Source: Ophelia neglecta
Lineage: Eukaryota
Assembly: GCA_965285935.1 (NCBI GenBank)
Contig: OZ260665.1
Span: 27,714,001 to 27,778,000, forward strand
Length of the DNA stretch: 64,000 nt
Direction of reading: 5' to 3'
Shown: one piece after another, positions 1-64,000 of the stretch
Numbering within the stretch: position 1 is the first letter of the stretch
Layout of the letters: each line of letters opens with the position of its first letter
Program-made: the position numbers and the translations under genes
Notes under the pieces: model-generated
What the model saw: only the letters and a program-made list of their open reading frames with translations
Databases searched by the model: none
What the model was told of the DNA's origin: nothing

Positions 1-41
1 ATTGTCTAGATGATATATTTATTAGTACACAATCTACTTAC

Positions 42-185
42 ATCTATATTGCCTACTGTTCCCTCTCTCCTGACTATAGGGAAGGTGAGCGTCCTCATCC
101 CTGAGGCAGGCTCCTCAAATGTCCTCTCCACCTGAGCAAGGCCTTCAAATCGCACAATACCATTGGGGTGCCCAAACTTGGCAAC
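42..185 (-). CDS. ADGRV1: ADGRV1 window exon 50
   Basis: VAKFGHPNGIVRF..RREGTVGNID|gtaagt. Confidence 0.86.
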
Positions 186-3100
186 CTACACCAATAATAC
201 ACCACAGAACTATTAATAATTACAACTTACAGGAGTGTATTAACAATACCAATACACTGAAAACAAATCGTTTGAAGAGTTACATTGACAAGGAACTGGC
301 TAATATTTTTTTTTGGCAATTTTTTTTTTCTGAAGGTAAAGAGAGCTTCAAAGTTCAAACAGAATGGGTGAAAAATATAGTTTATTGTAGCTAGTGTCAA
401 TAAATCTGTTCAGTGGTGGCTTTATATCTGTTAACATTAATATTATACATGTGCAAGATCAATTTTGACCATCATGGAACATACCTCATATTACCCTGCT
501 TACACAGATTTCTTTACAATATATTATAACTGACAAATGATACCAAAGCACACTATTTCAGCTAGAAGGTGTAGACTGGTCAGATTATCAATGTTACCCA
601 CCAGATACTCTATACCAGTACTTACAATAAGAGTAAAGTTGCCAGACGTCTTGCTCGCCTCCCCACTCCCCGAATTGGCTGGGAATCCCTGAATGTCATA
701 GATTGTCACTGCAAACGTCTTGGCCACCTAGGATCACAGAAATCACACATTAGACACATTAAGGAACCTTTATGACAAAACAAACTACAATCTTTGATGA
801 ATAAATTATTTTATTATAATGAGAAAGGGTTTTATAAAAACATCATAAACATAAATACATGTCAACTAGTTTGAATGTACATGTAGAATAAAATGTAATG
901 TATGCAGGCAGAATTTACTGGTAAAAAAACATGTCACAGTAGAAATATTGAATGTGAAATAAAAGTTCAGGCTGTTTAACAGGTTAAAAGCTACTTAGCA
1001 CAATATCGGGTTGATGTACTGGTAAAAAGGTCTAAATAAAATTGGTAAACAACTAAAAGCCAGTGTGCCAAGCAGGAGAACACTGGAAAAATTCTCCCAT
1101 GCAGTGGCTTTTGTGCAAGAACAAGAGGTTTTTCTACAAATAGTACATCCCCCCATCCTCTGTCCCTCTCAGCCCGTTTCCATCAAGACCAGTGGTCCTG
1201 TCCTCTCTCAGCCTGCCCCTACCTCCCTCCCTACCTACCCAGTGTACTAGAGATACCTACCTCCCATCCTGTGTGGGGTTTGACTGTCAGAGAGAAGGAC
1301 TGCTGTCCCCCTGAGATACCTACCTCCTACCCTGGGAGGGGTTTGACTGTCAGAGAGAAGGACTGCTGTCCCCCTGAGATACCTACCTCCTACCCTGGGA
1401 GGGGTTTGACTGTCAGAGAGAAGGACTGCTGTCCCCCTGAGATACCTACCTCCCATCCTGTGTGGGGTTTGACTGTCAGACAGAAGGACTGCTGTCCCCC
1501 TGAGATACCTACCTCCCATTCTGTGTGGGGTTTGACTGTCAGAGAGAAGGATTGCTGCCCCCCTGAGATACCTACCTCCCATCCTGTGTGGGGTTTGACT
1601 GTCAGACAGAAGGACTGCTGTCCCCCTGAGATACCTACCTCCCATCCTGTGTGGGGTTTGACTGTCAGAGAGGACTGCTGTCCCCCTGAGATACCTACCT
1701 CCCATCCTGTGTGGGGTTTGACTGTCAGAGAGAAGGACTGCTGTCCCCCTGAGATACCTACCTCCCATCCTGTGTGGGGTTTGACTGTCAGAGAGAAGGA
1801 CTGCTGTCCCCCTGAGATACCAACCTCCCACCATGTGTGGGGTTTGACTGTCAGAGAGAAGGACTGCTGTCCCCCTGAGATACCTACCTCCCATCCTGTG
1901 TGGGGTTTGACTGTCAGAGAGAAGGACTGCTGTCCCCCTGAGATACCTACCTCCCATTCTGTGTGGGGTTTGACTGTCAGAGAGAAGGACTGCTGTCCCC
2001 TGAGATACCTACCTCCCATCCTGTGTGGGGTTTGACTGTCAGAGAGAAGGACTGCTGTCCCCCTGAGATACCTACCTCCCATCCTGTGTGGGGTTTGACT
2101 GTCAGAGAGAAGGACTGCTGTCCCCCTGAGATACCTACCTCCCATCCTGTGTGGGGTTTGACTGTCAGAGAGAAGGACTGCTGTCCCCCTGAGATACCTA
2201 CCTCCCATCCTGTGTGGGGTTTGACTGTCAGAGAGAAGGACTGCTGTCCCCCTGAGATACCTACCTCCCATCCTGTGTGGGGTTTGACTGTCAGACAGAA
2301 GGACTGCTGTCCCCCTGAGATACCTACCTCCCATCCTGTGTGGGGTTTGACTGTCAGAGAGAAGGGCTGCTGTCCCCCTGAGATACCAACCTCCCATCCT
2401 GTGTGGGGTTTGACTGTCAGAGAGAAGGGCTGCTGTCCCTCTGAGACACCTACCTCCCATCCTGTGTGGGGTTTGACTGTCAGAGAGAAGGACTGCTGTC
2501 CCCCTGAGATACCTACCTCCCATTCTGTGTGGGTTTGACTGTCAGAGAGAAGGACTGCTGTCCCCCTGAGATACCTACCTCCCATCCTGTGTGGGGTTTG
2601 ACTGTCAGAGAGAAGGGCTGCTGTCCCCCTGAGATACCAACCTCCCACCATGTGTGGGGTTTGACTGTCAGAGAGAAGGACTGCTGTCCCCCTGAGATAC
2701 CTACCTCCTACCCTGGGAGGGGTTTGACTGTCAGAGAGAAGGACTGCTGTCCCCCTGAGATACCTACCTCCCATCCTGTGTGGGGTTTGACTGTCAGAGA
2801 GAAGGGCTGCTGTCCCCATGAGATACCTACCTCCCATCCTGTGTGGGGTTTGACTGTCAGAGAGAAGGACTGCTGTCCCCCTGAGATACCTACCTCCCAT
2901 CCTGTGTGGGGTTTGACTGTCAGAGAGAAGGGCTGCTGTCCCCCTGAGATACCAACCTCCCATCCTGTGTGGGGTTTGACTGTCAGAGAGAACGATTGCT
3001 GCCCCCTGAGATACCTACCTCCCATCCTGTGTGGGGTTTGACTGTCAGAGAGAAGGGCTGCTGTCCCTCTGAGATACCTACCTCCCATCCTGTGTGGGGT

Positions 3101-6100
3101 TTGACTGTCAGACAGAAGGACTGCTGTCCCCCTGAGACACCTACCTCCCATCCTGTGTGGGGTTTGACTGTCAGAGAGAAGGACTGCTGTCCCCCTGAGA
3201 TACCTACCTCCCATCCTGTGTGGGGTTTGACTGTCAGAGAGAAGGACTGCTGTCCCCCTGAGATACCTACCTCCCATCCTGTGTGGGGTTTGACTGTCAG
3301 ACAGAAGGACTGCTGTCCCCCTGAGATACATACCTCCCATCCTGTGTGGGGTTTGACTGTCAGAGAGAAGGGCTGCTGTCCCCCTGAGATACCTACCTCC
3401 CATCCTGTGTGGGGTTTGGCTGTCAGAGAGAAGGACTGCTGTCCCCCTGAGATACCTACCTCCCATCCTGTGTGGGGTTTGACTGTCAGAGAGAAGGACT
3501 GCTGTCCCCCTGAGATACCTACCTCCCATCCTGTGTGGGGTTTGACTGTCAGACAGAAGGACTGCTGTCCCCCTGAGATACATACCTCCCATCCTGTGTG
3601 GGGTTTGACTGTCAGAGAGAAGGGCTGCTGTCCCCCTGAGATACCTACCTCCCATCCTGGGAGGGGTTTGACTGTCAGAGAGAAGGACTGCTGTCCCCCT
3701 GAGATACCTACCTCCCATCCTGTGTGGGGTTTGACTGTCAGAGAGAAGGGCTGCTGTCCCCCTGAGATACCTACCTCCCATCCTGTGTGGGGTTTGACTG
3801 TCAGAGAGAAGGGCTGCTGTCCCCCTGAGATACCTACCTCCCATCCTGGGAGGGGTTTGACTGTCAGAGAGAAGGACTGCTGTCCCCCTGAGATACCTAC
3901 CTCCCATCCTGTGTGGGGTTTGACTGTCAGAGAGAAGGACTGCTGTCCCCCTGAGATACCTACCTCCCATCCTGTGTGGGGTTTGACTGTCAGAGAGAAG
4001 GGCTGCTGTCCCCCTGAGATACCTACCTCCCATCCTGTGTGGGGTTTGACTGTCAGAGAGAACGATTGCTGCCCGCCTGTATTGGCTGCCCAGACCAGGA
4101 ACCCCTCGGTTTCTTCCCTTCCTTCAGCATTGTAGAAGCTCACATCGTTGGTCTCCTCTAACTTGCGGTTGGGGTTGTTGGGGCCCATTATACGCCAGCG
4201 CAGCTATGGAGGTGGTGGAAAACAGAATGAGTCAAATGTAATAGAGGCCACTGTCAAATTCCAATGGTAGATATTGGCCTCAGCAATATGGATGAAAATC
4301 AGGCTCAACTGTAATTTCTCTAATTATTCATACACTTTTTTAATTCATACACTTCAGTTTACCATTATTTTAATTTCATTTAAACCTCTAATTATTAGTA
4401 CACTTATAAGATACCCCATTATGGCAACTATAAAAACTAGCAGTCAAAATAGTAATAATTTTGTTTTGCCTCTAATTATCATATTCCTTGAATTTAATAT
4501 AATTTTCGGTGTCTGAAATATTACAGGAATTACAGTATATGCGCTATTCATGGAAGGATTCCATATATCTTGCAAAGTGATATACAGACACCTAGTTCAT
4601 GTATAGATCAAGCATATTTTTTTAACCCTCTTATGAAATTTGACCAAATAAGTTATTTTCTTTTTGAACATTCTTAATTGGCAGCAGATTTTATCTATAT
4701 TGTTATATATAATTTATCTATATTATTATCATGTGTATCATCTTTCTATAATACAGTGAAACCTTTGAATTAAGACCACCAAAGGGACAGAAAAATGCTT
4801 GTCAGATTTTATAGTTGGTCTGTTTGGACAGGTTATTTAACATTGAAAGTATTAATCAAAGGCCTTATATTGGTGGCCTGAACTGACAGGTGGTCTGATT
4901 ATAGAAGTGGTCTTTAAGGCAGGTTTCACTGTACTTCAAACTTGAGTATTTGAGGGACATCCATGCCCACCTAGCCTGTTAATATAGTGTATTAGTTTTG
5001 CCCTACCGTTTGACTGCCGAGCAGGCCTCCACTCCTCTCTATGGTCAGTGTTATCGTGGTGGTGGTGTCAGGGTTAGGGATGGTGACCAGAGTCTGACCC
5101 ACAAATGAGAACTTGCCGTTGGGGTAATCAGACTTGGCGATGGTCACCACGGAGGTCAGCTCCTTACCAAGGACGGCACCACCTGTAACACACACAGAGA
5201 ACTGGATTGGATGTTTGGGAATTTAATCAACTGCACAACTCACTTGCTGGTAATTTACTTTCCAGCAAACAGAAACAAGATATTATTTTGCTGGTGTGTG
5301 ACACCATTTAACATGTGTTTCTAATAATCATACTTTAATTGAGCCAGGCAAGAACATTGTCTGATTCCAGTTACAAAATATAGTAGGATACAAGTACATG
5401 TATATACCTGACTAGCTGGGAGTGATAACCAACCTAAAATACCAACATTCTAACTTAAAACTTGATGGGGGCTTTAACAGATGGCATAATGGAAGGTTTA
5501 ATTCAGTTTCCATAATTGAAGTTGCAATTTCTGGAAGTATTTGAAGTTCTACAATAATAAAACTACACAATTGACAGCAGGAAAACAGATTTTCACCATA
5601 CAGTAGAGTGAAGTCTGTGAATTAAGACCACCAAAGGGACTGGAAAATTCTGGTCAGATTTTGGAGGTGGTCTGTTTAGACAGGTTATTTAACGTTAAAG
5701 GCTATAGAATGGTTTTTATGTTATTGTCCTCAATTGACAGGTGGTCTGATTATAGAGGTGGTCTTTCACTGTATATGTCAAAGACTGACCCACAGGAATA
5801 ATTTGGAACATACAAAAGTATTATGCTAAGATGAACAGGGCGGTCTCACCTCTTGTGTCAGTTAATTTCACCATGAACTGTTCTGTAAATTCCATTTCCA
5901 TGTCGTCTATGATGGTGACATTGATGGTGGACCTTGCCACTCCGTCGGGGATGATGATCTCGCCGGCATACAGGATGTAGTCCACGTTGGAAGTGGCAGA
6001 TATGTCCTCAGCTCGGTATCGGACAGCCACATCACCAAACATCCCCGGTCCTCTGATCACTGGGATGGCTGCCACTCCCACGTCCTCGTACGCTAGGACC

Positions 6101-9100
6101 AGCAATTAAACAACACAAGTGTCATAGAATAATATAAGACTCCCATTTAATAGGTAAAGATCATGACATTAAATATTTGGGGGCAGACAGGATAATGGAG
6201 GAGACAGAATGGGTTATCTGAGTGATTAATTACCAATGAAGTTGAGTGCCTCCTCGGGAAATTCCACAAAGCCCTCAGCGTTGTCGTTTTTATCTATAAC
6301 GATGGTCTTGGCCGCCTGAGGGCCGACTGCTGGGGCCTGGTCCAGTCTTAGACCAGATATCAAGGTGTAGTTGTTTGACCTGGAATAGAATCAGATAAAA
6401 GGTGGTAACTACATATAGTAGAAATACCATATACAATACCCAGACTCTGCAGAGCATTATGGTAGATAGAAACATCATTCTGTATTCTTTAGAATAAATT
6501 ATCATTTAAACATTGCCAAAAAGACAAAATATGGCTCTCCTGATAATCCAAATATTAATCTAGAACCATATATCTCATATACACAACTAAATTCATAGAG
6601 ATTACCACGTGAAGAGTAAGTTGTTTCTATTGAGGGCTTATACAGCAGCTCACTAGGGGGCTTTTGATTTAACATGTCTAACCACTTACACAGGGACCAG
6701 CAGTTCACTAGGGGGCTTTTGATTTACAGTGTCTAACCACTTACACAGGGTACAGCAGTTCACTAGGGGGCTTTTGATTTAACATGTCTAACCACTTACA
6801 CAGGGTACAGCAGTTCACTAGGGGGCTTTTGATTTAACATGTCTAACCACTTACACAGGGTACAGCAGTTCACTAGGGGGCTTTTGATTTAACATGTCTA
6901 ACCACTTAAACAGGGTACAGCAGTTCATTAGGGGCTTTTGATTTACGGTGTTTAACCACTTACACAGGGTACAGCAGTGCACTAGGGGGCTTTTGATTTA
7001 ACATGTCTAACCACTTACACAGGGTACAGCAGTTCTCTAGGGGGCTTTTGATTTACGGTGTTTAACCACTTGCACAGGGTACAGCATTTCATTAGGGGCT
7101 TATGATTTAACATGTCTAACCACTTACACAGGGTACAGCAGTTCACTAGGGGGCTTTTGATTTAACATGTCTAACCACTTACACAGGGTACAGCAGTTCA
7201 TTAGGGGCTTTTGATTTACGGTGTCTAACCACTTACACAGGGTACAGCAGTTCACTAGGGGGCTTTTGATTTACGGTGTTTAACCACTTGCACAGGGTAC
7301 AGCAGTTCATTAGGGGCTTATGATTTAACATGTCTAACCACTTACACAGGGTTCAGCAGTTCACTTGAGGGCTTTTGATTTATCATGTCTTACCACTTAC
7401 ACAGGGTACAGCAGTACACTAGGGGAGGCTTTTGATTTAACATGTCTAACCACTTACACAGGGTACAGCAGTTCACTTGAGGGCTTTTGATTTACGGTGT
7501 CTAACCACTTACACAGGGTACAGCAGTTCACTTGGGGGCTTTTGACTTAACATGTCTAACAACTTACACAGGGTACAGCAGTTCACTAGGGGGCTGTGAT
7601 GTAACATGTCTAACAACTTACACAGGGTACAGCAGTTCCACTGCTGTGATGTTGACAAAGAACCTCTCAGGGCCTTCAGCAATAACGTCATCCACTATGT
7701 TAATAACCACTGTCTGGCGCGCTTGGCCGCTGGAAAACGTCATTGCTCCAGACGATGCCCTGAAGTCAGGCGGGTCAGAGAACGAGGTGGCAGTCCCGGA
7801 GGAGGTAGTGTATAGAACACGGACCTGTCCGTCTAGGCCGTAATTCCGGACTACTGGTACTGTCACCTGAAAATAACAATTAAACAGATGTCAACTTCAC
7901 TCTAATAAATGTCTGGGAAGAAACTGGGCAGAAAAACATTAATTACTTAATAGGATTAATAATGATTAATTATATACCAAACTAAGGAGAGGTCCACTTA
8001 CTGATGTATGATCTTCCTGTACTACTATCTCTGATGGCTGAGTGAATTCAAACAGGCCATGTGGGTAGTCACTGGCCACAATGGTAATGTCTACCGTCCG
8101 CGCAGACATGTCGATGGTGGCTCCTCCATTGGCAGAAGTCAGCTCTAGTGTATACTTCTGGCGCAGCTCAGGAATGCTGTCGTCTCCTGCCTGCAGGGAC
8201 AGAGATATAGTAGTACATAGTAAGTATAAGTAGTAAGTAGTATAGTAATCTAATAAACACACCTTTTCTGGAGTGTAAATGGTAAAGTCTTGAATAAATA
8301 TTGAAGTGTGCTATTATATTTCAATATAGTTTTCTGGATTGAAAGTTTTCAGTTAAAGAGTTAAATTGCTCATAACCCATCTGTCGTACAGGACTAGTGT
8401 ACTGACCGGTATAACAATGTAAGCCTCACCTTCATTACCCAGCAGTAGTGTACTGACCTGTATGACAATGTAAGCCTCCCCTTCATTACCCAGCAGTAGT
8501 GTACTGACCTGTATGACAATGTAAGCCTCCCCTTCATTACCCAGCAGTAGTGTACTGACCTGTATGACAATGTAAGCCTCCCCTTCATTACCCAGCAGTA
8601 GTGTACTGACCTGTATAACAATGTAAGCCTCCCCTTCATTACCCAGCAGTAGTGTACTGACCTGTATGACAATGTAAGCCTCCCCTTCATTACCCAGCAG
8701 TAGTGTACTGACCTGTATGACAATGTAAGCCTCCCCTTCATTACCCAGCAGTAGTGTACTGACCTGTATGACAATGTAAGCCTCCCCTTCATTACCCAGC
8801 AGTAGTGTACTGACCTGTATGACAATGTAAGCCTCCCCTTCATTACCCAGCAGTAGTGTACTGACCTGTATGACAATGTAAGCCTCCCCTTCATTAACCA
8901 GCAGTAGTGTACTGACCTGTATGACAATGTAAGCCTCTCCCTGCATGTCCTCAAACACCACCTCCCCAGAGGTCTGGAGGAAGGCTGTCAGGTCTCTCTT
9001 CAGGATCTGCCAAGTCACCTTCACCTCTCCATACACCCCAGGCGCTCGCGCCAACTGGATCTCAGCCCTACACAGATAAGTATAACATCAGCATGGGGAA

Positions 9101-12100
9101 TATAAACATACAGTACAGGAAATTATGTCTGCCATACAACAGGGGCTTACTAGCACAATCTGGATCTCAGATCTGACAAATCTTAATTATAGACACTTTG
9201 CTTACCTGTGTCACTACTAATGGAATCGTATCCAGGAGGTAAAAGGTTTAAAGAAAACTAACTCTTATATATGGAAATTATCAAAAACTAACTGCACATG
9301 AACTGATCCCTTAATGTCTTGATTAAGACTCGAGACTGGTACCTTTAGCTCCCCGAGAGATCAAACTTACATTCCGTCGTATCCGGCAGTGGGCTCCCCC
9401 ATAACCAGTCTACGATAGCCGGGGGTGATGGACACGGTGCCACCGGCCCCTGGGTCAGGCAGGATTACCACGGTGGCATCCCCCTCTGTGGGGCTGATTA
9501 TAGCGTTGTTGTCAACGGCGACCAGGGAGACCGTGAATGTCTCCTGGCCCTCCAGCTGGTTGTCTGGCTTGGTTACTAAGGTGATCTGTTTACGGGACTC
9601 TCCCTACAAACAGGTCAGAAAGAGAAAAATATTTACGAATCTCAGCAAAAGATATTTTTATACCAAGCATTGTTTGGATTAAATGTTCTTTTCAACAATG
9701 TGAATTATTATACTAGTGTACTGAAGTCTTACTACTCATGGACCAAAACCGGATTGTGCCCATTGGGGGTTCATTGAAGTCATACTACTTACAGGCCCAA
9801 ACCTGACCGCCCATGAAGGGTTCATTGTATCCATACTACTTACAGACCCAAACCTGACTGTGCCCATGAGGGGTTCATTAAATCTATACTACTAACAGGC
9901 CCAAACATGACTGTGCCCATGAGGGGTTCATTGAATCCATACTACTTACAGGCCCAAACCTGACTGTGCCCATGAGGGGCTCATTGAAGTCATACTACTT
10001 ATAGGCCCAAACCTGACTGTGCCCATGAGGGGCTCATTGAGGTCATACTACTTACAGGCCCAAACCTGACTGTGCCCATGAGGGGCTCATTGAAGTCATA
10101 CTACTTACAGCCCAAACCTGACTGTGCCCATGAGGGGTTCATTGAATCCATACTACTTACAGGCCCAAACCTGACTGCTCATGAGGGGTTCATTGAATCT
10201 ATACTACTAACAGGCCCAAACCTTACTGTGCCCATGAGGGGCTCATTGAAGTCATACTACTTACAGGCCCAAACCTGACTGTGCCCATGAGGGGCTCATT
10301 GAAGTCATACTACTTACAGGCCCAAACCTGACTGTGCCCATGAGGGGTTCATTGAATCCATACTACTTACAGGCCCAAACCTGACTGCTCATGAGGGGTT
10401 CATTGAATCTATACTACTAACAGGCCCAAACCTGACTGTGCCCATGAGGGGCTCATTGAATCCATACTACTTACAGGCCCAAACCGGACTGTGCCCATGA
10501 GGGGTTCATTGAAGTCATACACTGCGTCTGCACCGAGTCTCCAGTCGACATTGACCACTCCGTCTGTCCCTCGACGTACTATGGTCAAGGTCACTCGCCC
10601 GCTGGGGTCAAACTCTATCTGGGACTCCCTAACTGTCACCTGGCAATGGATAGACTTGTAAATTGAATGATTACATGATCTGGTACTATCAAACAGTAGA
10701 CTGTATTGTGCATTTATAAATGAAATTCACTCTACAATTGGAGTATAGAATACAATTGACTTCAATCATTTCCTTAACAAGGAAGATCTATTCAGCACTT
10801 TACCTTTCTTAATCCCTGAGGTTGCATTAGAAATAGAAAAATCAAGAAATTCTTATTAGTCTTACTATATTCATTCACAAAAACATAATCTCCATTTCAA
10901 GTTTGGCTTGGTTTTGAGAATAATTAATGTTGCTTCTTAACTAATGCTTTCATCTGCTTTTATCCACATGTAAATGACAAATTTTTCACTTTTTATATTC
11001 TTTGAACCTTAATGTGTTTACATTTGAAGGAGCTACCTGAATTGTCTCAAAGGAGAACACTCCGTTGGGGGAGTCGTTACGTAGGATTCCTACACGGACA
11101 GTTTGGTCAGAACCAATCGAGGCTCCTCCAGAGGTCACTCGGATCAACTGGACATCAAATGTCTGCAAAACACATAACATGTCAGAATACAGTAAACTTG
11201 TCATTATACCATGTCTAGGGCTTAATTACTTTCCTCAATTCCATTTGTTGACATTCTGATAATTACTGTTGTGAAGCTTGGTAATTATCATTATCTTGTT
11301 TGAAGGACACCTACATGTATATTGATCTATATGTACAATACCCAAGCCTCCAGGCTGCAAGGCTCACAAAGGAGCACAGGAGTAAGGTAAAAAGAATTGG
11401 AGTTCTTTAAAGTAGAGATACCTCACAGGGACTGTCAGACAATTCTGATGTTGATGACACCACATCATTGTGAACCAGGTGGCCTTACTGTCTTCAGCCT
11501 GGAATTTGGCTCAGCTATACTATAGTAACTCCTTTGTGAAGCCATTTTATCTCCTCTTTAATGAACCTCCCATCCTTTTTTTACCTTAAAGTGCCCCTGT
11601 ATGGCTACGAGTAGCATTTCTAGCCCGGTGGGAGACAATCAGCAGAGATCAGGTCTCAGATGATGTGATGAGCCTACTATACCTGGAGGTCCTCAGGCAG
11701 AGTGTCGTCCACTATAGTGATGACAATGAAGGCTTCCTGCTGACCCTCCTTGAACCTGACTATACCTCCGGAGGGGGTGAAGTCGTCCGTGTCCGCCTCG
11801 CGGGGACTGGCCTGCCAGGAGACCTCCACCTCCCCAAACAGGCCCACCGTACGGCTCAGCTTCAGTCTCACCTGCCCTATACCCTCGTACACGTCTACAC
11901 GGTTCTCTATGTTCTGGAATAACAAGGGGAGCACAAGCATCTCACTACAGAGATTGTCCAGAAACTCGCACATAACATCAAGCCTCTAGCAGCAAAGCTC
12001 TTACAGTAACATGTTGCATATATGGAATATTTAAAAAGGAGCCTGAATTGGAGATCATATGTCAACCTGAATAGTGTCTAGTTTAAAACTGGGTGTGTTT

Positions 12101-15100
12101 CTGGCTGCATCAGACTGGTGTCCAGGCTGGGGAACTGAGATTAAAATGGTAAAATTTGCAACAGTTGCTGGCCCCACTACGATATGATTATGGCTATGCG
12201 TGATATTGCATGAACTCTGGTGCGCTTTGCTGATTTAATAAAATGCTAGACGCATGTTTTTATTATATGAATCAAGTTATGCAAGTGTGTATGCCTATCA
12301 TTGTTTCTGATACAGATATTCTAGATGTCTATAACTCTTGTGTTGTATATAATTTGTATAGCTAAGCACAATCCAAGGCTGTGCCTTAAACATATTAAAC
12401 AAGTACACGGATACCCATCATAAATATACAGTAAAAAACCTGTGAATTGAGACCAGCCAAGGGACTGTAAAATGTTGGTCTTATTATAGAGGTGGTCTCT
12501 TTAGACAGGTTGTTTTACATTGAAAGTGCACAGTAGGGTCTTCATATTAGTGGTCTGAATATAAAGATGGTCTGAATATACAGGTGTTCTTTAAGGTAGG
12601 TTTCACTGTATATGTTATCTATCAATAATCTGAGCCTGTTTCCTTTACTCCTGTCAGGCCTATGCATACCTTAGTGATACTGAACTGGACAACTCCCCTG
12701 GCATTATCATTCTCAGTTATGGTCACCACGGCTATGTCTCCAGGACGACGCACACTTGGTGCTGACCCCTGCTGGATGCCGGACACACCGATCAACTGAA
12801 CGGAGGTGATATTCACCCAAAATATCTCTGTCACTTCTGGGGCAGAGTCCTTCAAACGCAAGTGGGAAAAATAAATGAAGAACCGTTATCAACCTGTACA
12901 TAAACTCTTTGACTGAATGATTTTTTAAAAACCTCTATTCAATAAATACAACAAACATGGTATACCACCTCTAATTTTTAAGTTTTAATTCAAAAAGGTT
13001 AAGCTATCTGCTAAATCAGGACTAAACCATTTCTCATCAGTAGTACAGATGCCATTGTTGTTTTGGCTTTGATTTCTTCCAGCCTCAGGGTTATAACAGC
13101 ATGTTGTGTTTACCGTTAGTATGGTGATTTCTACGGGGATCCTGGTGACATTCTCCCTCATGTCCACCGTGGCCTGCTGAGCCACGTAGTCCTCTCCAGA
13201 GACCGCCTGCTCCTTGGTGGCTACAGTCACCGCTCGTAGGGTCCTGCTCAAGGTAACCAACTAATACATGTACTGCCGGTAGTTACAAACACAGTGCTTT
13301 TGAAAAGTGCACACTATTGCATGGAATGTGTAAGATCATTGAAAAGGGCAAGAATGTTTGGTCAAATGATATATATGTGAGTGCTAGCCATTATCATCAC
13401 TGTCACTGGCTCTGACAGTTTGACATCTGCATCAAGGAAAAGCTTGTTAAGCTAGGGCAGAAATTACAATACTTAACATGATATATGTCTGTCCAATTGT
13501 TAAGTCATTAAGGACTCAATGCCAAAAAGTTTGCCTCAGTAGCTGGCAGTTGTATGCCTGACAAGACCTTACTTGTATAAGACACTATAAGGCTTGATGT
13601 GTACCATCTTTTACAAACTAAAGGTCACTTCTCATACTATGATGACATCGTTGTTCTTTTGCAATAAATGAGGTTAAATTGAAATGTCAATGCTTAGCAA
13701 ATATGTAACATTTCATAGCGTCAAATGTTTGGAAATAAAGTCTGGCCAGACACTCCTAACAAAAAAACTGAGTAGATGGTACTGAGATGTTGATGACTGG
13801 GATGCCTGCTTACATGTATGTGACCCTAATGTGACCCAGAGACCCCTGCCTCCTGGTCAGGTGTAACAAGACGGTGGAGTCTCCCCCCTCAGGCTCGGCT
13901 ACCAGGTAGGTGGCCTTCTCCCACAGCACCACTCCATAGGGGGAGTCATTGGCCAGCACTGTCAGTCTGCATACATTGTTAGCACCTGGAAGCATGAAAA
14001 GACATAAATTATAAATAGATTATTTTATTACTTAATACTCATCTATCCACTCATATTAAATTACACATCTATCTACCCTGTCTGATCCCCCCCCCCCCCC
14101 CCCCACCACACACACACACTTAGCCAATGCAGCAAGGCTGACTGGCTGTATAACATGCCACACATCCGCCACCCCCCCACCCCCCCCACCCCCCGTCTGA
14201 ATGCACTCGTACCCCCTTATCCATTGTTACACGAAAAAACTAACCATCTGCCCCACCCCCTTCCTCTCAACTTTTGTCTGTCTTGCATCCTCCCCCTGAA
14301 CCAATGTTGAAGGACAAATATCCCAAACCCCCCCACCTCACAACCACCCTCATATGACTGTACACTGGTCCCTATGATGTAGGGACACCTCTACATCCAA
14401 ACAAAAGTGTCCCAACATAGCAGGTGTCCCTTCATCAGAGGGACATTAATATAGGAAAGATAGGACATGAGCATTGAAAAAAGGTCCTGTGGTTGGAGGG
14501 AGTCCCTTCATCAGAGGGTCCCTTCATCGCAGGGACCACTGTGCCTTACCTATTTTGGCGCCCCTGTTGGGGAGTGAGGTGCCTTTCTCTACGACCTCGG
14601 TCAGTGTTAGGTAGGAGAGCTCATCCATCTCCGACAGGTTGTCATCTCTGATAGTGATTGTGATGGTCGCTGCTGCCTGGTCATTGGCAAACTCAACCTA
14701 GGGACAAAATGCAGTAACAAAAGTCATTAACATTGTGGAAGACTGGTCATAACTCGTCCTACAGTAAAGGCCAATCCTAAGACACTTCCTGCACCAATTA
14801 ATGGCTAAATCTGGAATCTTCAACATTTCCAGTGGAGAACATTTCGTGCATTACACTATAGTATATTGCTTTACTGCAACATTTAAGTGTCTTCTTATGT
14901 TATTTAAGTAGAAAATGCCTGTTAACCCGCAATCCGAGGCAGGCCCCTAGGTCTCACAAAGCACTGGCATTCTTATAATACTAAGTTTATGGACATCAAA
15001 GATCTCAGTCTCTCATGGGTATGAAGGCAATGACGTAACATATGTCAATTTAAATCTTTTTTTACAACTGTACTCTCTGTACAGTTTTCAAACAAAGAAT

Positions 15101-18100
15101 TGGTGAAAACAAGGGTGGCATTTAAGTGATTGGGACAAATTACACCTGGGACATAGAGTAGTTTTAAAACTAAACTGAGTTGTGGCTTAGCCTAAATCAA
15201 ATAGCTACTGGTACCATATAATGTAAGTAGTTATATGAAAAAAATGTCCAGTGCTAGAGCATACCTTTCCCTCCACAGGGAATATGTCCAGAGCCCCCTG
15301 GTGGGCTCCCGAGGCAGTCCACCTCACCACCACCCTACCACTGGAGCCCCTCCGACGGACCACGTTGATCTGAACCAGGTTATCTGCTCCAGGAGTCTCC
15401 TCCTCTCTACGCTCCAATGAATCCTGAAATACAATGGTATATACAACCATCTGACCTCCCGAGATATGTAGGCCTTAGTCCTCTGTTAAACACCTCTGGA
15501 CTACCTTCATCAAATTCAAAATGTCACCATTTTAGTTACTTGTAACTTTAGATGTCCAAGTTAAGGTATATATCACTATTAAATTGTGACTATGAACTCG
15601 TTATTTAATAGTTTTCCTTATAAAACCCCAAACCAATTTTCTCAGTCGCTTCCTTTCCCTAAATCATGCGAATATGACAGGATCCTTTTCAGACAATATC
15701 TAAACAACATACATCGGCAAATTCTACAATGCCGTGTCCATCATCATTTGACAGGATGTGGACTGAGACTTCATGACGTGGCCCTAGCTCCGCCCCTTGT
15801 CTGGGATTGGTCAGTTCTACAAAGAACGTCTCCGTGTCCTCGGCATTGAGATCATCCAGGATTGTCACAGAAGTGGTCAGCTCTGTCTGACCCGGAACAA
15901 AGGTCAAGGTCACCGATCTGTGTAGAGTAGAACAAAAATTAAACCAAGAAGAGAATAAATTTAGAATATTTGAATAGATAATTCCTTGCTTCATATACAT
16001 TTAAGTCTCTGGGGCACATGCCTATACACCTATATAATTCACAGTTTTTTTTACTAAAACATATTAGATTTGTAGCATGATAGTCAATTTTCATGATTAT
16101 AATATTGGGCTACCTTGGAATGTAGTCGCTGTCTCCTAGCAAATTGACCTCTCGGACGCTAAACTGTAGCACTCCAGACGAGTTGTATAAGGGTGCAGTC
16201 ACCATGGCAACGTGGTGACCAGCTGACTGTTCCACTTCCAGGGGATGCATGTCCATAGCCTGCGACCCCTGCCAGGTCATGTTGAACTGACCCATGGACT
16301 CATCCCAGGCGTACACAGCACTGGGGGAGCTTTTGGAGGCTATCACCAGGTAGGCTGACCAATAGGAAACAGTAACTCTTATATGGACCAATAGGAAACA
16401 GTACCTCATATATGGACCAATAGGAAACAGTAACTCATATATGGACCAATAGGAAACAGTAACTCATATATGGACTGGCAATTCAATTATAATAAGGAGC
16501 TTCAGCATTAACTTATATGTTATAATAGATGCACTATTGGAAACATTTATGACAAACTGCCTAAAATCTGTTCTTGTTATAAGCATTGATAGGCTGATAT
16601 CAAATATTCCTTTACCTACTGAAGCCTAATGTACAGGTAATGCATGTTGCTATTATAGGTGTTCTCCAAAGGATGTGAGACAGGTTTGGAGGATTTTGTT
16701 TGTTTTTCTTTTAGATTAGGTTATTTTTGGCCTTTCTTTGTAACTTACCCACACTGTTGTCCACGCTGAAGACACCTACATGTTCTATGACATACCCACA
16801 CCGTTGTCCATGTTGAAGACCATCATGTTCTATGACTTACCCACACCGTTGTCCACGTTGTCAACCCCCCATGTTCTATGACTTACCCACACCGTTGTCC
16901 ACGTTGTCAACCCCCCATGTTCTATGACTTACCCACACCGTTGTCAACGTTGTAGACCCCCCATGTTCTATGACTTACCCACACCGTTGTCAACGTTGTA
17001 GACCCCCATGTTCTATGACTTACCCATGCCGTTGTCCATGTTGAAGACTCCCACATGCTCTATACCATTGCCCCTGATCTTCTGGATGGAGGTCCACAAC
17101 TGGGTTAGACTGTTCCAGCTGTATATCTAGCATATCAATACAAACAAAAGAAATACTTTAAGACTAGAGCTTTGAAATGTGAATAAATGTATCTCTGGTA
17201 TGGGTATGTTTATATGTGGTTAACAGTACAAAACAGTTTCAAAACATGTCAATTTCCATTTTATTTTCATTAAGTTGGCCAGATGAAGTTTATTTTTATT
17301 AGCTGAGAGTAGATAAGTCGGGAGACTTACATTAAGATCCTGTTGGGTGTTTCCGATGTTGTCCTGACCGTTGGCTATCACCAGATACGAGTCAGTACGG
17401 GTCTTAAAGAACGTGAGATCCACTGCGCCGTGGGTGTCCACTTGCTGGTGAATGGTTAAATGGTCATCAGAGTCCAACTTGTAGATTATAGACCTGGAAA
17501 TGTATCAAGAAGTGTATAGGAAAAAAACTGGATACCCTACCAATGATATCCCACAGAAGATGAGATCTTGATTCTGAGGTATATTTACATAATTTATATT
17601 TAACTGGTCTCATTCTCAATTCCAAGCCATGTTAATGGGAGATGAAAAACTTGCAATGGTTTTTTTGACCAAGTAGTGGGATATGTTGTAGTGCATTTTT
17701 TACCTCTGACTTTAAGACTATCAATAGTGTCAAAAGGTATCTTCAAAGTACCTGTCCACAACAAAATTTCCAGTGATATCATTCTGACAGTTTGACCTTA
17801 AAACCAGAACTCACTTTCTTACCTCAATACCAGTACTTACTTGAGCTCATATGCGATGCTTTCTGACCTCAATACCAGTACTTACTTGAGTTCATATGCC
17901 CTGCTCTCTGAGTCAAAATGGTTGGCAATGGCAACAAAGATGATGCCATCCACTTCCAGGCTGTCCACTGCAATGGCTCCCTTGGTTGCTAGGAACTGGA
18001 TTGGTAGAGAGCCAAACTTGTTGTTTGTGGCCTCCCATTGGTAGACGTATGACATGACCCCAGTTTGACCTTGGTTGTTCTGGTAGTTAGCAATCACCAG

Positions 18101-21100
18101 GAAAGTTTTATCACCCTTTTTGAAAAATGCTCCGTCTGTAGCCCCTATAGTGTTGAGATCCTGGACCTGGTAGATAGACAGACCATCATTACTTGATTAT
18201 CTCTACAATAGTTCTGCAGAAAAAATACCATTTTGTCAGTTTTGTGGCAATCATGAAAATTGTGAAACTGAATCAATTACAAACTGACATAGTAAATTAG
18301 TGTTATAAAATAACTAAAAACTAGGCCAATGCTGTCGGGGGGCCGACAGCAAGGGGTATATCCGCGAATGCGTGCAATAATCAAATGGGAAACATGGCAT
18401 AAGGGGAGGTAGTGAATATGGTAGCTTTTAGTTGGCACAAAAGATAACGACCTTAACTAAATTTTGTTCAGGTCATTAATAAAGTTAAACTAGTTAACTT
18501 ATTACACAGTACTAGTTAACTTATTACACAGATTGTAGTAGGTTCTATTTGACCTCAATAACAATGCAGGTCATTCTTAAAGTTGGTGTCATATGACCTC
18601 AATAATAATGCAAAACGACCCTAACTAATTTTTTTTCAGGTCATTAATAAAGTGAACTTATTTGTAGGTTCCATAAGATCTCAATAATAATGCAAAACGA
18701 CCTTAACTAAATTTTTTTCAGGTCATTAATAAAGTTAACTAGTTAACTTATTACACACATTGTAGTAGGTTCCATATGACCTCAATAATAATGAAAAACT
18801 GCCTTAACAATTTTTTTTCAGGTCATTAATAAAGTTAACTAGTTAACTTATTACAAATTACTAGTTAACTTGTTACACAGATTGTAATAGCTCCTATATA
18901 ACCTCAATAATAAGGCAGGCCATTAATAAAGTTGGTTCCATATGACCTCAGGAATAATGCAAAACCACCTAAACTAATTTTTTTTCAGGTCATTAATAAA
19001 GTTAACTAGTTAATTTATTACACAGATTGTATATACAAAGTCCACCTCTATAATCAGACCACCTGCCTATTCAAACCACTTTTATAAGAACCATGATGTA
19101 TACTTTCAATGTTAAATAACCTGTCTAAACAGACCACCTCCGAAATCAGACCAGTATTTCCCAGTCCCTTCGGTGGTCTTAATTCACAGGTTTCACTGTA
19201 GTAATTACATGAATCATGACACAAAACTTCAAGCCAATATCATCTATAGTTTGGAATATATGATAGAAAATGTGTTTTTGAAATAATTAATTAATTATTT
19301 TGACTAATTAATAATTATCAGAAATTCACCAGAATAATTACAGGTCTTCCTCTCAATAAGGTCTATGGCTGTGTCAAATTAGAAAAAGATGTATCAAATA
19401 TTTTTTGTGTTATTGCAGAAAAAGTGTTTCTGACGTAATTAATTAATTGTTTTAACTAATTAATAATTATTGGATTTTCACCAGAATCTAATCAGTTCCT
19501 CCTCTCAATAAGGTCTATGGCTGTGTTGAATTTGAAAAAGATGTACGTAATGGTTTTTGAGTTATCGCGTTAACGACTAAAATCTGCGGCGGCGGCGCTA
19601 CTGAAAACATAATATCCGCATTTCGCGGATATAATAAAGTAAATAACTTGTTTCAATAGAAAACATCAAACATAAAGTTTTGCTTGTTTTTTGTGAAAGT
19701 TCGGACTAGTGCACAGCCATTTGGGCTAGTAATGGACCAACTTCACATGCCGGAATAAACAAGTAGCTTGGAAAGTTTTTGCCAAAGACTGCCAAGTCTT
19801 ATTTTAGATAAAATATGGTAGTCTGGCAATCTTACCACAGTGAGAGGCCCATTCTCCTGTACCAGGTAGAGTCTGGACTTGGTAGCATGGCGGTTGTAGG
19901 AGCCGTGGTTGGCTATTATCAGGTAAGTCTGACTGCCTATTGTCATACTGGCAGCCCCCTTGGCACCATCTGTCTCTATGGTCTGGGTTAGAAATCACAT
20001 CATTGGTAACTTTTATTATGGACTACCTTTAAAGGCTTTTAGTCATCAAAGTTCTTAAAATATCTAGTTTACTTAACTGAGCAGAATGACTTATTAAACA
20101 TTGCACAATAAATACCTTATTATTTGCACAAAAAATTAAACTCAAATATGTTGAATGGACAATAATGCAAGAACACATAGTATAATATTAAATAATTCTG
20201 TTTAATATTTTGATGTTGGTATATGAATACAAAAAATAATATTTCAGTCATTAGTATATTGGACGACTTGAGTTAAGAATGGTGCTGCCACTACCTGGAC
20301 TTGTACCAGTGATCCCTGCCACCTATAGAGTATGGAGGGGTTGATAACACCAGTGGTTGATACTGAGGCCCCGTCGCTACCCACTGTGGTTACCATTGGA
20401 CCCACCACCCTGTCATTAAGTAGTATGGCATAGCTAAGCCCGTGGGCTGAGAACCCCTGCCACCTACTGACTTCTAGATTACCAATCTGCAAGACAAATA
20501 AAACAAAACTCATATTAGCATAATGAAACAATATGATAATAGATAATTATTCTAATTTCTTTTTAATTTAAATATTACTGATTTTATTGCACAAATAATT
20601 TATTGACAGGTAAAACAGTTGATTACAATATCAAAAATAGCCCTGGAGTAACTTACTCACTGTTGGATAGTATATTGATCTGGTATTCATTGAAAATGAG
20701 AAGAATTTACTTAATAAATTTACCCTGCTATGGCCAATTTCACCAATTTGGTGACACTTACCTGTTGCACAGTCGACAGGGTGAACCGATTCCCTGGGAT
20801 GGCCTTTGCTGTGCCATCACTGGTTACCATGTCAACCGAGATCCGGTCCATTGAACCCTGTGACCTTGTGACTGTAAAGTAGATAGTCCCCGCTGTCTCT
20901 TCAACATTAATAGATGTGTCACTGAAATTAAATATCACATTGTTATTGAACATCCTGAGTTTGATGTTTTGTTACGATAGAAATCCACCAGACAGATTAT
21001 GTACCTTGATCCTGCAGGCAGTATTTCCAGCATGCCATAGGGAGCGTCATTTCTCTCTATGATAACGTAGAGGGAGTTAGCCGGTCCCAGATCAGCACCG

Positions 21101-24100
21101 CCCTCTGGTGCCTGAAGTGACACCAGGTAGGCCTCGGCTTCCTCTGGCTCGTCATCAGGGACGGCCGTGAGCTCCAGCATGGTGGACCCCTGGAAGAAGG
21201 AAATCAATAATGTAAACAGAATCTCAAGAGAGATACTTGACAATGTCTTTACAAGGCATACAATACAAGGTTGTACTCCTGGTCAGTGAATAATGATTTC
21301 ATGTTAATACAACTTTCATTGTTGTTTTTTGTTGTATCATTTCATTGTATCATTAAATATCAAGTTATGAAAGCAGTTGAAAAGAACAAAGATAAACACA
21401 CCTATTCTAAATTACAAGCTCCTATATGAATTTACAAAAGTCTTTTGACATCAAAAGAAAACAATTCAGATTATATAGTTTGTCAGAGGCAGATACTTTT
21501 AATAATCTAATAAGTTGCTTATACTATAAACTGTTTGAGGCTATAGGTAAACTAACCTCTCTATCCTGGAAGGTAACATAGCCTGTTGAGGGTATCAGGT
21601 CTGTCACCAGCTCCCCCGGCCTCCCTCCCACCCTCTCCACCCTGAATGGTACATTAACCACTCCAAATATTCCAGGGGCCCTCACCAGCCTCAGCCTGGC
21701 CACACTGTTAGTGGAGGCCGAATTGTCTGCTGGCTCGTTTATAGTAACATTGGCTACAGAATCAAAGTTGACCACTCCACTGGCCAAGTCACTGGCCAAA
21801 ATGGTGATTGTCACTGAAACAGTATTATTATATCATCAAATCAGACATCCTTCATCAAAAAAAAATCTCACAGGGATTTGCCACCCTAGACTACTATCGG
21901 ATGCTGTAGAAGGAGATGTTAACCTTTTCCAGGGGTTCCAACGGTCAGACCGTTTTTGGGGCTGGCCAGTATGATGTCAAAGCTCTCATCAGGCTCAGGC
22001 ACGCTGTCCTCCAGGATGGCTATCACCACCGTCTGCTCAGCCACGCCAGGTCCAAAGTGGATGTCCTGATAAACAGATCATGTACTGCTAGCTTAGCATT
22101 AAAAAAATACTGTCCAAATGGTTGTAGAATACTATGGCATTAAGTTGATCAAGTCTTCAAGTCTATAATAGCAATGATAATTCCACTAATATAGTATTTA
22201 TCGTAGCACTGGACTTAAAACATAAGAGAGGGTAAGCTTGAAAATGCCAAGGTTGATGAGTTCTCAACCTTGACAAAGTTTATTTACAGCACCATAAAAA
22301 CACACAATATATATACCCAACTTATCTTAGCATAGGATTACATCAGGGTCTCTATAGATAGTTTATACAAGTCTGTGTGGGTAAAATGGGCCTAAGCCCA
22401 GCACCGATAAAATCATTTATAGCATTACAATCATAAATGGTTATTTATCGTAGCACTGGACTTAAAACATAAGAGAGGGTAAGCTTGAAAAGGCCAAGGT
22501 TGATGAGTTCTCAACCTTGACAAAGTTTATTTACAGCACCATAAAAACACACAATATATATACACAATTTATCTGAGCATAGGATTACATCAGGGTCTCT
22601 ATAGATAGTTTATACAAGTCTGTGTGGGTAAAATGGGCTCCAGCACGCAGTGCTTGCCTATTTCTGATAATTGGCTTATTTCAATCAACAAACACTAGTG
22701 ATTTTTACACTATGTTCTGGAGAAAAAATCATCTGCAACAACACATGCAGCAGTTTCTTATGCATGCAAATAACACATTTTCCCTACCCTGGGGTCAAAG
22801 TTGAAATCCTCCCCTCTGGTGGCTCCCTCTCGTGAGCTCTGGGCAAAGCAGAAGACGGAGACCTCTCCAAACGTTCCCTTGTCTCTTCTCACAGTTAGAC
22901 TTATGTTACGGTTAAACTCCTGGGCATCAAGGCTGCAGGTAACCATTATTTATTTTAGGAATGAAGATTTATTTGGTTCTAATAAATCATAATTGTATTC
23001 ATAATTACAATGACACTGACTTTCTCATTCTTATACATAATGACAAAGTTCACTGTAACTGCAATTTAATACTGAATGTTTGTTCAATGTATTTGTATAA
23101 TAAAAGTTCTACACAGAGTTCACTTCAAAATTCAAAAGAAATTGGTTCTCAATTGAAAGCAAGCCTATCTTATAGTCAGGAAAATGGAGAATCCAATGCA
23201 ATACGACAGATATATATTTAATAGGGATAAGTTACACACTAGGAGCCCTGTGCCATACATACGCTGCAGTAGTGAACATGACTTCTCCCTGAGTGCCATC
23301 ATTGGCGTTTATTATAACTTCAGCCACAGTGCCCATTGTCGCTGTAACGGGATAGATATAAACATACATGATGGTACACTGTTTACCTCATCCAACACAG
23401 AAAGCCTGAAGGTACATCCTTACTGACCAGGTTGTACACTGGTGTAGACTCAACAAATGTAATTTCCCAGGAAATATAATAGTGGTCTGATATAACAGGT
23501 GGTCTGAATATAGAGGTGGTCTTTATGGCAGGTTTCACTGTATATAATCCAGTCACACACTTCACCAGATCTTCCTGCGGACAGGATCATTCTCAGCTTA
23601 GAAATCAGTATGGTACAGAGGTCCCTGCGATGTAGGGCCACCCCTATATCCAAGGAAAAGTGGCCCTACATTGCAGGTGGCCCTTTATTGGAGGTACTTT
23701 AACATGGATAGGAAATGGGCATTCAAAAACTTTACTGCCAATGCATGTGGCCCTTCATCAGAGGGGCCCTACATCGCAGGGACCACTGTATATGGTTTAG
23801 GCCAGGAGGACCACCACACACAGCTGTGTAGATTGAGATGCATACATTCACTTGTGACATTTATAATAATGTAACTCACCCAGCCTTGGTCGGAAGGTGC
23901 TGTTTTTAGGTTCTATCAGATCTACTCGGGTCAGATTAACCAGGAAAATTTCATCCACTTCAGGGATGTCGTCCTCCATCAGACCCACCTGATACAGTAA
24001 AGGAGGTATATGTAAAATAACCAGACATAATCATATCCATAATGCTTGTATACATGTACATATATTGTGCACTGACAGACATAATCTTAAAGAATTAGCT

Positions 24101-27100
24101 AAACTATTGTTTCTTTTAGCAAAACTTTGGATAAAGAAGGTGGTAAATATACAAGTAAGGATTTGCAGCCTCCATTCCCATCTGTACTAACTATAGATAT
24201 CTACTCTTAAACAGAGGAAATCTTATCTTTAAATTTTTGTAAAAGTACTTTTCCTTAAAGGTATTTTGGATGAGATATGTCTTCTGTGAATTATTTTAAA
24301 TGGTTGTATTCTGGCCTATGAACCTACGGTGATTGCAGCACTGTTTTCTCCGTCATACATGGTGATGTGTCCCCCCGCCACGGAGGTGAAGTCAGTGTTA
24401 GGGTTGGCCGGTACAGTGTTCTCATCAGGAGGTCTGACTGAGCCCCCCTTCACATCATAATAAATACGAACAATACCTGAAAACAAAGCAAAACAACCAA
24501 CAATGTTGAGGCAAGCTTTTTATGAGATTTTCAAGGATTTATAAATTAAAATTCAAATGCATTTAGTAAACAGTGACTCTGTTCTGAAGTTTTTTTGCAA
24601 TCCCTACTTATAATCCCAGAAACAAAAAAATTGTTGAAAGTAAAAAACTTTGAATAACTCAGAACTCAGAACATTTTATTTGACCAAAGATTACTCTAAA
24701 CATGAAACAGTACAAACAATAACAACCGTCTAATAATTCAGTTTCATAATTATAATCATGTTAATTGGATTAGATAACTAAAGACAATTATCAGGTCGAG
24801 GAGACTCCCATTAAGTCCCGAGAGACGCTAGCATGAGGGCCACCCCAATATATGCAATTGCAATGAATATGCAATTGCCAATTTGCCAGAAAATACATTC
24901 CTGAATTGGTTAATACTTTACTCTGTGAATAATAAAATAAGACAACAGGCTAACAAGTATCAGAGTATAAATCTAAAAATAAAATATGTACATAGTGAGC
25001 TGATCACCATATAAATAAACTCTTTGGACATGTTGCTTACCAATACTTCCAAACTTCCTGTCGACAGTGAGCTGAGCCATGGTGTTGCCCTCTATCACCC
25101 TGCGTTCTAGGGAGGTGGTGGCGAAGGAGAAGACCCCATGGGGCTCATTACCCCCCTCGATGGTAATGACAGACCTCCCGTTCTGAGGGTCCACAGCGGC
25201 TGCTCCGCTCGAACGTACACCTAAAACACAGGTTAACACATCACCAGAACTCTTACATGAGGTTCTATCATACTGTTTATTTCTATTTTCATTAAGAATG
25301 AAGTGGACATCATGGGCTCAGTAACTTATTATTAAAAAATTGTATTTTTAGTAAGTTGGTATAAATTCCACATAACATAATGTAATTTGTTCTGAGCAAT
25401 GCGGCATGATAACTTTCGTATATTTTAAGGTACAGTTAGGCACTAGATACTTATCACCAAAAAAAGGGATTGGATAACTAGAACACAAAGCAAAATCATC
25501 CATGAAGAATGTCCATTAATGGTCATCACTCCCAGCCCCAAACAATAAATAAACTTGTAAATCAAATAACAGAACTGAAAACAAGTACGGTGCAACCTTG
25601 CCTACCTTCAGTTCTGACATTGACAATTTCGACCACATATTCCTGGTTGATCTTGGGTTCATTGTCCACCAGGACATGCAGCAGTACCTCTCTGTCTTGT
25701 ACTCCCTGGACAATACACGTTCATAGGATCAGTCAGAGTTACGTGAATATATATAACAAGTGATGCTTAACTCTAGCTAAGTATGACTCAGATACACACT
25801 CCAATATCACTCAAGACATCTACTCTTGTTATGAGCTGAGCTACCTACTCATGGTCCTAGTGGTTCATTGCAACACAACACCGAAATTATCAAAGCTTTC
25901 TGAGCACTAATAAGATCAGTATTTATATATGCTGTAGGTCAGGTGTTAAAAGTCCATCACTTCTATGATTGACATTTAAAAAATCTACACATATTACATT
26001 ATAATGTATTTCTTAAAAAATAACTGCAAGTGTTTAAGTATCCCATGTGAGTACTCCATACGACTGGCAAGTGGTAGTCACATTATAATAATGAATATGT
26101 ACGGTTTATAGTATCATCAAAGCATGAAGCAGAATAAAAGGGTAAAATCATATGCAGGAATTTCTGCATTCGCAATCTGTTCACCGACCCCCGGTTTTAC
26201 ATAACAGTGTCCCATACCATATTGGTAATAGTTATTCTCAAATGAAAGTAAACTTTAACATTAGACTTCATTCTACCATGTAGTAGCACAATAATGGAGA
26301 CAGCTTAAAAACTAGGAAAACATAGAAACAGCTTGGAACTCGAGCAGCACAATGCAGGTATTCTGCATGTCAGACATGTAAAATAACACTAACTCATAGA
26401 ATAGACTTTCATAACTTAACGCTATAAAGTTATACAAACTAACATGTACTACCTGATCAAAGAAGAGTGTGCCTGTGTGGATGCGGAACCTGACTGCAGG
26501 GGGTTGGCTGTTTACAGCTCTAATGATCCAATCACATGTGACACGGCCCAGGGCGGGGGCGGAACGTCGGATCGTCAGGCCCATCACATCGCCTGGGAAG
26601 ACACAATAATATACCAAGACAGCTGAGATTCGATTGTGACTTGTATTTGATGGAATCTCAATATTTTATTCCTAAAAGAAGTCTAGAAATCATTGCTTTA
26701 TCTCTTTCTTGTTCATATACACACACCCACTGAGTCTCATTTATAATCATAAAGTTTTTGTGAATCACAGTATTATGATGGCCTATTCTCTAATCCAGTT
26801 TGTAATGGTCAACTGCTGGGTGGCTGAATGATGACAACAATACTGGCCAAACATGACCATTGGTTTAGTGGAGAGAATGCCTTGAAGATTTTATGTCTAT
26901 TGGCTAAATTCACAAAAGCACAACTTTTTTCTTTAGTTACTACACCATAACAGTGCCTGAAAATCATACACTGGTACATGTATAATCATACACTGGTACA
27001 TGTATTTCCACCATTCCTTGGCCTAATACCAGTGTACTACACCTGATAGCTTTCAATAATCATCCAAGTTTTTTTTTTACCAGACTAGCTCCTTGCTAGT

Positions 27101-30100
27101 CTGACCCCTCTGACCCCTTTCTCTGCGGTAATCAACAGGTATAATACAAACTAACCCTAGCTTTATTCTGAGTCAGCAATAGAAGTCATGCTCAAAACTT
27201 CTATAGCAACTTTAGGCTTTCTCTATAGGACATACATATATAATCAGGCTTACACGGATTCAGCCAAAAATAAAGTTCAAGTTTAAATAGCCTATTATAA
27301 GCAGGATTGTGTTTCTATTAATTCTTACCTTCCTTGACCAGATAGGAGGTCTGGGAGAAGCTGAGTAGGCCTGCCACGTAGTCGTTAGCCATGACAACGA
27401 TGGTCACAGCGTTGTTCTGTCCAATCACAGAGCCTCCGCCTGGCTCTCGCAGTCCTACCAGAATGGTCTCGTCGTTCTCCGGGACTTCGTCGTCCTCAAT
27501 ACCTATTGTCACAGCTGGAGGGCGGAAGAGACGATATTCAAATATTTCATCAGAACATTAATGACATACAGTGCAGGATAAATCTCCTAACACAATTAAT
27601 GTATTATACAATTAAAAAATGTTTTGTAATGTTTTGAAGTATTTCACTATTATATCTAATGCATTCAAACAAAAATAAATGTAATTGAAAGTTTAAACAC
27701 TATATCATACAATCTTATATCCAATAATGAAGACAAGATCCATTTGATGGCCTAACTGATGAATATACTATTTTTAGGGAGGTTTTAGCATCCCAAATAT
27801 CATATTATTATCCAACAAGTTGTACCTAAAAGTTTATAAAGAAAAACCAATGGAAATTCTCATGGAAAAATTTCCCAAGCAAATTAACATGTATCCACAA
27901 TAATCATTGTGCCTCTTATCTAAAGTATAGGTCACCAGAGAGAATGCAATCAGAATTTTCCACTCCGGTTGTATATCAATATTGGTTTTTGTATTTAATA
28001 AGCGAGTATCGAAAGAATAAGAGAGGATAGGCAACAAATTAACAGAAAGTTAAACCAGCTGAAACCTTAGCACTCTAAATTAAAATTGCATTTGAAAGAA
28101 GAAGTCATTTTAGTATGTAGGAGAATGTATAATGCTAGGAAGTATGCATATGGTAGTTTTCATTCAAAATTGAAAAGGACTCAGTAGGACTTGCATGTAC
28201 CAGCATTTACAATTTGGTATAAAATTTGGTATAGACTTTGCCAAATAAATTTACATGGTTGTGGCACTCAATATTCTTGCACTTGTTTGGCAACTTCTAA
28301 TCTTTTATATATATTTAGTATATGTTTAGTAAAAGTTACAGTTATGCTGATGCACCCAATGCTGACCCTAGTTTTGTTTCCAGTAAATAGGTTCTTCAGA
28401 GGACAATGAATTATTAGTGGTGAGTTCCAAACACCTCTCCAGGTTAATTAAGCAAAAAAAATTGTAGACCACACTGTGACATGACACTTCCACAGGGCGA
28501 CGTGGGATACTCAATTTCGTTGAACATGCATAGACTTAAATATGTTGATTTCACCTTAGAGGCATATCTTTATCATAACACAAACACTGAAACACTGTAA
28601 TAAAGTAGTACAAAGAGTCCCCCATTGATTACAGCAACTCACTGGGTGGTGTATCAATTTTAAATGAAATTATTTTGCAACTTTAATGACCAAATGGATG
28701 TAGAAATATGTACCTAAACTCAATAAATTAAGCAATGGAACAAAAGACCTTAGAAACTATGAAAAGCATCCCTGTGAAAATAATTACCAGTTCAAATTAT
28801 GAAACAGTTCCTGAAATGAAATAAACAAAATCTATTTCCAAAATGTGCACTTAGAAGAGGTGAACATATTACCGTCGGGTTTCCACAGTAGTACATGCTT
28901 ATCTGACAAAACCCTGATGTCTGAATGATAAATCACAGATAACATAAAGGTGCTGTACATATTAACCGTGATTTAATAGTGATGAGGTGTGCACCTCACA
29001 ATAAACCAGTATATCAGAGTGTACTTCTTGTGAAACACACATCAATAATTCATGCAATGAACAAGTGTAATGAGCCATTTTAACACGTTTTATATTGTAT
29101 GATAGTGGTTGATATCTTTTGGTCTATTGAGGTACCATACATATTTTGATACACACATTGTGATACGCTATACCAATGATACTTATTGATGATACTTCTA
29201 AACAGGAGACACTTTACTGATGAGTTGAGTCAGATCCAAGATCTAAACAAATCTGTTCATTATGGGTCTAGTAATTAACTCCCTTAGTGCCAGGAGCAAG
29301 GGCTGACCACTTTTACATCAAATATAATCATAAAATATAAAGGACAAATCTCTTTAGTATTTTATTAATATTGTATATATGCACCTTGTTTGTTGACAGT
29401 TAATTAAAGGGAGGCAGCAATATAAAGAGAACTTCAAAGTATAATATTAACATGGAGAGCTGAGTACTCAAAATAATATGGGTCAAACAGCTCAAGTGGC
29501 AAAGTTTGACAGCATTTATTTTAAAAACTGTCAATTTATAGGTTGTGTACCAATACTGCAGTTTGGGGTTTGGCTAGCATATATGGGGCCTGACTGAATG
29601 CAAAATGGGAGGCAGAAGCAGAACTGGGATATTTGGCAATATCTCACCCCAGATATAATAGTTTTTATTCATCAATCATCAAAGGCTTTCCATGAATTTA
29701 GTTATACTCCAGTAAGAAGTATCTTCTAAAGTATTATCAATTCATCACATCACAATATAGCCATCAGTACCCGACTGTGTGATACCTCATGGACCAATAT
29801 CCAACACTATCATAGGAAAAATACTGCAAACATTGAAAAAATTATACAACAGTTCTGAATTATCAAATGATAGTATTACTTTTATTGTGAATTTTGTGCA
29901 CGGTGCTTTTCCAACATCTGCATATTTAACTATAGGACACACGTGAAACTATTAAGACATTGATCTGGATAGATCCTCTTATACGGAAATGGCAAAAATT
30001 AAGCTATGCATGCATTTAGAAGTCCACATAATTATGGTAACAAAAATACACATCTGTTTGGTAAAAAGTTGTGATATAGGGGAGAAATCAAACAAGAAAC

Positions 30101-33100
30101 AAAATGATATCAACAATTTTTGAACATCTTTTCAGATAAACAGCATCATCACATCTGATGCCCTGCTATTTCAGGTATCAAACTAGGGCTGTGCAGCCAC
30201 ATAAAGGGATTAGATTTTGCCAAATCACTTACTTCTCCTCAAGTCTCCAGGTAAAAATGTGAGAGTGGCACCATCTGCAATGAAATCTGCCCCTTTGGTG
30301 GCAGTAGTACGGGTAATATCTACATACCACTCCACTGACACTGTGCCAATACTGCCACCTGGAGGAAGATAGGAAAATTATTCAGATACATGTACATGGT
30401 CAATATTCATATAATTTAGATATTTTAGATCATTTGAAGTCCATTGGAAGTTAGAAGTAACCCATAAAATACCTTTTTCTCATGCTTAGTTTTAAATTAG
30501 TGTCCCCCCCCCCCACATTTTCGGTCCTTTGCTAGGAGAGGGAATGGGTGTTGTATACCACTATCTGTTAAATATATGGTTAAATTACAGCCTTGTTTAA
30601 TTAGTAACAGTGTTTTTGCACAAGGCAAATATACATCTAAAATAGATTGTCATAAGCTTTTTCAATCCTAGTTTTGTGTGTATTGTGTAATTATACATAC
30701 AATAGCTGACCACAAATAAACAATAAGGTTGTTTCCCCTTAAAAATGGTTGAAATGGATTTGATTTACTTAGGGCACACTCTAAAAAGGAATAGCTTCTT
30801 TATATAGTGAAATTACACTATCTATCTGGGAAGAGCACTCTAGTCAAGTATAAATAAATTAAACAAAGTGCCTTAACTATAAAGGCCATGTTACTGAATT
30901 GGGAGAAGACAGTCCTGGAATATTCCATTGTCCATTATCTCCTTCTCTACTAATTAAGTCTGTTTTCTCCTGATGATTACTGGACAAACTTGCCTTGTCT
31001 TTCCACAACAAGTTCTACAGAAAACTTGGCCCTCTCTTCCACTGGGATGTTTTGTCCCCCTTCAAGGGCGCGAGGGTCATTGCTGTAGATACGAAACACC
31101 CCATTGGCGTCATCGTTGAGCCCTATGACAACACTGGCCTGCCGGTTTGCCCCTAACTGGGGTATATTGCTAGGATTTAATGGTGGCCCTCCAACCAATT
31201 CAACTTTGGTGAGTTCTATTTTAAATTTTTCATTGAGTTCGGGAAGGTCGTCTGATAGAACTTGTACGGGGAGAGCGCCCACGGTCTGACCGTTGTCTAT
31301 GAGAATTGACTTCTCAGGCTGGACTTCTATGTAGTCTACTCCTGACTTGGCCTGTACTGTGTACAATGGGGCTGTCTGCAATGTCATGTGAAAAGACATT
31401 TGAAAAATCCACACTTATTTCAATCCACTTTAATATTCAGGCCTTGTACAATCTAACATATTAAAATTAATTCTTACATCAAAAAACCTAGAGTTTCAAA
31501 TACACAGAGATGATTTTTTGAAAAATATTCAACTCCACATTACATGTAATGCAGACACTAGGGAACACTTAAGTAAAGATATTGTTATAAGTAGTAACAG
31601 TGTTTAGACGGAATAACAGACATACACTATGTATTGTTGGACACAGTTTTTTGATTGATTGATTGATAATCTTTTATTAATGGACGCCAGTTATGGCCAT
31701 TTCGGCTGTAGTTACTGGCCGCCCACTGGAGTGGCAACACATAGTGACACATATAAAAAAATTACGAACTATAGAATCTCATATACAGTAGTATACCAAT
31801 AATAAACATTGGTTACATGAGACAACCAGAGTATATATAATTATGTCATCTCATCTGAACCAAATAGTAAAATACAATTTTTATATAATGGACATTATCT
31901 TTTGCAAATAAAACATTTAGTGATATGGCATTTGTCGGAATATTGACCTAATAGGAGATTCTTAGAGTCAAATTGTGGAATTAGTGAATGTTTAAGTTCA
32001 TATAAAATTCTGTTAGTTGAACTTAAGAACTTGTGCCAGAGACATTGCTTAGCATAATTTGTTCTAGTGTGCTTGCGTTCTATAACTTCAATATTTCTGG
32101 TATGGTAGTATTTTTCAGTAGTGTTCTTGAGATTGGCAGATTTTTTGGTAAATTCAGGACATTTATTGTTCAGTACAGAGAAGTATATATTTAAACATGA
32201 ATGGATAAATAAATCTTCCAATTTGAGTATTTGTAGTGACCTGAAAATGGGGTGTGTTGTTCTTTTATTGGATTTAGTTCCACTCAAGGTCCCCCCATTG
32301 TTGTCACTTTTTCAAGACAAACCAAAGAAATACTGGTCAGGTTCAATGTTTCTTTCAATTTTAAGAATAATATAGAATTATCAATATAAATATATAATTG
32401 ATAATGTTAACATACGAGGTCCTGTATTTTGGAGTAGTATACGTATCCTGTCCTGTTGTCCAGCCACTGGAAGTCACCAGTTGTAAACCAGTTACAGTCC
32501 ACTCGGGTCGGGTTGTAGTCAAATGACTTACAGGCCTCGCTCAGCAGGCAAAACTGAGAACACGCCTACACAAAAACAGTAAAATATCATGTGAATGTGC
32601 CTGTTAAGATTGATTGAACATATTTTCATATTGCAGAAAAAGAGATTATATCTGTTTAAGGACAGTAATATAAAATGCTATAATAAGTACATATAGGCAT
32701 GATAATGTGTCCTGTGTGGAAATTCAATGGGTCTCCTCCTTTGTCAAAACAAACACAACATTATCAGATATTTCATTTCTTGATCATTAATATTATTGCC
32801 AGTAGATTGCCATTAAGTATTTAAGACATCCCCTGGTGTGTTACAACTCATGGTCCTCCTCAGGTACTATCAGGCACCTCCGTCCATATAGAGTCAAATA
32901 TTTAAATGAGTTCCGAGCCAACCTGTTCAGATGACTATATATATTAGTATCCATGTTCATTGGACTCAAGAGGGGGGCAATGGCCCTGGGGTGTGAGGCT
33001 AGCCAGCCCTGGGGGAGAGGCTTGCCAGCTCTGGGCGAGATTCTTGCCGGCTCTGGGGGTTGGGGGGGAGAGGCTTATCAGCCCTGGGTATTGTGTAATT

Positions 33101-36100
33101 CCTACCTTGAGAGGGTCTGGTTGGTTCTTGACATTCCAGCTTGTACCAGCCTGCGGGAGAGGCTTGCCAGCCCTCGGCATGGTGTAGTACTGGAACACGG
33201 ACCTTCCTCCGGAGGTGGCCTCCTCCAGGATGTCCAGCTCCCGAGTCAGGTAGTACACCTTCAGCTGTCCATAACTTCCTCCACTAGAGTAGAAAAAAGG
33301 TTAAAGTTCTTCATTGCATGCCTCAACTGCAGCTTGTAAAAACAAGTACATAATATAAAATCTATTGATCACACCTATCGGAAACAATTAACCAACATTT
33401 CTATATTACCTACCAAAATTGTTTTTACATAAAGTCCTGTTCAAACAAAATTAATGGTACATCACAGCTTCCTTGTGCGCTATATACCATTTATTGCCTC
33501 GGCCTTAAAACTACTTCTCTCCCAGTAATTAAACTATGAAAATTTTGTCACTCACACTCTGGAAACTGGGACTGTCTGTGTAGAGTCCTGGCCAATCACC
33601 TCACTAATAACAAACTCTGCCTGAGAGAACTCCACCGTGCCATGAGGGTTGTCATTGGGCAGGATGCTCAGGGTGAAATTAGCCTTGTCTGACAAGATAC
33701 GCCCATTGTTGTTTGCCGATGTCAGAATCAACATAATATCCTAAATGTGGGTAGTAAAACATGATTGAGACTTTGTATTGGAGAACGAGAAACAGTTCAG
33801 TTTTTAATACATCATCTGATACTATGGTTTTAATGCTTTACATATATATGTTATTTTGCCAAATGACCTAAAACTTAAAATGCGTGTAGCAGATTTTTGT
33901 TTTATTTGTTCTTCTGAAAATAATGATTTTAGATTCATAAATTGGGAGATGTAGCCTAGTTGATAGAGACATATATCTGCTAATATTTTACACACTACTG
34001 TTTGGTTTGTGGCATAAAATGCGCAAAAAGTAAATAAAAGTATACAAATCAATTGATTTGACTGATTCCCTACACATAGATCAATATCCAGGCAATCGAG
34101 GGGTTTTAAGGAGGGATTTGCGGTTATATGGCAGTGTTGTTTGAGACCTACCTCGGTACCCTCCGGGTCACTGTCAGCCAGCACACTGAGAGATATCATC
34201 TGTCTGGCCTCGTTACTCACAAAGTAGATGGCTCCCGAGGTGGGGCTGATATCTATGTCTGGGGCGCCACCTACAGGGAGGAGCTAGCATATTATATGAC
34301 CAATGGAACATGGTAACGGTAACAAGGCCAGATAAACAGAAAGGAAAATAATACTAAAACAAACTGACAGATTACCGGTAGTGAGAGCTGAAAAGTCTGG
34401 CTACCTTACGATAGACCCCTGGTATTAATAACATGTTACTCCAGAGGGGAGATCCCTTGTTACTCTAAGTTATAAAAACCAATTTTACTCTTGACCATTT
34501 AATAAAGCTTATATATTTCAGAAACCTTTTTTTTTCTCTAAGCTTGAACTAAATATTTATGCAAGCTTTTGACATGAATTTAAAACCAATTATAGCATTC
34601 TTACTGATTTGCAAGTAATCATAGTGTGTATGTCAAAGGTGTGATTGAGTGGGTTAAACATTATATCAATGAGTCAGTGAAAATCCTGAATATGATCACA
34701 GCATTGTGAAATAAATTATCAACTTTTAAATCAAAATATGGGTTTGGCATTGCGAATTTTATTGATATGCATTAATTGATGTACAAGCAATGAAAACCTG
34801 GCATTCCTTAACAGAGTGTCATACATTGTCTATGTAATCATGTGATATGAGAACCAATGATAGTTATAACAGTGCTATTGGTTCATCTTACTTGTGTTGA
34901 CAGGTGGTAAGACCTTGCCTACAAGTCACAAAGAGTATCACATTAATAACCAGCAATTCATCAGGGGCATGCAGGGGGAGAGGGGAGGGGGAGGGGGAGT
35001 AAGAAGGGGCTTGCAGGAGGGAGGGGGCTGTAATAAGGGGCTTTCAGGGGGAGGAGAGGGGAGGAGGGGGAGAGGAGGGGAGGGGGGAGGGTGGCGATAG
35101 TAATAAGAAGCGTGCAGGAGAGACACAGTAATAAGATCAAATAAACTACCAATAACTTCAATAGCAATCTTATTTTGTCCTTTTTTAATCTGTAGAAAGT
35201 CTATTTCATAACAGCAAATGATATCAGATAATTATAACTACCTATGACTTTAAAATAAAACAAAAAAACAGGGTATATATGTCAAAATATGACAAGATAC
35301 CCCGGTGTTTTGTTTTATTTGATATTATATTGCTACGATTGATTCAATACCTATGACTTTAATTATCAAGATAACATTGGAATGTTCAAATCTAAACACT
35401 AGGTAGGTAGGTAGGTAGAAGGATTTATGAAATAATTTGTTCAGACCACTGACAGGACTAGTTCACGATGAATGTTGATATTTACCGTTAAGTCTGGCGT
35501 GCCAGTTGACGGTAACCACCCCCAGGGTGCCTCCCGTCCTGACGACCGGGATCTCCACAGGGGCAGACCGGCCTATGGCTGGCTCTTCTACACTCATGGA
35601 GGGAGATTCAAAGCCTGAAAACAAATAATCCATTAACGATTCATTCTTCCCTGACTTCTTGGTAAAAGAAATCAAGTTTTTTTATAACACATGACTTTAC
35701 CCCAAATGACACAAAATCTAGTCCTATTTCTAATCAATGAACTTTTTGCAAGTATCAAGAAATAATTTGAAAAATTACTAAGCTATGCTATTTTCCATTG
35801 AAATGTAGCTAATGGCACATCAGCATACTACTTATACATTACTTATACCTGTTGATTGAACTGTGCTGATAATAAAATATTAAAATGTCAATAAATGAGT
35901 TTACCGAAAGCTCCATGCGGGTCGTCAGAAGACAGTATGGTGACCACAGTTTCGGTGACCGGCCCCAGCATGGCTCCTCCTGCTACAGGCTCCACCAGTC
36001 GTATTGAGAAGGTCTCCTCCAGCTCTGGCAGGCGGTCGTTGATGATGTCCACCGGTACCCGTTTCTCTCTCTCGCCACTGATAAGGACCACGTCGGTGGA

Positions 36101-39100
36101 GGACACGCTGTAGTCCAGACCGTAGGTGGCACTCCCTGAGCCAACCTCAAACTTCACTGTCACCTGCCACAAATATGTTAACTTCACTTCTGTCATTATA
36201 TACCCATGATCTTTAACAACAATGTACCAACAAACTTCTATATTAGCTTTCACAAATTAAGTTGTAAGTAGTGCTCTGCTTTTAAATAGTTGTTTTGTTT
36301 TTATTTCAAATTGAAGGCTTTTATCAATTAAATAGTCATGTTTGGGATTTCCTTGGAGTATTAGCTTTCAGAAAAATATATAGAGACATTCGAAGTCATG
36401 GTTATCAAGAAGTGTTTGCCAGTTTTCACCATGAGAAGCCTTTAAAGTCTTACTAATAAAAGAAACATTTTGACAAAGTAATGTTCAGAAGCTCAAGCTG
36501 GGCTACAAACAATGGATTTTTACAGATTGGTTTTATTCCCTGCACAGTATTGAGATGACTATATAAGATGAGTGTTTACCATTGCCAGGTTGACAGTTAT
36601 AACTTACAGATCCAAAGGCTCCTCCTGACCTGACCACACTGGTCAGCACCCCAGTGAACTCCTCACTGACGGTTATAGCGTCGTTGGACAGCTGTAGAAC
36701 GCCGCTGGGGTTGTCATTGGCTGATATAATGATCTGACTGTAACACTCTGTGACAGGACCCAGGCGAGGTGAATCCTGAACTGTTAACATACAGGCTTAG
36801 AGCGTAGTGATATGCCCCAGACTGGACTTATTTCAATGTATTACAAATTTATGACCTTTTTGATGACATCACTTACACACCCTATAAGCTATTAAACATG
36901 ACTTTGTAAAACGAAGTTAGCCCATCACATTGCTCAATTTGTGCAGATCAAATAGCATTACATAATACTGTTTGTGCAGTCTATTACTACCATTTTATAG
37001 GCCTGACTAAGGAATTGGAAAAGAAATTTAATTCACTTCTCATTGGAATTCTATGAATCATACCAGACTTTGGTTTCTATCAGATAAGAACCAAGAAACT
37101 AGACAGCATTTAGGCAATCATAGAAAAAATTGGCTAAACTTAGAGCAAATTTTACAACAGCATTCTGCACAGCCCTTTTAAGATGACAACCTGAAAATCC
37201 AAATTGAGCCTTTTGAAGACCAACTTTTAGTTTTCTGTTAATAACCGAACCAGCCTAAAGCTACGGACTAATCAGAAATACACAAACCAATTCTGGACTG
37301 TTCCCCCTGTATGAGATAGGCGCCCGTCAGCCGTACAAAGAAAGTCTCGTCCACCTCAGGCTCCAAGTCGTCTCTGACGGTGACATTGAAGGCGGCGGTG
37401 GTGTTCCCAGGGCCTATGACCACAGACCCTGTGGAGTTGGAGTAGTCCAGGGGGCCAGCCCTCGTCCCTCCCGGCAGGTAGGGGTAGCTCTCCCAGGGGC
37501 GCAGTGTGGAGTAGTCTACTCGCACTGTGCCAAAGGTCCCCGAGTTAGCCACTCTCTCAATGGTCACTGCTACTTCTGATAGAATAAAGATATGCTGGTA
37601 ATCATCCAGTTATGTTACATTCCTAATCAAAGTATACATTGCCTCCACTAAACGGTCAATATTTAAATAATGAAGTAGGCAAAATCAGTAGAAAGGAATT
37701 GTATGCTTTTGTGTGGTGGTTTTTCATTATTTAATCAAAGAAGGAAAAATTCCCAGGTACAAACATGGAAGCACAGACTTTAAAATCCGGAAGTGCATAT
37801 CCCTCTATTAGTTTACCTTGGAATGTCTCTTCCACATAGATGGGCCTGTTGTCGGCTGCTATAACAAACACCCCGTAGGGATCGTCATTCCCTATGACGG
37901 TTATGCTGGCCTGCAGCTTGCCTTCTTCTCCCAAAGAGCCCTTCACAGAGAATAAGTTTGTTCATTGAAACATCATTATTAAGAGTTAAAGCAGAGTGTT
38001 AGATTTTCGCTGATATTTGAACCATTCTAAACTCTTTATTTCCCAATTTCAAATAACTTGTTTTAATTGTTTCAAGTTTGCTAAAATTGAAGATTTTTAA
38101 AAGTGCTCTATGACAAACAATATTGAAAAGTGAGTGTTGCAAACTGCTTTAAATTTAAGGATACTTTTTTATTTAGCAAAAGAAAAAATCTCCAAGGCAA
38201 ATCCACAAGATAAAGTTGTTTTCAAAGAACCTTGCATTGCAGTAGGCATGCCATATAGATGCAAACATGATGGTTTTATTGACATGTACCTGTGAGACTT
38301 GTAGTATGTACAGAAATCAATCATTACCAGTGAGACTTGTAGCATGTATACGAATCAAGCCCTACCAGTGAGACTAGTAGTATATACATGAATCAAGCCC
38401 TACCAGAGACTTGTAGTATGTTTATGAATCAAGCCCTACCAGTGAGTCTAGTAGTATATACATGAATAAAGCCATACCAGTGAGACAAGTAGTATATACA
38501 TGAATAAAGCCACACCAGTGAGACAAGTAGTATATACATGAATCACGCCCTACCAGTGAGACTTGTAGCAGTTGGACATGGTATATCTCATCCAGCTCAG
38601 GCATGAGGTCGTCTCGGATGCGCAGGACAAACTCCGAACTCTGCTGACCTGTGTCAAAGGTCAGATAACCAAAAGATTCCATGATGTCATCGTCTGTGTC
38701 ATCAGTGACCTGCCAGGTCACATTCACCTGGCCGATAGCTCCACCTTCTCTCACAACCTACAGTGTCGACATGAGACATGTGCCAGTTAACTTAGAAAGT
38801 GCTCAATGACCAAACAGCTTAGGACCATGCAATTATATTCATTTGATGATATCCAGATTGAAGATGACAACAGAGTTCAATGTACTAACATTTTAATTTA
38901 ATTTTTGCTACCAAACTGCTAGCCTATATATACAATATCAACATGTCACTTAATTTTATGGACTCTGCTACGAGTAGCTGTATTTTTACAGTTTTACAGT
39001 TAGACCTGACCAATAAATTTAGACTGAGACCCATGTTTAAGTGAAGGGCCTAATACATTGTATCAACGATTTGATAACTAATTTTGTCAAGCTGGCTGGT

Positions 39101-39455
39101 TGACTGTGCCTTCTCATGTGCTTTTTATATTTTGGTACATACCTAGGCCCCTTGTAAGTTCTGATCTAGTTCCTACCTTAAGTGTAACTTTAAAGTTCTC
39201 TCCCTCCTCTGACCTGCTCTCCTGTGCTGTTGTAAACAGAGAGAATTCAGCAAACTGAAAGACCCCATAGGCCTGGTCTGAGTGCTGGATGGTGACAGCC
39301 AGCCTGGAGCCCAAACCCACACTGCCCCCATTGGTCGGGTTCACCAACTCCACCACAAAGTACTTCTCACTCTCCGGGATCTCATTGTCCAGGATCTGTA
39401 TTTGTATGGTGGCAGATCGCTGACCTGGAGCAAATGTCAGGCGTCCGATGGCTGC
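42..39455 (-). CDS. ADGRV1: Adhesion G-protein coupled receptor V1 (VLGR1/GPR98), internal portion of extracellular region: 50 exons, 2959 codons, Calx-beta repeats + EAR/EPTP block; 5' and 3' ends outside window
   Basis: Exons chain with consistent phases and GT(GC)-AG boundaries; repeated Calx-beta motifs (..I.DD..PE..E.F.V.L, ..NDxPxGxF.F, RxGGxxGxVxVxW) flanking EAR-type repeats (YLIIANH, FLVIANY, FVAIANH, YLVIANG); this domain order is diagnostic of ADGRV1. Confidence 0.95.
626..727 (-). CDS. ADGRV1: ADGRV1 window exon 49
   Basis: VAKTFAVTIY..SGNFTLI|gtaagt. Confidence 0.84.
1250..4079 (-). repeat. 63-bp tandem array (~45 copies) of exon 48 3' end + donor
   Basis: Unit GGGGGACAGCAGTCCTTCTCTCTGACAGTCAAACCCCACACAGGATGGGAG|gtaggtatctca. 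Confidence 0.97.
4027..4203 (-). CDS. ADGRV1: ADGRV1 window exon 48
   Basis: catag|LRWRIMGPN..GGQQSFSLTVKPHTGWE|gtaggt. Confidence 0.86.
4754..4931. mobile_element. MITE family A (Tc1/mariner-pogo type), ~180 bp
   Basis: TA|CAGTGAAACCT...AGGTTTCACTG|TA terminal inverted repeats with TA flanks; several copies in window. Confidence 0.85.
5007..5182 (-). CDS. ADGRV1: ADGRV1 window exon 47
   Basis: GAVLG..IAKSDYPNGKFSF..RSGGLLGSQT. Confidence 0.9.
5601..5771. mobile_element. MITE family A copy
   Basis: Similar to 4754-4931, TA flanks. Confidence 0.8.
5850..6092 (-). CDS. ADGRV1: ADGRV1 window exon 46
   Basis: YEDVGVAAIPVIRG..IIDDMEMEFTEQF. Confidence 0.9.
6234..6379 (-). CDS. ADGRV1: ADGRV1 window exon 45
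   Basis: SNNYTLISGLRLDQAP..KNDNAEGFVEF. Confidence 0.86.
6641..7638 (-). repeat. 55-bp tandem array (~18 copies) of exon 44 3' end + donor
   Basis: Unit GAACTGCTGTACCCTGT|gtaagtggttagacatgttaaatcaaaagccccctagt. Confidence 0.95.
7622..7866 (-). CDS. ADGRV1: ADGRV1 window exon 44
   Basis: VTVPVVRNYG..VDDVIAEGPERF..ELLYP, donor gtaagt phase 2. Confidence 0.88.
8002..8190 (-). CDS. ADGRV1: ADGRV1 window exon 43
   Basis: AGDDSIPELRQKY..ASDYPHGLFEF. Confidence 0.9.
8395..8941 (-). repeat. 51-bp tandem array (~11 copies) of exon 42 3' end + donor
   Basis: Unit GGGGAGGCTTACATTGTCATACAG|gtcagtacactactgctgggtaatgaa. Confidence 0.96.
8917..9067 (-). CDS. ADGRV1: ADGRV1 window exon 42
   Basis: AEIQLARAPGVYGEVKVTW..GEAYIVIQ|gtcagt. 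Confidence 0.86.
9371..9603 (-). CDS. ADGRV1: ADGRV1 window exon 41
   Basis: GESRKQITLVTKPDNQLEGQETFTVSL..GEPTAGYDG. Confidence 0.87.
9722..10520 (-). repeat. 53-bp tandem array (~15 copies) of exon 40 3' end + donor
   Basis: Unit TATGACTTCAATGAGCCCCTCATGGGCACAGTCAGGTTTGGGCCT|gtaagtag. Confidence 0.95.
10475..10639 (-). CDS. ADGRV1: ADGRV1 window exon 40
   Basis: VTVRES..RRGTDGVVNVDW..GTVRFGP|gtaagt. Confidence 0.87.
11037..11162 (-). CDS. ADGRV1: ADGRV1 window exon 39
   Basis: TFDVQL..RNDSPNGVFSF. Confidence 0.88.
11683..11913 (-). CDS. ADGRV1: ADGRV1 window exon 38
   Basis: RTVGLFGEVEVSW..IVDDTLPEDLQ. Confidence 0.9.
12429..12608. mobile_element. MITE family A copy
   Basis: TA|CAGTAAAAAACCT...AGGTTTCACTG|TA. 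Confidence 0.8.
12670..12849 (-). CDS. ADGRV1: ADGRV1 window exon 37
   Basis: DSAPEVTEIFWVNI..ENDNARGVVQF. Confidence 0.87.
13114..13243 (-). CDS. ADGRV1: ADGRV1 window exon 36
   Basis: TLRAV..AVSGEDY..VEITILT; acceptor chosen by phase. Confidence 0.8.
13814..13985 (-). CDS. ADGRV1: ADGRV1 window exon 35
   Basis: LTVLANDSPYGVV..RRQGSLGHIRVTY. Confidence 0.88.
14363..14541. mobile_element. MITE family B, ~178 bp
   Basis: CACTGGTCCCT..ATG...CATCGCAGGGACCACTG TIRs; similar to 23616 and 39819 copies. Confidence 0.8.
14550..14697 (-). CDS. ADGRV1: ADGRV1 window exon 34
   Basis: VEFANDQAAATITITIRDDNLSEMDE..RGAKI. Confidence 0.87.
15265..15423 (-). CDS. ADGRV1: ADGRV1 window exon 33
   Basis: DSLERREEE..RRRGSSGRVVVRW. 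Confidence 0.87.
15713..15917 (-). CDS. ADGRV1: ADGRV1 window exon 32
   Basis: SVTLTFVPGQ..ILDDLNAEDTETFFVEL..SNDDGHG. Confidence 0.9.
16114..16354 (-). CDS. ADGRV1: ADGRV1 window exon 31 (EAR end)
   Basis: YLVIAS..SAVYAWD..SDYIP. Confidence 0.86.
16357..16475 (-). repeat. 29-bp tandem array (~4 copies) immediately upstream of exon 31 acceptor
   Basis: Unit catatatgagttactgtttcctattggtc; only the last copy is followed by ag. Confidence 0.9.
16743..17063 (-). repeat. ~46-bp tandem array (7 copies) of exon 30 3' end + donor
   Basis: Repeated ATAGAACATG...GACAACGGTGTGG|gtaagtc. Confidence 0.92.
17024..17126 (-). CDS. ADGRV1: ADGRV1 window exon 30 (EAR)
   Basis: IYSWNSLTQLWTSIQKIRGNGIEHVGVFNMDNGM. 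Confidence 0.84.
17331..17493 (-). CDS. ADGRV1: ADGRV1 window exon 29 (EAR)
   Basis: SIIYKL..QQVDTHGAVD..YLVIANG. Confidence 0.88.
17821..17911 (-). repeat. 45-bp two-copy duplication of exon 28 3' end + donor
   Basis: CAGARAGCA..GCATATGARCTCAA|gtaagtactggtattgaggt twice. Confidence 0.9.
17886..18166 (-). CDS. ADGRV1: ADGRV1 window exon 28 (EAR)
   Basis: VQDLNTIGATD..FLVIANY..SYVYQW..FVAIANH. Confidence 0.9.
18321..19636 (-). mobile_element. Non-autonomous Helentron/HINE-like (DINE-1/pearl-type) element with internal tandem repeats
   Basis: On minus strand: 5' TATATCCGCGAAATGCGGATAT subTIR/IR, (GCC)n microsatellite, internal ~154-bp and ~100-bp tandem units, 3' CGCATTCGCGGATATA subTIR, TGCTGTCGG..CCGACAGCA hairpin, CTAG then T-run. 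Confidence 0.75.
19034..19198. mobile_element. MITE family A copy (inverted, one end damaged) nested in Helentron-like element
   Basis: Reverse-complement match to 5601-5771; ends AGGTTTCACTGTA. Confidence 0.75.
19836..19982 (-). CDS. ADGRV1: ADGRV1 window exon 27 (EAR)
   Basis: TIETDGA..YLIIANHG..SRLY. Confidence 0.87.
20295..20486 (-). CDS. ADGRV1: ADGRV1 window exon 26 (EAR/EPTP region)
   Basis: ..SILYRWQGSLVQVQ EAR-repeat signature. Confidence 0.86.
20762..20921 (-). CDS. ADGRV1: ADGRV1 window exon 25
   Basis: DTSINVEETAG..SDGTA..STVQQ|gtaagt. Confidence 0.86.
21005..21189 (-). CDS. ADGRV1: ADGRV1 window exon 24
   Basis: GSTMLELTAVPDDEPEEAE..RNDAPYG. Confidence 0.88.
21557..21813 (-). 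CDS. ADGRV1: ADGRV1 window exon 23
   Basis: TITILASDLASGVVNF..RAPGIFGVVNV..VTFQDRE. Confidence 0.88.
21924..22065 (-). CDS. ADGRV1: ADGRV1 window exon 22
   Basis: DIHFGPGVAEQTVVIAILEDSVPEPDESF; weak donor gttaac. Confidence 0.82.
22195..22638. repeat. Near-perfect local duplication, period 247 bp
   Basis: 22195-22391 repeated at 22442-22638. Confidence 0.9.
22788..22932 (-). CDS. ADGRV1: ADGRV1 window exon 21
   Basis: LDAQEF..RDKGTFGEVSV..ATRGEDF. Confidence 0.87.
23263..23341 (-). CDS. ADGRV1: ADGRV1 window exon 20
   Basis: TMGTVAEVIINANDGTQGEVMF; phase 1 to 2 fits neighbours. Confidence 0.8.
23481..23540. mobile_element. MITE family A terminal fragment
   Basis: GTGGTCT subrepeats + GGCAGGTTTCACTGTA. 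Confidence 0.65.
23616..23788. mobile_element. MITE family B copy
   Basis: TA|CAGAGGTCCCTGCGATGTAGGG...CCCTACATCGCAGGGACCACTG|TA. Confidence 0.82.
23880..23988 (-). CDS. ADGRV1: ADGRV1 window exon 19
   Basis: VGLMEDDIPEVDEIFLVNLTRV..PRL. Confidence 0.88.
24328..24476 (-). CDS. ADGRV1: ADGRV1 window exon 18
   Basis: IVRIYYDVKGG..ANPNTDF..DGENSAAIT|gtaggt. Confidence 0.85.
25041..25220 (-). CDS. ADGRV1: ADGRV1 window exon 17
   Basis: VRSSGAAAVD..GNEPHGVFSF..DRKFGSI. Confidence 0.88.
25606..25705 (-). CDS. ADGRV1: ADGRV1 window exon 16
   Basis: GVQDREVLLHVLVDNEPKINQEYVVEIVNVRTE. Confidence 0.85.
26453..26592 (-). CDS. ADGRV1: ADGRV1 window exon 15
   Basis: DVMGLTIRRSAPALGRVTCDW..GTLFFDQ. 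Confidence 0.87.
27329..27514 (-). CDS. ADGRV1: ADGRV1 window exon 14
   Basis: VTIGIEDDEVPENDETI..ANDYVAGLLSF. Confidence 0.9.
30233..30358 (-). CDS. ADGRV1: ADGRV1 window exon 13
   Basis: GSIGTVSVEWYV..TATKGADF..LTFLPGDLRR. Confidence 0.88.
30994..31375 (-). CDS. ADGRV1: ADGRV1 window exon 12 (GC donor)
   Basis: TAPLYTVQAKSGVDY..SDDLPELNEKF..VERQ; ends CAAG|gcaagt. Confidence 0.87.
31650..32290 (-). mobile_element. 5'-truncated LINE remnant (CR1/L2-like ORF2 C-terminus + 3' UTR)
   Basis: ORF 31895-32287 THPIFRSLQILKLEDL..YHTRN..RTNY resembles the post-RT tail; 3' end AATAAA followed by (ATCA)n. Confidence 0.7.
32416..32565 (-). CDS. ADGRV1: ADGRV1 window exon 11 (Cys-rich, PAN/apple-like; not in ORF track)
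   Basis: tgtag|ACSQFCLLSEACKSFDYNPTRVDCNWFTTGDFQWLDNRTGYVYYSKIQDL|gtatgt, phase 0-0. Confidence 0.85.
32980..33088 (-). repeat. ~22-bp degenerate repeats (~4) copied from inside exon 10
   Basis: Intronic cagagctggcaagcctctcccc vs exonic GAGGGCTGGCAAGCCTCTCCCG. Confidence 0.7.
33106..33283 (-). CDS. ADGRV1: ADGRV1 window exon 10
   Basis: GGSYGQLKVYY..WNVKNQPDPLK|gtagga. Confidence 0.82.
33556..33740 (-). CDS. ADGRV1: ADGRV1 window exon 9
   Basis: DIMLILTS..PNDNPHGTVEF..VSR, donor gtgagt (phase 2). Confidence 0.85.
34152..34270 (-). CDS. ADGRV1: ADGRV1 window exon 8
   Basis: GAPDIDISPTSGAIYF..LADSDPEGTE|gtaggt. Confidence 0.85.
35486..35614 (-). CDS. ADGRV1: ADGRV1 window exon 7
   Basis: FESPSMSVEEP..RTGGTLGVVTVNW. 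Confidence 0.88.
35905..36163 (-). CDS. ADGRV1: ADGRV1 window exon 6
   Basis: VTVKFEV..NDRLPELEETF..SDDPHGAF. Confidence 0.9.
36608..36780 (-). CDS. ADGRV1: ADGRV1 window exon 5
   Basis: QDSPRLG..ANDNPSGVLQL..RSGGAFGS|gtaagt. Confidence 0.85.
37288..37575 (-). CDS. ADGRV1: ADGRV1 window exon 4
   Basis: VAVTIERVANSGTFGTVRVDY..DDLEPEVDETF; donor gtttgt. Confidence 0.85.
37817..37940 (-). CDS. ADGRV1: ADGRV1 window exon 3
   Basis: GSLGEEG..GNDDPYGVF..TFQ, phase 0 to 1. Confidence 0.85.
38287..38568 (-). repeat. 38-bp tandem array (~7 copies) of exon 2 3' end + donor
   Basis: Unit CTACAAGTCTCACTG|gtagggcttgattcatgtatata. Confidence 0.9.
38554..38757 (-). CDS. ADGRV1: ADGRV1 window exon 2
   Basis: VVREGGAIGQVNVTW..DDLMPELDE..LLQVSL|gtaggg. 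Confidence 0.88.
39177..39455 (-). CDS. ADGRV1: ADGRV1 window exon 1 (Calx-beta)
   Basis: ttgcag|AAIGRLTFAPGQ..ILDNEIPESEKYFVVEL..VTLK|gtagga. Confidence 0.9.
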
Positions 39456-39818
39456 CTGCAATAGAAATGTTTATTAAAATAATGGATATATGATATATCA
39501 TGCAACAAACCAGAGTTTGTGTGATTTTGGGGGATGCCATGATGAGTTGATCAGGGTGACCAGGGCCACGTTGTGATTATCACAAAGCTACCTGGGTTGT
39601 GCCATGATTTGGTCTGTATAAAAGCAGTTACACAAAACTACCACTTTTCTACCGCTCACCGAAACTCTCACTTGCTGGAAAGTGTTAACACAAATACGAA
39701 CTAGTTAACTCAACAAAATTAATGAAAGCATTGGTAGGCTTACAAACTTCAATACCCAAGCTCTGCTATATGAATTAGTACACAAAGCAGGGTTACAGCC
39801 AGACTAGGCAAGCAAGTG

Positions 39819-39996
39819 CAGTGGTCCCTGCAATGTAGGGACACCTCTACATCCAAGCAAAAGTGTCCCTACATAGCAGGTGTTCCTCCATCAGAGGGAC
39901 TTAAAATAGGAAAGATAAAGACATGGGCATTCAATAATGTCCTGTGGTGGGAGGGATTCACTTCATCGGAGGGTCCCTTCATTGCAGGGACAATTG
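39819..39996. mobile_element. MITE family B copy
   Basis: CAGTGGTCCCTGCAATG...CATTGCAGGGACAATTG|TA. Confidence 0.8.
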
Positions 39997-42900
39997 TACT
40001 GAGTAAGAACCATTGGAAAAGGTGGCGGCAATTTTAGATGTAACTGCCCAAAATAGGCTAGTCCATATACCTAGACCCAGTTCTGTGCCTCTATGGTCTG
40101 GTCTGCTCCCATAGATTTAGTAGAGCATGGGAAAAGTGATTGAGGGCATATTGCTGGTGTAGCATATACCCCATATATGTTCTCTATGGAAAAAAATGGT
40201 GCTTCATACATAACATTGGACAGGTGAGCCACAATAACGTGAGTAATGCAGGGCTGTTACAATTTACCATGTGGATTGTGACCGCATCAGGTTCGAAGAT
40301 ATTGTGTTCCTAGACATGAAACTTCAAGCTTTAAGAGCGTCAATAACCCTCCTGGGGGTTCATCATGAGTTATCTATCTAACTCCTATTGTATCATAGTG
40401 ATTTGATGACCATAACCCTTTATATATATAAAATTGAACATTTTCAAAAGGATTTGAATCATTGTTTGGAATCAATCTGTTTAAACCTCCAGATATTCCA
40501 GCAGTGTCCCTGGACTGGTCAAACTGGGGAACATTCTGGTATTCTTGGGCGCTTGTTAGGTATTCAAACCCGTGGTAACCTGAAGCGGTTTGTTGGCAGC
40601 CTGTCTTCAGACCGAGCCACTGATGACCTACGGCCCAAATCAATTCTCATCAAACAGCAGCCATGAAAGGAAACCTGATTTGTGTGGGATTGGTGTTTTC
40701 AGGAAGGCTGGGCTACTCCACTTACATGTAGAGGGAGAAATTAAGTGGCTATCATGTATGTAGCAGTGGTTAGGTAAAGGTTTTAAAAGATATGAATTAA
40801 AAGGGCACTGGGTTTCTGAACAACCTTTTTCAAAATAAAAAATTAGGCCAAATTGGAATTAGTACGTTTTGGCCTGAGCAGTTTATATAGGGGGTTATGC
40901 CCCCCCCCCCCCAACAGTAATAGCCCTGATATAAACTACATTCTTCACATACACTGAGGCCCAGTTCTACCACATTAAATGAACACAATGTGTCATCTAC
41001 CACATGGGTTCTGTCCAACCTAATCTACCTGAATACTGAAGGTAATTCTTTATTCCCACAAAAAATGTCTTAGGTCTCTTTAACCAGTATGTGAAAGCAA
41101 TTAGTTAGCTCAGTATTAAATGAGGAAGTCACTGTAAGTTGGCATCAGGATTACCAATGACTACACTTTCACAATCGTTAATCAGTCTCAATGAATCAGG
41201 TAAAGATGGCTATCCGTTTGAGAGTAGATCTGTCTATAACCGTACAGTATATCATTCCAAAACACAGGCGCACACCTTTGATTTGACATTGTAGTGATTG
41301 ATACACGTAAAGCTGAATGATGTTTGTTGATCCAAGGCAACAAAATACACTGTTTTTCTCCTGGAGCATCAAGTGCATGGTGCAGATGAGCAACAGGAAG
41401 AGAAGTATATCACAAGTGGCTATCAGCAAAAACAAGGAGCAAAGCTGAAATCTTAGAACCAGAACATAAAACACTGTATAGCAAAGTATTAACACATTGG
41501 CCTCAAATTAGGTGCAAATCACAAAGAATCTGATGACTAGATAGTGCGTCATGCTCGCTTGCCCTTTCACCCTCAATGTGACCAACACAACACAACCAGA
41601 GAGTTGCCTTTCACAGTCAATATTATTGCAGGCCTGCTGCCATACGCCACTGTTTTGGGATCTTCAGAAAGGTGTGTTGAGAAAACAGAAACAAATGGAA
41701 CTGCATGGGAGGCAGACGGAGCCGTGTGACCAGGCAAACACACAGCTTTACAACATACTGTCGGCTCAGTCAGCTTCGTGCCCAGATGTCAGAATTCTGG
41801 CAAAATATTGTGAAAAATTATCCCTGGTCCACGGCCAGGGTAAACACACACTACAGGAGTCCATTTTATAAATATATAACAATAGCAATGAGCCTCTTGG
41901 ATGGTTTACCCCTCAGATACTGGTTAAGAAAAGGCTCCTCCAATAGGGAGGTTTGTTACTTCACTGTGTCCTCATTGTGTAAGTGTTGTCAATCAGATAG
42001 AGAAATGAGCTAGACCTCCAAGCTGTAATCTGGTAATACCGAGCTAGGCGCTAACAGGATTGATTAAAACAGTGTACGCATGCTGACTTGAAAGATCTAA
42101 TGACTGACAAAATGACACTTGAAAACTGACATCATACTTGAAATAATTAATACCAGTCGGATTCTGAAAAATATATGTATGCTTTGAAAGTGATCGTGGT
42201 TTCAGGTGCGTTTGTGATCTCAAAAGTTACACATTGTATGAATGGTGATTAAAATACCGGAGCTGTGCTTGCTTCACTGATGGGGAAATCACTGTACATC
42301 AATTATGTGTGACTGGTGAACCCTGCAGTTATGTGATTAAATCTTGTAGCAGAAAAAGAGAGCTTTAAATGTTACTTCATACATCCACACCTTTCACTTA
42401 CGACAAATAATTATTCCAAGTAATCAAACTACCCACTAGCAAGCCTGAAATCAACATCAGTAGGGGTTAAGACCTACTTAAAAGTTAAAATCATCCTACC
42501 ATATGCCACAGATAATTTGTATGCAATAATTTCACATCTTGTGGACATGGAATAGACAAACCATTGGTGCAAATACCTGACTTTTGTGTTGAAACAAATT
42601 TCAATTTGCAAATAGCTTAAAAACAAAAGTATCACGTTTCTGGCCAGTTAAAAAATCATCAGCTTTTTTCGTTTTGTACTTACTCATATTCCTAATATTA
42701 GAAATACCTAAGGCATGTAATTAACATTGAAAATATATTTAATGAAAAATACTAAATACTGAGAATGTCCATTCTTTTTTTAATCCATCTTTAATGAGAA
42801 TTCCTCCAACTGATGCATGTTACTCATGGCTGTGCAGATAAAAACTTTTAGGCACCTCAAACTTCATGGAACAAGGCTTTAATTTGCTGGTAGAGCAAAA

Positions 42901-43679
42901 AACTGCCTTGAAATCATCAGCCAGCCACCCACATTGCTAAGTGAAGACAGAACTTCAGAGCAATACACTGTCTAATCTGCTAATCACTCCAGATTATAAC
43001 ACTCCCAGTGATCACATTGTACAGTGCCGAAAACAACTGTCATAGACATAAAAACATAGCATATTTACAGGTATGTATAAGTTTGGGAGGGAGTATCTGA
43101 TCATTTTGAAGCTGATTATTTTGTAAATTCCTTGTACAATCAAGAACATGTAATAAGAAGGCAATGATATTATTTCACTAAGATTTCACATTTAAGTAAA
43201 TAAAAACTTCCTGCCTCTGCCACAATAACAATCTAAGTAATAAATGCAATGACTAAAATGTATTCCTTCAGGCAAACAAATGGATGTCCCTAATTAGCCT
43301 CAGATGTTAGGTTCAGCATGTTCTGTTTTGAAGTAAGTATGAACATAGCACCGCAGATCAAATAAAGTAAGGAGGAATATTTTGGAGAACGGAATGGCAA
43401 CATTGTTGAATAGCCGCCTCGCTGATCCCTGACACCGCGGCAGTGCCCTCACCAAACATTTGGCTCTCCTGGTAATCAATGGAATGCTTCTATTGTTTAG
43501 GGACCAGTTGAAAAGTCTTAACTCATTACTAATAGGATAACTGGCACCCCCAAGTATAACCTAATCCAGCTTTGAGACCATCGTCCGCCCTTATTAGCAA
43601 AAATCAGCAATAAAATCACAAATTTTAAATCACTAATAGTTCATCCTACTCTTTCATGTTATATATATATATACATGTA

Positions 43680-43851
43680 CAATGAAACCTGCCTTATAGA
43701 CCACCTCTATTTTCAGACCTCCTGGAGACCACTTATTTGAAGACCCTACTGCATACATTCAATGTAAAATAACCTGTCTAAACAGACCCCCTCCATAATC
43801 AGACCAGCATTTTCCAGTACCTTGGGTGGTCTCATTTCACAGGTTTTACTC
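43680..43851. mobile_element. MITE family A copy (inverted)
   Basis: CAATGAAACCTGCC...CAGGTTTTACT, internal AGACCAC subrepeats. Confidence 0.75.
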
Positions 43852-44135
43852 TTTACATGTACCTGCAGACATGTCTAGTATGCATTTGTATTCATATCAA
43901 TTTCCACAGAGAGAATTTACATTGAAACTTTCCCTAGGGGAACAACCAACTTGTTAAAGTGCCTTGAGTTCTTTAACCCTGCCTGCCCTCATTCCTTCAT
44001 TCTTCTATGTTAAAGGGAGCCAAGTGATACTATAGGAGGAGAGTTGGTCTCAACACCAGCTTTGTGGCCATCAGCCCAATGTCAGGCCTCCATGCCTCCA
44101 GTTTTAATTAAAAACCCAATGAAATTGGCTTTAAG

Positions 44136-44417
44136 GTAACTGAGTGATCCCTCAACCCGAACCTCCACTTTATCTCTTGAGTAACTGAGTGATCCCTTGA
44201 CCCACCTGCCACTTTATCTATTGAGTAACTGAGTGACCCCTCCACCCAATCGCCACATTATCTCTTGAGTAAATGACTGATCCCTCCACCTCAACCACCA
44301 CTCTCTCTCTTGAGTAACTGAGTGGTCCCTCAACCCCCGCCGCCACATTATCTCTTGAGTAACTGAGTGGTCCTTCCACCCCAACCCCCACTTTATTGCT
44401 TGAGTAACTGAGTGATC
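44136..44417. repeat. 44-45-bp degenerate minisatellite (~6 copies)
   Basis: GTAACTGAGTGATCCCT...TTATCTCTTGA. Confidence 0.85.
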
Positions 44418-44630
44418 ATTTATGCATCTGATCCCCTAAAATGCTATGTCCATACACAAGCATGTTCACAGTGTCTTGATGGTGCTGACCCTCTGCAGTT
44501 TAGGATAGTCGCCTGTGCCAGCTAGGCTATCAATTTAATATAAATCAACCTGGCTCATTAAAGACAAAGCAGTCAATATCTTATGGGTAGAAGTGGAGTG
44601 GGAAATACAATATTAACTCGCAATGACACT

Positions 44631-44700
44631 GTGAAATGTCGCATATAGACTGTCAAATGTCGCATATTGACTGTCAAATGTCGCATATAGACTGTCAAAT
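44631..44700. repeat. 21-bp tandem repeat (~3 copies)
   Basis: GTCAAATGTCGCATATAGACT. Confidence 0.85.
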
Positions 44701-47700
44701 ATCATCTGCCAAGACACTTTATAATTTAAACAAGGCCAGAAGGGGCACATGCCACTGCACCCATGAAGTTTACTCAGTGGAATGTGTGGAATAGATCTGT
44801 TTGGTCAGCACAGGTAGCTAACCACTGACTAATGAGTGGCCTGCTGACCTGTAAATAAACAAGTAAACACCTGTATTGAGCTGTTAGAGGTGGCTAACCA
44901 TCCCCTAGGACAAACCGCTTAGGAAATAATAAAGGTAAATCTGTGAATTGATGCCATCCAAAGGACTGTGAACTATCGGTCGGTTTAATGACCTTCAAAA
45001 AGAGGTCAAGGTCTATTTTAAGGTCACCAGTATTTCTGGCATATACGCCTCTCCATTATTGGTCAATATACACTTGAATGTCTATCATGCACTGTTCTGC
45101 CACCTCGAGGCACTGAAAATTAGGTCAGGACATAATCAAGGTTACCTATAGGTTTCTTGCATGTGACTTCACCAGTAGAACCCTTGCACATATGCCTGAG
45201 CACAAAATAACTATAATAAGCACTAAATTTACAATGGACGTTATTTTTTATCCTTTTTTAAGCAGTTTGGGTATAAAATACAGGAATTCCTGTACAGGAA
45301 TACCATTCAATCCGAATACTATTTAAAAGAATAAAATGGGACGAGTTATCCCGAATGTTGACAGACTTTCCTAGTACCCTAGCTCCCACAAAGGTATCAG
45401 ATGTCTATAATCCAAGTGGCCCTCTTTATTCAAGGCTAACAAGTTTACACTACACCCTTCTGCTGGCATCCAAACACCACTAGAGATGGGATTGATTTAC
45501 CCCAGGAACACCTCCAGGAAAACTAGCCAGATTCCACACCTAACCCACATGGACAAGTGGCTCTCAGCTGTGGCTGGGGAGGCAGTCAGGTACACAATAA
45601 CACATAACTTGGCTGGCTTTGTTAAGTATATACATCAGGGTTAAGGGTAGCCAAATCTGAGGGATGCCAAGATCACAAACTATATCTCTGTTAAAATGAG
45701 ATATTTTCTATATATATCTTTATTTTCAAGAATATCATTTTTATACTGATATTGACTGATTCCTTGTAGTGCAATTAAATCACCAATGCATTGCCAGTCT
45801 ATAGCTTTATATCACATTTTATATAGTATTTATTAAGGAGTTTTTTTCCAATTGTATTAAGAATGCAACTGTGTTGGACCAAATTGCCATTGAACAGACC
45901 CAATTAATGTGGTCAATAGTCAGTGCCAAATCCTTGGCTTTCAGTACACTTTAGGTTTGAGATCAATGCTGCCAATATCTGCAGGCTACATCAGCAAGAT
46001 AACATTACTTAAGTATGGGTGATCAAATGCAACCAACTTCCAAACACATTAAATGACAAGTGTGATAACCAAGCTCATATGGACTGATGTCCTTAATAAT
46101 CCAACCCACCCCCACCCAGCCCCAGGGTAGGAGAAAAGCGTCTCTGAGCACAAAATAAAGGAGATGTGTTTAATTACAATATTAATTTTCTGGGAAGTGT
46201 ACTGAACTGCTTTGCCTAAGGATATAAGTTATCTTGGTAACAGAAGCACCACTGTGATTATTGTCATCAAATCTTAGACAGATTACATCTCTGAGATGTG
46301 GCATTAACTACAAATAAGTAGTTATAATATTGTTAGGCTGATATATAGCCCGAGGATGTTCTTTCTTGTGTAAACAATGCTGAATTACACTTCCAGATGG
46401 AATCTTGTTATTTGTTAGGGAAATGTTGAGGTCAGTTCCAGGAATGCTTTTCCAGGCCAATATATTATAGGTGATTACCATATCATGGTTCCTCCTAGCA
46501 ACAAATGAATAATTTGTTTTGGCTACATGGTGTTCCTAAATGAACCCATGTTACCTGCAAGCAAAGCAGTGACTCTGCACATTAAATTAAGATAATATAA
46601 ACAAGTGGTGGGTGTATCCAAAAACTGATGGGTGTATCCAATCTGACCCACTAATGGTCTCCTGACCGCAGGGTCAACAGGACAGGCTTGGTAGATAAAC
46701 AGCAAATTATTTATGATCAGAAAAGTTCTTAAATCAGTGTGAATTCCTCAGGAACTGAAGTAGACTTGGTAGATCAGCCAAACTGTATATTATGATTGAA
46801 ACACTGTAGACACTAATATGAAATGAATTGCATTGGCTCTAATGGATTTTCTGGAGTCTGATAATTTACCCAGAGCAAAATATGTTTGTTACTTTGGGTG
46901 CAGCAACTGTAAGTAACAAAAAACCAATACAAATATATTCACTTATTACATAAATTCCTGTCAATTAAACCTGTGAAATCACTTTTAATTATCAATGCAA
47001 GATTTATTTCATAGGAATTTGAGAGTGTCAAAATCTCGGTGATGAAAGAGGAAATTTGAAAGACGTACAGCACAAACTCTGGGGAGGGGTCATATCAGCC
47101 CTCTGAAAACAAAATATTATGCAAATCTGTTTGCTATATCAAGACACTATGGAGGGTAAAGAAAGAATTATGCCATTTACACTTTAACAAAATCAATGAA
47201 ATGTTCTATTGAGACACATATTAATTTCATTATTATCGCAAGAGCACAAGATAGAATATTACAAATCTTAGTTGCTCCACCAACTCTTGAGTATGTTATT
47301 GGGATGCCAGCCTGGAGATCTATGAGACAAGCCAAGCAGTTTACAGTTGGCTGATCTTTAGACTGAAAGCAAAAGCATTAGCTCTTGCAAACTGGGAGTA
47401 TGTGTATGTACAGATGTATGGGTGGGGTGGGGATCGCAGCATGCTGGCATGTCTTATATATTTCCTTCCACACAAGTTTGTGTGTCGGGTATACTAGAGT
47501 TCCCTGTGTTATAAGTAATAACAAATAATCAGTTTTGGTAAATTTAACCATTTTTTTCTAAAGATTTAATAGGTTGACTTTTAACAAAGAACTCTCCTAG
47601 GATATTGGGGTATGTTATTAAAAAAAATGTACTGGCTCCAATACATGGCTGGTTTTATTGGCCCTCTGGACTTAAGCTACAAGTATATCAGAAAGAGAGC

Positions 47701-48242
47701 TGCTTTTAGGGGAGCATAGTACCCAACAGTGCTAAATGAGTGGATAGATTTTCATCAAGAAAGCATGTCCCTGAATAGACCAAACAAACAGTGTAAATCT
47801 ACGACTAGGAACATTTTGATTAGAGAGCCCTGACACAGACGACCTGTACTGATAAAAAGATGGCTATAACTGACAGTCCCAATGTCCTTCCAATAGATTT
47901 ATGTGGCGAGTGTCACTGATGCATGAAGCCTGCTGCTTTGCCACTTTCCAATTGCACACTGCCTACCTGCCTGCTTGGCCAATAGCAAGGGTAGAGAATT
48001 CACAAGATTAGCGGCATCTTCAGCAGCGGCAATTGTGTGCCAGCAATGCAGCGCGATAGCTGGCTCAGCTTACCTGAGGGGCTCAGTGTGGAGGAGCTGA
48101 CCACTGTTAATAGTCGTCTGCTGACACTGAACAAGGGCTGACATAGCTCAATAACACAGCAGTCTCCGCTCACAGTACAAACATCCTGTCACTTCAGGGT
48201 GCTAAATCCCTTGACGAGCAGGCGCTAATTGATTAGGAATAC

Positions 48243-48248
48243 TATAAA
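48243..48248 (+). promoter_or_regulatory. Putative TATA box of the lectin gene
   Basis: TATAAA ~320 nt upstream of ATG, TCAG Inr-like ~30 nt downstream, CCAAT at ~47979. Confidence 0.45.
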
Positions 48249-48560
48249 TTGGGTGTCAGAGCAGACAAAACCCAAATCAGAGCCAGGACTGACTTTCACA
48301 GCTGCGGAGAATACTAATAAGAGACAGTTTACGATAAAAATCTAAGGAACTTGAGTGAGTGACATTATTGGATATTGCATTATAGGTAAAGCTTTCTGAT
48401 AGCATGTTTTAAGCGAAAGCTTCATTCAAGTGGCCATTTGTGGTAACTTAAAAAGTGGACATTTTTACTGTTTTTTTCACTGTTTTTTTCTGGGGAGGAA
48501 GCTGCAAGTGATAAACTATAAGCCTAATTCTATGACTAAAGCTTGCCCGGTGTTGCTAAT

Positions 48561-49191
48561 ATGGGTTCACTGAAAGGTACGCTGTTCTGTCTGGTGGTGT
48601 TTGTGGTGACTGTGACTTCGAGAAAGTCCCGAGACTCTAGTTACCACCAGGCGGGGTATGCTGCATCAAGGAGTAGAGAGACCAGCAATAGCTGTACAGT
48701 ATACAAGGAGGGGTGTCAGTATCAGCTCACCCTGGCCAGCACCGACTGCATGTCACAAGACTCACCCATGACCCCCGACTTCAATCATATCATCAAATCA
48801 AAAACGCAACATGAGAAGGAAAAAAATCCTGAGGACGGAGTTACACTCAAGAAATTTGACGAACTGGAAAACAAGCTGACCAAACTGATGGAGGGGCTGT
48901 CGATTCGATCTCTGCGCCATATTCGGCAAATAAAAACGGATCTAAGAACAATGTCTAACACCATGAACCTGTTGAAAATGAAGGCTGGAGGAAAAAAGGG
49001 AAAAAATCGCATGCAGTGTCCCGAAGAGTTTGTGTCGGTGGGAACGTGGAGCTCATGTTACAGATTCTCCACCTTCAACGCCACCTGGGCAGAGGCCAGG
49101 GAATACTGCTCGGCGTTTGGCTCCAACTTGGTGTCCCTGGATACGATGAAAGAGGCCTATATCCTGGATTACCTCATCAAGTCTGACCCTG
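48561..49191 (+). CDS. Secreted C-type lectin domain protein, coding exon 1 (signal peptide, Cys motif, coiled coil, N-half of CTLD)
   Basis: ATG 48561, hydrophobic leader LFCLVVFVVTVT; CPEEF..SCYRF..TWAEAREYC...LVSL CTLD start; donor CCTG|gtaagt phase 1. Confidence 0.9.
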
Positions 49192-52100
49192 GTAAGTGTG
49201 CCGAGTCTTGTCCAAGTCAGTTTTAATAGGTCATTTTTCATTTTCTACTCTAAGGCTTACTGAAATGGCCTCACACATTTTTTCACAAATCCATTTAAGG
49301 TAATAGGCCCAAAATTTACTGAACAGATAGCATATTAAAGTGCTCAATTTGTTGCCTGACATTATGATAACACTGAAATCCGTACATTACATTACTGATT
49401 TGAAAGTGTCATTATATAGCTATGGCTACATCACGGAACAATGAAGACATCACTGAAATTGCTTTTTATTTTGTTCAGGCTTGAGAGGAAAAACTAACCT
49501 ATATGTATAATGTATTAATATAGGATCATATACTTTTTTATACATACACTGGCCCAGCTATGCCTGTTGGTTTTCTAATTGTAAATTTACTACACAAATG
49601 GCCAAATGAACAGTTAGGTTTTCATTGTCTTCATTTCCTGACAAGGGAACACTCTTTAAGACGAACAAGAGTTGTATAAATGATTATAAGACAGGGTGGA
49701 TGCAGAAATCATGGAGAGCTGCTTATTTAACTGTTTATTGACAGTTTCCAATGAGAAGCAATATCTGCATAAATTATCACAAATTGCAGAAGTTTAAAAA
49801 ATGGATTAAACTGTAAAATTAAACATTAATTTCAATGTTGAGACGCCAACAATGGTTCCTTAAAAACTGGAGCAATTGAGTTTCCGATTCATCAAATCAG
49901 TGATCTAACAAGCTGAGGAAAGAAATCCCCATACTACTTATTACGGTATATGCTATTTATGGGTATATTTACAGAGCGCACTCAGACATTTATGTCAAAA
50001 TTAAGGGATCAGTCAAGTGGTCCAATCTCAGCACTTCATTTTGTCCTAGTTGCACTATTTTTCTGGTGTATTTATACATCCTGAGTTGTGTGATATGTCA
50101 ACTAATGTAGCAGTGAATCAGCTAATAATTAATTTGAAAACTAGGGACACGATACTAGTAGGTTGTGTTAATCATTAAGGCTCCCCTTTTAACCACCAAG
50201 GTTGATGAGCAGGGGAATCATCTACAAACTATACTTTAGGTCCAGTTTCAATCATATGAACACAATAAAATGTGTGAAGTCCAGTTTGGTCAGTTTGTGA
50301 TCTTCTACCATTCAAACACATTAAAAATCATTTTAAAAAAACAATAAAAAGTAAAAAAAAATCAAAACTTAACATCATTCTATTATATAACCCAGAGTAA
50401 ACATTAATATATTTAGAGAGTCTCATCAGGAGCAGGGGCAGAAGGCACAATTCTCAGACGGAAAAGCCACAATTTTAAACTAATAAGCAATACAAATTGT
50501 ATTAATATCTTTTGAATCATAGTAATTTGAGGCACCATGGTAAAAATCAACAGCAGACCCTCCAATACTAAATATCTATATAATTCTGATACCATTACTA
50601 CATGTTAATAAAGCAAAGTTAAAGACATTAAATGGCCCATATGGTGCTTATGAAACTTTAAACCCCAAAAATACAAATCCCATGGTAAGAATTTCAGGTT
50701 GAATATGAAGAGAATCCATTATCAACAGGTAGAAAGGCAAGAGCTGCACTTCAAAAAAAGTTGACTGAGGATAGACTCTGATGGAGAATCAGTAATACCA
50801 TCAACTTCACTTCACTCCGCAAAGTGGGACATAAGTTGATAAATTAGAAAAAGTTAATACATATTTTTCATACATTTTACAGTAAAAAAGAAAAGGGCTG
50901 GAAAGTGGATTAACAATTTTCTATTCTTCCAAGGTGCTGATGTTCACATTTTATTGCATGTTTTCATTCATCAATCTGCACACATTCTCAGCACAAGCCA
51001 TGTCGAGAGACAAGGAGTGGCCACAATTTATTTCTAGAGGGTGATGTTGGTGAACCAGGCCCACCAGACCAATTTTCATCCCCATGGAGGTAGCCACTGA
51101 TTGGTCTGCAGAGGTTTAGGTGGCCATTTTAAGTGGTAGGAGACCACTTGATCAGCATCAGAATAGTCACCCACCAATCTGAGCATGCAAAGTAGCTCCT
51201 CAAATGATATCCAAAGTGCTGGGAATCCTATTTCCAATTGAAAAATCATTAAACTGCCAGCTGCCGGTAACAATGGTGATTTAGTACCAAAAACTAGGGC
51301 TATAGGGACAGATTAATTCCATGTTATTTTGATGCAGGCTGTTTAGCTTGAATTTGTGATGAATAGGCTATTTTAGCTACTTCAGCTTTTGTGTTTATCT
51401 CTCATTTGAATACACAAATAGTTTGAAATTTATTCTTTTACTATTCTTCACCACTTTTTTCTTTCAATGAACAAACACAATTTTTTTTTGCATCTGTCGG
51501 GCCGGAAGCCCCTATGTGGGTGTTTATCTAAATCATGACTGACCTAACCTGACCTAAATAGGGTTTTCCATTACAGCAAGGCTGCATTCAAGGAAGAAAA
51601 ACATTTGATTAAGATAACGTCAACATTTTAACAACCCTGTGTCTCTGCATAGATACGTCACATGCAATGGGTTTGAATGACAAACACTGATTTGTGCTAT
51701 TAATTTCAACTGAAAGAGTCGAAACCAAACTTTTCTTTGAGATAAAATATCGTTAATGTCAAAATCAAATCTGTGCCATGAATAATCAGGAGGGTACTTA
51801 TATTTACCTACGAGGGAAGCCCTAACACAGAATTTTATATGCTTACCAGAAGGCAAGTCAAAATGCCCTGAGAACATTACATATGAGCGGGTGGTTCCTT
51901 ACAAGGCCTGCTCCTTTGGTCAACTGGTGCAGGGTCACCAGCCAGCCAATTGACACTGACCATTTATATGGACCTGCCTTACCCCAGGGCGAACGCCGAG
52001 TGTGCCGAGTACAGTGCGTTACACAGTTGAAAAAACAGGCACATTTGAATCATGGGCATTTAAGTTATGGATTTTTTTAATCATAGGGAAGAGCCACGTC

Positions 52101-53811
52101 CTGATAAACTGACAGTGAAGCCTGATTTATGGGAAAGTGCTAGGACTTGGTAAATGAAATGCTTTATCCCAGAAAACGGAGAAATGTCAAATAGCGAGTC
52201 ATGATGCAATGTTTTGTGTCATTTAGTTTCAATGTAGGCTACATTGTTTTCTTTAGTCTTTTAGAGAAAAAGTCTTATGCTTCACCTTATAAAAGGTATT
52301 GACACCTCCCAGTAGAGATGCTTCCAAAACACTTGTGGCTAACTTCAGCAGCAGCCACAAGGCTAGATCCAGTATGGGCTATCAATATACATGCACAAAA
52401 GTAGAGCCATTATAGGATATTGGGTGTTGCCATATGACCTCCGCCCCATTACCAGTAGATTACTGGCGGCGATGCCCTGTAAATGGAGTGATCTTTCATG
52501 TCCAAAGCCAGACTGAAGCCCTCTAGACAAGACAACTTGTAATCTATGTACTTCCCTTCCGACCATAGTCAGACAAAAACATAGTGCCATTAGAGCCTGC
52601 TATTTATCCAAACACAACATCATTTAGGTGAGAAATCCATCAATTATTGAGCCCACATCATGTAAGACCTATAACTTCATAATCTGAAGAAAAAATAAGC
52701 CTAGTCTAGTCACACACACCTCCCAGGAGATAGAAGATTCTCATGTGGAAAGAGTCCTCTCGATACCAAGGCTTCAGGCCGTATTGACCCCCAAACCCTG
52801 AGGCCTTCATCCTGTAAATGTCTGTCCACCACAGGAAACAAAAATCACTAACCTTCGATCCTACAGCCACAGTTCCTGTATACCCTTTAGATCCATTTTA
52901 ACCTGCTTCAGGGCAGCAAAGGTCCAGTGTTAATGGATATCTACTGAACTAGCTAAGTTTCTATAAATAAGTTCTCACAATTAACATAAAGCAGTTTTGC
53001 ATGATAAAAAAATGACAAAACCTTCAGTAGAGAACCACAAATAATGAATGTGCCAGATTAAAACAAAGAGACTGTGAATGACTGTAAAATTAGTTTAAGG
53101 GGCCATGTTACCCACACTGGAGAACTATGTTGTTTTCCTACTGCTGCATATTCAAAACTTTCCTTAACATGTTAGGTGGCAAACCATATTTATGCAGATT
53201 GCCGCCTTTAAAGTGCCATAAGAACAAGCATATTTTCCTAAGGTTCCTAAATATTTTCTGAAAGGGCAGAACCACAGCAATGATATAAAACAAAGTCCAG
53301 TGAAATACGGGCTGATAAGGTTAACAAGCACTTTTCCAATACAAAATACCAGACACACGATAAAGCTTTAATGGCCCTTGGCACTCTACCTACATCAAAA
53401 TAAGGGCCAATATTAGAGGCCTTTGGCACAGAGCATCCACCCTATTTAGTCCTGTTCTGATAAACTTTGATCAAAATATAGTTGAACCTGTTTTCACCAT
53501 TCACCCAGATTCAGTTTGGTCTATGTTCACAAAGGTGGAGAGATGTATATATAATTACATATATATATATATGCACCTGCCTTAGCATTGTTTTGTGCCC
53601 CATAGCAGACATTGATAGCCATAAGCTTCCTTGGCTTTCCTGTCAGATAGACTGACAGTAAATCAATCATGGGATCATCAGGGGCAGATAGAGACAGAGC
53701 GAGGGGGTCAGAGGGTCAGGATTCCTGTTGCCAAGGTACTCATACCTCCACCTTTATTAAATGAGCAAAGGGGGTAAGCTCATTTGGGGTTGTAGAAAAG
53801 AACAACTGCCC

Positions 53812-54770
53812 TAGCCTACATCCCTGCCCTGTCCCCTGAGCTAGACCCCTCACTCACAATCTCCCCCTGTATCATCCTCACTCTGCCTCATGGTACACAC
53901 CACTCAGCACCCCTCCCACAGCCTACAGCCTACATCCCTGCCCTGTCCCCTGAGCTAGACCCCTCACTTACAATCTCCCCCTGTATCATCCTCACTCTGC
54001 CTCATGGTACACACGACTCAGCACCCCTCCCACAGCCTACATCCCTGCCCTGTCCCCTGAGCTAGACCCCTTACTCACAATCTCCCCCTGTATCATCCTC
54101 ACTCTGCCTCATGGTACTCACAACTCAGCACCCCTCCCACAGCCTACATCCCTGCCCTGTCCCCTGAGCTAGACCCCTTACTCACAATCTCCCCCTGTAT
54201 CATCCCCACTCTGCCTCATGGTACACACCACTCAGCACCCCTCCCACAGCCTACATCCCTGCCCTCTCCCCTGAGCTAGACCCCTCACTCACAATCTCCC
54301 CATGTATCATCCCCACTCTGCCTCATGGTACACACCACTCAGCACCCCTCCCACAGCCTACATCCCTGCCCTCTCCCCTGAGCTAGACCCCTCACTCACA
54401 ATCTCCCCCTGTATCATCCTCACTCTGCCTCATGGTACACACCACTCAGCACCCCTCCCACAGCCTACATCCCTGCCCTGTCCCCTGAGCTAGACCCCTT
54501 ACTCACAATCTCCCCCTGTATCATCCTCACTCTGCCTCATGGTACACACCACTCAGCACCCCTCCCACAGCCTACATCCCTGCCCTGTCCCCTGAGCTAG
54601 ACCCCCTCACTCACAATCTCCCCATGTATCATCCTCACTCTGCCTCATGGTACACCCGACTCAGCACCCCTCCCACAGCCTACATCCCTGACCTGTCCCC
54701 TGAGCTAGACCCCTCACTTACAATCTCCCCCTGTATCATCCTCACTCTGCCTCATGGTACACACGACTCA
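53812..54770. repeat. 107-bp minisatellite (~9 copies)
   Basis: CAGCCTACATCCCTGCCCTGTCCCCTGAGCTAGACCCC...CCCCTCCCA, C-rich on plus strand. Confidence 0.95.
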
Positions 54771-56315
54771 ATGGACAGAGAAACACTTGTAACTGTGTAA
54801 CAACCTCAAGCTACATGTTTGGTTGTATATCATACCTTTAGTGTTTTTTTCCTTCACATGGCATGATAATCATCACATATCCTCATTGTACTAAACTACT
54901 ATTTTAAAGATTACTATCCTGAGATCAGCCTTTGCCCAGATGAGTAGAATGCCTCAGTCCCCAACATGTAAGCCATAGCCTAATACAACTTGCAAATGGA
55001 TTTTATAAAATTCTACTGTTATTGGCAAAATGTTGTTGTGGAATGGTAGGTTTTTCTGTTTTATGGCTATTATGTAAAAAAAACAAAAAACATCAGAAAT
55101 CTTGACAATTCTTTAACACAGTATATGTAAATTACTGCATGTATTGTAAGGAGCAAATAATAAGCTAACAGTAAAACACATTCGTACAAACCATCTTTTA
55201 GGCCAGTACACTGTATAGGGCCCAGGAGGGGTGTAGGTATTTTTGGCTAGTTTTAGACTGTTTAAGGGTCCTGCATGGTCCTGTGTTTTTCACATGTCCT
55301 GGTATGAAGACATAGGCTTCAACAAAGCCCTAAGGTTATATTATAAAGTTGTTGATAGTAAAAAGTAGGATTTTTCAAATCTTTTCAGCACATTACCTTT
55401 TAAACTCTAATATACACCAAGATAGGGAGGCCACCCCAAACATAGAGCTGCTGCTAACCACATACCTAGCGTTGTGATGGCACAGACTGCTCAGCTGAAA
55501 TAAGACTGTTGAGGACCTGCAGCTTTACAATATGTGTCTAGGAAAGTATAATTAAAGCTAATTGTGTTGATGGTAGGTAACTGTAAATGAGCCCCCTACC
55601 CCTCAGCAGAACATGTCAAAACACATACACCAACAGCACAAGTTATAATATCACTGACATGCTGTGTAAGCCTAAACAACACATTGGCCGACTGTGTGCT
55701 GGACTCAACGTACTCACTGTTTTCTGTGAGCCTGTTGCCAGACTGTCATAGCTCAATGTTCACAAAATAGAACTGGATGGAGGTGAAAAAACAATGGGAG
55801 CGAGGGAAAAGGAAAGGAGAAGGCCACAAGCTCATGCTGTTCAATAACATTGGCTGTGGCTTTGCCCGGAGAAGAATGGTAAGGTGATTCTCTGACGAAA
55901 ACTGTGGCTATGCATCTTAACCAACATATATTTCAATTGGTGATAAAAAAAGGACTGGGTAGCAGGCAGACCTTTCCAAACCACAGGCCACTGCTGCTAC
56001 ACAGGAAGTCAAAGCTTTCAATGCTACTTGTTGGCACTTCTACCAGTATTTGCCATTGCTCCAACAAAAGTGTAGATACCTAATGCTTGCTGCTGATACA
56101 GGGGTGCCAGTAATTACCTGGTGGCAGTGCTAGGACAGTGGGTGTTTAGATACAAGGTGCAGGGTTTCCCAGATAAAGGGGTGTCCTATTCCAGGGTCTG
56201 CTCACCTGTCCACCACCTTCTGTCTCTTATCACCTGGCATTAGACCCAACAGTGCTCATGAGGCAGCCAGAAGACTGATCCAGAGGAGGCACAGGGGGGG
56301 GGGGGGGGCATGGAT

Positions 56316-56478
56316 GGAGCCAGAGGACCAGGAGGTTCTCAGGAGGTACTGGGAGGCAGGGGCGGAGCCAGGAGACCAGGAGGTTCTCAGGAGGTACTGG
56401 GAGGCAGGGGATTAAGCCAGAGGGCCAGAATGTTCTCAGGAGTCACTTGGAGGCAGGGATGGAGCATGAGGACCAGAG
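56316..56478. repeat. 48-bp tandem repeat (~3 copies) next to a poly-G run
   Basis: GGAGCCAGAGGACCAGGAGGTTCTCAGGAGGTACTGGGAGGCAGGG. Confidence 0.8.
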
Positions 56479-59400
56479 TTGATGGTACCTAGCAGCTCTG
56501 AGAACCCCATGTTAGATGTGAGAACCAGTTTACATATATAACATAGAGGCATTGACCTTTGCCATATGGGTTTTGTGTAGTCACTTCTCACGACCTTTGG
56601 TCTACCGCAGCACCATTCAGCTCACTATCTTGAGTCTTCCTTGTTGGCCTGTCCAGCTTAGGCATTAAAATGTAATCTTATCCACAGTGAGTGCTGCCAA
56701 TTGAAGGGATTTGTCACAATTCACTGATGTGAAATGGCCAATTTCCCAGCCATACTGCCAAAGCTAAAGAGCCTGTCGGATAAGAATGTATTGGAATGGT
56801 GGTTCTTGCAGATTTCATGGATTTCTCACCCTACCGTTCACAATTTCTGGCAATGAATGCAAACCAACTGCCTCAGCCCTGAACTTGACTGATAGCTAAG
56901 GTCTGGAGACAGAGACAGAGACTTGGAAACACCTGTATCTGCAGCAGTAAACAGCTGTCCTGAGGAGAGCCACAACCTCCTGCTGGAAACTGCCTCTCCA
57001 TTACCAGCAAGGCCTGACTGGTTCTCAATAGAATGCTGCCATATAACTGTATTTACTTTATTAATACCACAATATACAGGATCAGTAAGTGTGAGGGAGG
57101 ATTCAAATAAATCAAATTTCCCTATCACTTCTGAGCAAATATTTGCACAGTTTAAGGTGATTGAATCCATAACAAATAATGTGGTATTTAATTTTCGATC
57201 CAGCCCAGTGGTCCATCTTCGCCACTAAAGGGAGGGTGGGGAGAGGAGAGGGTTCATCTTACATCAAAACTATTAATCATCTTGTATAGATGGTTATGAC
57301 TGGTATTTCAAACTGTTGTACTACTTCCTGGCTTGAAAAAGATAAAAACTCCTGAATGGGCTGCCAAATATGTCTGTCAGGATGTGCTCTCAAAGTCAAC
57401 CTATGTCGTTCAGTGGAAAAAAATCTAGAAAATGGCACACTGGCCTGACAATACTACCAGAAGCTTTTCCTATACATCCTGGGTTGATTTTATACGAATG
57501 AGTTTGTCAACCAGTGGTTGAGTTAAAAATTTCCTCCTATAAAATTATGAAATTCCTGCTGTTAGGTGAGTGCAGGCCAGACAGTCCAGAGAATTTTTAC
57601 CGAAAGTTCAATGATAGCTCACTGGGATGATTTGCACACAAAAATTCTTCCACATGGTGAACCATAACATTTATTCTTGCAAACAAAAATAAAATATTCA
57701 GTGAATAATGAGAGTAAAGGCCACTTTGGATCCAGAATTTTAACTGGTGGCTCTGACATTTAAGAGGCAGATAACATGGGGGTCCTGTGGTGGGGTCTCC
57801 ACTCTCAGGTCAATAGGAGTCAATGGCAGGTATGATATACAAGGGAAAAAGTAATTTATACCTGCCTGGCCCAGGAGAGTGGGCTCCCATACTGCTTAAC
57901 AGGCAGGCACTCAGAAACTCACAAAAATAACTGTGAATCTATATCTCCAGGGAGAAATATGAAGAGCAAAGTGGAAAAAATATGTATATTTATGTGCAAG
58001 TGGTCGTAAGAAAGAATGTCAATACTTAACAACCAGTTTACATGTAAAGGTTCACTATTTTAAGCTAATATGACCTTATAAACAATCCAGGGAGTCACCT
58101 ACATGTTTAGGGAACCCCATGTGTAATTTATGTATATTGATATAGTGTTTAGCTTCCATGAAACTCAAATTTCAGGCTGGATATATATAATAATCAGACC
58201 TATGGGTCTAACATTCATCAGTGTGAGAGCTCAGGTTTAGTAGTGATCATGCACAAAGGTTCTGATTCATAGAGAGAGACAGTTTGTTTTGAGCTGTGCC
58301 TGACAATAATTTGAGTAGTTGAGTCCTTGAAGAGGGGTGCCCGGAGAGTATTACAGCAGGAGGATCAGATGTCTGCACATCAAAGGCAGCCCCTTGACAG
58401 CTACAAATATCACTCCTACAACATTCACTTATATACAAAGAAACAACAAATCCCAACAGCATTCTGAAGTCTAAACGGTGCTCCTCTACATCAAAGCCAT
58501 TGCTCAATCTTCACTATAATGCTCAATACACAGACGCTCAAATTCTTGGCCTATTTCCATCTCTTTGTAATGTTTTGCTTTTTTATCACTTGCTACTATT
58601 TTCGATAATAAAAAGTCGCACAGACAATTAATATTTGTTTCAACCACCACTAGACATTATTCTACTTGTTAGTGGTTTGGCTCAATGTAAGGTTTTTTGC
58701 TGCTCATAAAAAAGAAAAAAAGGGCCTTCAGGCAAGTATTTAATCCCAATAGGTATGCAAACAACCATGTATTAAACCCAGCTCGGATCATTCCAACTAC
58801 CCTGGTCTTTGGTACCTACATGCTGAGAGAATAGGTGTGCAAATTAAAGTCATAAATACAAACCTTGTAATGTGGTGGGCATTCTGTTATATGATACAGC
58901 GAGTCCTGACATCTAACTTTATTTTGTAACAGGTCACTCACTGTATTTAACATATTTTTGTGATGTCCCACTATTGTTCATTCCGTTCACTAAGAATCAT
59001 GTATCTACTGAACACAGTAGATTCATAAACTGTCTCGTGTGTACATGTATATATACAAAACTACTGGAACTGTCTTGTGTACCTAGCCCTGCCTATGGAT
59101 GTTATACAACACAATATTTCAAATAACAGAAAGCGAACAGATATATTCATAGCACCAAATTTCCTTGGCAATATGGCAATAAAAACTACTAATCTCCTGT
59201 TACGCATTCATTCTCTATTGAATATACACACTTACGGTAACAACTACTTTCTGGTACTAAATAGGGATGACGGCATGTATCTAATGTTGGTGGGACATTT
59301 TATTTGTTGCAAAATGAACAAAATGAACAAAAAGTATGACAGATGTACAAAAATATAATAACAATTTATGAAACAACTGGCATATATTGAATTGTCTGTG

Positions 59401-61370
59401 GCTTAACCTATGTTTAAATTCCCAAAAGTGAGCACCAAACAATTAAAATGACTCAAATGCCTTTTACTTGCTCCAAGTCCTCCACATTATACTCAAATCT
59501 CCACAGAGTGTCCAATTGAGTCACCCTGGGCTTAATCCCTAAAATAATACTCAATAGTTTGTTCTAAGCTGTCATGTGCTCAAATCCTAAGGTAGCTAGC
59601 TGATCAAATGGAACTTACATGGCTCTAAAGCAGAGCCCCAGACAGTCTCTCAATTCTACCATTGCTGAGTTAGCTGTGACATATTTGAAAAAACTAAAGT
59701 AACTGCATGTATTAATACTTCACTTTGAATAATTGCTTGTGCTATGTTACTAAGTTTTGCAATTTCATTGGAAGAGGTTAATTACTGACAGTTTTCATCT
59801 TATCAACATGGTGGTCGGCCCTATCGTACATCAAACCCATTGTCATGCAATGATATTCAGCTTTAAATATCAAAGCGTTTTTTCGGCACATGCATACTGA
59901 GCTGCCAAAGCTGGTCAATAACGAAGGATATCAGCTAATGCTCTCTGAACTAGTGGACAATTTAACAGACAAATCCTTTTGGAACGGTTACCTTAGCAAT
60001 TGGCAATTTGGCCAAGAAAGCTTCAAATTTCACCAGCTGTCTTTATTATTGAGTCTGTCTGTGTCACACCTAATTGAACGAAGCCTAAAGGAGACCTAAA
60101 TGCATGACTTTCATCATCAAATCTTTACCTGCAGAGATAACAGCCATCCCTGGGCTACTTCACTCAGCTCTTAGGTTTTGGACATGTTATTTATTTAAGT
60201 AGAAATCTGGCTTCAAAAAGCTCAATAATATATGAAGAGTACTGTACACCTATATACAGTATTTGTTCACTGGCTTTCTGAGGGAGAAAGAAATGCAGCA
60301 GTCCCCCAGCACTTGGTATGTCTTACTCATATTCTACAAACCACCTAATATAAATGGAAGGTTGTCATATACATGTAACTCATAAATCAGTGTCCCTTAG
60401 TTAATAATGTTAATGTGGAAACCTTTGCAATCATGACAAAGTATTTTTTCCATGTTCAAACTGACAGAGTAACATAAGTTACCTACAGCACCCACTTTTA
60501 ATATACTTTAGCCAGAACTAATGAATGCTTGACTGTTATTTAGCATTATCTGATCACCATAGATCTGTTGTCTCGGGTTTTCACTGAGCTATGCTATCCA
60601 GTCAGAGCTTCTTCCTCATCCATCCACAACTAACAGGAAAAATGGTGTAGTGTTTGACAACAGTATGTTATGACCTATCACCACCGCAAAAAAAACATAC
60701 ACAAACAGAATGGTTAAAACAGAAATGGTATGTCTAAACAACTCCTGCCTCGACAAAACTCCTCTGAAAAATACATTCGTTATAACCCTTACTGCAATTA
60801 ATTACAATCCATCTTAAAACTTTCTCCAAAGTACTTTTCAGGCACTCACAATTTTAACATCTCAAGGAATAGTTGGTATGAATGTTCTTGAACACATGAT
60901 AGAGCATGCCTTGGGAGAAACTATATACCATTTGCCTCAAGGAAATCACTCTCATTATACAACTGTCCATTTATATGGCCTAAGTTTAAGTCTAAAAATT
61001 TGCAATGAGCCTATGCATTTTCCCAAGAGTTTCAAAATATGTTTTTATGTGAAAAATGTGCATGTAGACAACTAAATAAACAATTACTTATGAACTTACA
61101 TTGTCTCTAACATAGCATACATAAGGATAACATGAAAAGCAGTTTGGAGGTCACAAAGATCAAGCTATCAATTTCAACTGGGTAAGGAGAATATGTCAAG
61201 GGACACTATTCTATTAGAAGATTTACCAGTTAGGATATATTCCTGTTTCAGCAAGCAACTGGGGTGGAGACAGTATCAGTATCAAATTTTCTGTCTCCCA
61301 TTGCCTTTAGATAAAACTTTGGTATGTTACTAGTCATATCAGACTTTGATTCTATTTGTTTTCTTTTCAG

Positions 61371-61609
61371 CCTACCAAGGCCCCAAAGGATGGTGGACCA
61401 GCGGTAACTACATTGTACGCAACAGGAAGTGGATGTGGACTTCCAGACACCACATCATCCCCATCAACTTCTCACGCTGGGCTCCCAACGAACCCGACGC
61501 TCGGTCAACCATGCACTGCATGATTCTGTACAAGGACGCTGCATATCACTGGCACGACGCAATGTGCACCGACAATCACACATTCATTTGTGAAATCGAA
61601 ATAATCTAA
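61371..61609 (+). CDS. Secreted C-type lectin domain protein, coding exon 2 (C-half of CTLD, EPD/WHD, stop)
   Basis: ttcttttcag|CC; WWTSG..WMW..RWAPNEPD..HC..WHDAMC..FICE; phase matches exon 1, giving 289 aa across a 12.2 kb intron. Confidence 0.9.
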
Positions 61610-63747
61610 AATAATCTATACTGCAGCCTGACTGCAATCAAATTTAAATGATTCGCAATGTACATTGTATTATAAATTTATTGGTAATATTGATCAGATT
61701 CTATAAAAAAATCGAATAGAAATCCCTTTAACCCTGACATGAATCAGGGTGAACAAGAAATAGAAGATTGTTGTAGGTTTCCTACAGCTTGACTGATCTT
61801 GAGTAGGATAGGAACCTTGGGTTGGCCCAGTGTGACCTTTTTGTTTTATATATCCTACAATGTACACATAAAGACTAAGCTACACATAACAGTGATCACA
61901 GGACCTTCCTGTAATCTAACTCAATAGTTATTTGTAACCTGACTCATTGGGTTTTTCAATTCCATATATTTTTGCTGTTTCCCTCTTTACATGCTTGACA
62001 TATTTTGGAAAAGTTTCTTGAACAATGCATACAGAATAACTGTTGTTGTATTTTATTTTGTTTTAAGTGGTAGATGTGATCTTCATAAAAATGTAACACA
62101 AAACTCACAAAAGAAGAATTAATCAAAAGGTATGGAATTGAAATATGGTCATTGAGAAAACATTGATGTCTGGACTCTGGGCCAGCCACATTCGTCAAGG
62201 TAACATATTTATTTCCCCTTTTCTTTGACATATTGTGCATGTAGAGCGGTTGTATATCAAGATAACAATGATAATACTGTATATTTTTTCTTGAAGGCAT
62301 TCTGAAATGTGAAATAAATAGTTTGTAAATACAGTAGATGTGTTTACATGCACGCATTATGACTGAACACATGGAAGATCTTCAAATACAGAAACCTAAG
62401 TGTACAAATTCTACTGAGTTCTAAAGTATTAAATTCACAATATCTGTGCTATCAATGCTTTTGAAAAACATCAATGGATTTCTTGTGGATAAAAGACACA
62501 AGCAAACTCGTTGCATGTACCTCTGGTAAGAACAAATAACAGTACACAATTTATATATGGCATTGTATCCTTGAAATACTTGTTTTTTCATTTTTGTTCT
62601 GACAGAAAGTGTACATTGAAAATGTTAATTACGGTTGGTTTTGTCAGAGATCAAATGAGTGTGTCTTAATGAATATTGTCATTTTGTTATATGCAACTTC
62701 AGTGCATTTTAATATTGGAATTGACTTTTGTGAAATACATAGAAAAATGACTGGTCCGTCTGACAGTATAAATAGTAGAAAGTAGCCCCTAATCATATCA
62801 CTGTAAATATATTACAACTGATTTGTTATTATTACCAACAGCACTTGGTCAAGGGGTTAGAATTCCTAGATTACAAATTCAGAGTAACTGGAGTTGAAAT
62901 CTGATTTTCATTATATTGTGGCTGTGTTGTTATAATTTAGGACAAGAACATGTTTACTTTCAGTAGACATGCATTTGTATACACATACATGTATACTACT
63001 GAACTTCCATTGTTATAGAGCTAATATGGGCACACCATCTGAACCAGTAATGACTGTAATGAGCGGAAATGGAAAGCCAGAAGCAATAGTAGTGTAAAAG
63101 AGTGTGAAATGTTACAGAGGTAGTGCTCAAAATTTTGTTAATAAGGTTTAAAATAAACCTTATGTGCAAAAAGTCATGACAGGGCATGTTGCTTTATTAT
63201 TGATATGATTAGTCTCCAACCGTTTACTCAACAATTAGGTGAACATATTTGTACGAAATACAATTCTGGAATGGGCACCACAATCCACCTTGAATTGGCC
63301 AATTCATGTCAAGTATAAACCTTTCAGGATTCCAGATCTGTTAATGAATGAACAAAAGAGTACAGAAGAAGGCATTGCTCATGCAATTCAGGTCATTACT
63401 GGTACAAATCGTGTGCCTCTATAGGGGAGGCTAGTTTATGTCAATTTGAATGCATTTGGTTTGATTTTGAAAATAGTTTATTAATTAGCATGATTTAATT
63501 AAGAAACAAATGGAAAAAAATAACTTGTCGTAGATAAAATGTCTTTTTTGCTTCTTTCTTGAGTTCAGTTGTCTCAGTAGAAAAAAGGAGTTGTATATTT
63601 TCATCTTGATGGGTGTTATTTGTACAAACTACATGTAAATGAAATAAATTTGTTGGTATGTTGTTCAACTAAGCATTGTTAAGAATTATAGATCATTGAA
63701 CCACACATTTAAACACTGATAGAAGATAGAAGGTAATCAGAACTCGG

Positions 63748-64000
63748 CTCTCTGTGCTGTAAACGAGGACCACGGCTATAGATCTGTATTGTGCCGCTCT
63801 CTCTGCTGTAAACGAGGACCACGGCTATAGATCTGTATTGTGTGTCTCTCTCTGCTGTAAACGAGGACCACGGCTATAGATCTGTATTGTGTCTCTCTCT
63901 CTGCTGTAAACGAGGACCACGGCTATAGATCTGTATTGTGTGTCTCTCTCTGCTGTAAACGAGGACCACGGCTATAGATCTGTATTGGGCCACTCTCTCT
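63748..64000. repeat. 49-bp minisatellite (>=5 copies, runs off window)
   Basis: GCTGTAAACGAGGACCACGGCTATAGATCTGTATTG...CTCTCT at exact 49-nt spacing. Confidence 0.93.

Follow-up and report, generated by a model that had tools for sequence, protein, structure and literature searches.

An ADGRV1-like gene on the minus strand of the window (the whole stretch of 64,000 nucleotides that was analyzed) carries a 63-bp minisatellite that spans one of its splice donors. The array is a "mirage" minisatellite, a known repeat class. We consider it probable that it is a tandemly amplified exon-intron boundary, one of 11 in the gene, and that its most upstream donor (first intron base 4026) is used almost exclusively. 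With donor 4026 used in this way, the normal protein would carry no insert.

Anatomy of the array and its host gene

Judged by its sequence, the host gene is ADGRV1-like, in agreement with the first-pass annotation, as Calx-beta, EPTP, and 7TM matches are all collinear with the homologues. It spans at least +97,700 to -20,083 in window coordinates. Calx-beta (PF03160) was found in 8 of 17 scanned exon frames and EAR/EPTP repeats (PF03736) at 17220-17504 and 17882-18196, while residues 2223-2531 of the ADGRV1-like protein P0017 (Tubulanus polymorphus XP_074651666.1; PF00002 at 2223-2471) align at window coordinates -16,542 to -19,384. ADGRV1/GPR98/VLGR1 proteins such as P0017 and P0044 (Mya arenaria) share the same collinear Calx-beta repeats, EPTP repeats, and secretin-family 7TM region, with 30-76% identity per exon block. 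They differ from this gene in that the repeat peptide is absent from all fetched homologues and the intron at the array seems absent in most relatives. The array lies between two exons that were numbered 48 and 49 within the window by the first-pass annotation, and its parts are as follows (a slash marks the splice boundary).

4027..4203, minus strand: ADGRV1-like coding exon, 177 nt, phase 0-0, 59 aa, aligning to P0017 958-1014; its last 53 nt are the repeat template
4018..4029, minus strand: authentic (most upstream) donor GAG/GTAGGT, first intron base 4026, placed by sequence and by homologue continuity 4027->727
1250..4079, minus strand: 63-bp donor-spanning minisatellite, the exon copy plus 44 intronic units (TRF, unit parsing)
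3019..4026, minus strand: 16 units in frame without a stop; extra donors 3963, 3900, and onward to 3018 (potential +21 to +336 aa)
2957..3018, minus strand: unit 17, 62 nt, exon-type sequence, -1 frameshift leading to TGA 2985-2983
1260..2956, minus strand: 28 distal donors, all past the stop
2578-2517, 2012-1951, and 1698-1639, minus strand: distal irregular units, -1, -1, and -3, respectively
1575-1513, minus strand: partly exon-type unit 40
728..1249, minus strand: unique 3' part of the intron, 522 nt, ending in the acceptor at 728
626..727, minus strand: next coding exon, 102 nt, phase 0-0, 34 aa, aligning to P0017 1014-1048

TRF reports a period of 63, 45.0 copies, and 95% matches. Parsing yielded 45 GAG/GT donors from 4026 to 1260, separated by 44 units (40 of 63 nt, three of 62 nt, and one of 60 nt). 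Each unit consists of the first 10 intron bases and the last 53 exon bases and thus spans the real exon-intron boundary, and the GT is kept in 44/44 extra donor copies. The 95% matches, the variants common to distant units (16 distinct ones), and an exon copy that differs at 4 sites at the array edge indicate concerted evolution with a divergent boundary copy. Among the donor arrays of the gene, this one is the largest and among the most uniform.

A HMMER search matched 40 proteins, of which 21 were inspected and 14 aligned. Among the 14, 13 are continuous and insert-free across the 4027->727 junction. In P0001, the closest relative (67% identity), the alignment breaks at the junction codon and different residues follow. 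Seven inspected proteins were left out of the alignment; P0009, P0012, P0017, P0021, and P0025 are continuous through the junction in their HMMER matches, with P0017 aligning to both exons gap-free, while P0024 and P0027 end or diverge ahead of it. A word-index search with the 59-aa exon gave no match.

Reading frame, variation, and predicted structure

The exon frame runs without a stop from 4203 to past donor 3018, closing at the TGA of unit 17. Consequently, splicing to the acceptor at 727 would keep the frame open for 17 of the 45 donors (the real one and 16 extra), and the other 28 would give stop-containing joins; stop codons are present in 3 distal units. Little explanation is needed for the open frame: in-frame exon makes up 53 of the 63 unit bases, and of 562 10-mers in the window that start with GT, 507 would keep such a unit open. 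The first-pass annotation had described the 16 extra in-frame donors (16 x 63 nt, +336 aa), and our frame parsing agrees. It had given them all as GAG/gtaggt, which is true of 14, identical in sequence to the real donor, the other two (3585, 3333) being GAG/GTATGT. The repeat peptide that it quoted is exact in 4 of the 16 units, the other 12 encoding variants, and three of its four frameshifting units (~3003, 2531, and 2000) are each -1, whereas the fourth (~1671) is a 3-nt in-frame deletion. The exon-type variant it placed mid-array (~2995) is present as unit 17 and fits an exchange with the exon copy; unit 40 holds a partial second one.

The 16 in-frame units contain 8 distinct amino-acid-changing variants (including S>P, S>C, G>C, and G>E) and 0 silent ones. 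In all 40 63-nt units, the count is 12 changing to 4 silent, which matches the 47:16 site ratio, and the three open arrays of the gene (this one and two others, 39 and 51 bp) pool to 17 changing and 5 silent, with a silent share of 0.26 expected under neutrality (P=0.73). Thus, no purifying selection on the unit peptide was detected in the in-frame tract or the pooled arrays, at low power. Between the exon copy and the array consensus there are 4 differences, every one silent (Fisher P=0.002 vs 8:0 within the array), two of them 37 and 40 nt ahead of the donor; exon-vs-consensus differences are 7 silent to 0 changing in large arrays with 3n periods vs 4:4 in large non-3n arrays (P=0.077). These all-silent differences could reflect past coding use. 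They run counter to the neutral-looking variation inside the in-frame tract.

In the predicted model of homologue P0021, the junction maps to E162/V163, a loop between strands 147-155 and 165-176 (pLDDT 93-96), and the model resembles Calx-beta/CBD structures (2dpk, E 1.7e-7; 3ead). By this model, the insertion point is inside a predicted Calx-beta sandwich and not in an inter-domain linker, so each inserted unit would duplicate a core strand plus loop. A single-sequence fold of the exon plus three units was uninformative (mean pLDDT 40.8). Of 9 homologues examined for the domain-length pattern, 3 fitted it (143 aa each), and the first-donor form of the gene has 144 by hand count.

Sister arrays and known mirages

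The gene has 11 donor arrays among ~95 donors (93 exon blocks from tblastn and at least 2 further exons found by eye), or about 1 donor in 9, including the following.

6641..7638, minus strand: 54/55-bp sister array across a donor, with 17 extra copies; a stop follows the donor immediately
8395..8946, minus strand: 51-bp sister array across a donor, with 10 extra copies, each in frame and open
9722..10520, minus strand: sister donor-spanning array, 53 bp, 14 extra copies, frameshifting
16743..17063, minus strand: sister donor-spanning array, 46 bp, 6 extra copies, frameshifting
17814..17911, minus strand: 45-bp sister duplication of a donor, with 1 extra copy; a stop follows the donor immediately
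38287..38568, minus strand: degenerate donor-spanning array, 38 bp, ~7.5 copies

Arrays thus recur at independent junctions, i.e., the 11 in this gene and 7 analyzed in neighboring genes, in addition to acceptor types. Periods divisible by three are not in excess of one third, either in the gene (4/11, P=0.53) or with the seven neighboring-gene arrays included (4/18, P=0.90). The 18 arrays were picked by eye, and four donor-like ones of uncertain frame or gene were omitted (downstream, 33 and 37 bp; upstream, 51 and 48 bp); with these included, the hand count is 7/22, still one third. A heuristic donor-array screen of 664 kb was abandoned, as its coding model had been trained on this gene and it missed the 63-bp array (score 2.8, cut-off 3). 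In 400 kb taken from other C8 stretches, it picked up just 4 candidates, and its 5/16 3n periods, which are at chance level, carry little weight.

The 63-bp unit falls inside the 10-160 bp mirage range given in PMC3087553. According to PMC3087553 and PMC3902484, the amphioxus mirages (Adh3, the globins BflGb6/BflGb9, troponin C, and PGBD5) likewise consist of boundary-spanning tandem units with splice signals, occur as donor and acceptor types with several per gene, and exhibit concerted evolution with divergent boundary copies; they are reported there not to disturb splicing. The amphioxus globin mirages have 3-6 units, whereas the present array has 45 copies with 16 units in frame, and its host is lophotrochozoan-like by its nearest named homologues. 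The 37-bp VNTR in human F7 intron 7 (PMC1557585) is similar in that its first unit spans the exon/intron junction and identical pseudo-donors follow the authentic one, but it has 4 exon and 33 intron bases in 5-9 copies, vs 53 and 10 in 45 copies here with a period divisible by three. The same paper describes F7, lamin B2, and PDGFA as using the authentic donor only, in F7 even with in-frame pseudo-donors. In IFI6 (6-16) intron 2 and CBS intron 13, as cited in PMC1557585, the donor is reiterated 15-25 times and splicing uses the authentic donor as well as the two pseudo-donors closest to it, with no ladder beyond two extra donors reported. IFI6 and CBS thus provide a precedent for a short leak, i.e., for use of the first one or two extra donors. 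Our literature search, mainly of open-access papers, found no report of mirages in annelids or molluscs and none of invertebrate ADGRV1 isoforms.

Use of the donors

Under the explanation that we prefer, the array would have begun as a local duplication across the donor, whose copies were then multiplied and reshuffled through unequal exchange or conversion, with the exon copy taking part at times (units 17 and 40), and the in-frame state of the 63-bp array would be a one-in-three outcome of unit length. Selection of the first donor would follow from exon definition or from scanning in the 5'-to-3' direction, for which human F7 is the tested case; the extra copies would then be nearly harmless and could persist. 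Rare use of donors beyond unit 17 would create stop-containing mRNA that is likely cleared by nonsense-mediated decay. The scanning rule comes from tests in mammalian cells, which tells against a firm transfer to this animal.

An alternative that we regard as rather unlikely is a leaky mirage, in which donors 3963 and 3900 are used noticeably and the resulting +21 and +42 aa forms escape decay, being tolerated as an unselected loop insertion. The identity of these donors, their open frame, the IFI6 and CBS precedent (PMC1557585), and the location of the junction in a predicted loop rather than mid-strand all favor this, but F7, lamin B2, PDGFA, and amphioxus use the first donor only (PMC1557585, PMC3087553, and PMC3902484), and the insert is absent in 13/14 aligned relatives.

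It is very unlikely that several of the 16 open donors are spliced such that repeat number grades ADGRV1 ectodomains with duplicated Calx-beta strand-loop units. If they were, then here and in the 39- and 51-bp open arrays, splice-junction repeats of introns would have become a source of variable protein, and the silent differences would be a trace of coding use. That such a repeat-number-controlled ladder of up to 16 longer receptor isoforms is selected to tune ectodomain length is highly improbable. The 16 open in-frame donors, the size and uniformity of the array, and the all-silent exon-vs-consensus differences speak for selection, while the 8:0 variants inside the in-frame tract, the unremarkable share of 3n periods, the loss of frame at unit 17 with stop codons in distal units, an insertion point inside a predicted domain instead of between domains, and the absence of an insert in 13/14 aligned relatives all argue against it. 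Moreover, 1,185-nt exons would have to prevail over an identical donor giving a 177-nt exon. The VNTR-controlled isoform series proposed by the first-pass annotation finds no support in the sequence analysis and is opposed by the known arrays that use the first one to three donors (PMC1557585), the 10 other arrays without a 3n excess, the neutral-looking variation, and the predicted Calx-beta insertion point.

It is hardly credible that the array arose as an artefact or that the assembly has grossly inflated it, even though a rough hand estimate from one DNA sample gives ~20-30 copies per haploid genome vs 45 assembled, contig depth being no true copy number. The head-to-tail joint 4079->4027 has a depth of 121, 305, and 342 vs 12-33 in the adjacent unique exon in three runs of one sample, which is possibly the source of the assembly. 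This joint depth, ~10x single-copy depth in 3/3 runs, indicates that the array is multi-copy DNA in one sequenced sample, and together with the variants common to distant units it led us to reject a pure artefact. There is next to no chance that the host intron owes its origin to the array, through tandem duplication of an AG/GT proto-splice site (Rogers-type intron gain), a reading that we rejected largely by anatomy: although the spliced junction is AG/GT and 13/14 aligned relatives seem to be without an intron there, the units carry intron-start bases instead of the next exon's start, the 3' 522 nt and acceptor are unique sequence, and the break in P0001 at the same codon suggests that the intron likely predates the array. 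We also rejected a plus-strand protein because of the 63-bp period, of which the long plus-strand frames are probably a by-product.

As a tandemly amplified boundary with probable first-donor use, the array illustrates a described repeat class cleanly and on a large scale; what it adds is mainly the mirage density in this animal. If the ladder were real, it would provide a route from an intronic repeat to variable receptor length. Since the 16 in-frame donors would escape nonsense-mediated decay and the following 28 would not, the array would make a good natural test of first-donor scanning in an invertebrate.

Array anatomy and reading frame

The first-pass annotation described a 63-bp array with 16 extra in-frame donors in the ADGRV1-like gene, and this was confirmed both by Tandem Repeats Finder (TRF; 1250-4079, period 63, 45 copies, 95% matches) and by parsing of the minus strand, where 45 GAG/GT donors extend from 4026 to 1260. 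The units measure 63 nt in 40 cases, 62 nt in three, and 60 nt in one, and are composed of 10 intron-start bases together with the 53 terminal bases of the 177-nt exon at 4203-4027. A duplication of this boundary, amplified and shuffled, underlies the array. Splicing to the acceptor at 727 would give an open, in-frame mRNA from the authentic donor (4026) and from each of the next 16, with a maximum gain of 336 amino acids. Unit 17 (62 nt) shifts the frame to a TGA at 2985-2983; thus, the remaining 28 donors carry a stop. The open frame itself is expected, since 507 of the 562 GT-starting 10-mers from the window would keep such a 63-nt unit open. Some details of the original description did require amendment. 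On the minus strand, the indel near 1671, previously listed as a frameshift, is actually -3 and in frame, while two of the 16 extra donors read GTATGT instead of the GTAGGT ascribed to all of them. The quoted repeat peptide is encoded exactly by only 4 of the 16 units. The exon-type bases present in units 17 and 40 do fit the proposal that the exon copy and the array have exchanged sequence. Each 63-bp unit also contains a pyrimidine-rich AG at position 40 that may serve as an acceptor and, with the next donor, may delimit a 23-nt frameshifting micro-exon.

Depth at the head-to-tail array joint was 121, 305, and 342 in three DNA runs of one sample (possibly the assembly's source), versus 12-33 in unique sequence, indicating that the 63-bp repeat is real DNA; these depths do not fix the array copy number. 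At 5991-6298 and 6366-6600, this sample contains two haplotypes, one identical to the window and the other differing by 23 substitutions and 10 gap letters in 300 nt, so heterozygosity is high. At ~4740-4935 and 5600-5770, the window holds two copies of a short dispersed element that is present in very high copy number (contig depth 10^5-10^6) and, judged by its ends, resembles a MITE.

The host gene and its splice junction

Calx-beta and EPTP matches were found in 8 and 2 of the 17 scanned exon frames, respectively, and ADGRV1-like proteins from one nemertean and two molluscs are collinear with the gene from ~+87,000 to -20,083, a span that includes the 7TM region. These data place the host animal no more closely than lophotrochozoan-like. 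Residues 958-1014 and 1014-1048 of P0017, the Tubulanus polymorphus protein (XP_074651666.1), cover both flanking exons without a gap, so 4027 to 727 is the conserved junction. Among 14 aligned short relatives, whose records were taken as genomic from their read-through ends, 13 cross the junction without an insert, and the closest (P0001, 67% identity) breaks at the same codon. The intron at 728-4026 looks lineage-specific, as those 13 continue in one frame through the junction codon and do break at flanking intron positions, P0001 alone breaking here. None of the fetched homologues contains the repeat peptide twice in one protein. A ~36-kb gap between ADGRV1 exon blocks (39,470 to about 75,600) harbors a plus-strand C-type lectin gene, probably secreted:

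48540-49226, plus strand, C-type lectin frame (Lectin_C, E 0.0083)
61334-61609, plus strand, C-type lectin frame (Lectin_C, E 2.9e-5)

Modeling of the homologue P0021 from a 22-row alignment gave a beta-sandwich (residues 71-170 at pLDDT 93-97) that matches calcium-binding Calx-beta domains (2dpk, E 1.7e-7; 3ead). In this model, the splice junction maps to E162, which is invariant and lies in the loop that connects strands 147-155 and 165-176. By this model, each included unit would duplicate a strand and loop within the domain and would not serve as an inter-domain spacer. A single unit or a pair might loop out, while many would likely disturb the fold. A single-sequence fold of the exon plus three units was uninformative.

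Donor choice at the array

Dominance of the first donor is the probable outcome at this array, with the most upstream site (4026) presumably winning over the pseudo-donors. The human F7 37-bp VNTR has the same layout, and 50 constructs showed identical pseudo-donors, in-frame ones included, to be functional yet unused (PMC1557585). The introduction of that paper describes use of the authentic donor only for lamin B2 and PDGFA. For amphioxus mirages, minisatellites whose units span an exon-intron boundary, PMC3087553 and PMC3902484 report undisturbed splicing and variable length. A noticeable leak producing +21/+42 amino acid forms from the extra donors is unlikely by comparison; its precedents, listed in the introduction of PMC1557585, are IFI6 and CBS, in which two extra donors are used.

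Sister arrays and the unit peptide

A selected ladder of longer isoforms is very improbable. Among 93 tblastn exon blocks and two or more further exons found by eye, the host gene contains 11 donor-spanning arrays, with periods of 39, 41, 38, 45, 46, 53, 51, 54/55, 63, 41-43, and 58 bp; it also has several acceptor-side arrays. Periods divisible by three account for 4/11 (P=0.53 against one third), 4/18 with neighboring-gene arrays added (P=0.90), and 7/22 by hand count with four uncertain arrays added. In-frame arrays therefore occur about as often as chance predicts. Three arrays (39, 51, and 63 bp) are open over many units.

Other arrays of the host gene (coordinates below 0 or above 64,000 are flanking contig)
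8395-8946, 51-bp donor array, 10 open donors, in frame
90730-91579 (contig about 27,804,700-27,805,600), 39-bp donor array, 9 open donors, in frame
-684 to -1206, -15925 to -16524 (L009, L010), and 16357-16475, acceptor-side arrays of 60, 30, and 29 bp

Of these acceptor-side arrays, the one with a 30-bp period sits between two copies of an acceptor and exon start in the 7TM region. Plus-strand neighboring genes at -96,300 to -24,800 (flanking loci L011-L018) contain many donor and acceptor mirages, including a 44-bp acceptor unit in about 115 copies. One has RCC1-like repeats and is presumably HERC-like; another we take to be acyl-CoA-synthetase/FATP-like.

The unit peptide shows no sign of constraint in a test of low power. 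Distinct variants among the 16 in-frame units comprise 8 amino acid-changing and 0 silent, those among all 40 63-nt units 12 and 4 (in agreement with the 47:16 site ratio), and those of the three open arrays pooled 17 and 5, where neutrality predicts 0.26 of variants to be silent (P=0.73). The exon copy points the other way, as every one of its four differences from the array consensus is silent, unlike the within-array pattern (P=0.002); silent:changing counts are 7:0 in large arrays with periods divisible by three versus 4:4 in other large arrays (P=0.077). The four silent sites fall within five codons at the array edge (4063-4075), with zero in the next twelve codons, and may stem from a different or earlier exon allele, from bases at the unit start that derive partly from the intron, or from past coding use. 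A motif similar to the unit start occurs in the flank near 1165-1185.

The 63-bp array belongs to the already known mirage class, reports of which came from amphioxus only in the literature searched. While ordinary in class, it offers an unusually favorable natural experiment on donor choice, since decay would spare 16 copies but not the other 28.

Follow-up and report, generated by a model that had tools for sequence, protein, structure and literature searches.

In Ophelia neglecta, the 3′ ends of exons, together with the 5′ splice sites that follow them, repeatedly form the first unit of a tandem array that continues into the intron. We observe arrays of this anatomy, enriched at donors, in the ADGRV1 gene and in the genes that neighbour it. 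They are probably locally born minisatellites that are tolerated through use of the first donor, with donors or the 3′ flanks of exons favoured in some additional way.

The stretch of DNA analysed here, which we call the window, is 64,000 nucleotides long (assembly GCA_965285935.1, contig OZ260665.1, 27,714,001-27,778,000), and array positions are window positions. Tandem arrays were called with TRF. All seven arrays listed in a preliminary description of this DNA were found, with the periods given there:

1250..4079, minus strand: 63-bp array, 45 copies; unit of 53 nt exon and 10 nt intron, in frame and stop-free, with GT kept in 44 of 44 later units.
6641..7638, minus strand: 55-bp array, 18 copies; unit of 17 nt exon and 38 nt intron, with a higher-order pattern of 109/164 bp.
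8395..8946, minus strand: 51-bp array, 10.8 copies that are 98% alike; unit of 30 nt exon and 21 nt intron, in frame and stop-free.
9722..10520, minus strand: 53-bp array, 15 copies; unit of 46 nt exon and 7 nt intron, with a 210-bp higher-order pattern.
16743..17063, minus strand: 46-bp array, 7 copies; unit of 40 nt exon and 6 nt intron.
17813..17911, minus strand: 45-bp duplication, 2.2 copies; unit of 26 nt exon and 19 nt intron. This is the youngest of the seven, and has a stop two codons beyond the donor.
38287..38570, minus strand: 38-bp array, 7.5 copies; unit of 15-17 nt exon and 21-23 nt intron.

In all seven, unit 1 consists of the 3′ end of the exon (15-53 nt) and its GT donor, the intronic part of the unit measures 6-38 nt, and the rest of the array is intronic. 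This agrees with the preliminary description, in which the real exon end was the first copy of an array running into the intron, and a frame-consistent exon model places the exon ends accordingly, with open frames that extend as far as the first GT. The rows of 2-45 donors reported there correspond to 2.2-45 copies, and the repeated donors are largely intact: taking all 22 arrays that span a donor in the 264 kb surrounding the window, GT is retained in 157 of 162 later units, and the full 9-mer in most. It had also been claimed that most arrays in the exon-dense part of the gene are of this type; indeed, 84% of the tandem-array bases there belong to donor arrays. The 63-bp unit, the one unit searched as a query, matches its own locus only, and an origin from a dispersed repeat or transposon was rejected on this basis.

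ADGRV1 lies on the minus strand in the window. Its frame-consistent exon chain, built with array interiors masked, runs from 39455 to 42 and comprises 49 exons and 48 introns; the preliminary description had counted 49 introns, seven of them affected. The last exon bases at the seven arrays (4027, 7622, 8917, 10475, 17024, 17886 and 38554) belong to the following exons, whose donors are written with a slash at the exon/intron boundary:

4027..4203, minus strand: exon seeding the 63-bp array, donor GAG/GTAGGT; frame continuous with the neighbouring exons, no Pfam match.
7622..7866, minus strand: Calx-beta exon, donor TGT/GTAAGT; Pfam Calx-beta, E 8e-16.
8917..9067, minus strand: exon, donor CAG/GTCAGT, the sole end from which the frame continues to the exon at 8190.
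10475..10639, minus strand: exon, donor CCT/GTAAGT.
17024..17081, minus strand: short exon in the EPTP (EAR) region, donor TGG/GTAAGT.
17886..18166, minus strand: EPTP exon, donor CAA/GTAAGT; Pfam EPTP, E 8e-11.
38554..38757, minus strand: Calx-beta-like exon, donor CTG/GTAGGG.

Exons were searched against Pfam singly. Among the array-bearing exons of the window, Calx-beta or EPTP was found in 2 of the 6 tested and four had no match, the seventh being too short for the scan. The same domains occur in four neighbouring exons, giving Calx-beta in four and EPTP in two of the window exons in total. Outside the window, five array-bearing exons found by hand matched GPS, Laminin_G_3, AMP-binding (twice) and DUF3535. 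In the 264 kb analysis the gene forms one chain on the minus strand, running from r 201,720 to r 79,962. Its predicted domains, namely the Calx-beta repeats, a central EPTP/EAR block, Laminin_G_3 and GPS, identify it as ADGRV1 (VLGR1), with the 7TM part seen only as hydrophobic exon peptides.

The arrays had been described as a feature of one gene, which proved too narrow because three neighbouring genes also carry them. In the wider survey of 264 kb, 22 of 83 tandem arrays span a donor: 11 in ADGRV1, seven in a HERC-like gene and two each in an SLC27-like and a BTAF1-like gene. All four genes in the region thus bear such arrays, as do about one in eight of its donors. The duplicated units are 29-83 bp long, contain up to 55 exonic nucleotides and are present in 2 to 62 copies. 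We take donor arrays to be a property of this genome, not of ADGRV1. None of the 83 arrays in the 264 kb spans an acceptor, against 22 at donors; the claim that no acceptor AG is duplicated stands. In the window, a 29-bp array of 4 copies (16357..16475, minus strand) repeats the pyrimidine-rich end of an intron; it stops 3 nt short of the acceptor of the exon starting at 16354 and leaves the AG uncopied. Genome-wide counts of phased triplets, which are dominated by a few huge satellites and so are uninformative, gave 4630 matches for GGTAAGT against 1065 for its backwards control, 2212 against 4720 for GGTGAGT, and 908 against 845 for the acceptor heptamer TTTCAGG.

The preliminary description took this class to be undescribed, yet minisatellites made of an exon end and a donor are listed for human F7, IFI6 (6-16), CBS intron 13, LMNB2 and PDGFA intron 4 (PMC1557585). 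A good example is the 37-bp VNTR of F7 intron 7, where the boundary between exon and intron falls within the first monomer, identical pseudo-donors come after the authentic donor and the array extends on the intron side only; experiments showed that among the identical donors only the most upstream is used (PMC1557585). IFI6 and CBS also splice from the second and third donors (PMC1557585). The Ophelia neglecta arrays have the F7-type features, i.e. head-to-tail units, a first unit with the authentic donor and repeated pseudo-sites. They differ in scale, with 45-62 copies reached and up to 55 exonic nucleotides where F7 has 5-9 copies and 4 exonic nucleotides, and in number, with eleven arrays in one gene and about one donor in eight affected in the region. 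For F7, donor usage and copy-number polymorphism have been demonstrated, whereas the arrays reported here are known from sequence. The units in IFI6, CBS, LMNB2 and PDGFA are likewise exon end plus donor (12-100 bp, 10-26 repeats), but there they occupy a single locus per gene and no enrichment over chance was claimed. Our literature search found no paper on systematic enrichment of donor-spanning arrays. The kind is already known from single human genes; here it occurs at unusual density. There is also a likeness to the Rogers model (e.g. PMC2891723), in that a tandem duplication adds splice signals at the edge of an exon. In that model an AGGT segment is duplicated inside an exon and a new intron arises between the copies, whereas each array reported here extends a donor that already existed into the intron that follows it, leaving the exon chain as it was and adding no intron.

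We propose that an array starts when 29-83 bp that happen to include an exon/intron junction are duplicated in tandem, the likely cause being slippage in replication or repair mediated by microhomology, and that it would grow by more slippage or by unequal exchange. Old arrays finish in an incomplete unit; a single young array, located beyond the window, shows about 5 nt of microhomology, of the sort reported earlier at unit junctions. A duplication spanning a donor would be harmless because the spliceosome would take the most upstream of the identical donors and treat the later copies as plain intron. By contrast, a duplication over an acceptor or within an exon would alter the mRNA and be purged, hence the strict donor-only asymmetry. 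Use of the most upstream donor at these arrays is indirectly supported, because it preserves the reading frame between consecutive exons of the chain, because the period is a multiple of three in only 8 of the 22 arrays (the chance share; the remaining 14 are not), and because in five of those eight an in-frame stop turns up no later than the second unit.

Tolerance of this sort accounts for the asymmetry between donors and acceptors, not for the excess of arrays. Under uniform births and a selective sieve 2.9 donor arrays are expected in the 264 kb and 22 are seen, which is about seven-fold (Poisson P about 1e-12), although support for the exon is weak at four of the 22 (r 8577, 11904, 42312 and 42735) and without them the comparison is 18 against 3. 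The expectation from genic sequence alone is 3.2. Because the arrays exceed this expectation about seven times, donors or exon 3′ flanks would have to be additionally favoured, either when arrays arise or in their survival. From G+C content a donor excess of no more than about 1.5-fold is predicted, and base composition was dropped as the cause. Protection from flanking deletions on the exon side may contribute at most about two-fold. With these two factors allowed for, roughly a 2-3-fold excess remains beyond the model. We judge the excess to be in part ordinary, from G+C-richer exon ends and deletion protection, and in part not accounted for by such factors.

The duplications could arise, as one of the two readings in the preliminary description has it, from mutation concentrated at 5′ splice sites, with selection merely removing harmful products; we regard this as possible but on balance doubtful. 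Candidate causes would be a motif prone to breakage or, at exon ends, polymerase pausing, R-loops or conflicts with replication. The excess fits this idea: composition explains little of it, it is already present in two- and three-copy arrays, where 7 of about 33 span a donor, and array donors score above other donors (3.24 versus 2.30, P 0.01). The same scores reject the notion that arrays compensate for weak donors. Set against a donor-focused process, the donor may lie anywhere in the unit, the exonic share ranging from about 0 to 0.87 with a mean of 0.56, so that breakpoints are not fixed relative to the junction. Nor does transcription-coupled damage in the germline sit easily with ADGRV1, a gene of sensory tissue. 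Furthermore, births within exons or at acceptors are invisible, so that a bias towards exons is indistinguishable from one towards donors. Some further bias towards donors, of whichever kind, is present (22 against about 3). More broadly, we entertain only tentatively the idea that minisatellites are genuinely prone to arise at 5′ splice sites or exon 3′ flanks through a transcription-, splicing- or chromatin-coupled process.

That the arrays are kept by positive selection is less probable. Rows of U1 snRNP sites could aid definition of the upstream exon or suppress premature intronic cleavage, and the near-complete retention of later GTs points in this direction, as does the lower variability of the donor 9-mer, relative to the remainder of the unit, seen for 9 of 11 large arrays. 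The latter is a trend only (Wilcoxon P 0.10), and constraint on downstream 9-mers was dropped. The arrays sit at strong donors rather than weak ones, copy numbers from 2 to 62 give no sign of an optimum, and later donors drift: the first donor scores above the median later donor in 7 arrays, below it in 1 and the same in 12.

That selection alone sieved duplications placed uniformly, and that no other bias acted, is very unlikely. This reading had been offered earlier, and it does fit the absence of arrays at acceptors and the F7 experiments; that said, it predicts about 3 arrays where 22 are seen. It is already contradicted within the 264 kb, unless the number of donors or the landscape of births is several-fold off our estimates.

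We give scarcely any credence to the arrays acting as alternative 5′ splice sites through which the protein would gain variable in-frame peptide units. Three ADGRV1 arrays (63, 51 and 39 bp) preserve the frame and contain no stop for three units or more, and IFI6 and CBS offer precedents for use of later donors. Against this stand the in-frame stops described above and the chance share of triplet-multiple periods, on which selection for in-frame units was rejected.

Lastly, that the arrays are an assembly artefact, absent from the organism's DNA, has next to no plausibility: read-derived contigs enter the 46-bp array (16743..17063) from both sides, k-mer depth scales with copy number (about 6-fold there and about 2-fold at the 45-bp duplication at 17813..17911), units within arrays diverge by 2-35%, with higher-order periods, and the one point in favour is that all reads come from a single sample. 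This read support, which follows a check suggested with the preliminary description, consists of three runs from one sample, probably the assembled one, and its contigs cannot size the arrays.

Donor-spanning minisatellites such as those of F7, IFI6 and CBS are rare natural models of how the spliceosome chooses among identical donors. A share of roughly one donor in eight, taken from a 264 kb sample, would mean hundreds or thousands of natural test cases covering units of every length, strength and frame, eleven of them in one gene. The seven-fold excess also raises the question whether tandem duplication has mutational hotspots at exon/intron junctions. If so, a sizeable share of introns would carry rows of decoy donors. 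Nature would then have run an experiment on donor choice across the whole genome, and introns would have a new means of growing. There is a practical side too, since the arrays inflate introns by up to 3 kb and mislead gene finders. One gene-finder pass without masking ran through two in-frame arrays.

All seven ADGRV1 arrays of the preliminary description were recovered by Tandem Repeats Finder (TRF) at the same places and with the same periods. Each unit was reported to join an exon end to an intron start, and the split between the two could be computed for every array:

window 1250-4079, minus-strand gene: 63 bp, 45 copies; last exon base 4027; unit 53 exonic/10 intronic nt
window 6641-7638, minus-strand gene: 55 bp, 18 copies; last exon base 7622; unit 17 exonic/38 intronic nt
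window 8395-8946, minus-strand gene: 51 bp, 10.8 copies; last exon base 8917; unit 30 exonic/21 intronic nt
window 9722-10520, minus-strand gene: 53 bp, 15 copies; last exon base 10475; unit 46 exonic/7 intronic nt
window 16743-17063, minus-strand gene: 46 bp, 7 copies; last exon base 17024; unit 40 exonic/6 intronic nt
window 17813-17911, minus-strand gene: 45 bp, 2.2 copies; last exon base 17886; unit 26 exonic/19 intronic nt
window 38287-38570, minus-strand gene: 38 bp, 7.5 copies; last exon base 38554; unit 17 exonic/21 intronic nt

Reverse-complement donor motifs in the unit consensus sequences place ADGRV1 on the minus strand, where an open reading frame leads into the first unit of all seven arrays and ends at a GT. 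Since the 63-bp and 51-bp units keep the frame and lack stops, exon and array together form long open frames (406 aa at window 1250-4203 and 244 aa at window 8356-9087). Our gene finder, when unmasked, reads through both as coding, and any gene finder will be prone to do so.

The exon chain comes from a frame-consistent dynamic-programming gene finder, using codon usage from long open frames and generic splice-site matrices, with array interiors masked for the final chain. From window 39455 to 42 the ADGRV1 chain has 49 exons and 48 introns, nearly matching the 49 internal introns counted previously. Pfam, run on single exons and never on joined or spliced protein, identified four Calx-beta exons and two EPTP exons (two of the six bear arrays), as well as Laminin_G_3 and GPS in exons beyond the window. 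This domain set is the ADGRV1 architecture. In region coordinates (r, the window coordinate plus 100,000) the minus-strand gene starts at r 201,720 with a signal-peptide-like first exon and reaches r 79,962. The neighbouring genes are HERC-like (plus), SLC27-like (plus) and BTAF1-like (minus).

We then applied TRF and the same gene finder to 264 kb (the window and 100 kb on each side), covering both strands. This region holds 83 arrays with a period of at least 20, and the first unit spans a donor in 22 of them:

ADGRV1, minus strand: 11 donor arrays, the original seven and r 82480, 84202, 179590, 190730
HERC-like gene, plus strand: 7 donor arrays, r 8577, 11904, 16877, 25839, 42312, 42735, 51589
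SLC27-like gene, plus strand: 2 donor arrays, r 73578, 74916
BTAF1-like gene, minus strand: 2 donor arrays, r 216154, 225119

The arrays had been thought to lie within one gene, which was too narrow: the three neighbours hold 11 of the 22. The original observation is right, and even stronger than claimed. Part of the array-bearing exons were located by eye at the arrays; where such exons have a domain, Pfam supports them (AMP-binding, GPS, Laminin_G_3, DUF3535), and two SLC27-like exons match AMP-binding at successive profile positions. Four of the seven HERC-like calls are weak (r 8577, 11904, 42312 and 42735).

Assembly error is an unlikely source of the arrays, because it would give neither the divergence between units (65-98% matches within arrays) nor the higher-order periods that TRF finds in several of them. 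The window is without any N, and the 63-bp unit occurs only at its own locus in the 762 Mb genome. The locus is present in three DNA runs from one sample, stored as contigs. Over window 12400-18300 these contigs reach into the arrays of 46 bp and 45 bp from either side, and k-mer depth tracks copy number (~6-fold over 7 copies and ~2-fold over 2.2 copies, respectively). The sample is probably the assembled one, so this support rules out an assembly artefact and is not independent biological replication. Dozens of single-base differences separate the three runs from the assembly and from one another over window 13000-18200, together with a 17-bp deletion at window 15471; such variation fits high heterozygosity or pooled individuals. 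Reads break at a G-rich run at window 14078-14198. At window 12400-12600 and 14370-14566 the k-mer depth in the read contigs reaches 16,000-290,000, therefore these are very high-copy dispersed repeats.

Is the number of donor arrays more than we expect by chance? Our null model takes 154 model donors, collapses each array to one unit, assumes uniform births and then removes exonic and acceptor-spanning events. It predicts 2.9 donor-spanning arrays in 264 kb against the 22 observed (Poisson P about 1e-12), or 3.2 when genic sequence alone is considered; the observed count is 18 without the four weak HERC-like calls. Acceptor-spanning arrays, of which 2.6 are expected without selection, number 0 among the 83 found with TRF and the gene finder in 264 kb, in agreement with the earlier statement that no acceptor AG is duplicated.

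A selective sieve had been proposed, in which donor-spanning duplications are harmless since the proximal donor still yields normal mRNA. The proposal has good grounds and accounts for the asymmetry between donors and acceptors, but not for the number of arrays (22 vs 2.9). Donor-centred windows have a G+C of 0.475 against a background of 0.37, and from the G+C dependence of non-donor arrays their birth rate is predicted to be raised only 1.5-fold. Of the seven-fold excess, composition together with protection against deletions on the exon side may cover perhaps three-fold; a mutational bias close to donors, or selection favouring rows of U1 sites, could supply what is left.

The anatomy of the units bears on mechanism. 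Across the 22 arrays the exonic share averages 0.56 (range about 0 to 0.87), a mean that does not differ from 0.5; the donor may lie anywhere in the unit, therefore no breakpoint is tied to the exon/intron junction. Periods divisible by three occur at the chance share (8/22), and five of these eight arrays have in-frame stops; the three stop-free ones are all in ADGRV1 (63, 51 and 39 bp). The GT is retained in 157 of 162 later units, and the donor 9-mer, measured on aligned units, is less variable than the rest of the unit in 9 of 11 large arrays, which is not significant (P 0.10). Within arrays, the strength of the first donor lies above the median of the later ones in 7 cases, below it in 1 and level with it in 12, a pattern that fits selection on the first copy only. 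Donors bearing arrays are not weak: they score 3.24 on average, the remaining model donors 2.30 (P 0.01). Young two-copy arrays share a few bases at their ends (e.g. five at r 42735), compatible with slippage or microhomology-mediated duplication; the founding junctions of old arrays are unreadable because these end in partial units.

Arrays of this kind have been described before. Minisatellites whose first monomer crosses an exon-intron boundary were described in human genes by Borensztajn et al. 2006 (PMC1557585), e.g. F7 intron 7 (37 bp, 5-9 copies). According to that paper, they also include CBS intron 13 (31 bp, 15-20 copies), LMNB2 (100 bp, 10-15 copies), PDGFA intron 4 (81 bp, 16-18 copies) and IFI6 (6-16), with 25 pseudo-sites beside the authentic donor (Turri 1995, as cited there). 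With 50 constructs it was shown that the most upstream F7 donor alone is used, the pseudo-sites being functional but silent (PMC1557585); for IFI6 and CBS, the same paper states that the next two donor sites are used too. The kind of array is thus already known and the window adds further cases; density, not kind, is what is unusual here. In a literature collection with few subscription journals we found no paper reporting systematic enrichment of donor arrays for any genome, a negative that is weak evidence.

Several other repeats deserve mention. The sole acceptor-side array (window 16357-16475; 29 bp, 4 copies) repeats the pyrimidine-rich end of an intron; it breaks off 3 nt short of the acceptor AG that precedes the exon starting at 16354, and so spares this AG. 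Inside a large ADGRV1 intron, each unit of a 107-bp array (window 53813-54770, 9 copies) carries on the minus strand an ATG as well as a donor-like GTAAGT/GTGAGT site, with no convincing open frame leading in; the array may represent the end of a short or non-coding exon that is unannotated, or the motifs may be there by chance. A 49-bp array (~28 copies, 1.4 kb) with no donor motif and no exon close by runs from window 63748-64000 past the window end to G000:C8:27779123. Large arrays occur away from donors too: a 44-bp A+T-rich unit forms a 5-kb array without a donor (~116 copies; r 36381-41469) in an intron of the HERC-like gene. An element with internal duplications of 100 bp and 152 bp recurs in several introns of two genes (window 18590-18855 and 19265-19545; r 6159, 18494, 19015, 55410 and 64955), and resembles a small dispersed transposon that carries a tandem duplication of its own.

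Genome-wide, phased counts of donor and acceptor motifs are dominated by satellites. The main contributor to the donor pattern is a dispersed 53-bp satellite whose unit carries the consensus donor GAG|GTAAGT, with many loci near one end of G000:C1 (~632 kb, 657 kb, 1.37-1.41 Mb and 1.74-1.76 Mb). Intronless open frames (~290 aa) with matches to the protein kinase domain form large clusters at G000:C1 136-140 Mb, C5 111-116 Mb and C9 15.8-19.8 Mb, and therefore represent a strongly expanded kinase family.

What the first reader, a model, noticed from the sequence alone, without database searches (positions are those of the whole stretch)
1250..17911. Array monomers differ from their parent exon mostly at synonymous sites
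Seen: the exon 48 codons GGC GGG CAG CAA TCG read GGG GGA CAG CAG TCC in the consensus monomer, i.e. 4 differences, all silent (GGQQS kept). Exon 42 GGA reads GGG/GGT and GTC reads GTT in copies. Exon 40 GAA reads GAG and CGG reads AGG (silent first-position Arg change). Exon 28 has GAG>GAA and GAA>GAG. The distal exon 30 copy has GAG>GAA, GTG>GTA and GGA>GGT. Replacements also occur (TCC>CCC, GAC>GGA, AGG>ATC, ATG>GTG). Neutral intronic DNA should not respect codon position, especially in the out-of-frame 53- and 46-bp arrays. Inference: the arrays preserve older or alternative alleles of the exon, or they exchange sequence with the coding copy by gene conversion or unequal crossover and are thereby indirectly purged of replacements. 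Either way they would act as a reservoir of spare exon ends.
Basis: partly seen in the sequence, partly recalled or inferred. Interest (0 to 1): 0.85.

Follow-up and report, generated by a model that had tools for sequence, protein, structure and literature searches.

The report
Splice-donor arrays: silent bias explained
Introns of a giant adhesion-receptor gene begin with tandem copies of their own exon end plus splice donor; the copies look "silently" different from the exon only because the exon is constrained, while the copies themselves drift neutrally.

Summary
The gene lies on the minus strand and is ADGRV1/VLGR1-like (Calx-beta and EPTP repeats). Six introns in the range start with minisatellites whose unit is the last 17-52 nt of the exon, the GT donor and the first intron bases. 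These resemble the 'mirage' repeats described in amphioxus.

The silent bias holds only for differences that nearly all monomers share. I analysed 23 such arrays in 264 kb (174 distinct substitutions).
- Variants carried by at least 80% of monomers are 18/29 synonymous (26% expected, P=0.0001). This replicates in 17 arrays outside the finding (10/17).
- Variants carried by under 50% of monomers are 26/106 synonymous, as expected under neutrality.
- Counted once each, the variants in the seven arrays of the window (six in the range plus the 38-bp array) fall 19/20/26 over codon positions (P=0.16).

A model with only the exon constrained and the arrays neutral fits the numbers. It predicts a within-array divergence of 0.058, against 0.053 observed. 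The arrays carry stop codons and frameshifts, and their periods show no preference for multiples of 3.

'Older alleles' is plausible and some exon-array exchange is likely. Indirect purging and a 'reservoir of spare exon ends' are not supported. Polarity could not be settled without a close outgroup.

The parts
4027..4203 (-). Parent exon of array A63 (59 codons, phase 0-0). The last 52 nt (4027-4078) are the exon-derived part of the 63-bp unit. The real donor GT is at 4026-4025.
   Evidence: The open frame and the AG/GT borders are read. Orthologue fragments continue ...GWE directly into the sequence of the next exon. So the first donor is the one that gives the conserved protein.
1261..4026 (-). 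Array A63: 44 monomers of 63 bp (11 nt of intron start plus 52 nt of exon end). All of them keep GT. Three monomers have a 1-nt deletion and one a 3-nt deletion, and TAG/TGA variants occur.
   Evidence: TRF, (63 bp x 45, 95% matches). Monomer list, alignment. Stops and frame.
626..727 (-). The next exon (34 codons, VAKTFAVTIYDIQ...). This is the acceptor for the intron that holds A63.
   Evidence: Sequence. Homology to orthologue fragments P0002 and P0005.
6635..7621 (-). Array B55: 18 monomers of about 55 bp. Only the last 17 nt align cleanly to the exon end (7622-7638), because indels break the frame further 5'.
7622..7866 (-). Parent exon of B55. It encodes a Calx-beta domain and ends in phase 2.
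   Evidence: Pfam PF03160, E=5.9e-16.
8407..8916 (-). Array C51: 10 monomers of 51 bp (27 nt of intron plus 24 nt of exon end).
8917..9067 (-). Parent exon of C51, ending in phase 0.
9740..10474 (-). Array D53: 14 monomers of 53 bp (11 nt of intron plus 42 nt of exon end) with a 210-bp higher-order pattern. The most distal monomer (9740-9792) keeps the exon states CGG, GAA and GAC.
10475..10639 (-). Parent exon of D53 (55 codons).
16749..17023 (-). Array E46: 6 monomers of 45-47 bp. The parent exon ends at 17024 in phase 1 and encodes an EPTP repeat.
17841..17885 (-). F45: a single extra 45-bp copy. The parent exon ends at 17886 in phase 2 and encodes an EPTP repeat.
   Evidence: Pfam PF03736, E=7e-11.
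38291..38553 (-). Array G38: 7 monomers of 38 bp of the same kind, lying outside the finding's range. The parent exon ends at 38554.

Best explanation
The arrays are junction-spanning ('mirage'-type) minisatellites. A segment made of the exon's 3' end, the 5' splice site and the first intron bases was duplicated in tandem and amplified by slippage or unequal exchange. Only the first, exon-attached donor makes the conserved mRNA. Everything downstream of it is intron and evolves neutrally.

The silent look of the exon-versus-monomer differences is a by-product of purifying selection on the single coding copy.
- A difference shared by (nearly) all monomers arose either on the exon lineage or on the stem lineage of the array.
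- On the exon lineage only silent changes survive. On the array stem any change survives.
- That mixture is enriched for silent changes.
- Amplification then copies those few differences dozens of times, so a reader sees them everywhere.
- Mutations born inside the array stay at low frequency and show no codon-position preference.

Shown: the anatomy, the dependence of synonymy on frequency, and the neutral spectrum of rare variants. Inferred: which lineage changed, use of the first donor (from homology only), and exchange between the exon end and the array.
For: (1) Anatomy. Each unit is exon end, GT, then intron start, and the first copy is continuous with an open Calx-beta or EPTP frame.

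(2) Data set. 23 junction arrays in 264 kb, 174 distinct substitutions, 657 exon-derived sites. In arrays with at least 4 monomers, the synonymous fraction rises with the share of monomers carrying the variant:
- under 0.1: 8/42
- 0.1-0.3: 7/37
- 0.3-0.6: 8/19
- 0.6-0.8: 3/7
- 0.8 or more: 12/17 (none of 2000 permutations reached the observed count)
Spearman rho is 0.33, P=2e-4.

(3) Variants in under 50% of monomers are 26/106 synonymous against 24.8 expected. Their codon positions are 40/32/34.

(4) Replication in 17 arrays outside the finding. Near-fixed variants are 10/17 synonymous (P=0.005). Rare variants are 16/67.

(5) Quantitative fit of the model with exon-only constraint.
- Among differences carried by at least 50% of monomers in the 19 donor arrays, 24/55 are synonymous, against 2p/(1+p)=0.418 expected (P=0.79).
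- Arrays with 3 or fewer monomers give 18/48.
- Near-fixed dS is 0.104 and dN is 0.023. These predict a per-monomer divergence of 0.058. The observed value is 0.053.

(6) The arrays are not kept coding.
- A63 has 15 stops in the exon frame, three 1-nt deletions and one 3-nt deletion.
- Only 7/23 periods are multiples of 3.
- Decoy donors decay: 1 is better than the real donor, 121 are equal and 49 are worse.

(7) Orthologue fragments join ...GWE straight to the next exon's sequence, so monomers are not part of the protein.
Against: Polarity is untested. No close outgroup or population data could be reached.
- Two hints point to array-side silent changes. D53's CGG>AGG has the exon state in the oldest, distal monomer. 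T44's TCC>TCT is a CpG>TpG change.
- Near-fixed differences are more silent (18/29, 62%) than the simple equal-rate expectation of 42% (two-sided P=0.04). This needs the extra assumption that array-side mutations rarely reach 80% or more of the copies.
- A63's pattern needs exchange or re-seeding as an add-on. Of 5 silent sites at the unit's 5' edge, 4 differ. Of the other 47 sites, none differs.
- Frames of a few arrays outside the window rest on ORF length alone.
- The sample covers one 264-kb region, not the genome.
Confidence: 0.65

Rival explanations
1. Indirect purging. The exon end and the array exchange sequence by unequal crossover or gene conversion. Array haplotypes dominated by replacement variants then carry a 'conversion load' and are selected against. 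As a result only silent variants can rise to high frequency inside arrays.
For: - The synonymous fraction rises with within-array frequency, which this model also predicts.
- A63's differences sit only at the unit's 5' edge, as expected if the rest is exchanged with the exon (P=0.003).
- Monomers at 3018 and 1575 carry exon-type states.
- D53's and T44's silent near-fixed changes look array-derived.
- Intron haplotype divergence of about 8% suggests a very large population size, in which weak second-order selection could act. This last step is inference.
Against: - It is not needed. The neutral-array model reproduces the synonymous fractions and the within-array divergence with no free selection term.
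- Replacement variants do reach high frequency: T44 AGC>AGA at 97%, W33 TAT>TGT at 81%, E46 ATG>GTG at 83% and at 100%, S48 GCA>TCA at 100%.
- A63's S>P variant is in 11/44 monomers, including the one next to the exon.
- There is no deficit of replacements below 50% frequency.
Confidence: 0.13
2. There is no real bias. The pattern is chance combined with selective reading of a few conspicuous codons.
For: - Counted once each, the variants in the window's seven arrays fall 19/20/26 over codon positions (P=0.16).
- Without A63 the excess among major variants in those arrays is not significant (5/13, P=0.22).
- Given 4 differences, A63's four-of-four silent has P of about 0.05 under the exon-constraint model.
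Against: The near-fixed excess replicates in 17 independent arrays (10/17 synonymous, 12/17 at third positions, P=0.005). Overall P is 0.0001.
Confidence: 0.07
3. A clustered or templated event, or an assembly mosaic. A63's four edge differences arose in one multi-nucleotide event, or by conversion from a paralogous exon. Alternatively the exon and the array come from different haplotypes of a very heterozygous individual.
For: - The four sites lie within 13 nt at the duplication junction.
- Intron haplotypes differ by about 8% (records 5/6 and 11/13).
- Near-fixed dS (0.10) is of the order of that diversity.
Against: - The array-type 20-mer occurs nowhere else in the 762-Mb assembly, so there is no paralogous donor.
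- Monomer 1575 is an intermediate haplotype (GGG GGG CAG CAA TCC), which argues for at least 2 steps.
- The same-sample contig over the exon (4033-4349) agrees with the assembly at all four sites.
- It would not explain the replication in other arrays.
Confidence: 0.08
4. The monomers are, or recently were, coding through use of downstream donors. They would then be directly under protein-level selection.
For: The 63- and 51-bp units are in frame. The exon frame stays open for 406 codons into A63 and right through C51.
Against: - All three frames are open in A63 because the unit lacks stops in any frame.
- Frameshifting deletions and TAG/TGA variants occur.
- Only 7/23 periods are multiples of 3.
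- Orthologues have no such insert.
- Rare variants are neutral.
Confidence: 0.03

Closest known systems
'Mirage' minisatellites of amphioxus (Adh3, globins BflGb6/9, TnC, PGBD5; PMC3087553, PMC3902484)
   Same: Both are tandem minisatellites whose unit spans an exon-intron boundary and duplicates the splice signal. Both donor-side and acceptor-side types occur. Unit lengths are tens of bp. Both show concerted evolution inside the array, with the edge copies left out of it.
   Different: Here they are extremely dense. There are 23 in 264 kb, and at least 7 in one gene within the 64-kb window. The organism could not be named. Its COX1 motifs look lophotrochozoan rather than cephalochordate to me, but that rests on memory and is untested. 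Normal splicing was shown by RT-PCR in amphioxus and is only inferred from homology here. The codon-position spectrum of mirage copies was not mentioned in the mirage passages of the two papers I searched.
Human F7 intron 7 37-bp VNTR (PMC1557585)
   Same: The first repeat element spans the exon-intron boundary, so the authentic donor is followed by identical pseudo-donors that stay silent. That paper's 5'-to-3' scanning model explains how such arrays can be harmless.
   Different: F7 is a single locus with a few repeats in a mammal. The arrays here have up to 44 monomers (up to 115 in the flanks) and are common. No splicing assay is available for them.
Concerted evolution with edge effects in tandem arrays, and McDonald-Kreitman-type reasoning
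   Same: Shared (fixed) and private (polymorphic) differences carry different selective signatures. Boundary repeats escape homogenisation. A63's 5'-edge differences and D53's diverged distal monomer both fit this.
   Different: Here one member of the 'family', the exon-attached copy, is under protein-level selection and all the others are intronic.

Membership tests
Mirage-type (splice-junction) minisatellite | The tandem repeat unit spans an exon-intron boundary, so the first copy is part of the real exon. | tested here: met
   For all six arrays in the range, and 17 more, the unit aligns to the exon end plus the intron start and the first copy continues the open frame.
Mirage-type (splice-junction) minisatellite | The copies carry the duplicated splice signal (GT donor or AG acceptor). 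| tested here: met
   GT is kept in 44/44 (A63), 14/18 (B55), 10/10 (C51), 12/13 (D53) and 6/6 (E46) decoys. Acceptor-type arrays keep the pyrimidine tract plus CAG.
Mirage-type (splice-junction) minisatellite | The repeats do not disturb normal splicing, and only the authentic site is used. | not testable with these tools
   No RNA run holds the region. Indirect evidence only: orthologue fragments join the exon end directly to the next exon's sequence.
Mirage-type (splice-junction) minisatellite | Length instability, or allelic differences in copy number. | tested here: inconclusive
   Only short contigs of the same sample were available, and they break at the arrays.
Mirage-type (splice-junction) minisatellite | Host is a cephalochordate, the only group in which mirages have been described. 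| tested here: inconclusive
   The organism is coded. The best match to a COX1 piece is an unnamed ORF at 96% identity.
ADGRV1/VLGR1-like adhesion GPCR (host gene) | Many Calx-beta repeats with an EPTP/EAR block, followed by GPS and 7TM. | tested here: met
   Calx-beta (E=6e-16 to 1e-6) and EPTP (E=7e-11 and 2e-4) on single exons. A GPS-like CxC motif and an FLIGWG TM motif were read by eye in the downstream exons. Exons were searched one by one.
Sequence under protein-level purifying selection (claimed indirectly for the monomers) | A deficit of replacement changes relative to silent changes among mutations that arose in the monomers. | tested here: not met
   Variants in under 50% of monomers are 26/106 synonymous against 24.8 expected, with codon positions 40/32/34.

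The most novel reading that the evidence does not exclude
The exon end and its array really do form one exchanging family. In this hyper-diverse species the exchange would be frequent enough for selection on the coding copy to reach into the intronic copies as a 'conversion load'. The arrays would then be weakly and indirectly constrained archives of exon alleles. They could be read as a built-in fossil record of silent exon evolution, and might occasionally donate sequence back to the exon.
Probability: 0.12. Interest if true: 0.6.

Novelty: new member of a known kind. Interest (0 to 1): 0.3.

Why it matters
There are three points of value.
- It removes a tempting over-interpretation: a 'reservoir of spare exon ends' kept clean by selection. 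It gives the correct null for such comparisons. Fixed exon-versus-copy differences are expected to be silent-rich (about 2p/(1+p)) even when the copies are junk. Only copy-born variants can test for constraint on the copies.
- It shows that the arrays can serve as neutral internal controls and rough clocks for their parent exons.
- It documents that junction-spanning minisatellites are very dense in this genome. About a third of all minisatellites in 264 kb are of this kind. That poses a mutational question (why splice junctions?) and a splicing question (how are dozens of equal donors ignored?). Both are more interesting than the codon pattern itself.

Tried and rejected
- Paralogous or ectopic conversion donor for A63's array-type edge. 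The 20-mer occurs only inside the array (38 hits, all in C8:27715292-27718014). Rejected.
- Close orthologue, to polarise the changes. A search with exon A among proteins of similar length found nothing. The exhaustive search found only distant fragments, at most 67% identical. The nearest one (L029) has a 99-nt intron, no arrays and saturated silent sites. Its GGA CAG CAG matches the array type at the two comparable sites, which is only weak evidence.
- Second haplotype or paralogue in the assembly: none.
- RNA evidence for donor use: no RNA run holds the region. The reads call showed only contigs of the same sample.
I did not try to get round this. An automatic pipeline recovered 14 of the 19 hand-curated donor arrays with the right frame. 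It made 2-3 frame or strand errors, so the curated set was used.
- Mutation-bias explanation (hypermutable third positions or CpG). Rejected, because rare variants show no third-position excess (7/42 below 10% frequency) and most of the CpG-related changes are transversions.
- The original mirage paper (PMC117041) is not held.
Full report
WHAT IS THERE

The window is G000:C8:27714001-27778000 of a 762-Mb animal assembly. The gene lies on the minus strand. Single exons hit Calx-beta (E down to 6e-16) and EPTP (7e-11). GPS- and 7TM-like exons follow 16-18 kb downstream. So it is an ADGRV1/VLGR1-like adhesion receptor. Exons were searched one at a time by reference. The joined model was deliberately not built.

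TRF finds six arrays in 1250-17911, with periods 63, 55, 51, 53, 46 and 45 bp. Read on the minus strand, every unit is the last 17-52 nt of an exon, the GT donor and the first 7-38 nt of the intron. The first copy is the real exon end.

For A63 the exon ends at 4027, and 44 monomers fill 1261-4026. The next exon is 727-626. Orthologue fragments from other animals read ...GWE straight into the sequence of that next exon, and most lack this intron altogether. So the first donor is the functional one, and the monomers are not protein. This step is inferred from homology, because no RNA run holds the region.

THE OBSERVATION

The apparent strength of the bias comes from counting copies.
- Copy-weighted, the differences fall 60/47/225 over codon positions. 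Four A63 variants account for most of this, each carried by 41-42 monomers.
- Counting each distinct substitution once, the seven arrays of the window (the six in the range plus the 38-bp array at 38291-38553) give 19/20/26 (P=0.16). Synonymous changes are 35% against 25.5% expected (P=0.05).

A LARGER SAMPLE

I added 100 kb on each side and curated 23 junction arrays.
- 20 are donor-type.
- 2 are acceptor-type, one of them 44 bp x 115.
- 1 is a 30-bp array inside a duplicated pseudo-exon.

Frames were set by the only or the longest open frame and by domain motifs. This gives 174 distinct substitutions over 657 exon-derived sites.

With a permutation null that keeps each base change but moves it to another site with the same base in the same array, the synonymous fraction depends strongly on how many monomers share the variant. 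For arrays with at least 4 monomers:
- under 0.1 of monomers: 8/42
- 0.1-0.3: 7/37
- 0.3-0.6: 8/19
- 0.6-0.8: 3/7
- 0.8 or more: 12/17 (none of 2000 permutations reached the observed count)

Over all arrays, variants in under 50% of monomers are 26/106 synonymous (24.8 expected) with codon positions 40/32/34. Variants in 80% or more are 18/29 synonymous, 20/29 at third positions (P=0.0001).

The 17 arrays outside the finding replicate this: 10/17 near-fixed are synonymous (P=0.005), against 16/67 of the rare ones. Spearman rho between frequency and synonymy is 0.33 (P=2e-4).

INTERPRETATION

A difference shared by nearly all monomers has two possible origins.
- The exon lineage, which is a single copy under purifying selection, so only silent changes survive.
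- The stem lineage of the array, which is neutral.

If p is the neutral synonymous fraction (0.264 here), equal times give 2p/(1+p)=0.418 synonymous.
- Observed among differences carried by at least 50% of monomers in the 19 donor arrays: 24/55.
- Observed in arrays with 3 or fewer monomers: 18/48.

The model also links three observables. Near-fixed dS is 0.104 and dN is 0.023. Together these predict a per-monomer divergence within arrays of 0.058. The observed value is 0.053. Nothing beyond constraint on the exon is required.

The arrays themselves behave as junk.
- A63 has TAG and TGA variants, three 1-nt deletions and one 3-nt deletion, and 15 stops in the exon frame.
- Only 7 of 23 periods are multiples of three.
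- Decoy donors decay relative to the real one: 1 is better, 121 are equal and 49 are worse.

WHAT REMAINS OPEN

Polarity could not be established.
- No close relative is in the protein collections.
- The nearest, at 67% amino-acid identity, has a 99-nt intron without arrays. It matches the array type at the two comparable silent sites, which is weak evidence.
- Same-sample contigs show the assembly's exon states at the four A63 sites.
- D53's CGG>AGG seems array-derived, because the distal monomer keeps CGG. T44's TCC>TCT also seems array-derived, being a CpG>TpG change.
- Near-fixed differences are somewhat more silent (62%) than 42% (P=0.04). This is expected if array-side mutations seldom reach 80% or more of the copies.

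I keep indirect purging as a rival at about 0.13.

Exchange between the exon end and the array is likely in A63. All four fixed differences lie in the first 16 of 63 unit positions (P=0.003). Monomers at 3018 and 1575 carry exon-type states. A paralogous conversion donor is excluded.

COMPARISON AND NOVELTY

The arrays match the 'mirage' minisatellites of amphioxus (PMC3087553, PMC3902484). They also resemble the human F7 IVS7 VNTR, where the upstream-most of several identical donors is chosen by 5'-to-3' scanning (PMC1557585).

The organism could not be named.

The density is striking. About a third of all minisatellites with periods of 25-160 bp in the 264 kb (23 of 67 TRF clusters) are of this kind. 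In the window itself, 7-8 of 13 arrays start in the last few dozen bases of an exon, where I would expect about 0.5 by chance. That last figure is a rough estimate of my own.

VERDICT

The codon pattern is real at consensus level but ordinary in cause. The 'reservoir' idea is unsupported.

Noticed in passing
window 4751-4935, 5615-5766, about 12440-12610: Three copies of a roughly 180-nt interspersed element with enormous depth in the sample's contigs (word depth 1e5 to 8e5, with hundreds of joints and loose ends). It is probably a SINE- or MITE-like family filling this gene's introns.
   Followed up: no
L012:6381 to L013:1470 (window-relative -63619 to -58531, plus strand): A 5-kb acceptor-type junction array of 115 copies of a 44-bp unit (pyrimidine tract, CAG, then the first 20 nt of the following exon). 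The real exon comes after the last copy. Exon-state bases are scattered among monomers and never occur together.
   Followed up: partly
L017:3476-4075 (window-relative -16524 to -15925, minus strand): Upstream of a 7TM exon lies a duplicated acceptor plus exon start. It is followed by 20 in-frame 30-bp repeats derived from the exon's interior. This is a pseudo-exon with its own array inside the intron.
   Followed up: partly
window 16357-16475: A 29-bp x 4 array ends 5 nt before the acceptor AG of the next exon. It carries the pyrimidine tract but no exon sequence.
   Followed up: no
L020:2730-3579 (window-relative 90730-91579, minus strand): In the 39-bp array R39 the real donor is a perfect CAG|GTAAGT. 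All 15 scored decoys are weaker (CGG|GT or CGA|GT). The 'silent' TCA>TCG difference sits at donor position -2, so splice-site selection rather than codon position may matter there.
   Followed up: partly
window 4027/727 junction; L029:5160-5265: Most animal orthologue fragments have no intron at this GWE|V position. The nearest relative has a 99-nt intron there and no tandem arrays in 10 kb. So the 3.3-kb array-filled intron is a lineage-specific expansion.
   Followed up: partly
window 5991-6298 and 6366-6687: Two contig versions from the same sample are present. One is identical to the assembly. The other has 23-26 substitutions plus 7-10 gapped bases in about 300 nt. That puts haplotype divergence in introns at about 8%.
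   Followed up: no
window 53813-54770: A 107-bp x 9 array whose unit holds GTAAGT/GTGAGT after a short ATG-containing segment preceded by a pyrimidine tract and AG. It may be a junction array of a small 5' exon. The frame is unknown, so it was not used.
   Followed up: no
window 63748-64000, continuing to +65123: A 49-bp x 28 array with a TTTACAG-like acceptor motif in each unit. No adjoining open frame was found.
   Followed up: no
window 4087: All three runs of the sample read G on the coding strand where the assembly has A (GCA>GCG, silent). This is either a silent exon polymorphism or an assembly difference. It lies 9 nt upstream of the duplicated segment.
   Followed up: no
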